DNA from: Rhizophagus irregularis
Lineage: Eukaryota
Reading direction: 5' to 3'
DNA length: 64,000 bases
Assembly: GCF_026210795.1 (NCBI RefSeq)
Contig: NC_089429.1
Coordinates: 2,046,001 to 2,110,000 of the forward strand
The notes under the pieces are model-generated. The model did no database searches. It was not told the DNA's origin and saw nothing but the letters and a program-made list of their open reading frames with translations. Positions 1 to 64,000 of this stretch are shown here, in pieces (position 1 is the first letter of the stretch; every line of letters starts with the position of its first letter). A program made the position numbers and the translations under genes.

Positions 1-101
1 GATCGCTTCCTGTCGATCTATTGACCAAAAATTTTCAGAAAGAAAATTTTATATCTTCGTACTAACAACTCTTATAATTTACCTAACTCATACCTTCTAA
101 C

Positions 102-2225
102 ATGTCTAGAAACCTTGCTAGAAGAGGTGGCGGCAGCTATAACCCTAATAGTAATAAGGCTGCTCATCAGGAAAAGAAAAATAACAAAAAACAACTCTCT
201 GACAACTCTGGCTCTGATAGTGATAGCACTACTCAAAAACGTTCCCGCATTATCACTGATAACACCATGGATGAAGATTTCGTTACCGACGTGCCGGCTG
301 ACGGTGGTTTAGTTGGTTCAACTTCGACCGCTATTCCTCAACAAAATAATTCCCGCAGCACCGCCCATGAAAATACTCAAGCTTCTACCCCGAATAATTC
401 TGCTGCGCCTACTGCGCCTGGCCAAGACGCGTCCTCTGGAGCTAACGCGTCTATTCATGCACCTCGAAACAAAGAAAATAACTCATCCCCTAACGCGTCC
501 CCTAATATGGACGTGAATGATGGTTCATCGCCCGATCAGGCTGTCGATCCCTCCCCAACTATTACCATTAATCGTCAAGATTATCTGGCTGCGGCTGCGC
601 CCAACTCTGCTCCCCAAACTCTTGAAAAACTTAAAACTAATAAGGCAATCATAGATGCCATTAACAACTTATTTTTAGAAACATACGAGTCGTATACCGG
701 TCGGGCTCGTATGACTGGTTCAGGGGACGCTAAGCGTCTTATCATTCACTTCCATACTGCGGAGGCTCGTGACATGTGTGTTGGTAGTACACACTCTGAA
801 TTTCCGGACCTACAATTCCACCTGTACGATCCCAAACAGCTCCGGTCAGATGAAGACCTCCGTGCAATTCAAGTAACAGATATCCCGTTCTTCATTACTA
901 AACCGCAACTCCAATCCTACTTCAAGAAATTCGGCAATCTCCTCGCTCTCCATCTTTACTCAAGGAAAGGTGCTAAAATGCAACAAGCTCGCATTGTCTA
1001 TGATCATGCCGATGCCATCTCCCGTTTCACAAATCAATGGGCAGTTTACTGCTTTTCTACCTGCTTACGTGTTACCCCTTGCCATTACTCTTTAGATCAA
1101 AAAGCTGCTCGAAGAGCATTTGTGGCTGTTCTTTCTGGACTTCCCGCTAATACTAAAGATATCCATTTCGCTCCTTTGGTCAAAGAACATGGAGCCAAAG
1201 CTATTAACATTCCCCTTTCCCTAAATTCTTATAAACCCAAACCTTGGGCTTATGTTACCTTCAACTCGCAAGAAACAATGGATGCCGCTATAGAGCAAAC
1301 TATTGGTTTCCAAGGTCGCACTCTTCGATGGGGAACATCCAATGATTCGAAAGCTCTTTGCCACCGATGTGGTAAACTCGGTTGTGCTCCTACCTCCTGT
1401 CCGCTTAATCAACGCCGTGGTCGTTCACGTACACGTGACCCCGTGGCTGCTCTTAAAGAACGTTTCAACATCGGCCAAAGACCCGCCCAACAAAGAACGC
1501 CGCGCAACAATTCTCGTTCTCGTTCTCATTCTAAATCTCGGGATCATTCTGCCTCTGCTCAACGTTCTAATTCCAACTCGAACCGCTCTAATAATAATAA
1601 TTATAGCCCTAACAATACTAAATCCTCTTCCTCTGGTCCAGTTAACTCCTCCTCAACTGCTCATGGACGCTCGCCTTCCAATAATCGGAAAGGCAAAGAT
1701 AGATCTGTTTCCTTTTCGTCCAATGCTCGTGCTCCACTCCCAGATCCGAATTCTCCTAATGCTCTTGAAGCTGCCCTTAAGATTCTTAATGTTTTAAAGA
1801 ATCTTCAACAAGATGTTGCTCGTGTGGAATCCCGCATTTCAAATCTTGAACTTAACAATCAACGGCTATCTGCTATTGAAGCCCATTTAGGCATCAATCC
1901 TCCCTCCGCTCCTGTCGTTAATTCTGAACCTGATCGAATGGAAGAAGACCCTCCTGAAAACACGGGCACCTTAATTCAACATCCCGATGCTCCTTCATCT
2001 TCTGGTCCAATGAAATCCTCTTCTCCTAAATCTCAACCCGACAAGACTATACACTCTGCTCCCACTTCCACCGCTAACCCTTCCCCGCAAGATGAATTGA
2101 ACTCAGTTATTCAAGATCAAAAAGCGATTAAAGACACCTTACAATCGCTCACTGGTTCCATCCAAGGTTTTATTGCTTCTCTTGGTGGTTCTCCCTCCGA
2201 TCGAGCTTCAGCTCCTTCGCAATAA
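102..2225 (+). CDS. LINE ORF1 protein (RRM-like domains, zinc knuckle, RS-rich region, coiled coil)
   Basis: IQVTDIP and WAYVTF RNP-like motifs, knuckle CHRCGKLGCAPTSC, directly upstream of APE-RT ORF. Confidence 0.85.
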   Translation: MSRNLARRGGGSYNPNSNKAAHQEKKNNKKQLSDNSGSDSDSTTQKRSRIITDNTMDEDFVTDVPADGGLVGSTSTAIPQQNNSRSTAHENTQASTPNNSAAPTAPGQDASSGANASIHAPRNKENNSSPNASPNMDVNDGSSPDQAVDPSPTITINRQDYLAAAAPNSAPQTLEKLKTNKAIIDAINNLFLETYESYTGRARMTGSGDAKRLIIHFHTAEARDMCVGSTHSEFPDLQFHLYDPKQLRSDEDLRAIQVTDIPFFITKPQLQSYFKKFGNLLALHLYSRKGAKMQQARIVYDHADAISRFTNQWAVYCFSTCLRVTPCHYSLDQKAARRAFVAVLSGLPANTKDIHFAPLVKEHGAKAINIPLSLNSYKPKPWAYVTFNSQETMDAAIEQTIGFQGRTLRWGTSNDSKALCHRCGKLGCAPTSCPLNQRRGRSRTRDPVAALKERFNIGQRPAQQRTPRNNSRSRSHSKSRDHSASAQRSNSNSNRSNNNNYSPNNTKSSSSGPVNSSSTAHGRSPSNNRKGKDRSVSFSSNARAPLPDPNSPNALEAALKILNVLKNLQQDVARVESRISNLELNNQRLSAIEAHLGINPPSAPVVNSEPDRMEEDPPENTGTLIQHPDAPSSSGPMKSSSPKSQPDKTIHSAPTSTANPSPQDELNSVIQDQKAIKDTLQSLTGSIQGFIASLGGSPSDRASAPSQ

Positions 2226-2272
2226 CTGACTTCTCACCTCCTTTCCCCGTACTTTATTATCATTGTGTTCTA

Positions 2273-5200
2273 ATGTCAGACAATTTTAATTATGATACAT
2301 TTGTTCGTAACCCACCCAACCCCGTAGATACTTATATTTTTTCAGAACATGAATCTCTATTTACTACTCCAAATTCTTCCCCTATCCCTAATTCTTTTAA
2401 TATTTCATCTTTTAATGTTAATGGTCTTCGCCATAATAGTCAAGTTAAAATTGAACAAATTTCAAATTTTTTCAACCTTAAAAATATTTCTTTTGGAGGT
2501 ATCGTAGATACCCATTTATCCCCTAAACAAATCCATTATTTATCCAAACGCCTTCCTAATTATACTGTCTTTTCATCTGATATAGATAAAACCAAACAAG
2601 TTAAATCTACTGGTGGCGTTTCCCTTTTCGTTGCAAAATCCCTTGCTTCCCATGTACAAGATTTTATTTCACATTCCTCACGTATTTTATCTGTTGATCT
2701 TTACTTTAAAGGCAACGTTAAATCGCGCATTTTTGTTATTTATATTCCCCCTGTTTCTGATTCCAAATTACGATCCGAAACTATTGACCTTCTTTTACAA
2801 TTATTAGTGCACACTAAACAACAAAATTTTTATCACGCCATTTGTGGCGATTTCAATATGCATTTAGACACCTACTATCCTATTTATTTTAACCGCCCTT
2901 CTGTTGCTTCCCGACGAACTTATTGTTTGCTACATCATCTTTTATCTCATGGATATGAAGAAACTATTCCTGTTAATGCTTCTGATTCCTTAGGCACCTT
3001 TCACCGTGACGATCAAGTTACTCGTATAGACTATGTTTGGTCTTGTCCAATGTTGAAAAGTTTCACTCTCACCTCCTATATATTTGATGCTCAAGACACC
3101 TGCTCTTCTGATCACAATCCCATCATCACTTATTTTGATGATTCACTCTTGTTTGCATCGATCAAGGTTGCTCGCGCTAAACAACTTCAACGTCGAACTC
3201 GCCGCATATTCATATTTGATTCAGTTACTGATCAACAATGGGAATCTTTCTCTACTCATACTGATTCTTTATGCGACATACCACCGTCAACCTTTTCAAC
3301 ATGGCATATTAATCAACAATGTGAATATTTACATTCTCGTATAGTGAAAGCTGCTAATGCTTCGCTTCCATCTGTCACAGTTAGTAATCAGCATACACCC
3401 ACGATGCCCAAGGATTTGGAAGCCTTAACTCAACATTATCGTTTCCTCAGCCGTCTTTTGCATTCGATTCGTTTATTGCGAAAATATCCTTCCACTTATT
3501 ATAATAGATATGAACATACTTGGTCCACTCATTTCATTAGACTTCAAAAAATCCTTCATCTTTATAAGAAGGTTATTCCTTCTCCCCCTATTTTGCCTGT
3601 TTCTTTATCCATTTGTAGGCAAGACGATTTTAAATTTCTATTAGAATCATTAAAGATTATTTCTAGTGCCCTTTATGGCCTCCTCCTTCTTAAAGAAAAA
3701 GATTTTCAAGATTCTTCCATTCGTGCTAAATTGGATGATAGGGATAACAATTTCGAAACTGATATCTCTTCATTTATTGATTCCGCTCTCTCAAGAACTC
3801 GACGTCGTATTACCTTGGATCGTGTCTTTATTGACCACCCTACACATCCAAAATTATTGACGGACCCACACGATATTGACGATGTTATTATCAACCACTT
3901 TCAGAATTCCGTACCTATAAAATCATCTCCCCCGGATAACATTTCAGCTCTCCCTAAAAGATGGTCCTCTGTTTATCGCCCTATGGACGATGTGGATTCT
4001 TCTATTTATAATTCTTTACTGGATCCTCCTACTCTAGAAGAATGGTTGTCTACGGTCTCTTCTATGCCTAATGACAAAGCCCCCGGTCCTTCTATGATTA
4101 CTTATGAGATGCTTAAGCATCTGGGTTCCAACACTTCGGCTTTGGTCTTAATTCTGGTCCAATCATGCTTCCATACTGCAGATATTCCTGATTTATGGCG
4201 TCAAGCTATGGTCTTTCCTATCCCCAAACCTCACGAATGGAAATGTCAACTCAAGAATACAAGACCTATTACTTTACTTGAAGTAATTAGGAAATCCTTG
4301 GTCAAACTTTTTTATAATCGTCTAGCTTCCATTTTAGCTTCGAATGAAGTTCTCAAAGGAGGAAACTTCGCCGGTCTTCCTGGTGGTTCTTGTCGCGACC
4401 CTATTGTCGTCCTGGAATCTATTATCCATGATGCTCATGTCAACAAATCGCCGCTTTGGATCCTTTCACAAGATATTTCGAAGGCTTTCGACTCGGTTGA
4501 TCTCAAGATGTTGCATTTTGCCTTAGAACGCATCAAACTTTCTGCTTCTGTTATCAAATTTATCTTATCCCTTTTCATAAAACGCTCAAATCGCGTTTTC
4601 ACTGCTCATGGAACTACTCCTTCTTACCGTGTTCGCATTGGTATAGATCAAGGCGAAGTTATCTCTCCTTTACTTTGGGTTATATATATAGACCCTTTAT
4701 TGACTGTTCTTAAAAATGAAATGATGGATCCATATATACTTCATGCTCCTTCTTTATCTAATCCCTTGGCTGAGACAAGTCCCGATGGATTACGCATCAA
4801 CAACTTGGTCTTTATGGACGATTCCACTTTAATCTCGTCATCCAAATCTGAAATGGAATCGATGCTTTCTATTACGGAAGAATTTTATCAGATCAATAAT
4901 ACTTCCGCTAATCACAACAAATATGTTTTAATTACTAATTTGTTGCCTCCCACTTCAGCTCCTTCGCCTTCTCCAGTCGTGTTTGACTTGCAATTATCTG
5001 GACTGAACAAAGTTCCTTCCATTTCTATTGTGCCTATTTCCATGAATAGTTCTTTCCGCTTCCTGGGCGTCTGGTTCAATGTCGCTGGATCTCGTGATTT
5101 TGTCAGAAAGCAAGTCGCTCGAGAATGTAACTCTTTCGCTGCTACCGTTCGTCCTGCCAAATTATCTGCTAAACAAGTAGTTTATTTACACAACACTGTC

Positions 5201-7893
5201 CTTATTCCGAAATTGGAATATCGCATGCAAGTCACACACCTCTCTGAATCTGAATGTGCCTCGGCAACCAGCAGTATCCGTTCCTTGGTTAAACATAAGG
5301 CCAATTTTTCACGTGTACTCCCAGATTCTATTTTGTTTTTATCTCAAGGCTTGGGATTGATTAATTTATTTTTTCACCAATCACAAACACATTTAACTAA
5401 TTTGTTTTTATTAGCTAATTCTTCTTCTTTTTTTATGAAAAATTTATTTTTATATAGATTACATTTAATTCAATTTTCTTTTTTGATTCCCATTTCTCCA
5501 TTGTTAGTTAAAGATTGGACTTTATGGTCTAAACTTTTTGCTTTTGAACAGGATTATATCGCTTGCACTATTGCTCTCCTGACCACCACTCCTTTCACGT
5601 TGTCACGTTCTCGATTTTCAACCTCATCTGACCTCACCTTACCTGATGGTCACACGCCTTTATTTGAAGTGATGACTCCAAAAATTTTTATATCTTACTT
5701 CCGACGTCTAAGAAGTTTGCAACTTTATTACCTATCTCAATTCATCACGCCTCAAGGAACCCATATGATCACTTGGAATGTTTATTTATCCAATCTATCA
5801 AGTAGGAAAGGCCATCGAGTTCTCCCGCATAAATGGTTCAATGACATCCACCAATGCGTCACTGTTCCAAATTCCAATTCTCTGCTCTTGGATCAATTTT
5901 CTTCTGAAGCTATCCCTTCAAACATTGATTTGGCTCCAGCCTTTGGTTCCTCTAGAAAATCCATGAAATGGATCGTGACTTTAAATGAAGATGGCTCTCC
6001 TCTTTTTGGAAAACAACTTAGCAAACAACAATATTCCTGCAAGATTGTCCATTGGACCTCTGATTGTGTGACTCGACCTAATGATGTTATCACGCTTACT
6101 CCTTGTCCCGGTTGTTCTAAACATGTACCGGTTACCCATACTAAAAGCAACCCAACAGATGTTACTCCTCTATGTATCATCCCAAAACTTTCTCCTCTTA
6201 GATCTTTACTTCTCCCAACTACGCAGGAGCGTATTAGACATGACACCACCACTATTACTTCTCCTTTTACTTGGGCGGACCTTGACGAGGTTGTAAGATC
6301 CTATTATGGTCGCTTGGACATTCTACCTAATTTTTCACAAGAAAATGTGGTTATTCTCCCTTCTCCTTCTCCTTCTCCCTCCTTGGGCTCAACTGCCTCT
6401 CTTGCTTTTGCTGCTTCACCGTTAGCGACTCCTCCTGATAACCATTATTGTTTTTACACTGATGGTTCTTTAATTAACCTTGGCACTCCTGATGTTTCTA
6501 TGGGTTGGTCTTGGGTACAAGTTCTTGATGGCGCTGGTTTTTTCCAATCTATCGCTGCTCACGCTCATGGAATTATTCACAATTGGCCTTCTTCTACAAG
6601 AGCTGAAATCGCCGCTATACATGCTGCTCTTACTGTCACTCCTCTCTCTTCAACGGTCACTATTCATACTGACTCTCAATCTGCCATAGATGGTCTTCGT
6701 CTATGTGCTACTTTTTCTTATTCCAATAGTAGGCTTTATTACAAGACCACCAATTTTGAACTCTGGGCTATTATTGAACGTCTCATTTCCTCCAAATCTT
6801 TATCCGTCATGGCTGTTAAAGTGAAAGTCACTCTGGTAATTTTTATAATGATTACGCGGACTCTCTGGCCAACTCTGCGCATACTTCTTCTTTAGCAATT
6901 CTTCTTTCTGATCTGGATCAAGTATCTCCTCACGATTTCTTATTAAAATATGATGATATTTTATGCGAATCCAACCCACGACGCCTATTTAAGCAATATT
7001 CGCAAATGCTGTGGATGCATAGATTAACGCGTTTATCGCGTTTTAACTTTACCATTGCTTTATCCTCTGTCTCAGGTTTCGTGATTGATTGGGATCTTAC
7101 CTGGTTCTCGCTAAATTCTGAACCTCAGCATGATGCTTCATTTACTCGTGCTCATGCTTCCTTTCATCGCACCTTCAAATTCAAACTCTTTTTGGAAGAT
7201 TTGCCTACCTTGGAACATCTTAAAAGAATTTGCCCGGACTTGTATATTGACATCTTATTGTGTCGTTCGTGCCTCGACTCCAAGGAAGATTTCATGCACT
7301 TGTTTATGTGCAAATGTAGACGAATCGCTATGGAACAGATTCTCCTCTCCTACCAACATCACTTTATCAATAAACTTCAAGAAGCTGGTGATCTCGTTAA
7401 GAAAGATCTTTCTTTAATTATTAACAAATTTAAATCTCTTCCTTGTTGGTCCTTTTCTTCTTCAAATTGGACTTCATATAGCCTTGTCCGTGGCTGCCTT
7501 CCGAAATCCTTTGTTGAATTTTTTGAAGAACTTTCTATTCCACGTAACTCTGCGATGAAGGTTATCTCTGCTATCCACAATCACTTTATCCAAAAGATTA
7601 GAAAACGAATTTGGCTACCGCGCTCCTATGATAAATCTAAATGGGAAGACGTGATGAATATTACTCATAAACTCAAACTTTCTCGGCCTTCAAATTTGCC
7701 AAAGTCCACGTACTTACCTTTCTCAACTTTACCTCCTCCGACCCTTTCCGACGCCGCACGTGACTCCGACGTTGATTATTTAAAGAACTCGATGAAATAT
7801 GGTTTGCGTTGGTTTAATCACTATTCAGGTTTTATGGGTCGTCTAACGGTGCAACTTACTAACAGCTTTAGCAGGATGGTGTGTCGATTTTAA
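2273..7893 (+). pseudogene. LINE ORF2 (APE endonuclease, reverse transcriptase, RNase H, C-terminal Cys/His motif) with one frameshift near 6827
   Basis: APE SFNVNGL/GDFN/RIDY/SDH; RT KAPGP, QDISKAFDSV, GIDQGEVISP, FMDD, FLG; RNase H YTDGS, STRAE, HTDSQ; CRSC..EDFMHLFMC. One G missing vs copy 2 (GTGAAAGTCAC vs GTGAAAGGTCAC), joining ORFs 2273-6895 and 7006-7893. Confidence 0.93.
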
Positions 7894-8245
7894 CAATGGG
7901 CGCATTGTTCGTTGGTTTGTTTGCATAGTTGCCTCTTCTTAGGTTGAAATATATTTAGGCGGGGGATCAGGATAGTTTTAGTGTTATGCGATTTTTTCCT
8001 TTTTGAATTAATTTTATAGCTTTATTACTATTTTGGAGACTATATAGTTTTGTTTTTAGTTAATTTTATTCTTCTTTTTTGTACTTTGAAAATTTTATTT
8101 TATTTTTGTAAGTTCGATAAATAAATTTAATAAAGATAAAGGCTACTATGCCATGTTTGCCTTGACAAGGACTGATGACGATGTCACTTGGTTATTGTAA
8201 ATTGAAGATAACAATTAGGTATGTAGACACGTACAGAAAAAAGAC

Positions 8246-8830
8246 ATGTCATACCCTTATATAACTAATCCTATAACCGGACGTCCAATCCGTGTTGGTG
8301 GAGATACCTTTAATCGAATAGTTATGGAATCCCATGATTATATCAATGGAAGGCTTATCCATAGACAAACCGCACTGCCTCCACCCCAGGAACAACCTGT
8401 ATATTTAAATACAGATACAGGACGCTATATTCAACACGGTACTAGAACGTATCATAGACTGGTTGAGAGTGACTACGAGGTAGTCGAGGACTACTACCTT
8501 GTTCATTCTGAAGAGGAGGAGCTTATAGAGGAAATCATCAATGAAACACGCTATAATGAGGAAAATCTTGATGGCCAGCGGTTAACTTTCAATGATATAC
8601 AACAAATCAGGGCCGCTATTCAGGCTGACCAAGATGAATATGATGATTTTATCTTACAGCAGGATACGACTAATGGGACACCTTCCTCCGGTCCTTCCGG
8701 TCGTCCACGAACTTTGGAGGACCATGCCCCGAGACTTGCAGAGCTTAATATTGAGTTGTGTAGAGAATGTCTCATGCCTGTAAGCCCGAGTGACTTAACG
8801 GACAAGTTGTGCAAGGACTGCGCTTCCTAA
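8246..8830 (+). CDS. Element protein with two NPxTGRxI-type repeats and C-terminal CxxC..CxxC motif
   Basis: YITNPITGRPIRVGGDTFNRI and YLNTDTGRYIQHGTRTYHRL; CRECLMP..LCKDC; ORF conserved at 31794-32378. Confidence 0.75.
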   Translation: MSYPYITNPITGRPIRVGGDTFNRIVMESHDYINGRLIHRQTALPPPQEQPVYLNTDTGRYIQHGTRTYHRLVESDYEVVEDYYLVHSEEEELIEEIINETRYNEENLDGQRLTFNDIQQIRAAIQADQDEYDDFILQQDTTNGTPSSGPSGRPRTLEDHAPRLAELNIELCRECLMPVSPSDLTDKLCKDCAS

Positions 8831-8983
8831 TGGTCAGTCCTCCGGTCTTCCGGTCTTTCCAACGGTTGATCCCTTAATGCCAGTTATTTTTTTTTTCTAC
8901 AAATGACAGGTATTTAAAGATAACAATATATAAAAAAGATTGTGAACGATACTAAGTGAGCGAATAATCAAAGAAAGATAGCC

Positions 8984-9544
8984 ATGTCAACATCAATCGT
9001 AATAAACCAGTGTCAGAACTGTGGAGTATTCTCTGCAAAAGCGGTATATAGAGGATTATCCAGCGTGTTGTATAGACAGATTATAAAGAAGATTGGCGAC
9101 GAGAGTGAACCTTTACAAGCCTTGGGACTTGCCAGGGATAAGTTGGTCCAGATTATTCGTCGGGCAAGTAATGCGGATTTTACACAATTATTCACACAAA
9201 GACTTGATATGAAAATTATGGACGGAGATTCATACGAGAATACTAGGAAGTGGCTTCTTGAACAGCTTATAGCCATTGGATGTGACAGTGGGGAAATTGC
9301 CTTATATCAGTTCTTACAGAATACATACCCAGATGGTATTGACGAACCCTTTACTACATTCTATGAGAACTATGTAAGTCATGTAAGAAATCCGATGACT
9401 AAGAACTTTGCTTCTCGAGCTTTAGGAGCTATTGGGTTAAAAGCTAGGATGCTACGGATTGACTTCGAAGGACGTAAAAAAAGCGCCATGATTCTTAGGG
9501 CTTCTGAGGAAGAACTTCACGAGATTCTTACAAAATACTATTGA
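8984..9544 (+). CDS. Element protein with C-terminal winged-helix-like domain paralogous to the helicase C-terminus
   Basis: LYQFLQNTY..FYENY..PMTKNFASRAL aligns with helicase LFQFIKDTY..FYRVY..PLSKINASRIL; conserved at 32547-33107. Confidence 0.7.
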   Translation: MSTSIVINQCQNCGVFSAKAVYRGLSSVLYRQIIKKIGDESEPLQALGLARDKLVQIIRRASNADFTQLFTQRLDMKIMDGDSYENTRKWLLEQLIAIGCDSGEIALYQFLQNTYPDGIDEPFTTFYENYVSHVRNPMTKNFASRALGAIGLKARMLRIDFEGRKKSAMILRASEEELHEILTKYY

Positions 9545-10751
9545 TCCCTACTCGTAATGCTCGACGGTCCATATGACCCTTAGAAAAGATCTGTAAAAGG
9601 ACCCCGATGCCTTCTATTAATTTTTTATTATCCAAAGGGTAACTAGACTTCAGGACTTCATATCGGGAGAATAACTCCTTTACGGTCTCAGGTTTTGGAA
9701 TTTCAGCCTTTGTGGTCCTATCCCGTACTTTTGCTAAGAAGTTTTGGAAGTCTGATCCCAGGGTCTTACCAGATAGTCTGTAGGCTTCCCGAAAGACGTA
9801 CTTAATCCAGGTATCTGTGTCCTTAGCTATAACACCGGATACGAGGAGGTGTTTTCTCTCTTTAGGTGATGGATATTCCCGAGCAAACTCGATTAGCTGG
9901 GAGGACTTTTTTGCTTCAGCTACGGCTTTCTGGCCATAGGGACTAAACTTCGATCGAACTGGGTTCAAACTCGGATCGAACGGGGATCGAACTGGGTTCA
10001 AACTTGGATCAAACAGGGATTGAACTGGGTTCAAACTCGGATCGAACGGGGATTGACCAGTGATTGAACTGAGACTAGTATCCCATCTAACCCGAATAGA
10101 TAATGGATCGCTCTTGGATCTTCTAAGATCAAATACTATAAATTCGCGTTGTAGAGTAAGGTCATCGATTACTGGAGCTAGTGACTCCGATTCTTCTGTA
10201 TACTGGCGGATGATCCTCTTAGTATCGGTCAAACTTCCGTGACCTCCATGTAGGGAAATATAATTCACATTTTCACGAATAGCCTTGGGAATGGTAAAGA
10301 ATCTTTGGGCCACATAGATACATGAAATATTTTTGTGTCGTCCGTGTGTAAAAAATCCAGTGATGAGATCCTGGGTTTTTTTAGGCGCATCCATCAAATC
10401 CTCGAAGATTACCACAGTAGCCTGGGTGGAGTTGAAGTCCTTAACATTTGGAATCTCACTATGGGATACTGCGGTAAACGGAATTTCTTCTTCTTTGAAA
10501 AATTCACGTACAACTGCCCACTTTGGTTCATCGAGGTATCTGCCAACTAGAATTACTGCATCACATAATATGTACCTTTCGCCATCCTCCTTTGCCTTCT
10601 TGTCTCCCATTAACAAATTAATGATCATAGTTGTCTTACCCGAGTCAGAACTTCCTGCTACGGCAAGACGGAAAGGCCATGATGGGGCAAACTCATTACC
10701 CTGTCTCGAGTCGGTTGTGTACTCATCCAAATTGTATACATAAAGATCCAT
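9528..10751 (-). CDS. A32-like (FtsK/HerA) genome packaging ATPase
   Basis: Walker A AGSSDSGKTT, Walker B VVIFEDL, A32-type GRHKNIS..VAQ and IPKAIRENVNY motifs. Confidence 0.88.
   Translation of the reverse strand: MDLYVYNLDEYTTDSRQGNEFAPSWPFRLAVAGSSDSGKTTMIINLLMGDKKAKEDGERYILCDAVILVGRYLDEPKWAVVREFFKEEEIPFTAVSHSEIPNVKDFNSTQATVVIFEDLMDAPKKTQDLITGFFTHGRHKNISCIYVAQRFFTIPKAIRENVNYISLHGGHGSLTDTKRIIRQYTEESESLAPVIDDLTLQREFIVFDLRRSKSDPLSIRVRWDTSLSSITGQSPFDPSLNPVQSLFDPSLNPVRSPFDPSLNPVRSKFSPYGQKAVAEAKKSSQLIEFAREYPSPKERKHLLVSGVIAKDTDTWIKYVFREAYRLSGKTLGSDFQNFLAKVRDRTTKAEIPKPETVKELFSRYEVLKSSYPLDNKKLIEGIGVLLQIFSKGHMDRRALRVGINSIL
9950..10056 (-). repeat. 33-bp coding tandem repeat (SPFDPSLNPVR) inside the ATPase
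   Basis: Three units of GATCGAACTGGGTTCAAACTCGGATCGAACGGG-like sequence; equivalent array at about 33513-33620. Confidence 0.85.
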
Positions 10752-10782
10752 TTGAATTTTATTCTAACTTAGTTTAAATACG

Positions 10783-11487
10783 ATGTCGACACCAATTGCA
10801 ATTTATACTCCTTCAGAGCCTACTGGACCGCCTCCTAGGGATTTGCGTGATATGAATAATATACCATTAGTTGCGGTAATTAAGGATCTAACAGATTTTT
10901 TAACTGTTAGTGATCGCATGGTTGTTAATCGAGATGTACAAAATGCAAACCATCGTCTTAAACATGCTCTTAATTTATTAATTCATCGCTGTAGAGAAAC
11001 ATACGAAGAACGCGATATATTAAAAGCAGAACGCGATCGATCTCGAAAAGAACGCGATGAATTACAAGATGAACTCGAGGTTCAAACAGGTTTGTTAGGT
11101 CTTACACAAGATGAGCTAAATATCGTACAAGATACTATTACTGGTTTGGAAGCTAATTTGGCTGAATTGGAACGTGAGTTTGGTGGTATGTGGATGACTA
11201 ATCGTCGTCTTCAGCAGCAATATAATCTTATGAGAGGAGAACGTAATAGAGCTATAGGTGAACGTAATAGAGCTATAGGCGAGCATGATGCGACACGAAA
11301 TCGGCTTGTATATGCCAATAATCGGGTTCTTTTTGGAATTCGGACATTGGGACGTCTTAGGAATCGACTTTTCCAACAAATAGCCGCTCTGCGTATCCAA
11401 GTACAATGGTTTCGGATTAGACAATTGAACCCTCCTCCACCTCCTCTCAACCATCCACAAAATACGATATGGCTGCCATTGGTATAG
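10783..11487 (+). CDS. Coiled-coil protein, overlapping the Gag start
   Basis: Long heptad-rich helix incl. ERNRAIG repeats; 234 aa in both copies (34346-35050). Confidence 0.75.
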   Translation: MSTPIAIYTPSEPTGPPPRDLRDMNNIPLVAVIKDLTDFLTVSDRMVVNRDVQNANHRLKHALNLLIHRCRETYEERDILKAERDRSRKERDELQDELEVQTGLLGLTQDELNIVQDTITGLEANLAELEREFGGMWMTNRRLQQQYNLMRGERNRAIGERNRAIGEHDATRNRLVYANNRVLFGIRTLGRLRNRLFQQIAALRIQVQWFRIRQLNPPPPPLNHPQNTIWLPLV

Positions 11488-21565: not shown

Positions 21566-22060
21566 ATGCAAAACACCGACGGATTAGGTAGACAAGACGA
21601 CGAAAGTTTCCACACGTGGGCTAAGCGCATTCAGAATGCTGTGCAATATTATGAGACTTGTAGTAGAATAGGTTTTCATAGGCGGCTACCTTATCCAAGG
21701 TCTCGTCAAGCTGTATATGCTTATATTGTGCACATTAGGAGAATAGTATCACGACTACCAAATAGGTGGTACTGTACCTACTGTAAATCTTTTATTGATC
21801 GCGGATGGGGAGCCGACGCTTCCATGGATCAAGCGGTACGACTACATTTATATAGTTGCCCGAAGCATTTTAATTTCGACTATTATACTCATTATGCTGA
21901 AATGATCCAGAATGCCTTTAGGAGATATATAGAAAGAAGGAACAATAAAGCGGCTAGGATCATCCAGAAAGTCGCTATCCCCTGGTTATATAGACCAGGC
22001 TCTCCATTGATGCAAAAGGCCGAGCAACGCTTCTACTGCCTTGCAGTATCCCAAGTGTAA
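21566..22060 (+). CDS. Hypothetical protein with zinc-finger-like and IQ-like motifs
   Basis: WYCTYC..HLYSC; AKRIQNAVQYY, AEMIQNAFRRY, ARIIQKV; first ATG at 21566 within ORF 21524-22060. Confidence 0.6.
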   Translation: MQNTDGLGRQDDESFHTWAKRIQNAVQYYETCSRIGFHRRLPYPRSRQAVYAYIVHIRRIVSRLPNRWYCTYCKSFIDRGWGADASMDQAVRLHLYSCPKHFNFDYYTHYAEMIQNAFRRYIERRNNKAARIIQKVAIPWLYRPGSPLMQKAEQRFYCLAVSQV

Positions 22061-22141
22061 ACCCGAGGTTCATATTTATTTTTTCTCATTCGAATGAACA
22101 GGTAACTGAAGATTTATATTTTTTACAAAGTACAAAGAATC

Positions 22142-22612
22142 ATGTCAACATATACCGAATTCGCAAGCATTGTTAACAGCACTGACAGCACTAGTGAGGA
22201 GGTTATTTATGAGGCATCGCGCATTCAGCCTAATGTTGTCTCTGACGAAACTGTCTCCAAGATTATCCGCGCATTAAAAGATACTATAGTAGTCGCATTA
22301 GTATCTGGATTTAGCAAAACCAGTTACCTCGTCCATGATCACGTGAAGTATATCAAGCGAATCCAAACGGCAAATTCTCCTGTATCATATGTGAAGTTCG
22401 TGGCCAGAAAACTCTTCCCAGATAATGCGGCATATACTGCTAAGATAGCAAAAATCCGCGAATCATACAAGAATAAACAAGCTCTCCTAGATAAGCTTGA
22501 GGCCCTCTTCGAATTGTATTATAATGCGACTAAGGACTCATCAACCGGTTCCCCAAAGCGAGCTATTACTAAAAACGAGGCTGAGAAAACCTTAGCAGAA
22601 CTTCTTGCATAA
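22142..22612 (+). CDS. Hypothetical protein
   Basis: 156-aa ORF with upstream AACTGAAGAT motif and downstream TATTTTTT like neighbouring genes. Confidence 0.65.
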   Translation: MSTYTEFASIVNSTDSTSEEVIYEASRIQPNVVSDETVSKIIRALKDTIVVALVSGFSKTSYLVHDHVKYIKRIQTANSPVSYVKFVARKLFPDNAAYTAKIAKIRESYKNKQALLDKLEALFELYYNATKDSSTGSPKRAITKNEAEKTLAELLA

Positions 22613-22721
22613 GCGGCTCCTGTGGTCCTACGATCCTGTACGAATTTAGTCTATATTTTTTATCCATGTGTAATAGGCATACAGTAATTGAAGATAGCTA
22701 TAGTATAAGTAACATAACATC

Positions 22722-23069
22722 ATGTTGGACCGATTACCAGTAGAAATAGTCGAACGCATTGTCGCAAATATCCCGGATACTGACCTTATTGCAGCGAGTA
22801 AGGTAGATAGAGTGTGGTGGCAGGAAGTTCGTCGAGAGACATATAAGAGGTGGAAAAATTATGCCACTATGATCGGGGATGTGTACTGTGAAATCCGAGC
22901 TCTCGGAAAGCATTATATAAAGAGGGAAATTGACTGGATAACGTTTGAAGATGTAAACGACCTCTATAAAAGATGGATAAACCGCCTTACCGAGGATCAG
23001 CTTTATATTATGGAGAAAATGCTTAGGAATGGGATGGTCGATGGACCCCCCAAGAGAGGGAAACCATAG
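22722..23069 (+). CDS. F-box protein (C-terminus possibly frameshifted)
   Basis: N-terminal LDRLPVEIVERIVANIPDTDLIAASKVDRVW fits the F-box consensus. Confidence 0.75.
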   Translation: MLDRLPVEIVERIVANIPDTDLIAASKVDRVWWQEVRRETYKRWKNYATMIGDVYCEIRALGKHYIKREIDWITFEDVNDLYKRWINRLTEDQLYIMEKMLRNGMVDGPPKRGKP

Positions 23070-23463
23070 AGTATGCATTAAGTGAACAAAGATGGGGAGG
23101 CGATCCTTGGGGACTGGGAGTGGTATGAATGGACTCAACAGGAGTAAGCATTTTGTACTTGACTTTCGTAGGAATTACCCTGCAGAGTCATATTTTTTAG
23201 ATCCGGCCGGCATTACCGCGTAATCCCGAATTACCGAAAAAGGAAATTTATGTTACACAAGGTTCCAAACGCATTCTTACCAAATCGATTTTTTGTGGAA
23301 CGGGTATCGCCCAAAAAGGAAATGATCTACATACCGCATGAAGTCACGTGACACCAATGTTGTGAGACCCTGAACTCGGTTCAGGTACTCAATTTTATGC
23401 ATATATATAATTCCACAGTTTTTCCATGAATGTATTCTAGGCCAATAATCCAATAACTTATTT

Positions 23464-23550
23464 ATCAGGTATCCTCGTATTTCTCGACAAGGACTGATGA
23501 CCATGTAACCTTATCATCAGGCATCCTCGCATTTTTTGACAAGGACTGAT
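23464..23550 (+). repeat. 52-bp tandem repeat of the element; second unit is the LINE target
   Basis: ATCAGGTATCCTCGTATTTCTCGACAAGGACTGATGACCATGT then ATCAGGCATCCTCGCATTTTTTGACAAGGACTGAT, continued by GACGATGT at 31725. Confidence 0.8.
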
Positions 23551-23653
23551 AAGGACTGATACCGCTGATCTATTAACCAAAAATTTTCAGAAAGAAAATT
23601 TTATATCTTCGTACTAACAACTCTTATATTTTACCCAACTCATACCTTCTAAC

Positions 23654-25786
23654 ATGTCTAGAAACCTTGCTAGAAGAGGTGGCGGCAGCTATAACCCTAA
23701 CAGTAATAAGGCTGCTCGTCAAGAAAAGAAAAATAACAAAAAACAACTCTCTGACAACTCTGGTTCCGATAGTAATAACACTTCCCAAAAACGTTCCCGT
23801 ACTATTACAAAAGACTCCATGGATGAAGACTATGAAGATTTCGTTGCCGACGCGCTGGCTGATGGTGGTTTAGTTGGTTCAACTTCGACCGCTATTCCTC
23901 AACAAAATAATTCCCGCAGCACCGCCCAAGAAAATACTCAAGCATCTACCCCGAATAATTCTGCTGCGCCTTCTGCGCCTGGCCAAGACGCGTCCTCTGG
24001 AACTAACGCGTCAATTCATGCACCTCGAAACAAAGAAAATAACTCATCCCCTAACGCGTCCCCTAATATGGACGAGACTGATGGTACATCACCCGATCAG
24101 GCTGTTGATCCCTCCCCTACTATTACCATTAATCGTCAAGATTTCCTGGCTGCGGCTGCGCCCAACTCCGCTCCCCAAACTCTAGAGAAACTTAAAACTA
24201 ATAAGGCAATTATAGATGCCGTTAACAATTTATTTTTAGAAACTTACGAATCATATACCGGTCGGGCTCGTATGACTGGTTCAGGGGACGCTAAGCGTCT
24301 CATCATACATTTTCATACTGCGGAGGCTCGTGATTTGTGTGTTGGAAGCACACACTCCGACTTTCCGGACCTACAATTCCACCTGTACGATCCCAAACAG
24401 CTCCGGTCCGATGAAGACCTCCGTGCAATTCAAGTCACGGATATACCGTTCTTCATTACTAAACCGCAACTCCAATCCTACTTCAAGAAATTCGGCAATC
24501 TCCTTGCTCTTCATCTCTACTCAAGGAAAGGTGCTAAGATGCAACAAGCTCGCATTGTCTATGATCATGCCGATGCCATCTCCCGTTTCACAACTCAATG
24601 GGCAGTTTACTGCTTTTCCACCTGCTTACGTGTTACCTCATGTCATTACTCTTTGGATCAAAAAGCTGCTCGTAGAGCGTTCGTAGCTGTTCTCTCTGGA
24701 CTTCCCGCTAATACCAAAGATATCCATCTCGCTCCTTTGGTCAAAGAACATGGAGCAAAAGCTATTAACATTCCCCTTTCCCTCAATTCTTATAAACCCA
24801 AGCCTTGGGCTTATGTTACCTTCAACTCGCAAGAGACAATGGATGCCGCTATGGAGCAGACTATTGGTTTCCAAGGTCGTACTCTTCGATGGGGAACATC
24901 CAATGATTCGAAAGCTCTTTGTCACCGTTGTGGTAAACTCGGTTGTGCTCCTACTTCCTGTCCACTTAATCAACGCCGTGGTCGTTCACGTACACGTGAC
25001 CCTGTAGCTGCTCTTAAAGAACGCTTCAACATTGGCCAAAGGCCCGCCCAATAAAGAATGCTGCGCAATAATTCTCGTTCTCGATCTCGATCTAAATCTC
25101 GGGATCGTTCTGCCTCAGCTCATCGTTCTAATTCCAACTCCACTAGATCTAATAATAATAATTCCAATATCAATGCTAAGCCCTCCTCCTCCTCTGGCTC
25201 AACTAACTCCTCCTCAACTGCTCATGGACGTACACCTTCCAACAACCGTAAAGGCAAAGATAGATCTGTTTCCTTTTCGTCCAATGCTCGTGCTCTGCTC
25301 CCCGATCCAAATTCTTCTAGTGCCCTTGAGGCTGCTCTCAACATTCTCAATGTTTTGAAGGACCTTCAGCTAGATGTTGCTCGTGTGGAATCCCGCATCT
25401 CATCCCTTGAACTTAACAACCAACGGCTCTCTGCTATAGAAGCCCATTTAGGCATTAATCCTCCCTCTGCACCTGTCGTTATTACTGAACCTGATCGAAT
25501 GGAAGAAGACCCTCCTGAAACCACTGGCACCTTAATCCAGCATCCCAATGCTCCTTTATCTGCTGGTTCAATGAAATCCTCTTCCCCTACATCTACATCC
25601 AACAAAGCCCCACACTCTGCTTCTGCATCCACTTCTAACCCTTCCCCGCAAGACGAATTGAACTCCATTATTCAAGATCAAAAAGCGATTAAAGATACTT
25701 TACAATCGCTCACTGGTTCCATCCAAGGTTTTATTGCTTCTCTTGGTGGTTTTCCCTCCGATCGAGCTTCTGCTCCTTCGCAATAA
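23654..25786 (+). pseudogene. LINE ORF1 with premature stop at 25052-25054
   Basis: ORFs 23654-25054 and 25058-25786 together match 102-2225; CAA to TAA. Confidence 0.9.
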
Positions 25787-25832
25787 CTGATTTCTCACTT
25801 CCTTCTCCCGTACTTATTATCATTGTGTTCTA

Positions 25833-28800
25833 ATGACTGACAATTTTAATTATGATACATTTGTTCGCAACCCACCCAACCCCGTAGATATTTATAATTT
25901 TTCAGAACATGAATCTTTATTCACTACTTTAAATTCTTCTCCTATCCCCAATTCGTTTAATATTTCATCTTTTAATGTTAATGGTCTTCGACATAATAGC
26001 CAAGTTAAAATTGAACAAATTTCAAACTTTTTCAACCTTAAACATATTTCCTTTGGTGGTATCGTAGATACCCATTTATCCCCCAAGCAAATTCACTTTT
26101 TATCTAAACGCCTTCCTAATTATACTGTCTTTTCATCTGACATAGATAAAACTAAACAAGTTAAATCTACTGGTGGCGTTTCCCTTTTTATTGAAAAAAC
26201 CCTTGCTTCTCATGTACAAGATTTTGTTTCACATTCTTCGCGAATTTTATCTGTTGACCTTTATTTTAAAGGCAACGTTAAATTGCGCATTTTTGTTATT
26301 TATATTCCTCCTGTTTCTGATTCTAAATTACGATCAGAAACCATTGACCTTCTTTTACAATTATTAGTGCAAACTAAACAAAAAAATTTTTATCACGTCA
26401 TTTGTGGCGATTTCAATATGCATTTAGATGCCTATTATCCTATTTATTTTAACCGCCCCTCTGTTGCTTCCCAACGAACTTATCGTTTGCTACATCATCT
26501 TTTATCTCATGGATATGAAGAAACTATTCCTGTTAACGCTTCTGATTCCTTAGGCACTTTTCACCGTGACGATCAAGTTACTCGTATTGACTATGTTTGG
26601 TCTTGTCCAATGCTTAAAAGCTTTGCTCTCACCTCCTATATATTTAACGCCCAAGACACCTGCTCTTCCGATCACAATCCCATCATCACTTATTTCGATG
26701 ATTCACTCTTGTTTGCGTCTGTCAAGGTTGCTCGCGCTAAACAACTTCAACGTCGAAATCGCCGCATATTCAAATTGATTCAGTTACTGATCAACAATGG
26801 GAATTTTTCTCTGCTCATACTGACTCTTTATGCGACGTACCGCCATCAACCTTCTCAACATGGCATATTAATCAACAATGCGAATATTTACATTCACGTA
26901 TATTGAAAGCTGCTAATGCTTCCCTTCCATCTGTTACAGTTGGTAATCAGCATACACCCACGATGCCCAAGGATTTGGAAGCCTTAACTCAACATTATCG
27001 TTTCCTCAGCCGTCTTTTGCATTCGATACGTTTATTGCGAAAATATCCTTCTACTTATTATAATAGATATGAACGTACTTGGTCCACCCATTTCATTAGA
27101 CTTCAAAATATTCTACATCTTTATAAGAAGGCTATTCCTTCTCCCCCTACTTTGCCTGTTTCTTTATCCATTTGTAGGCAAGACGATTTTAAATTTCTAT
27201 TAGACTCTTTAAAGATTATTTCTTCCGCCCTTTATGGCCTTCTTCTCCTTAAAGAAAAAGATTTTCAAGATTCTTCCATTCATGCTAAACTGGATGATAG
27301 GGATAACAATTTTGAAACTGACATCTCCTCATTCATTGATTCTGCTCTCTCAAGAACTCGACGTCATATTACCTTGGATCGTGTGTTTATTGACCACCCT
27401 ACACATCCAAAGTTATTGACAGACCCACATGATATTGACGATGCCGTTATCGACCACTTCCAGAATTCCGTTCCTATGAAATCATCACCCCCAGAAAACA
27501 TTTCAGCTCTCCCTGAACGATGGTCTTCTGCTTATCACCCTATGGACAATTTAGATCCCTCTATTTATAATTTTTTATTGGATCCTCCTACTCTTGAAGA
27601 ATGGTTGTCTACGGTCTCTTCTATGCCTAATGACAAAGCTCCTGGTCCTTCTATGATTACTTATGAGATGCTTAAGCATCTGGGTTCAAACGCTTCTGCT
27701 TTGGTTTTAATCCTTGTCCAATCATGTCTTCGCACCGCAGATATTCCTGATTTATGGCGTCAGGCTATGGTCTTTCCTATCCCTAAACCTCACGAATGGA
27801 AATGTCAACTAAAGAATACAAGACCTATTACTCTGCTTGAAGTAATTTGGTCAAACTTTTTTATAATCGTCTCGCTTCCATTTTGGCTTCAAATGAAGTT
27901 CTCAAAGGAGGTAACTTCGCCGGTCTCCCAGGTGGTTCTTGTCGCGACCCTATTGTCGTTCTTGAATCTATTATCCATGATGCTCATGTCAACAAATCAC
28001 CGCTTTGGATCCTTTCGCAAGATATTTCGAAGGCTTTCGACTCAGTTGATCTCAAGATGTTGCGTTTCGCTCTAGAACGCATTAAACTTCCTGCTTCTGC
28101 TATCAAGTTTATTTTATCCCTCTTCATGAAACGCTCTAATCGCATTTTTACTGCTCATGGAACTACTCCTTCTTACCGTGTTCGCATTGGTATAGATCAA
28201 GGCGAAGTTATCTCTCCTTTACTCTGGGTCATATATATAGACCCTTTATTGACTGTTCTCAAAAATGAAATGATGGATCCATATACGCTTCATGCTCCCT
28301 CTTTAATTAATCCTTTGGCTCAGGCTAATTCAGGTGGATTACGAATCAACAATTTGGTCTTCATGGATGACTCTACTCTAATTTCGTCATCCAAATCTGG
28401 AATGGAATCAATGCTCTCTATTACGGAAGAATTTTATCAAATCAATAATACTTCCGCTAATCACAACAAATATGTTTCAATTACTAATTCGTTGCCTCCC
28501 ACTTCAGTTTTATCACCTTCTCCAGTCGTGTTTGACTTGCAATTATCCGGATTGAACAAAGTTCCTTCCATTTCTATTGTGCCTATCTCCATGAATAGCT
28601 CTTTCCGCTTCCTGGGCGTGTGGTTCAATGTCGCTGGTTCTCGTGATTTTGTCGAAGCAAGTTGCTAGAGAATGTAACTCCTTCGCCACTACCGTACGCC
28701 CTGCCAAATTATCTGCTAAACAAATAGTTTATTTACACAACACCGTCCTTATCCCGAAATTGGAATATCGCATGCAAGTCACTCACCTCTCCGAATCTGA

Positions 28801-31441
28801 ATGTGCCTCGGCAACCAGCAGTATCCGTTCCTTGGTTAAACACAAGGCCAACTTTTCACGAGTACTCCCTGATTCTATTTTGTTTTTGTCTCAAGGCTTG
28901 GGATTGATTAATTTATTTTTTCATCAATCACAAACACATTTAACTAATTTATTTTTGTTAGCTAATTCTTCTTCTTCTTTTATGAAAAATTTATTTTTAT
29001 ATAGATTACGTTTAATTCAATTTTCTTTTTTAATTCCTATTTCCCTATTGTTAGTTAAAGATTGGACTATATGGTCTAAACTTTTTGCTTTTAAACAGGA
29101 TTATATCGCTTGCACTATTGCTCTCCTGACCACCACTCCCTTCATGTTGTTGCGTTCACAACTTTCAACTTTGCCTGACCTTACTATGTCTAATGGTCAT
29201 ACACCTTTATATGATGTTATGACTCCAAAAATTTTTATTTCTTACTTCCGACGTCTTAGAAGTTTGCAACTTTATTACCTATCACAATTTATTACGCCTC
29301 AAGGAACCCATATGATTACTTGGAACGTTTATCTATCCAATTTATCGAGCAGGAAAGGTCATCGTGTCCTCCCACACAAATGGTTCAATGACATTCACCA
29401 ATGCGTCACTGTTCCAGGTTCCAACTCTCTCCTTTTGGATCGGTTCTCTTCTGACGCTATTCCTTCCAATATCGACTTGGTTCCCGCCTTTGGTTCCTCT
29501 CGAAAATCCATGAAATGGATCGTAACTTTGGATGATGATGGCTCTCCTCTTTTTGGAAAACAGCTCAGTAAACAGCAATATTCCTGCAAGATTGTCCATT
29601 GGACTTCTGATTGTGTGACTCGACCTAATGATGTTATCACGCTCACTCCTTATCCTGGTTGTTCTAAACATGTACCGGTTACCCATACTAAAAGTAATCT
29701 AACAGATGTTACTCCTTTATGTATCATCCCAAAACTCTCTCCTCTTCGATCTTTACTTCTCCCAACAACGCAGGAGCGTATTAGACATGACACCACCACT
29801 ATCGCTTCTCCTTTTACTTGGGCGGACCTTGACGAGACTGTAAGATCCTATTATGGTCGTTTGGACATTCAACCTAATTTTTCACAAGAAGATGTGGTTA
29901 CTCTCCCCTCTCCTTCTCCTCCTCCCTCTTTGGGTTCGGCTGCCCCTCTTGCTTTTGCTGCCTCACCGTTAGCGACTCCTCCTGATAACCATTATTGTTT
30001 TTATACCGATGGTTCTTTAATTAACCTTGGCACTCCTAATGTTTCTATGGGTTGGTCTTGGGTTCAAGTCCTCGATGGCGCTGGCTTTTTCCAATCTATC
30101 GCTGCTCACGCTCATGGAATTATTCACAATTGGCCTTCTTCTACAAGGGCTGAAATTGCCGCTATACATGCTGCTCTTACAGTTACTCCTCCCTTTTCAA
30201 CGGTCACTATTCATACTGACTCTCAATCTGCCATAGATGGTCTTCGTCTATGTGCTACGTTTTCTTATTCCAATAGTAGGCTTTATTACAAGACCACCAA
30301 TTTTGAACTTTGGGCTATTATTGAACATCTCATTTCATCCAAATCTTTGTCCGTCACAGCCGTTAAAGTGAAAGGTCACTCTGGTAATTTCTACAATGAC
30401 TACGCGGACTCATTAGCCAACTCAGCGCATACTTCCTCTTCAGCAATTCTTCTTTCTGATCTGGATCAAGTATCTCCTCACGATTTCGTATTAAAATATG
30501 ATGACATTTTATGCGAATCTAACCCACGACGCCTATTCAAGCAATATTCACAAATGCTATGGATGCATAGTCTAACGCGTTTATCGCGATTTAACTTTAC
30601 CATTGCTTTATCTTCCATCTCAGACTTCGTAATCGATTGGGATCTTACCTGGTTCACGTTAAATGCTGAACCTCAGCATGATGCTTCTTTTACTTGTGCT
30701 CATGCTTCCTCTCATCGAACCTTCAAATTCAAACTCTTTTTGGAAGATTTACCTACCTTGGAACATCTTAAAAGAATCCGCCCGGACTTGTATATCGACA
30801 TCTTATTATGTCGTTCATGCCTCGACTCCAAGGAAGATTTCATGCACTTATTTATGTGCAAATGTAGACGAATCGCTATGGAACAGATTCTCCTCTCCTA
30901 CCAACATCACTTTATCAACAAACTTCAAGAAGCTGGTGATCTCGTTAAGAAAGATCCCTCTTTAATTATTAACAAATTTAAATCTCTTTCTTGTTGGTCC
31001 TTTTCCTCTTCAAATTGGACTTCATATAGTCTTGTCCGTGGCTGTCTTCCGAAATCCTTTGTCGCATTTTTTGAAGAACTTTCTATTCCACGAAATTCTG
31101 CGATGAAGGTTATCTCTGCTATCCACAATCACTTTATCCAAAAGATCAGAAAACGAATTTGGCTACCGCGCTCCTATGATAAATCTAAATGGGAAGACGC
31201 GATGAATATTACTCATAAACTCAAACTTTCTCGGCCTTCAAATTTGCCAAAGTCCACGTACTTACCTTTCTCAACTTTACCTCCTCCGACCCTTTCCGAC
31301 GCCGCACGTGACTCCGACGTTGATTATTTAAAGAACTCGATGAAATATGGTTTGCCTTGGTTTAATCACTATTCAGGTTTTATGGGTCGTCTAACGGTGC
31401 AACTTACTTACAGCTGTAGCAGGGTGGTGTGTCGATTTTAA
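25833..31441 (+). pseudogene. LINE ORF2 (APE-RT-RNase H) broken by frameshifts near 26772, 27847 and 28654
   Basis: Four overlapping ORFs reconstruct the protein of copy 1; intact RNase H KVKGHSGNFYNDYADSLA. Confidence 0.92.
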
Positions 31442-31793
31442 CAATGGGCGCATTGTTCGTTGGTTTGTTTGCATAGTTGCTTCTTCTTAGGTTGGAATAT
31501 ATCTAGGCGGGGGATCAGGATAGTTTTAGTGTTATGCGATTTTTTCCTTTTCGAATTAATTTTATAGCTTTATTACTGTTTTGGAGACTATATAGTTTTG
31601 TTTTTAGTTAATTTTATTTTTCTTTTTTGTACTTTGAAAATTTTATTTTATTTTTGTAAGTTCGTTAAATAAATTTAATAAAGATAAAGGCTACTATGCC
31701 ATGTTTGCCTTGACAAGGACTGATGACGATGTCACTTGGTTATTGTAAATTGAAGATAACAATTAGGTATGTAGACACGTACAGAAAAAAGAC

Positions 31794-32378
31794 ATGTCAT
31801 ACCCTTATATAACTAATCCTATAACCGGACATCCAATCCGTGTTGGTGGAGATACCTTTAATCGAATAGTTATGGAATCCCATGATTATATCGATGGAAG
31901 GCTTGTCCGTAGACAAACCGCACCGCCTCCACCCCAGGAACAACCTGTATATTTAAATACAGATACAGGACGCTATATTCAACACGGTACTAGAACGTAT
32001 CATAGACTGGTTGAGAGTGACTACGAGGTAGTCGAGGACTACTACCTTGTCCATTATGAAGAAGAGGCACTTATAGAGGAAATCATCAATGAAACACGCT
32101 ATAATGAGGAAAATCTTGATGGCCAGCGGTTAACTTTCAATGATATACAACAAATCAGGGCCGCTATTCAGGCTGACCAAGATGAATATGATGATTTTAT
32201 CTTACAGCAAGATACGACTAACGGGACACCTTCCTCCGGTCCTTCTGGTCATCCACGAACTTTGGAGGACCATGCCCCGAGACTTGCAGAGCTTAATATC
32301 GAGTTGTGTAGGGAATGTCTCATGCCTGTAAGCCCAAGTGACTTAACGGACAAGTTATGCAAGAACTGCGCTTCCTAA
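31794..32378 (+). CDS. NPxTGRxI-repeat / C4 zinc-motif protein (copy B)
   Basis: Near-identical to 8246-8830. Confidence 0.75.
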   Translation: MSYPYITNPITGHPIRVGGDTFNRIVMESHDYIDGRLVRRQTAPPPPQEQPVYLNTDTGRYIQHGTRTYHRLVESDYEVVEDYYLVHYEEEALIEEIINETRYNEENLDGQRLTFNDIQQIRAAIQADQDEYDDFILQQDTTNGTPSSGPSGHPRTLEDHAPRLAELNIELCRECLMPVSPSDLTDKLCKNCAS

Positions 32379-32546
32379 TGGTTAGTCCTCCGGTCCTCCG
32401 GTCCTCCGGTCTTCCGGTCTTTCCAACGGTTGATCCCTTAATGCCAGTTATTTTTTTTTCTACAAATGACAGGTATTTAAAGATAACAATATATAAAAAA
32501 GATTGTGAAGGATACTAAGTGAGCGAATAATCAAAGAAAGATAGCC

Positions 32547-33107
32547 ATGTCAACATCAATCGTAATAAACCAATGTCAGAACTGTGGAGTATTCTCTGCA
32601 AAAGCGGCATATAGAGGATTATCCAGCGTGTTGTATAGACAGATTATAAAGAAGATTGGCGACGAGAGTGAACCTTTACAAGCCTTGGGACTTGCCAGGG
32701 ATAAGTTGGTCCAGATTATTCATCGGGCAAGTAATGCGGATTTTACACAATTATTCATACAAAGACTGGATATGAAAATTATGGACGGAGATTCATACGA
32801 GGATACTAGAAAGTGGCTTCTTGAACAGCTTATAGCCATTGGATGTGACAGTGGGGAAATTGCCTTATATCAGTTCTTACAGAATACATACCCGGATGGT
32901 ATTGACGAACCCTTTACTACATTCTATGAGAACTATGTAAGTCATGTAAGAAATCCGATGACTAAGAACTTTGCTTCTCGAGCCTTAGGAGCTATTGGGT
33001 TAAAAGCTAGGATGCTACGGATTGACTTCGAAGGACGTAAAAAAAGCGCCATGATTCTTAGGGCTTCTGAGGAAGAACTTCGCGAGATTCTTACAAAATA
33101 CTATTGA
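32547..33107 (+). CDS. Winged-helix-like protein (copy B)
   Basis: Near-identical to 8984-9544. Confidence 0.7.
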   Translation: MSTSIVINQCQNCGVFSAKAAYRGLSSVLYRQIIKKIGDESEPLQALGLARDKLVQIIHRASNADFTQLFIQRLDMKIMDGDSYEDTRKWLLEQLIAIGCDSGEIALYQFLQNTYPDGIDEPFTTFYENYVSHVRNPMTKNFASRALGAIGLKARMLRIDFEGRKKSAMILRASEEELREILTKYY

Positions 33108-34314
33108 TCCCTACTCGTAATGCTCGACGGTCCATATGACCCTTAGAAAAGATCTGTAAAAGGACCCCGATGCCTTCTATTATTTTTTTATTATCCAAAG
33201 GGTGACTAGACTTCAGGACTTCATATCGGGAGAATAACTCCTTTACGGTCTCAGGTTTTGGAATTTCAGTCTTTGTGGTCCTATCCCGTACTTTTGCTAA
33301 GAAGTTTTGGAAGTCTGATCCCAGGGTCTTACCAGATAGTCCGTAGGCTTCCCGAAAGATGTACTTAATCCAGGTATCTGCGTTCTTAGCTATAACACCG
33401 GATACGAGGAGGTGTTTTCTCTCTTTAGGTGATGGATATTCCCGAGCAAACTCGATTAGCTGGGAGGACTTTTTTGCTTCAGCTACGGCTTTCTGGCCAT
33501 AGGGACTAAACTTCGATCAAACTGGGTTCAAACTTGGATCGAACGGGGATCGAACTGGGTTCAAACTTGGATCGAACGGGGATTGAACTGAGATCGAACT
33601 AGGATCGAACGGGGATTGATCAGTGATTGAACTGAGACTAGTATCCCATCTAACCCGAATAGATAATGGATCGCTCTTGGATCTTCTAAGATCAAATACT
33701 ATAAATTCGCGTTGTAGAGTAAGGTCATCGATTACTGGAGCTAGTGACTCCGATTCTTCTGTATACTGGCAGATGATCCTCTTAGTATCGGTCAAACTTC
33801 CGTGACCTCCATGTAGGGAAATATAATTCACATTTTCACGAATAGCCTTGGGAATGGTAAAGAATCTTTGGGCCACATAGATACATGAAATATTTTTGTG
33901 TCGTCCGTGTGTAAAAAATCCAGTGATGAGATCCTGGGTTTTTTTAGGCGCATCCATCAAATCCTCGAAGATTACCACAGTAGCCTGGGTGGAGTTGAAG
34001 TCCTTAACATTTGGAATCTCACTATGGGATACTGCGGTAAACGGAATTTCTTCTTCTTTGAAAAAATCACGTACGACTGCCCACTTCGGTTCATCGAGGT
34101 ATCTGCCAACTAGAATTACCGCATCACATAATATGTACCTTTCGCCATCCTCCTTTGCCTTTTTGTCTCCCATTAACAAATTAATGATCATAGTTGTCTT
34201 ACCCGAGTCAGAACTTCCTGCTACGGCAAGACGGAAAGGCCATGATGGGGCAAACTCATTACCCTGTCTCGAGTCGGTCGTGTACTCATCCAAATTGTAT
34301 ACATAAAGATCCAT
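33091..34314 (-). pseudogene. A32-like packaging ATPase, CGA to TGA stop at 33517-33519 removes the C-terminal extension
   Basis: ATPase core intact (265 aa); downstream DNA still matches 9528-9953. Confidence 0.85.
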
Positions 34315-34345
34315 TTGAATTTTATTCTAACTTAGTTTAAATACG

Positions 34346-35050
34346 ATGTCGACACCAATTGCAATTTATACTCCTTCAGAGCCTACTGGACCGCCTCCTA
34401 GGGATTTGCGTGATATGAATAATATACCATTAGTTGCGGTAATTAAGGATCTAACAGATTTTTTAACTGTCAGTGATCGCATGGTTGTTAATCGAGATGT
34501 ACAAAATGCAAACCATCGTCTTAAACATGCTCTTAATTTATTAATTCATCGCTGTAGAGAAACATACGAAGAACGCGATATATTAAAAGCAGAACGCGAT
34601 CGATCTCGAAAAGAACGCGATGAATTACAAGACGAACTCGAGGTTCAAACAGGTTTGTTAGGTCTTACACAAGATGAGCTAAATATCGTACAAGATACTA
34701 TTACTGGTTTAGAAGCTAATTTGGCTGAATTGGAACGTGAGTTTGGTGGTATGCGGATGACTAATCGTCGTCTTCAGCAGCAATATAATCTTATGAGAGG
34801 AGAACGTAATAGAGCTATAGGTGAACGTAATAGAGCTATAGGCGAGCGTGATGTGGCACGAAATCGGCTTGTATATGCCAATAATCGGGTTCTTTTTGGA
34901 ATTCGGACATTGGGACGTCTTAGGAATCGACTTTTCCAACAAATAGCCGCTCTGCGTATCCAAGTACAATGGTTTCGGATTAGACAATTGAACCCTCCTC
35001 CACCTCCTCTCAACCATCCACAAAATACGATATGGCTGCCGTTGGTATAG
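34346..35050 (+). CDS. Coiled-coil protein (copy B)
   Basis: Near-identical to 10783-11487. Confidence 0.75.
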   Translation: MSTPIAIYTPSEPTGPPPRDLRDMNNIPLVAVIKDLTDFLTVSDRMVVNRDVQNANHRLKHALNLLIHRCRETYEERDILKAERDRSRKERDELQDELEVQTGLLGLTQDELNIVQDTITGLEANLAELEREFGGMRMTNRRLQQQYNLMRGERNRAIGERNRAIGERDVARNRLVYANNRVLFGIRTLGRLRNRLFQQIAALRIQVQWFRIRQLNPPPPPLNHPQNTIWLPLV

Positions 35051-36528
35051 CTGCCCCCATATTTCATGGTCGGGAAGATGAAGATCTTAATCTTTTTATT
35101 GATAACTTTTTAGGGTATATTAATACCGTTGGTATTGATCCATTGGACGATGCCGGTGCGCCTCCTGGTCGGGTGAGAGCGATGGGGGTTCTTCGTAGCT
35201 GTATGAGAGATGAAGCGGCGAGGTGGTTTGATGCAGAACTTACTGGAAAAAATTGGGAACTCTCGAATATTCGGTTAGTGGCTGCTGCAAATGGTGGAGC
35301 CGGTGCCACTCGCCGAGCATTCAGAGCTTTGGCTGTTCCTGAGGTTGCTAATGGATTACATGTTGGTACTTACTTACCCGGGTCTGATGCTGATGTATAT
35401 TCAAGGATTGTAGGTAATGCGGCGAGAACCGTTGGAGACGCATTTTTCCCGTCACGCGCTGATATCGTTAGAACGAATTTTAAAGTTGAAGAGCAGTGGA
35501 GGCGTGCGGGCGGACGTCCTACTCATCAACCCGTTAATGGGTTGGGAAATCATGGAGGTCCATTCAATGCTGCTGCCCAGAATCAACCGATAGTCTTACA
35601 GGGGATTCTCCTGGATCAAGCATTTATGCATATGCGCACAAATTTTCCAACTGTCGTGGAAGAAAGACTTCAGATACGATTTAGTAACCTTTATCAGGAA
35701 CAAGGCGAACCTGTTCGATCTTACTATAAGCGAGTTGAGAGGGCTGGGGATATTGTAGGATATAATCGAATTATGGTTACTGACCAGTTCTATAGAGGAC
35801 TTTTGCCGGAAAACGTTATTGAAGCTTCCAGAATCGGGGCGGCACCTCTTAATATATTAATCGATAGATTGAGTGATCTTGAGCGACGAAAGGGCGAAAT
35901 GTTCTATGGATTACAAAGGCGCCAGGGTATTGAAAAGGCTAAAAAAGAGGAATTGGCTGGCTATACTCATCCCGTGACTCCACACGAAGGTGCTGTAATG
36001 CAAAGGTCGACAGACGTTATTACTCAAGAAAAATTACAAGAATTGCTTAAGACACAAGCCGAGGAACTTACCAAGAATTTCCAGGCGCAATTTAAACAAT
36101 TACAAGCATCTAAGCCAGTTCGTAAACCACCGGTCTATAGACAACAGATTAAACCTGTTCGACCAAAACCACAGAGACGCGTTGTTCAGGATCCTCAGGA
36201 TCCCGATTGGGATGATGGTTATATAGATCATGATGTTGGTGATGACCCTGATGCTCCTGAATGGACTAGTGAAGATGATCAACATGTTATTGATCTTATT
36301 ATGGGATATGAGACGTCTAAAAGATTTCCAAAGCGACTTCAGAAGGCTAAAGATAGACGCGATGATTTGGAATTAGCCCGAGCAATGAGAAACCTCGATC
36401 TTAATGATGATGCTATGGATATTGATACTAATACCACGAGTTTTGATGACTTGAAAATTGTTCCCGATGAGGAAGGTGGTTTTCGGATTTGTGCGGTTCG
36501 AAGTACAAAAAAAAGTAAACTCGGATAA
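35032..36528 (+). CDS. Retroelement-type Gag/capsid-like protein (copy B)
   Basis: Same Gag motifs as 11469-12956, uninterrupted. Confidence 0.75.
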   Translation: MAAVGIAAPIFHGREDEDLNLFIDNFLGYINTVGIDPLDDAGAPPGRVRAMGVLRSCMRDEAARWFDAELTGKNWELSNIRLVAAANGGAGATRRAFRALAVPEVANGLHVGTYLPGSDADVYSRIVGNAARTVGDAFFPSRADIVRTNFKVEEQWRRAGGRPTHQPVNGLGNHGGPFNAAAQNQPIVLQGILLDQAFMHMRTNFPTVVEERLQIRFSNLYQEQGEPVRSYYKRVERAGDIVGYNRIMVTDQFYRGLLPENVIEASRIGAAPLNILIDRLSDLERRKGEMFYGLQRRQGIEKAKKEELAGYTHPVTPHEGAVMQRSTDVITQEKLQELLKTQAEELTKNFQAQFKQLQASKPVRKPPVYRQQIKPVRPKPQRRVVQDPQDPDWDDGYIDHDVGDDPDAPEWTSEDDQHVIDLIMGYETSKRFPKRLQKAKDRRDDLELARAMRNLDLNDDAMDIDTNTTSFDDLKIVPDEEGGFRICAVRSTKKSKLG

Positions 36529-37237
36529 GGGTGTAAGTATCTCGAAACTTCTTAAATCTGTTCCAAAAAAATCAGTTAAAATGACTCCTATTAAGATTCC
36601 TGTGAAGGTTACTAGTAGTAAGCCCACACTTATAAAAGCCGTCACCAAACATGATTCATTAAGTTTATTAAGGTCTGCAGATTTTAGGAAATTACTCCGC
36701 GAGATTCTTCGGGAAGAATTAAAGTCTGCTCATAAAAGTACGGAGATTCCGGAAGACCTAGTTGAGGAAAAACAAGAAGAGGATATCAGGGAAGATGACC
36801 CGATGGATATTGACATAGTTCGTTTGGAGAATACTAAAGATCTTTTAGCGCTGGATGGGGAGGTCAATGGGATAGCAATTCAGTGTTTAGCAGACACTTG
36901 TGCTAACGCGTCTTTTATTCAGAGAGAAGCCGCTGAGGAATTAGGGTTGGATATCGACAAGAGTATTACACATAACATATCCGGCGCTCCGGGTTCTGGT
37001 AGGACATTCGGCATGGTAAAAGGTGTGTCAATCAAACTAACCCCTGATTGTGTAATCACTGAGAATCTTGCGGTTTTAAGCGATTACAAGCATAGGGAGA
37101 TTGGATTGAGCCGGACGTGTCTGAAACGTTACAATTATGATGTCCATGAATCACGTGAACATATCGCCTTTACTTGTAATGAGAAGAATGTTTTTATCCC
37201 GATAGTTTCTGACGTGAATCGAGGAGACAAAAAATAG
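36507..37237 (+). CDS. Retropepsin-like aspartic protease ORF, no ATG near its start, overlapping the Gag end
   Basis: GEVNGIAIQCLADTCANASFI, flap-like ISGAPG, IGLSRTCLKRY in place of LGxDxL; open 36458-37237. Confidence 0.75.
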
Positions 37238-37251
37238 GAAATATTCATTTT

Positions 37252-38343
37252 TTATTCCCAAAACTTGCGGATTAAGGCGGGGACATCCTCCTCCAACCGG
37301 TCAGCGGGTTCCCAAGTGGCTTCGGTATCTGGGTATCGTTCCCACTTGACTAGATACTGGTCTTGACCCTTCCTAATGCGATGCCGGAGTATCCGCTCAG
37401 GTACAAATCTTTCAGGTTGCCCTCTTATCACGGAGTCAGGTGGGGGATATTCATTTTCTGGAACAATTTGCAACTCTTTTCGGGTGTACGCACATCTGGA
37501 TACACCTAGTCGCCCGTGTGGTCCATCAAGAAGATACGTAGGAGGTTGTTCGGGTGAGAGTATCATTTTTTTGATGACACGGATATTGGGATTCCATCTT
37601 ATGTCTCCTGTACGAAATTTTCCATGGAGTTTATTACCGAGTACTGAGATAGGTTCATCTAACTTTACTCAGACACGCGTTCCTTCAGAGAGAAGTTCCG
37701 TCTTTTTTGACACTTTGGGTGACCCAGTCGGAATATCTGGAGAATTTCTTTGCCAGATTTCATCTATTTTATTAACTACATCATGGAAATCTTCTGACCA
37801 TTCCACGGATGTCACCCCGGTCTTCAACTCCTGTGCCACCATTCGTTTTAGGAGAGGCTCCTGGATCGCTTGGATAGCTCGTTCAGCGTATGATTGCTGT
37901 TTGTGTCTTCCCGGCTCTCCAAACCTCATCATCACCCCTAGGCTGTTCAGGAAAAAATCACGTACCTGATCATTGGTGAATTCTGATCCGGAGTCTGTCT
38001 CCATTCGATGTGTTGGTGGCTTAATGCGATTTCTTCTGTAGATTTTAACAAATCCATTGAGAACCCTATTTGCAGTCTTATCCTTTAGGGGTTCTGCGTC
38101 AACTCGTTTACCCGCGACTTCTACCACTACGAGAAAATAGTGGAATCCTTTGGGGTCGACTGGCATCTCTGCGAGATCTGCCTGATGCGTCGCATTTGGT
38201 TTCCATACAACTACTCGTGGACGCTCTGATGACTTTTCCTTTAGGGGCTTTTTGTATAGGTTGTAGTGCTCCTCACCTTTTAGAATTCGTGCTGGTACTC
38301 CGGAGAGATTGTAGTATTTGTAGTAATTCTCTAAATGCGACAT
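37252..38343 (-). pseudogene. rve integrase + chromodomain, CGA to TGA stop at 37669-37671
   Basis: HQADLAEM, METDSGSEF, QSYAERAI (D-x36-E); ORFs 37669-38379 and 37252-37566 are in frame. Confidence 0.9.
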
Positions 38344-38387
38344 ATTATGACAAATTAAAGGAAAGATTTCGGACTTCAAATCTTAAA

Positions 38388-38708
38388 ATGACACGATTTT
38401 ACTGCCTAAAGTGTAAGAAGGAAACCGAGACTGCTAGTGAAATACAAGATATGACCACAAATGGGCGTTACCGGCTGCATGGTGATTGCACAGTTTGTGG
38501 TATGCATAAGAATACTTTTACTGGGATAGACTGGGTTATCAAAAAGAAAACTAAGGAGAAGAAAAAAGAAATCGCGGCTAAAAGACATCAGACGGCGTAC
38601 AATCGGCAATGCAAAAAACTCGGGCAGAAAATCTTAGATTCTGATGACACGTGTAAGCAGTGTATTGATAAATGCCTTAAGGAGGCAAAAAAGAGGAAGA
38701 CGGATTAG
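38388..38708 (+). CDS. Small basic zinc-ribbon protein (DUF5679-like)
   Basis: MTRFYCLKCKKET..GDCTVCG, Lys-rich helix, CKQC; divergent from integrase across 44 bp. Confidence 0.75.
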   Translation: MTRFYCLKCKKETETASEIQDMTTNGRYRLHGDCTVCGMHKNTFTGIDWVIKKKTKEKKKEIAAKRHQTAYNRQCKKLGQKILDSDDTCKQCIDKCLKEAKKRKTD

Positions 38709-38717
38709 TACCGCCTT

Positions 38718-39242
38718 CTAAAAGTATTCCTCATCATCTGAGTCATCGAGAGATACCTCTCCATTATCTGATTCATCATCCGAGTCGTCAGGAGTGCGAC
38801 CTTCCTTAAGCAATTGGATGTTGTACGTTATTTGAGTCCATTTCTCCCAGTCGGACTCTTGCATTATAAAGCTGCATCTGAGGAGAGCTTTTTCTACTGC
38901 CACCATTCCTGCGAACCTAGTGTATTTTTTCTGATCGGCTTCAATGAAATTGTCAATGGCCTCCCTGTAGTAGTCTACCGCCCTGTCGTATTCCTCCTTG
39001 GCTTCTTTATATCGCTTCCAGAGTACTCGTTCAGCTTCGGCACTCCAGATTGGGTTGACTTCTAGAAGATGTGGTCCAAAATTGCTACTTGGAATACATT
39101 CCAGGATATGGCATACAAGTTTGGGAATTACTGATACTGCGTGCGGGTTTTGGTGGCTTTTTAGGATCTCCCTATTGATACCCGTAAGATCGGGGACTGT
39201 GTAGCTAAAGATTCCTGCCAACTTTTCTACGGTATATGTCAT
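38718..39242 (-). CDS. F-box-like protein with acidic tail (copy B allele)
   Basis: IPKLVCHILECI..LLEVNPIWSAEAERVLWK; ATG is the inner edge of the right TIR. Confidence 0.6.
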   Translation of the reverse strand: MTYTVEKLAGIFSYTVPDLTGINREILKSHQNPHAVSVIPKLVCHILECIPSSNFGPHLLEVNPIWSAEAERVLWKRYKEAKEEYDRAVDYYREAIDNFIEADQKKYTRFAGMVAVEKALLRCSFIMQESDWEKWTQITYNIQLLKEGRTPDDSDDESDNGEVSLDDSDDEEYF

Positions 39243-39750
39243 TTTTTCGTTCTATTAAATCGAGTACTAATTTATAGTTACCTAATCTTCAATTGCCGAA
39301 TGTATTTTTTCCAAAGATCCGCGCTCCTACCTGGTCACCCTCCTGTGGTTTTCCAGACCTTCTAGGGGCTATTGACCTACCTGTTCACTCGGTTTGTTAT
39401 CTCACTGCCTCCAATAAGATAATGAACGGAATCCTGAAAGAGTAACGGATCGTAACGAATGTAACAGATCTGGGGGGGTAAAATCAAAACTTTTTTCTGA
39501 GGGGTGTCCTCTCCTAGTATTCTGAAATATCTGTTACATCTGTTACATCTATTACTCCCTTCTGATTCTATCGTATTTTCCTCTCTTTTTCCTTATTTTA
39601 TCTGTTTTTTAGTATATTTTTAGTAACAGATGTAGTAACGGATAGTAACGGATCTTGGTTAACCCTCCCCCATGAATGGGGGAAGGAGGTACTGCGAGGA
39701 CGTGAGTCCGAGGTGGAGGAACGTAGTGACTACACTACCAGCCCGACGAC
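39240..39750 (-). repeat. Right terminal inverted repeat of copy B
   Basis: Reverse complement of 16512-17022; ends CCAGCCCGACGAC, followed by ATATT. Confidence 0.95.
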
Positions 39751-40117
39751 ATATTGTATAAATATCTTTCTACTGTATATCAGTATTTTGTATACTGTTC
39801 GCAAAATATGGATACGGTATATTAAATTCATACGTCTATAACGTATCATTCATTTCTGCTATAGATACGGTATATTAAATCATACGTTTATAACGTATTT
39901 TACTGTGAATAATAGATACGGTATATTAAAATCCTTATATTCTACTACTTGATCTACCATTACGCGAACTTTTCTTGCTATTGTTCGAAGTAGTCATCAG
40001 CAAATTTAATCGGGCATAATATTACGTAAGTTACGATGTCCGTAAATTTACGGAGTAAATATACATAAGTTTACGGGTATCGTAAACTTCCAGAATATTA
40101 TAGCATATACTTTTGCA

Positions 40118-40456
40118 AATTTTACGTACTGTAATCGTTGCGGAATATTACGCTCGAAATCCTTTGAAAATTTACGTACCGGAATCGTTATGAAATATTA
40201 CGCTCGAAATCCTTCAAAAATTTACGTACCGTAATCATTGCGAAATATTATGCTCGAAATCCTTCGAAAATTTATGTACCAGAATCATTACAAAATATTA
40301 CGCTCGAAATCCTTCGTACCGGAATCGTTACGAAATATTACGCTCGAAATCCTTCGAAAATGTACGTACCAGAATCATTACGAAATATTACGCTCGAAAT
40401 CCTTCGAAAATGTACGTACCGGAATCGTTACGAAATATTACGCTCGAAATCCTTCG
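40118..40456. repeat. Minisatellite, about 50-bp unit
   Basis: Repeated CGAAATATTACGCTCGAAATCCTTCGAAAA(T)TTACGTACCGGAATCGTTA. Confidence 0.9.
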
Positions 40457-40737
40457 CACCTAGAGTTTCAAACCGGATTTATTTTTAAATCCGGATTAGA
40501 TATGAATAAACCGGATGCCTTCGGATTTTTCAAAAAGGTTGGGACACTTAGCAAAATTTAAAGAACTCGGAAATATTTGGTAAAGTTAAAATTATACGCT
40601 AATTCTGCGGCTTATATGAAAAGTGTTATGCTCAGTTATACATGCGCCATGTTGTGCGCATAAATCGGGTATAGTTCATGATAATCTTAATCTTTGAATC
40701 TTACCTGTCTTTACTAATAAAAAAATTTTTTTTTCAG

Positions 40738-41005
40738 CGAGACTTTTCCCAATTTAACATCTAAAAAGCTTTCTGCAAGATATAAAGAACGTTTTTGTTA
40801 ATGCTCCTACATGAAGATGTACACAGTTCACTTAAAAGAACATGGAATTGCATCACCACGTAAAATTCCGTTACCTAATGCAACACGGTGGAATTCTTAG
40901 TTTCGACTGATTTTTTATGCTAAAGATTATATGAAGCTGAATTGCGAGTTAATACCAGAAATGAAAAAAATAGCGAAAATTCATGCTATTTTACAAGATA
41001 ATCAA
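40738..41005 (+). pseudogene. hAT-like transposase fragment
   Basis: Manual translation HLKEHGIASPRKIPLPNATRWNS*FRLIFYAKDY contains the hAT PxxTRWNS motif with a stop. Confidence 0.5.
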
Positions 41006-41409
41006 CAAAGGGGTAATTACCATCAGGGTAGTAATTACTACCATTTTTCATTTTATTTCACCTTTTTCAAAAGAATTTGTTCATACTCTCGATTTTTTTC
41101 AACAAAAAAATTCGCCTATTTTCCCCTTTATTGACCACGACTTCAGCATCTTGATTCTTACTTACAGCTAGTTTTTTGTTAATTTAGTTTTTTTTTCATA
41201 TTTTTTGCTTTATTAAGCTAATAACCAACAAAATATCACCAATAAACAAAATCAAAATACTAGTTTATTACAAACATATTTTATAAATTTTATCACAACA
41301 AAAAATCATCGTCCCTGGTACGTATATGTGATATCTGCTTCGAATTTTACTGAATAACTACATATGTATACTTTTTTAGTATTCGCATCAGGATTTAATC
41401 AGATTTATC

Positions 41410-42430
41410 AAAAAATTTGCCGACGGGCTTTAATTTATTGGTTTTTATATTTTATGTTTATTTTACTGAAAATTTTTGGATACTTTTAAAATATATCGTG
41501 TTTTTCTGTGGTTTCGATCTTTGTTCTACGTACCATTTTAGACCCTGATCGATATTTGTTTCACGTACTATTTTAGACCCTGATCGATATTTGTTTCACG
41601 TACTATTTTAGATTCTAATCCACATACATTGATATTGGTTCCACGTAGATACATTTATAATAACCCGAGTATGATTAATACTTTTTCTTAGATTTTTTTT
41701 ATATCCACATATGTAGACCCAAATCCACGTGTTCTTCTCCACATACATCGATATTGGTTTCACGTAGGTACATTTATAATAACCCGAGTATGATTAATAC
41801 TTTTTCTTAGATTTTTTTTATATCCACATATGTAGACCCAAATCCACGTGTCCTTCTCCACATACATCGATTTGATTCCACGTAGGTACAAAAAATTTGC
41901 TGACGGGCTTTAATTTATTGGTTTTTATATATTATGTTTATTTTACTGAAAATTTTTGGATACTTTTTAAATATATCGTATTTTTCTGGAGTTTCGATCT
42001 TTGTTCCACGTACTATTTTAGACCCTGATCCACATACATTGATATTAGTTCCACGTAGGCACATTTAATAACTTCTGGGTATGATTTATACTTCTTCTTA
42101 GATTTTTTTATATCCACATATATATTTAATAATTCGTAACCATTAGTATTGATTGAGCTCAGGGGATTTGTTTTTATTTTTTATATTGGCATTAACAGGT
42201 CGCAGGAAAAATGAAAATTTTCGTATATTTTCAAAATTTATCATTTTTTCCGACTTTTACAGTACTATTTTAGTCCCTGATCCACGTATGTACATTCATA
42301 ATAATTCATAACCATTAAATATTATTAAGCTTTTCCACATACATCGATATTGGTTCCACGTGGATACATTTATAGCAACTTCTAAGTTTTTCCTAATTTA
42401 GATTTTTTTATATCCACGTATGTACATTTA
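41410..42430. repeat. Complex local duplications (CCACGT/GACCCTGATC-rich units)
   Basis: 41411-41530 recurs at 41891-42010; 41620-41738 recurs at 41739-41857. Confidence 0.75.
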
Positions 42431-42537
42431 ATATTCATAAATACCGTAAAATAAAGACTTGCTCAATATTTTTTTTCGTGAGGATTCTTACCTTATCATA
42501 AATTTTATAATTCTCTATTATCATCAACATTACAAAC

Positions 42538-43745
42538 ATGTCCGGAGATAGATCAGAATTTCGAAATAAAATTCAAAAACTTCTATCGGCGGGTGAAGAA
42601 ACATCAAACAAACGCCGAGGTATTGAAAGTAGTATGAGTAGCACGAGTAGCATGAGCGAAAATAGCTATGAAGTTTTTAATGGTATGCAAATATTTGAAT
42701 ATTATCATTTTTTAAAATTATGATAATTTATATTTTATAACAAAAATTTATTTTATTAGAACAACTCATAAAACTCAACAAAAAGGTTGATAATATGATA
42801 GAACAAAATAAACAGTTCAACACTAAATTAATCGAAGAGAACGTAAAAACCAATAAACATTTGGAATTTTTATGCAATAGAATGAAGCATATTGAGGAGA
42901 TGGTTGAATCTGATAATTCCGGTGATAATAACTTCATAAAGGTTAGTCTAGCTTTTTTAAATTTTAAAGTCATATACATGTTATAACTCAAATTATATTT
43001 CTTTAGACCATAATAAAAGATGTTGCTAAAGCAACATTTAATATAAGTATATACCCTACCAAAGAAGAATTACGAGAAGCAACTGAGGAATTTCTCAAAA
43101 TTTGACATCAAGACTTTTACAACAAATTCACTACTAAAACGCAGTGGATTTCATATTTTAACAACAAAATTTGTCCAGAAGTAAATTTTTTATATTTAAT
43201 ATTTACGTTTTAGAAAACTAATAAATAATAATAATCTTTTTTTTTAATAAAAGCTTCTATCAAAACAAAGATCCCTACGAAGTTGCTTGACAACTAAAGC
43301 TAGAGATGCTTTATTCAGCTATTTTGGAGAAGTAATTTTGCCACCCATCAATACTAACACTTCATCAGCAGGGATAATTGAATGGAAAAATCATCCTGCA
43401 GTGGCTGAATGTTACAATAAACTTTTTAATCAAAATGGAAGTTTGGGCATGCTTACGCGAATACTTGAAAGAGTACTCGCTAGAGAATATCCATCTTCTT
43501 TGCATCTCGCCTTCGTAACAGCCACGTTCGCAGTATTATTGGACCCAAAGTCTAAAACAATACAAACAAATGAAAATACAATGAAAAATAAAATAGAATA
43601 TTATATGGTAAATTTCATAATTTTGAACTTAAATTGTAATAATGGTATCTATTTATTAACTAATTTATTTAAATTATTAACGGTCAGAATTTATTAGATG
43701 ATGATAGAACAGACGGCAAAAACTAAAAAATATATTGATTCCGTA
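42538..43745 (+). pseudogene. Decayed multi-exon gene of unknown function
   Basis: Coding-like segments 42538, 42795, 43287 separated by short AT-rich GT..AG introns; apparent in-frame TGA near 43103. Confidence 0.45.
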
Positions 43746-44539
43746 AGTAAAAAAATTCTTCTTTTTCGATAATATTATATCCTTTTTCCTTTAAAGGTTC
43801 TGACTAATTAATATAATTCTTTTCTATATTACTAAATTTAACAAGTGTGCATGTTTTTCAATTTTGAATGGGGGAGGTGCTGATGGAAATATGTTTTTTT
43901 TAAAGTAAAGGCTTAGCAAGAATTTTATATATAAAAATTTGCAAATTTTTTGTAACAAACCAAATAAAATTTTCAATTCAATAATAAATTTAAGGCAAAT
44001 TTGACTTTTTACTTCATGTGCCGATCTCTGGAAATAATCAAAATATGATCGGCTTTTATCAGCCGATCATTTATCCAATTCTAGTAAAATTTTATTCAAT
44101 TCGGCTGATCTGGGACCAAAGATTTTTAAAGAAAACTTCAATAAAATAAAAACAATAAAATAAAAACGTATTTTGTGGTGAAAAAACATATTTTTTATTA
44201 ATTACGTGCAAAAAAAAGATCAAAGTAACAAATTTTTGTGGATCGGCTGATCTTAATGAGATTCACGGCTGTATGATAAATAATTTTATATGTAAATATG
44301 GCCATTTTTACTGAAGGAAATAAAAATTTGCGTATAAATACGGTCATTTTTACCAAAGGCAATAGCAAGTAAATAATTCAAATCCTATACAAATACCTTA
44401 AAATGATACCCCAGGAATGCCCATATTGCTCAAGAACATTTTCCTCCAAATCTGGATATACTCAACATGTTAAACATTGTGTTCCTCCTGTAATTGTTAG
44501 TGATAGTGAATCGAATCTCGTAACTGATATTAATATGTT

Positions 44540-45680
44540 TATTTAAAGCAATTGATTAAACAATGGTAAGAAAATTTCGAGCAAATTTTTCTTGCCATTG
44601 TTCAAAGTATACAATTGTTTATTTTTAAAGCAATTGATTAAACAATGGCAAGAAAAGTTCGCTCGAAATTTTCTTGCCATTGTTTAATCAATTGCTTTAA
44701 AAATAAACAATTGTATACTTTGAACAATGGCAAGAAAAATTCGCTCGAACATTTCTTGCCATTGTTTAACTCAAGTCTATTGTTTTTTTTTAAAGCAATC
44801 GATTAAACAATGGCAAGAAAAATTTGCGCGAATTTTTCTTGCCATTGTTCGAAGTATATCATTGTTTATTTTTAAAGCAATTGATTAAACAATGGCAAGA
44901 AAATTTTGCTCGAACTTTTCTTGTCATTGTTCAAAGTATACCATTGTTTTTTTTTTCAAAGTAATTGATTAAACAATGGCAAGAAAAATTCGCTCGAACA
45001 TTTCTTGCCATTGTTTAACTCAAGTCTATTGTTTTTTTTAAAGCAATCGATTAAACAATGGCAAGAAAAATTTGCACGAATTTTTCTTGCCATTGTTCAA
45101 AGTATATCATTGTTTATTTTTAAAGCAATTGATTAAACAATGGCAAGAAAATTTTGCTCGAACTTTTCTTGTCATTGTTCAAAGTATACCATTGTTTTTT
45201 TTTTCAAAGTAATTGATTAAACAATGGCAAGAAAAATTCGCTCGAACATTTCTTGCCATTGTTTAACTCAAGTCTATTATTGTTTTTTTTTAAAGCAATT
45301 GATTAAACAATGGCAAGAAAAATTCTCGTGAACTTTTCTTGCTATTGTTCAAAGTATACCATTGTTTTTTTTAAAGCAATTGATTAAACAATGGTAAGAA
45401 AATTTCGCTTGAACTTTTCTTCTTGCTATTGTTCAAAGTATATCATTGTTTTTTTTTAAAGCAATTGATTAAACAATGGCAAGAAAAGTTCACGCGAACT
45501 TTTCTTGCCATTGTTCAAAGTATACCATTGTTTATTTTTAAAGCAATTGATTAAACAATGACAAAGAAATATTTATTGAATAAATAAAACATAAATTTGT
45601 TAACAAGATATCCATGAACTTTTCTTGCCATTGTTCAAAGTATACCATTGTTTATTTTTAAAGCAATTGATTAAACAATG
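44540..45680. repeat. Palindromic satellite array 1 (about 78-bp unit)
   Basis: AAAGCAATTGATTAAACAATGGCAAGAAAAATTCGCTCGAACTTTTCTTGCCATTGTTCAAAGTAT repeated in tandem. Confidence 0.92.
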
Positions 45681-46165
45681 ACAAAGAAATATTTATTGAA
45701 TAAATAAAACATAAATTTGTTAACAAAATATCCATTATCTCAATTAATTTAACGAAATTTGGCCAAAAACCAAAATTTTTACCATTATCAGACACGCAAA
45801 TTTAATGATTACATATTTATATCTGTGTACCCACCGTAACGTATACCTATATGTATAAAATCGATAACATTTAACCGTAGTACTGATCACGTGTATGTTT
45901 ATCGCAACTGGTTCAATTACGTCAAAAAAATTATTATTTTACGACAAAAAAAAATTTGAAATTCTCGTTTATTTATTATGAAACCAATATAAAGATTTAT
46001 TGAACTCGAAAATATTAGCGATTGAAACTTAATTTTCCTTAAATTTAGGCCTTTATAAAGTTAAAAGTAAATTGACATTCCCGATCATCAAAATAAATAA
46101 AAATTTACGAAAACTTTATTCTTATAAAGATGAAAAAATGTTATTTTATTATCAGCTTGCAGTTA

Positions 46166-49100
46166 TTACCAGTTTGCATATTTGTCTATTATATAATAAT
46201 TTTTTTTATCATACACTTCAAAAAATCCAACAGTTCTATCAATACCAATTACTTCCACATATTGTAGAGGACCGAAGCAATCAAAAAATTTTAAATTTCC
46301 AATATTTTTCTCAAATTTTTTGATTTTTCGAATATATGCAAACATTCGTTCTTGATTTTGCATATTATGGAGCATGAAATATTCAACTTGTCCAAAAGTC
46401 TCCTCTTCTTGTTCATCAATAGTTAAGTTAATCTATAATAAAATTTTCTGTTTAATATTTGAATGATATTTATAATAATTATAAAATCTAATTATCAATT
46501 TCTTACAGCGACACAATAATCATTTCGACTACTATCATTTTCTTTTTTCCACCATTTAGAAGATACAATATTGCCATCTTTTGTACGAAGTTTCCCATAC
46601 TTCATATAACTTTCTTCAATGTCCTAATAATAAATAATGATATTACATCTGTAAAAGTATTCAAAAATAAATAAATATACAATGCAAAGTAGTTATAATT
46701 AAAAATTACTCTAATATCCCTGGCGTTTTTTTGGAATATAGCTGCATAGCATTGCTTTAATTTTATAGCCTCATTTTTTGTTAGTTTACAATTAACACAC
46801 GGAGAATAAAATTCATACTGATTATCATATACAATACTAGACTTTACTCTATGCGATGGCCATGTTTTTTCCTTTTCTTTGAAATTGGAAAAAACTTTTT
46901 CATCATACGTTGGTAAAAATTGTAGATACTTAAACCTTTCTTGCAGCAACACATTATTAATTAAATTCACATATGGAAGTTTTCGAGAGCTAATAAGTGG
47001 AATTAACATTCCACAATACCTTTCCATCGGAAATTGCCAAAATCCACGACAAGGACCAAGATCTTCAATACAATCTCCTATATGCAGAGAGTAATGAAAA
47101 GAAATTAAATACACCGGCAATCTTTCTCCTTCTAACCCGTATGAACTATTATTATAAAAAGACATGTTAATTAATGTATAAAATATTATTATATAATTCC
47201 ATAAAGATGATACCTTGCATAATGATTATAAAATTGTATCAATAAATTTCGGATTTTATTTAGATCTTCAAAATCTATTCGAGGTTGAATACATAACTGA
47301 ACAGCTTCAACAAAATTTGACTATCCTAAGAAGTAACTATTATTTTAAATTATTTAAATAAGCTTTCCTATATTATCAATTTTTTAACAATTAACTCTTT
47401 TTATTTATTATTACCTTTGTGGCAGCCTTCCTTTTAATAATGGTAAAGAAAATAAAATAATCCAATTTGCCCATTCCACAGCTTTAAACCCAGCCGAATG
47501 TTTAATGATATTGCGTGGAGGACGTCCAATATCAGATGGCATATTAGATCTATTTTTTTCCATGATTTCACCAATTTCAATCCATGTTTTAGAACTTATT
47601 GTATAATTATTTGAATTCCGTTTATCATTTTTTGGATAGAATTTTCCTATCCAATGTTGAAACATGTGAGGTGCAATGTTTTCAAAAAAAAGGTGCATTA
47701 TATCCACTGGAAATGAACGCGGAAATTTTATAGAAGATAACTCAAATAATATACTCTTTCCTTTAATTCCTAATTTTTTTTATTAAACAAGAATTTTAAA
47801 AATTCAGAAAATATATTAATCAATTTTACTATGAGTTTATTTAAAATATTGAACTAACCGCAGTTACGTATATAAGTTTCTCTACGATCTCTTTTCAGAT
47901 GTTCTATTTGATTTATGCTAGTCAGCATCTTATCATGTGTTCGAATTGGTAATCGTATAGGATCAATATTTTGTTGTAATGGATAATATACATGTCTATT
48001 CATTTCATTTAAAGTTCCTCGAAGATTACAGAATCTGCAACCTGAATATGAATTATGTCCCGTTAAATATAAAATTTTTGAAAGAGCAGAAAGATCTCCA
48101 GTCCAAGCTAATATGTGAGCACGTAAAGTAAAATATTCTTTTTTGTTTCCATCATAACATAATATTCCATCTGTAAATACAAAAATATGATTAATAAATA
48201 TTATATTAATTATTATTTTTCATATTTTTTAATATACCTTGTAACATTTTCATCTCTTGAATTAATGGATAGAGAAATGAATTAAAATCTTGAGGTTGTT
48301 TGGCCCTGGGATTATTAATGTTACCATTAAATTTTCTTTTTTTACCCTTAATTCTTGAGGCAAATTATTATTTATAAAAAGAAATACCCAACAGTCATCA
48401 GTTTTTTGTCGAAATATTTGATAACCGTCACAAGATGCAGTAAATGCAACATCTCTAGGATCGGGAAAATATGCATCATTTAATAACTCTTTATAAATCA
48501 GCCCATCAAAAATATCACCTATGTCCCTATGAACAAGATCTCCTATATTATTAGTATAGTTATGCCTATATAATAATTCTTTGGATCTTTTAGAGTTTTT
48601 AAATTGAAGCTTTAAACGCTCAATTATAGAGACAAAAGGTAAATTTTTTCTTGATTTACCATTACTATAATATCGGTCCTCTTTACAAAATTTACACTTT
48701 CTTTCATTTCTAAAACTCCTACGAACGCACAACATGAATTGACACACATATCGTATATTTTTGGTTCAATTCCTACTATCGAACCAAGTATTTTTTTTAT
48801 TTTATTTAAGCTCATTTTATTTCTATTGAAAGCTTTATATATATTATTAAATGCAGCTTCAGAAAAATTAAAATTTGATTTCACATATAAAAGCCTTAAT
48901 CCTTCAAGTAATTCATCAGAAATAATTGTATTATCTAAAAAATTTATCATTATTGTTAATAAATAGTTAATGTATTTAAATACTATTAATAATTTATTTT
49001 GGAATTCACATTCTTCATTATCAGCATTAGAATTTATGTTATCAGATTCTGATTCATTTTGAGAATCAGAAATTGAATCATCATTTTCATAATAATAATA

Positions 49101-49490
49101 ATGATCATTTTCATAATTATTAGTTTTCTCATTTTCTTCATTTTGGAAACTAAAATCATCATTAGTTTCTTCTGGAATTTCTTCATTATCACACATTTCC
49201 ATATATGATCGTTCATTTTCTTCTTCATTATCACTTGTCACCATAAATGATCGTTCATTTTCTTCATACAAGTCTTCTTCACGTAAGTTTTCTTCACGTA
49301 AGTTTTCTTCGTATAAATTTTCCTCTTCAGAATGATAAAAATTTTCTTCAAGATGAAGTCTTTGGTATTCATCTTCTAGAGCTTGTGCCTCTTTTTCTTC
49401 TAATAAATGTCGAGCTACTGTTGTCCTATGAAGTACTCTTCCCTTACCATTTGATAAATTTAAACAATGTTTACATTCACACTTAGGCAT
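46166..49490 (-). pseudogene. CACTA/EnSpm (Transposase_21/Tnp2 + DUF4218-like) transposase, spliced, frameshifted
   Basis: YDMCVNSCCAF, FTASCDGYQIF, AWTGDLSA, GCRFC, VDIMHLFFENI, GFKAVEW, HYSLH..GPCRGFWQFPMERY; frame change near 48700. Confidence 0.85.
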
Positions 49491-51226
49491 AATTTCAATT
49501 AGGAAAAAAATATATTTATTTAATGGTTTTTTAATTTAATAAAGTTTATTATATGTATTTGGAGAGTTTTATCACATATAATTTGTTAGTACTTTCTTTG
49601 AATTCGCTTTCTTTATATATATATTCGAGGGTTTGGTATATTATCCCGACACTCTAAATCCCGACATTTCATAAGCCCGACACTTAATAAGCTCGAAATA
49701 CAAATATCGAAATGAAAAATCTTGAAATTTATTATAACTGATTTCATAATGTACGGGACTTAGCAAATTTTAAAGAACTCGAAAATATTTGGTAATATTC
49801 GGTAAAGCTCAAAATAAACTCTAAAATTAACGTATAACATAATTACATTATATAGTATATACAATTATACTTTATACTACGCCATCATATATATGTGTAT
49901 ATATATCCCGTGTTATATATCTTTTCTACAATAACCCGACTAGCCGAGTAACCTGAGTACCCGATAATCCCGACAATAAATGATGGGCTGAGATCCGTCC
50001 TTTTAAAGTGTTTGTGCCCCTATGATCGCTACATATAGGCAGGTCATGTTTCACATTGTTTCACGTATCTGTTTACACGGGGGACGTACGCGATTTTAAT
50101 TTATCACCTGATGTTAATAAACCCCAGTCATCATAAAAATCCACGTATTTTTCCTACTTTTTTCTCTTTAACATTTATACATTTACGATACGTTCGATAC
50201 TTTTACGTGACTATGAGCAATAATAATGATCTCCAAGAACAATTGGACCTTATCAAGAAACAAAATGAAGCTTTATTGGAAAAAATAAAGTATGTGTATG
50301 AAAAATAAGGATTTTTATGCAACTCTTCATAAATTTTATTAAAAAAAAATTTATTTTCAGTTCTCTGGATAGTACTTTTTCGTTTCCCACAACAATAACA
50401 AGTTATAATAGACCTTTTATAGCGTTAAGTTTCCAAAGGCCTTCCTCCACAGCGAGTACGCGAAGACCCTCCACGTCATTCACAGCGAGTATGCGAAGAC
50501 CCTTCACGTCGTCGTCCATAACTTCTGTTGCTGTAAGCCCTTCCACATCATTCACAGCGAGTACACGAAGACCCTCCACGTCATCGTCCATAACTTCTGT
50601 TGTTGTGAGCCCTTATTATTATTACTGTATTTAATTATTTAAGTTATTTATTTATTTTTTAAATATATCATTAAAAGACACATAGTTTTATACAAAAGCC
50701 AAAAAAGAAGTATATTTCAAAAGCTGATATGTTAAATGCGTTAAATATTTCGAATGAAGTGTATATGACATGTGTGGTGCGTATATACATAAATAATTTG
50801 GTTATACAAAACAAGACTTTAATAATCAATAAAACTAGGCTGCAATGCGCATATGCGCTGATTATCAGCTTGAATACAATTATGCCTATAAAGACATTCC
50901 TAAGAACATTTTATTCAAAATAATCGAAAAGGTAATTTTTATTTGTTTTATAGATTTTTTTTTATAAATATAATGAAATAATAACCTTTTCTTAGTTTAA
51001 ATTAAGAATGAAAGACTTACATATACCGTTCGGCTTTAATGATTGGTTTGCGTATGAATTGTTAAAAAAACACGTCCAACATGTCCGTGAGTATATTTGT
51101 TTTTTTCTTTTTTTTTTAAAAAAAAAAAGAAAAGATCAAAAATCTAATTTATATTTAATTTATATTAATGAAAGGCGATCATAAAGCCAAGAATAGAAAC
51201 GGATATTTTAAGAAAAGGAATCAAGA

Positions 51227-51460
51227 CGAGGAAGAAGAAGAAGTTAGAAATGAGGAACAAGAAGAAGAGGAAGAAGTTAGAAATGAGGAACAAGAAGTAG
51301 AGGAAGAGGAAGAAGTTAGAAATGAGGAACAAGAAGAAGAGGAAGAGGAAGAAGTTAGAAATGAGGAACAAGAAGAAGAGGAAGAGGAAGAAGTTAGAAA
51401 TGAGGAACAAGAAGAAGAGAAAGAGGAAGTTAGGAATGAGGAACAAGAAGAGGAGATTAG
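51227..51460 (+). repeat. Coding purine-rich minisatellite (EEEEEVRNEEQ)
   Basis: Repeated GAAGAAGTTAGAAATGAGGAACAAGAAGAAGAG. Confidence 0.9.
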
Positions 51461-51558
51461 AACTGTAATAATCAGAATTGAAGGAAACGAAGAAATCCGA
51501 AATAGAAATGAAGAAAATGATGTTGAAGACGAAGATCAAGGTATAATTATATTGTAAC

Positions 51559-51802
51559 TAAGGTTGCTTGTCTAAACCTCTTCAAAATCCTACGATTAGT
51601 TTCGTCAAAATTTTACTATAGATTTATTATAGTTTCGGCAAAGTTTCGGCAGTTTCGGCATTTATAATAAGTTTCGGCAGTTTCGCCTTTCTCCAAAGTT
51701 TCACCAGTTTTTTAATATAACTTTAATATAGTTTCGGCAGAATTTCACTTTTCGGCGAAACGCCATCTTGCCTAAACCCCTAGGTTTCGGCAAGCAACCT
51801 TA
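51559..51802. mobile_element. 244-bp hAT-type MITE
   Basis: TIR TAAGGTTGCTTG...CAAGCAACCTTA, 8-bp TSD ATTGTAAC (51551-51558, 51803-51810), internal GTTTCGGC repeats. Confidence 0.9.
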
Positions 51803-52607
51803 ATTGTAACAAATCAACCATAGAAAATGACTTAATTTAATGTTTGTGATTAATGTTTGTGATTTTTATTATTTAGCAAAAAAATGAACCGGAGAACCTA
51901 TGAAAAGTAAAATTTTTTTTTTATAAAATGATTATATTTTAATTTAAATAAAAATAATTAAATGTATTTTTTTTTTCTATTAATAGAGGATTCAAACAAC
52001 AAACGATTGAAAGTTACAAGTAAAATTACAAGTAAAAAAATTTTTTATAATTAATTAATTTAAATAAAATAACTTCTAATATTTTTTCTTACTTATTACA
52101 TTAGACGGACAAAGCCTGCGTAGAAGACCTATGGCCGTTAATAAAGAAGAGGTCAATCGTAGTGCCAGTGGGGTTGTTAGTACCAGTAATAAGAACAATA
52201 AAAAGAAAACCAAGAAAAAATAATCATTTACTTTTTTTTATAAACTAAAATAAAAAATGTTTTAAATTTGTAATGTTCGCAAATAATCACCAGCCTCTAT
52301 AAAAAATTTCATACGTTATAGCGTATTTTCTATAGATACGGTATTTTTTTATATTATTTTTATTATAAATTTTACAACTTTATGAACTTTATATTAAATA
52401 CTACATTTTAAACCCATATGTTTATAATGTATACTTCGACACTAGTATGCACTACCCAAAAATTTACTGATGTAAAGAAAAATTCACAAGAATTTTCATT
52501 AATACTGTTTAATTTTTAAGTTCAAAGTCCGATTGATAATACTGTTATACTGTTTAATTTTTAAAGCTCAATTATAAATCAAATTTAATAATAAATTAGT
52601 ATTAAGA

Positions 52608-53765
52608 TTTTAATTTAAAGATTAAGCAGTATCAAGGAATATTCTCGCGAATTTTTCTTGATACTGCTCAATTCTAATTAGCTAATTTAGTACTAGTACT
52701 AATGTTTTAATTTAAAAATTAAGCAGTATCAAGAAAAATTCGCTCGAACTTTTCTTGCTATTGTTTGAAGTATATCATTTATTTAAAGCAATCGATTAAA
52801 CAATGGCAAGAAAAATTCGCTCGAACTTTTCTTGCCATTGTTTGAAGTATACCATTGTTTTTTTTTAAAGCAACTGATTAAACAATGGCAAGAAAAATTC
52901 GCTCGAACTTTCTTGCTATTGTTCAAAGTATATCATTGTTTTTTTTAAAAGCAATTGATTAAATAATGGCAAGAAAAATTTGCGCGAACTTTTCTTGCTA
53001 TTGTTCAAAGTATATCATTGTTTATTTAAAGCAATTGATTAAACAATGGTAAGAAAAATTCGCTCGAACTTTTCTTGCTATTGTTCAAAGTATACCATTG
53101 TTTTTTTTCAAAGTAATTGATTAAACAATGGCAAGAAAAATTAGTTTGAATATTTCTTGCCATTGTTTAACTCAAGTCTATTATTGTTTTTTTTAAAGCA
53201 ATTAATTAAACAATGGCAAGAAAAATTCGCTCGAACTTTTCTTGTTATTGTTCAAAGTATATCATTGTTTTTTTTTAAAAGCAATTGATTAAATAATGGC
53301 AAGAAAAATTTGCGCGAACTTTTCTTGCTATTGTTCAAAGTATATCATTGTTTATTTAAAGCAATTGATTAAACAATGGTAAGAAAAATTCGCTCGAACT
53401 TTTCTTGCTATTGTTCAAAGTATACCATTGTTTTTTTTCAAAGTAATTGATTAAACAATGGCAAGAAAAATTCGCTCGAACATTTCTTGCCATTGTTTAA
53501 CTCAAGTCTATTATTGTTTTTTTTAAAGCAATTGATTAAACAATGGCAAGAAAAATTCGCTCGAACTTTTCTTGCCATTTTTCAAAGTAGCATTTTTTTT
53601 TTAAAGCAATTGATTAAACAATGGCAAGAAAAGTTCACGGCTCGAACTTTTCTTGCTATTGTTCGAAGTATAGCATTGTTTTTTTTAAAGCAATTGATTA
53701 AACAATGGCAAGAAAAATTCGCTCGAATTTTTCTTGCCATTGTTCAAAGTATATTTTTTGCAAAA
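52608..53765. repeat. Palindromic satellite array 2
   Basis: Same unit as 44540-45680, preceded by TTTAATTTAAAGATTAAGCAGTATCAAG leader. Confidence 0.92.
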
Positions 53766-54299
53766 ACCGAAGCCCTTTAAAATGAAATATAGCCAAAGCG
53801 CAATTAATCTGCAGTACTGTGATATCACAATTAATTGCATTATTGCGGAATTGTGAATATCTGATATATGAACTTTAAACTCCGTAATATCTGCAATCAA
53901 TACCCAGAACAAATGTTATGCCAATTACTGTAAGCCAAAGATACCGCGGTTCTATATGATCACGTGAAATTTATTTTTGAAATTTATTTATACATACAGT
54001 TTACAGTAGGATCGGGGAATTAGAAACCGTACCCAGAAAACGGGGCTGCTTAAAAATCGTGCCCAGAAAACGGGGCTGCTTCTTTTGTGCCATTAATTTG
54101 AGGCTGCTTAAAAACCACCCCAGAAACGGAGCTGCTTAAAAGGAAACCTATTACATCATGATTTAAACAAATTATGTATATATATATTCTTTGTGCCATT
54201 AAAAATTAATAACAACTTTCGAACAATACATACGCTCAATACAATACATTCTTTTGCTATTTAAACTGTCTTCCTGGAAATAATTAAATAATTTTCTTT

Positions 54300-54620
54300 T
54301 TTCATAATTTTTCATAAATTTTCCTCTATCATAAAATTTTCCTCCATCATAATCATAAATTTTCCTCTATCATAATCATAAATTTCCCTCGTTCATAAAT
54401 TTTCCTCCATCATAATCATAAATTTTCCTCTATCATAATCATAAATTTTCCTCTATCATAAATATAAATTTTCCTCTATCATAAATTTTCCCCTTTCATA
54501 AATTTTCCCCTTCATAAATTTTCCTCTTTCATAAATAAATTTTCCTTTTTCATAAATTTTTCTCTTTCATAAATAAATTTTCCTCTTTCATAAATTTTCT
54601 TCTGAACATAAATTTTCTTC
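54300..54620. repeat. CATAAATTTTCCTCT short tandem repeat
   Basis: Many degenerate 15-25 bp units. Confidence 0.85.
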
Positions 54621-54639
54621 CGAACATTCTTACTTACAA

Positions 54640-55984
54640 ATGATGAATGTTAATCAAGAAGTCGATCAAGAAGTAGCAACAAGTTAACATCAAGAGGTGA
54701 ATGTTCAAGAAGTAACATCAAGTCAAAATAGTATGTAGAATCATATATATAATTTTTATAATTATTAAATAAAATTTTTATTAAGAATAAACGTTTATTT
54801 CTGTTTCAATTCTAGAATCGAACATTGTAAAATTTGTTGTAGATATAAATAAAAATATGGAAAGCCTTGGTATAAATTCTCTTAATATATCATCAAACCA
54901 AGAAGCAATTTTAGATAGTAAAGAATTCAGAATTTTTAAAATACTTTTCAATAAAGAAGAAAATACAATTTTACAAGCAGCAAATGTAGCCCCGGGATCT
55001 AGTTCAGTAAGTTCATCAACAGCAAGAACCACTGATTTAAGATCATTCTTAACCGCGCCGGCAATCGAAATGGCAAAAAATCTACACAAACTCCTATTAT
55101 ATTTTGATAATCTACCAACTATTCCTCCTACAATGAATCCAAACAATATTGACGTTAAATTGTATATTAAAAAGTTGTTAGAAAAGTTAAGTACTTTAAC
55201 AAAGGAGGAGTTTGAAGCTGAAATTGAGAATCAAAATAACAAGGATTTTTTAAAAGTTTATTATTCAGAGGAGGAAGAAGAGAAAGTAGTAATTGATTTT
55301 TAGAATGAACTAAATTTTCCTGAAATCATTTCAGAAACAAACCTCTTAAAGCTTGATTCAGATTTTGATATTATAAAAGAAAATACTATAAAAACGTTAG
55401 TTAATCATTTAATAAAAGTTTATGACAAGATTCTTGAAGAGCATATCGAAACGGAAATAAGAAGAAGAAGAAAGTTTAGGGGATATGTAAATTTTCTTAT
55501 GATATATCAAAAAATAGAGGTTTATTGTAATTTATATAAGACTAGAGCTAGGGGAGAGACGATTAAAAATCAAACAAATAAAAAAATAATTGAATATAGC
55601 AGTTCTAGCAAATTTAAAACTCAAGATATATCAATTTTTATAAAAACAGGAAAGAGAATTGAAAAGTTAATTAGTCTTTCAAATCGTAAATGGGGAATTA
55701 TTGACGCTTTTCCAAATTTAGACATAAATTTTTTCAAATCTACAACAAGTAATGCCGCGTATGAAGTTTGGCTCAAACTCATTGAGACTGGACTCATTAT
55801 GACCAAAGAAGAGGGACAAACAATTTATAATTATAAAAAAATTGAAGAGAATTATTTAAGGGAATATAAGCTTCAGAGAATATATAAATCGATTCAAGCG
55901 AGCGATCATGATGATACTGGTTTTCCGAGATACTACTTCAACGAAGATGATGACGGTGATAATGATGAAATGATGATTGATTAG
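54640..55984 (+). pseudogene. Decayed gene of unknown function
   Basis: ORFs 54857-55303 and 55499-55984 are in frame, separated by a single TAG at 55301; short upstream exon with stop. Confidence 0.5.
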
Positions 55985-56897
55985 TGATTTCATTTTTTTT
56001 TCTTCTATTTTCATTTTTTTTTGGTTTTTTGAATATCTCTATCTATTAGAGATCCTTTTTTTTTTATAATTCTAATAATTTCAACTGGGTTTTGTCGGGC
56101 GATTTTTTTTTTGGAAAAATCTATTGTGTTATAGTTAAGGTCAGTGTGCGTTGGCATTATAATTGCGTTTAGGGACAGTACGTTGAATTATAATTACGTT
56201 AGGATTAGGGTCAAGATGTTAGGTTTATGGGATTATGTAATAAAATCATTGTATTTTAACAGTTAGATAATTTCTTTATTAATATATAATAAAATACATT
56301 GCTATAGTTGAAATTTTATAGTGACAAATAGTTATTCATCACCATCTGATTATGGTGATAAATGGTAATTTATATAAATGACGTGATATAGAATTTGTTT
56401 ATTTTATTTTATTTTATTTTAAGGATTTTAAGGTAAGCCAGGAGAATACATTGATAATTTTAAGCTAATAAATTATAAAAACACACAATGTAGAATCGTC
56501 GCCCAATAAATCGAGCCCTGACTAGAATTATATAAAAACTATTCTAAAACCCAACCGAAGTAGAATAGGTAATAAAAAAGTAATAAAACGCACAAATAAA
56601 CAATCGAATAACAAGTGCAGACCCATATTTTCCTTTCAACCCATAAGATAAGGTTGCCATCTGTGAATACTGTAAAAGGTGGAGTGGTTAACGCTATTTT
56701 AAGTTGTTAAATTTGTAAAAACAAAAAGTGAACAAATCACATAATAGTGAAAAAAAGAAAAACCTAAGTTATTATATAACTATAATACTATATATATAAA
56801 AATACGAAAAATTTCAATACTATAAAGTGGTGAAAAAAGAGGACCAATATATCTATAAATATAAAAAAGAGGGAGAGCATCTAATAAAATGAAATTA

Positions 56898-58282
56898 TTA
56901 GTTCGAACAAAAATTAGTAACCAAGGCTGAATCTTCAGTAAAATGATGAAACCTTTTCCTCATATGGAGATTGTAATGCAAGTCCAAATTAAAATTCCTA
57001 GTGGCTGACCGTTTAAGTTGACGAGGCGCCTGATGAGTAACATATTCCGGTTCATATAGTTTATTATGCCGTACTGTGAGAGCAAGATGGAGACCGCTTT
57101 CGTCCATTGTTTCTTCTAAAATTTGTAACTGTTTGATATTGAAATCAGGATCGGTAGCGCGACCTTTTTGTTTCTTTTTTCCTTTTGTCGGAGGTAAGGA
57201 AGATGATGCAATAGGAGAATGTTGTCGTCTCAAGTATGTGTGATAATCATAACAAACGTTTTGATAATGAGTAAGAGCGATAGTCAAATTATCGCGATAG
57301 AGAGCGATTTCAGTAGTAGTCTTCCCATTGAACTTTCAAATCATCGATGCGTGTCGCAAGTTGAGTTTCGCGATCTCGTGTAGCTTTATAGCTCTTATTG
57401 CAGCAATCCACTGTTTACTACCCACTGTTTACTACCCACTTGTCTTGTAAGGGTCGAAGGGTTTTCTTTTCATTATGAGATAACGAAAAATGTAGCTTGC
57501 CATCCTTATAGATGGGCTCTTCAGGAACAAACGGATAGGAACGGGATTAGAAACCGTATTAGCTTTATCCGATTTTTTTTAGATTTCTTGGTCGTGGCGA
57601 CTTTAATGGCCTCAATTTCAATAATCCACTGTTTGCTACCAACTTTCAACGGTTGAAGATTTTTCTTATCTTTCTTAGATAATTTAGAATATGTAAGACC
57701 ACCCTTGTAGATAGGTTCATCAGGGATAAATGGGATAAGATGGAGGGGAAATTGACCATCTTTCGAAGTAGTATTAGATGAAGAAGAACTAGAGGGATCA
57801 GCAAAAGCAACTGAAGTATTGACGACAGGTGTTGAATTATTGTCGTCTGTTGGAGATTTAATAATGTTGTCTTCGATCAATGATGATGCCATTTTGTTAT
57901 CTCATAAGACGGATCAAATATAGATCCATGGACATTTGAATCGAAGTATTTAGCAATATAGTAGTACTTCTCATTGCACTTCGGGTAGTGTTGAGGATTC
58001 AAGGAACGGTAGCTGAAAAGTATAGTAACGCTGTAGTGGAACCTGAAATTTCTTCTTATATTTCAAATGCATAATCGGCTTTCTGAAATTTTGTGATTGT
58101 TGAAATAGGAAACCTTTTCTTTTTGACGCTAAAAGTTTATCTTCAAGTGAGGCGTCAGCTGTAAGATCAGACTTATGAAAAACTTGCTTACATTTGCGTT
58201 CAAATCGTGCTTGTTGTCTTTTCCGGACATTTGGATTGTCGCTGTTTTGAAGATTAAAGTTGAAAAAATGACCTTTTTTCAT
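56898..58282 (-). pseudogene. Fragmented basic ORF remnants, unknown family
   Basis: Three same-strand fragments with repeated VGSKQWI motif, multiple frame breaks. Confidence 0.35.
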
Positions 58283-58799
58283 GATATTGTCGATACTGTT
58301 AGCGCAATATTGCGATTGAAAAGAAATAAAATCCTTTTAACTCCATAATGTCCGTATTCGTTTCATTTTCCACATCTGCTATTTCTTCTCTAGTTTCTCG
58401 ATTGATTGTACCCTTATTTCACTTTATTTTATATTGAATACCTTCGAGTAATTTTTGAATTTATGAATTGTACAATTGTACAATCGTTATTTTCGTTCGT
58501 TTCTCTCTTTTCTATCTTCTCTTTTGCATAATGCAAGGTCGCCTCGTCCTTGAAACATAAAAACATTCTATCTATTGTAATGATTTAATAAAACTATATA
58601 TTTTTGTGAAAATTTTACTATTACGTTTCGAATCAGCTCTAACGTTCTTTATACTCGGCATTTTTGATCACATGTTTTATTGTTGGTGTAACCCGATCAG
58701 CAAATCAATCAATCAATTCACTCCACTCCGCCACAATGCATATAGGCGCTGTGAAACAAAAATAGCCATTTGCTTACATGCATCACCCCCAACTTCTGG

Positions 58800-64000: not shown

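Follow-up and report, generated by a model that had tools for sequence, protein, structure and literature searches.

In this work we have asked how the genes of a Rhizophagus irregularis mobile element, which carries no RNA polymerase gene of its own, might be transcribed. In the DNA analysed (the window, 64,000 nt) a Rhizophagus-type Polinton/Maverick is present as two copies in tandem, each interrupted by one LINE, and a short motif recurs ahead of their genes. The original prediction had likened this motif to the promoters of cytoplasmic viruses, and all the positions it listed do carry the letters claimed.

Two interrupted copies of a Polinton

Polinton/Maverick elements are present in R. 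irregularis, previously known as Glomus intraradices (PMC11296320; bioRxiv 10.64898/2026.06.19.733378), where Mavericks are reported to have expanded recently, many of their copies being weakly methylated (PMC8647823). In the window, direct repeats between the two copies have a spacing of ~23,560 and an identity of 87-99%. The TIRs of copy 2, which is complete (Table 1), form an inverted repeat of 512 nt (99%), with a possible 5-bp duplication, ATATT, around its GTC...GAC ends; the right TIR of copy 1 has diverged and its terminal letters are CCAGCCCGACGAC. The LINE entered between a T-run and the putative g194 promoter and duplicated its target TTGACAAGGACTGAT (23536-23550 and 31710-31724), and the junction without LINE, from 23537 to 8164, is present in RNA-seq run X2. 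The non-redundant element, scanned on both strands, measures 15.4 kb (8150-23560).

The gene set comprises pPolB, which matches a Rhizophagus irregularis protein at 95% identity, as well as a D5-like helicase, an A32 ATPase, an rve-chromo integrase, and Gag with an aspartic protease; g194 weakly matches a 2-Cys adaptor domain. The earlier identification of Gag was right, with Retrotrans_gag matched by 10 of 24 homologues and CA-like top fold matches. It had also been claimed that the element's genes are free of introns and that no RNA polymerase is encoded. Both claims hold: the ORFs are uninterrupted, the breaks in integrase and protease being no introns but a frameshift in the former, in copy 1 and copy 2 alike, and a nonsense codon in the latter (TAG at 13320 in copy 1; copy 2 is intact), and a domain scan of 15 element ORFs found no RNA polymerase. 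Among the element genes there was also no recognisable candidate for a double-jelly-roll capsid. The element resembles R. irregularis Polinton/Mavericks in its pPolB, rve integrase, A32 ATPase, TIRs and high copy number, but unlike in usual Polintons, Gag and aspartic protease replace the capsid pair and cysteine protease. Our literature search on R. irregularis Polintons found no description of a promoter motif.

A motif ahead of the genes

Nearly every ATG is preceded, at a distance of 26-72 nt, by AATTGAA(G/T)A in sense orientation. The position matrix of 19 instances reads A19 A15 T16 T19 G16 A19 A19 G8/T9 A14, and the two positions 5′ of it hold A in just 6 and 2 of the 19, that is, there is no A-tract. 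Terminal genes receive the motif from the TIRs, divergent gene pairs have one copy per strand, and one motif is common to all genes, with no early/late split. A-rich leaders stand ahead of many ATGs.

Enrichment over shuffled background, which the original prediction implied, was borne out: of 12 independent regions of 80 nt ahead of ATGs (g171, a TIR duplicate of D5hel, was left out), 8 contain the prediction's own pattern, A.TTGAA, a number reached by 0 of 2000 dinucleotide shuffles, whose mean was 0.70. In the non-redundant element all 6 AATTGAA sites lie in sense and no more than 100 nt before an ATG, and the ATGs so preceded number 6 out of 13 (binomial p 5.5e-8, uncorrected for the 1059 7-mers). 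For the looser A[ATG][TC]T[GA]AA, 14 of 35 matches fall in sense windows 7-75 nt upstream, although these windows amount to 3.1% of the sequence (p 1e-12), and over the whole window TTGAAGA was observed 30 times against 18.9 expected. By a weaker control, in which any exact k-mer common to the shuffled upstream regions was counted, 10 of 1000 shuffles succeeded for k=7; such sharing was not significant for k=6 (331/1000) and k=8 (224/1000).

Is the motif kept in related elements? In metagenomic relatives (L001-L007) a variant was found in 12 of 13 upstream regions, and 7 of 14 AATTGAA sites lie in 70-nt upstream windows that cover 2.2% of the sequence (p 8e-9). Where pPolB identity is 54-92%, relatives have the motif 26-34 nt ahead of the pPolB ATG with diverged flanks; across six pPolB orthologues it starts 26-28 nt before the ATG, or 34 in L007, and its position is conserved even where the polymerases share 54-59% identity and the flanks are not alignable. 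In the alignment of pPolB upstream regions the motif is the main conserved island, accompanied by a smaller TATA-like block (TATATAG) 16-27 nt upstream. Judged from the sequence, AATTGAA(G/T)A is likely to be the element's promoter.

Table 1. Positions of the element copies, genes, motif sites and gene-end T-runs in the window (distances are to the ATG of the gene named)
Feature	Position	Strand	Remarks
Copy 1, partial	1-16283	.	direct repeats shared with copy 2
Copy 1, LINE	1-8161		
Copy 1, right arm	8162-16283		
Copy 2, complete	16511-39751	.	bounded by TIRs; inverted repeat I1
Copy 2, left arm	16511-23550		
Copy 2, LINE	~23551-31709	+	ORF1 with RRM; ORF2 with endonuclease and RT
Copy 2, right arm	31710-39751		
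Left TIR	16511-17022	+	putative promoter of terminal D5-like helicase gene; GTAACAGAT-type short repeats
Right TIR	39240-39751	-	putative promoter of terminal gene g171b
A32-like packaging ATPase	9528-10751	-	Pfam Pox_A32, E 1e-10
Gag (CA-like) gene	11469-12956	+	
Aspartic protease ORF, copy 1	~12895-13668		3′ of Gag
Aspartic protease ORF, copy 2	36467-37237		3′ of Gag
rve integrase	13690-14780	-	C-terminal chromodomain; one ORF
D5-like (DUF5906) helicase	17020-19533	+	Pfam E 2e-17
pPolB	19619-21472	+	Pfam DNA_pol_B_2
AATTGAAGAT (TTGAAGAT at 8202)	8200-8209	+	46 nt, g194; copy-2 twin 31748
Variant ATTTAAAGAT (TTAAAG at 8914)	8912-8921	+	72 nt, g186; copy-2 twin 32475
ATTTGAA	10750-10756	+	33 nt, cc234; overlaps ATPase start codon
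Variant ATTTAAA	10773-10779	-	28 nt, A32 ATPase; divergent partner cc234
AATTGAA	11423-11429	+	46 nt, Gag-like g495; within cc234 coding sequence; twin 34986
Variant AATTAAA	14790-14796	+	35 nt, internal ATG (14825) of DUF5679 zinc-ribbon gene
Copy-2 twin of DUF5679-gene variant	near 38353	+	TTAAAG at 38354
ATTTGAA(G)	14812-14818	-	38 nt, integrase
Copy-2 twin of integrase motif (ATTTGAAG at 38374)	38375-38381	-	
AATTGAAGAT (GGCAATTGAAGAT at 15693)	15693-15702	-	33 nt, g171; copy-1 TIR
AATTGAAGAT (TTGAAGAT at 16970)	16968-16977	+	52 nt, D5-like helicase; left TIR
Mirror of left-TIR motif (GGCAATTGAAGAT at 39285)	39285-39294	-	52 nt, g171b
AGTTGAAGAC (TTGAAGAC at 19594)	19592-19601	+	27 nt, pPolB; position kept in 5 relatives
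AATTGAATA (AATTGAA at 21522)	21522-21530	+	44 nt, g164
AACTGAAGAT (CTGAAGAT at 22106)	22104-22113	+	38 nt, g156
AATTGAAGAT (TTGAAGAT at 22688)	22686-22695	+	36 nt, F-box-like gene
T10 run	19554-19563	+	21 nt after helicase stop codon
Other 3′-end T-runs	8887, 9621, 13686, 21495, 22079, 22656, 23193	+	
Other 3′-end T-runs	9476, 13667, 15123	-	

T-runs at the gene ends

A sense run of at least six T (lengths 6-10) follows 11 of 14 stop codons within 130 nt and 9 of 14 within 60 nt. Of the 13 sites of TATTTTTT, 7 fall in the 80 nt that follow a stop codon (p 1e-7), and TTTATTTTTT stands at 13683, 21492 and 22076. In the coding sequence of the left arm, sense runs of at least five T are depleted (none observed where 3.7 are expected; P 0.013); in that of the right arm they are not (9 where 8.9 are expected). 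Could these runs belong to the promoter of the next gene? Convergent gene ends, which have no promoter downstream, carry a T-run in 5 of 6 cases. Where no gene ends ahead of a promoter (TIR, INT, cc234, ATPase and DUF5679), a T-run occupies the TATA position in 0 of 5, and the T-run is therefore associated with 3′ ends and not with promoters.

What might read the motif

Our leading reading, which we hold tentatively, is that AATTGAA(G/T)A acts, gene by gene, as the promoter shared across this Polinton family and may be read in trans by virus-type machinery of the giant-virus or linear-plasmid kind; helper-virus transcription and transcription by the host's RNA polymerase II are close rivals, each somewhat short of an even chance. 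An early-transcription-factor-like protein would bind the motif, initiation would follow about 10-20 nt downstream and transcripts would end at the T-run, the polymerase perhaps being supplied by an Asfarviridae-like virus of the fungus. R. irregularis strain 4401 contains a 1.5-Mb Asfarviridae-like insert (PMC10640383). With such machinery the element would be a satellite and not an ordinary Pol II-driven transposon.

The virus-type reading is favoured by the sense-upstream enrichment, the conservation in relatives, the T-runs at 3′ ends and the resemblance to a known promoter class, and also by the lack of RNA polymerase and introns and the near silence in polyA RNA-seq. In three such runs of the same species label, depth over the element genes was ~0-1, at 92% and at 82% likeness; judged by this depth over its own genes, the element is nearly silent there, and a silenced transposon is equally expected to look like this.

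In sequence and geometry the motif fits the giant-virus early and yeast linear-plasmid promoters, and the two motifs named in the original prediction agree with the literature. The UCS of yeast VLEs, ATNTGA, has a relative in the vaccinia UCE and is found 20-40 nt upstream of the ATG (PMC6211774); the mimivirus-type early motif AAAATTGA is also in use by extended Asfarviridae, among them pacmanvirus, where it is found at 44% of genes and WWTTTATTTTTTAWW at gene ends (PMC11788076). The early motif of ASFV stands 9-10 nt before the start site, and its terminator is poly-T (PMC7163114). Like the early promoters of Nucleocytoviricota (AAAATTGA of mimivirus and pacmanvirus, the ASFV EPM, vaccinia UCE AAAANTGAAAA), the Polinton motif has an AATTGA(A) core within ~100 nt of the ATG, and TTTATTTTTT is a T-rich gene-end motif comparable to pacmanvirus WWTTTATTTTTTAWW and ASFV poly-T; unlike them, the core has no 5′ A-tract and carries an extra conserved 3′ (G/T)A. 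The element is also small, TIR-bounded, devoid of RNA polymerase and provided with one conserved motif, as are virophages, polinton-like viruses and transpovirons (PgVV-14T, mavirus/EMALEs, the pacmanvirus transpoviron). The polinton-like virophage PgVV-14T bears its helper's AAAATTGA early motif (bioRxiv 10.1101/2022.07.28.501842), and EMALEs, which are integrated and multi-copy, have retrotransposons inserted in intergenic DNA (PMC8547959), much as our element was invaded by a LINE. However, the helper of those systems, known or inferred, shares their motif, whereas a helper of the Polinton element is hypothetical, and, transpovirons excepted, they possess the double-jelly-roll capsid. Several features disfavour virus-type machinery: the motif lacks the AAAATTGA A-tract and only its ATTTGAA variants fit ATNTGA exactly, there is neither a capsid candidate nor an early/late split, the depletion of T-runs from coding sequence is confined to the left arm, the TATA-like block ahead of pPolB recalls a TATA-plus-initiator Pol II promoter, and Gag, aspartic protease, chromodomain integrase and F-box-like gene are in keeping with life inside the cell, in the nucleus. 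Fungal Pol II genes, too, commonly have T-runs and A-rich leaders.

Is the motif, then, a core promoter or initiator used in the nucleus by the RNA polymerase II of the host fungus itself? We regard this as a serious possibility, a little below even. Recognition might proceed via a host factor or an element-encoded zinc-ribbon/zinc-finger protein, and the T-runs would be U-rich polyadenylation/termination elements or, in tandem pairs, TATA-like or nucleosome-excluding tracts. The element would be an autonomous self-synthesising transposon, its giant-virus likeness due to shared ancestry or chance. This accords with an integrated, multi-copy family with integrase and TIRs, with the reported recent expansion of Mavericks in this fungus and the weak methylation of many copies (PMC8647823), and with the gene content, the A-rich leaders and the missing A-tract; in addition, T-rich or TATA-like elements precede the motif of tandem genes by 15-38 nt, and the TATATAG block ahead of pPolB is conserved. 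Against host Pol II stand the absence of T-runs from the TATA position of the five promoters without an upstream gene end, the TATA-like stretch of the TIR promoter just 5-14 nt from the motif, the scarcity of reads in all three polyA runs, and the match of the AATTGA core and its distance of 26-52 nt to the ATG with the viral/VLE class. Fungal initiators, moreover, have a consensus far weaker than so invariant a nine-base motif.

That the motif is read not by a giant virus but by a polymerase which the fungus would have from a cytoplasmic linear plasmid of pGKL-like type seems to us very unlikely. The element does resemble pGKL1/2 in being compact, intron-free and TIR-bounded, with a protein-primed polymerase and a fungal host, and in having a short T-G-A-centred motif before its genes at similar spacing (26-52 nt, against 20-40 nt for the UCS); its ATTTGAA variants equal ATNTGA. 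Most Polinton instances, however, read AATTGA, and yeast VLEs are cytoplasmic and carry genes for an RNA polymerase, a capping enzyme and a helicase of their own, whereas the Polinton is integrated in the chromosome and encodes none of these VLE proteins. We know of no pGKL-like plasmid in Glomeromycota. As for gene ends, the VLE paper speaks of stem-loops in a 3′ UTR (PMC6211774), where the Polinton has T-runs.

Finally, the motif letters could be chance or functionless leftovers of duplicated intergenic cassettes, as the sharing of TATAAGTAACATA by the g171 copy-1 and F-box leaders and of AAGATAACAAT by g194 and g186, together with the non-significant k=6 and k=8 tests, would allow, but this is most improbable in view of the position and orientation statistics and of the fixed distance kept in relatives whose flanks have diverged beyond alignment.

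Motif before the genes and T-runs after them

In this work we have examined the borders of the genes of the Polinton/Maverick that lies here in two tandem copies. The original prediction had placed a shared A.TTGAA motif before the element's ATGs, and each of its motif positions is exact in the sequence. The proposed enrichment over shuffled background was also borne out: with the duplicate of the terminal inverted repeat (TIR) removed, A.TTGAA occurs in 8 of 12 upstream regions, against a shuffle mean of 0.70, and none of 2000 shuffles reached 8. In a de novo k-mer count, the 100 nt upstream of 13 genes were compared with both strands of the 15.4-kb non-redundant element. The top k-mer was AATTGAA, with all six of its occurrences upstream and in sense (p 5.5e-8; 1059 7-mers tested). 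When any exact k-mer shared by shuffled upstream regions was counted, k=7 was significant (10/1000 shuffles) and k=6 and k=8 were not. The gene starts were also refined; the DUF5679 gene most likely begins at an internal ATG, 45 nt from the ATG of the divergent integrase, and the ATPase gene has ATTTAAA 28 nt before its ATG. With refined starts, 14 of the 35 matches to A[ATG][TC]T[GA]AA are sense matches at a distance of 7-75 nt ahead of an ATG. A credible site could be assigned to 13 of 14 genes; the protease match at 7 nt is probably due to chance. The distance from motif to ATG is 26-52 nt for most genes, and 72 nt for the small ORF g186. Nineteen instances, chosen by pattern and with two near-duplicates dropped, so that the counts are descriptive and carry no test, give A19 A15 T16 T19 G16 A19 A19 G8/T9 A14.

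The motif recurs in relatives of the element. One metagenome scan with the polymerase returned seven loci of 54-98% identity, and 13 gene starts were scored in them, four others (two ATGs inside truncated polymerases, the latter half of a frameshifted helicase and one antisense ORF) having been dropped beforehand. Twelve of the 13 have a motif variant 26-53 nt before the ATG, and 7 of 14 AATTGAA sites fall inside upstream windows that make up 2.2% of the sequence (p 8e-9). In six orthologues of the polymerase gene the motif starts 27, 27, 28, 27, 26 and 34 nt from the ATG; when their upstream regions are aligned it stands out as the chief conserved stretch, accompanied by a TATA(T/A)AGAAA block that lies 16-27 nt ahead of it.

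A second signal follows the genes. Runs of T6-T10 in sense occur within 130 nt after 11 of 14 stop codons (within 60 nt after nine), and 7 of 13 TATTTTTT sites lie no more than 80 nt after a stop (p 1e-7). Since such a run is found at five of six convergent gene ends, beyond which there is no promoter, and is absent upstream of five promoters that no gene end precedes (those of the TIR, integrase, coiled-coil gene, ATPase and DUF5679 gene), it belongs to 3' ends and not to promoters. The T-runs resemble the poly-T terminator of ASFV and pacmanvirus and are putative terminators. Between tandem genes the stop is followed by the T-run and, after 15-28 nt, by the motif, with the ATG another 26-52 nt on; the entire spacer measures just 60-110 nt. 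The data show, at the level of sequence, a putative promoter for each gene and a putative 3'-end signal under selection in this Polinton family. At the convergent ends of protease and integrase we observed a mirrored A6...T6 pair (AAAAAATAGGGAATATTTATTTTTT), so that both strands have a T-run 18 nt beyond the stop codon.

Gene content of the element

By composition and repeats the window has two parts, a G+C-rich block and repeat-rich host DNA of 26-33% G+C. The block is one element in tandem twice, at a spacing of about 23,560 bases, and its copies are 87-99% identical. The only readable target duplication at the ends of copy 2 is the 5-bp ATATT, which lies within AT-rich flanks. The two copies are 94-99% alike in their genes but only 74-90% in their TIRs, and these TIRs hold short iterated words which could be candidate binding sites for a terminal protein or the integrase.

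Coordinates of the features in the window
Feature	Position	Remark
G+C-rich block	1-39751	42% G+C
Copy 1	to 16283	runs off the window start
Copy 2	16511-39751	complete, bounded by 512-nt inverted repeats, 99% alike
LINE	23536-31724; also 1-8176	15-bp target duplication, exactly between T-run and motif of the small ORF g194
Gag and protease ORFs	11469-13668; 35032-37237	overlap at A8-9 run
Convergent protease/integrase ends	13660-13700	
Refined DUF5679 ATG	14825	
Iterated words, copy-1 TIR	15950-16200	GGGACAGAT; diverged TIR
Iterated words, copy-2 TIRs	16600-16800; 39450-39670	CCGTTAC / GTAACAGAT
50-nt and 54-nt unit arrays	40017-40506; 63596-63985	host flank
82-nt satellite arrays	44498-45720; 52738-53759; 61653-62473	host flank; three arrays, partly inverted
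tnp2-family (Transposase_21) gene	46166-49535 (-)	at least 5 ORF pieces in different frames
Partial RNA-seq matches	8035-8162; 10504-10576; 16276-16320; 18312-18350	short
Read pile-up	19500-19600	depth 18-49, around T10; local peak near 19554

A Pfam search on 18 ORFs of the window placed in the left arm a DUF5906/D5-like helicase, a protein-primed family B polymerase (PF03175, E 1.2e-6, above the cutoff), two unknowns and an F-box-like gene. The right arm holds a weak 2-Cys-adaptor match, an unknown, a Pox_A32 packaging ATPase of A32/FtsK type (PF04665, E 1.2e-10), a coiled-coil protein, a 495-aa protein, an aspartic protease, an rve integrase (PF00665, E 5.8e-10) with a chromodomain (Chromo, E 1e-17), a DUF5679 zinc ribbon and an unknown terminal gene. 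Against Rhizophagus irregularis proteins, the polymerase reaches 95% identity with one and 70-90% with dozens more, which indicates that the host is this species or a close relative and that the family is multi-copy there; the gene models of the family differ widely in length. Relatives were found neither in IMG/VR, searched with a single protein or a 14-sequence alignment, nor in prokaryote genome contigs. The predicted lack of introns in the element genes was confirmed. The integrase is a single ORF that is frameshifted in both copies and the protease of copy 1 is interrupted by a TAG codon, and these breaks are decay, not introns.

The sole large unassigned ORF, the 495-aa protein, is helical and Gag/CA-like. 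By itself it gave nothing in Pfam or PDB sequence searches, and an Atlas lead scored just 0.88. We assign it to Gag because 10 of 24 homologues match Retrotrans_gag and because the top fold matches of its helical model, at E ~0.01, are all CA domains (PEG10, HIV, MOAP1). No published Polinton with Gag and an aspartic protease was found in a literature search of openly available main texts (subscription papers and supplements lay outside its scope). The overlap of the Gag ORF with the protease ORF that follows it is like that of gag-pro frameshift sites. Double-jelly-roll major capsid, penton and adenovirus-type cysteine protease had no Pfam match, with fold prediction covering the large ORF; the element keeps its A32 packaging ATPase despite having no recognisable double-jelly-roll capsid or cysteine protease.

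Possible readers of the motif

Unlike the promoter and the 3'-end signal, the identity of the motif's reader is something that we infer. Could the element be transcribed by a helper virus or by machinery of the linear-plasmid type? Polintons in R. irregularis and promoter sharing between satellites and giant viruses are already known; the same literature search returned no description of a promoter motif of fungal Polintons. The upstream conserved sequence (UCS) of yeast linear virus-like elements is ATNTGA, as the original prediction had it, standing 20-40 nt before each ATG and akin to the early motifs of vaccinia (UCE) and ASFV (EPM) (PMC6211774; PMC7458399). In ASFV the motif precedes the start site by 9-10 nt, and poly-T ends the transcripts (PMC7163114). 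In pacmanvirus, a member of the extended Asfarviridae, 44% of the genes have AAAATTGA and gene ends carry WWTTTATTTTTTAWW; its capsid-less transpoviron bears the same promoters (PMC11788076). Integrated mavirus-like elements have helper-type motifs, and retrotransposons invade their intergenic DNA (PMC8547959); the polinton-like virophage PgVV-14T uses the early AAAATTGA of its helper.

The early promoter of Nucleocytoviricota (AAAATTGA, UCE or EPM) is an A/T-rich tract with an invariant TGA after it; of the 19 motif instances, 16 contain TGA and the majority AATTGA. However, AATTGA(A) is all that the motif has in common with the viral consensus, and the A-tract is missing, the two positions before AA being A in just 6 and 2 of 19. 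ATTTGAA, found before the coiled-coil gene, the integrase and a small ORF (g156) of one related locus, fits the UCS exactly, whereas AATTGAA differs at the second base. The yeast elements encode RNA polymerase, capping enzyme and helicase, whereas none of these, the helicase being that of yeast-element type, was found among the 15 element ORFs scanned, in line with the earlier claim that the element encodes no RNA polymerase. Three polyA RNA-seq runs with the same species label, about one quarter of each being read, were mapped at 92% and 82% likeness without a host-gene positive control. The depth over the element was about 0-1, and these nearly absent reads gave no transcript start or end sites. 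The parallels with viral and plasmid promoters, the missing RNA polymerase, the lack of introns and the near-silence in polyA RNA-seq would all support a reader of viral type.

Is it possible that host Pol II transcribes the element instead? The missing A-tract speaks for this, and the near-silence would be just as expected of a repressed transposon. No virophage-type capsid can be recognised, and the presence of Gag, protease, chromodomain and F-box-like gene is in keeping with life in the nucleus. Pol II is also compatible with the T-rich 3' regions, with leaders rich in A and with the TATA-like block ahead of the motif of the polymerase gene, and the avoidance of T-runs inside genes, in the style of early poxvirus genes, is confined to the left arm and was dropped as an argument. 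In view of these counterpoints we give helper-virus or plasmid-type transcription, taken together, a little less than an even chance, and regard host Pol II as a serious candidate that itself stays somewhat below even; that the motif is a non-functional pattern is very improbable. We also considered a TATA box plus initiator, which fits the tandem genes and the polymerase promoter but fails for the TIR promoter and the divergent promoters.

Within the reading by a helper virus, the capsid-less, Gag-bearing Polinton of arbuscular mycorrhizal fungi may be the first hyperparasite of a fungal giant virus, a tentative proposal that we consider less likely than not. All its genes would be controlled by an early-type promoter of giant viruses and by T-run terminators, and it would lie silent in the chromosome until an Asfarviridae-like virus supplied the early transcription factor and polymerase. 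Active dsDNA virus infection of fungi is an open question which, according to PMC10640383, so far rests on one 1.5-Mb Asfarviridae-like insert, in R. irregularis 4401, and scattered marker genes in this species. If giant-virus machinery reads the motif, the Mavericks that abound in mycorrhizal fungi would be satellites in integrated form, perhaps serving as a mavirus-like anti-viral defence, and their copy history would record past infections; AATTGAA(G/T)A would be expected upstream of the genes of the viral insert and TTTATTTTTT after their stops, with induction in infected hyphae. If the hyperparasite proposal is true, the motif could be used to look for active giant-virus infection among Glomeromycota and would link Polintons, yeast linear plasmids and giant-virus promoters. 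If fungal Pol II reads it, the spacer, at about 60-110 bp, would be a promoter/terminator cassette both compact and portable, and Polinton-like ancestors may be the origin of the T-G-A-centred promoter class found in giant viruses and in yeast linear plasmids. Under both readings, motif and T-run allow better annotation of these elements.

Insertions, host flank and RNA reads

Each copy of the element carries a LINE with an RRM ORF1 and an endonuclease-RT ORF2, flanked by duplicated TTGACAAGGACTGAT. Both tandem copies hold the same insertion, and thus the composite was duplicated after it. The LINE-free junction (23537->8164) was found in one soil run. One run, X2, is labelled metatranscriptomic yet is DNA-like, with even coverage and contigs that cross intergenic DNA. 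The transposase gene pieces in the host flank are either spliced or else decayed.

The pile-ups of RNA-seq reads are only short partial matches. Most of the reads piled up between the helicase and polymerase genes fit only in part. Two short stretches of host or LINE-tail sequence are strong in RNA reads, the first (16276-16320) with joints that go back, as in a tandem repeat of ~28-44 nt, and the second (8035-8162) with poly-T and unrelated flanks; both look like fragments of repeats expressed elsewhere.
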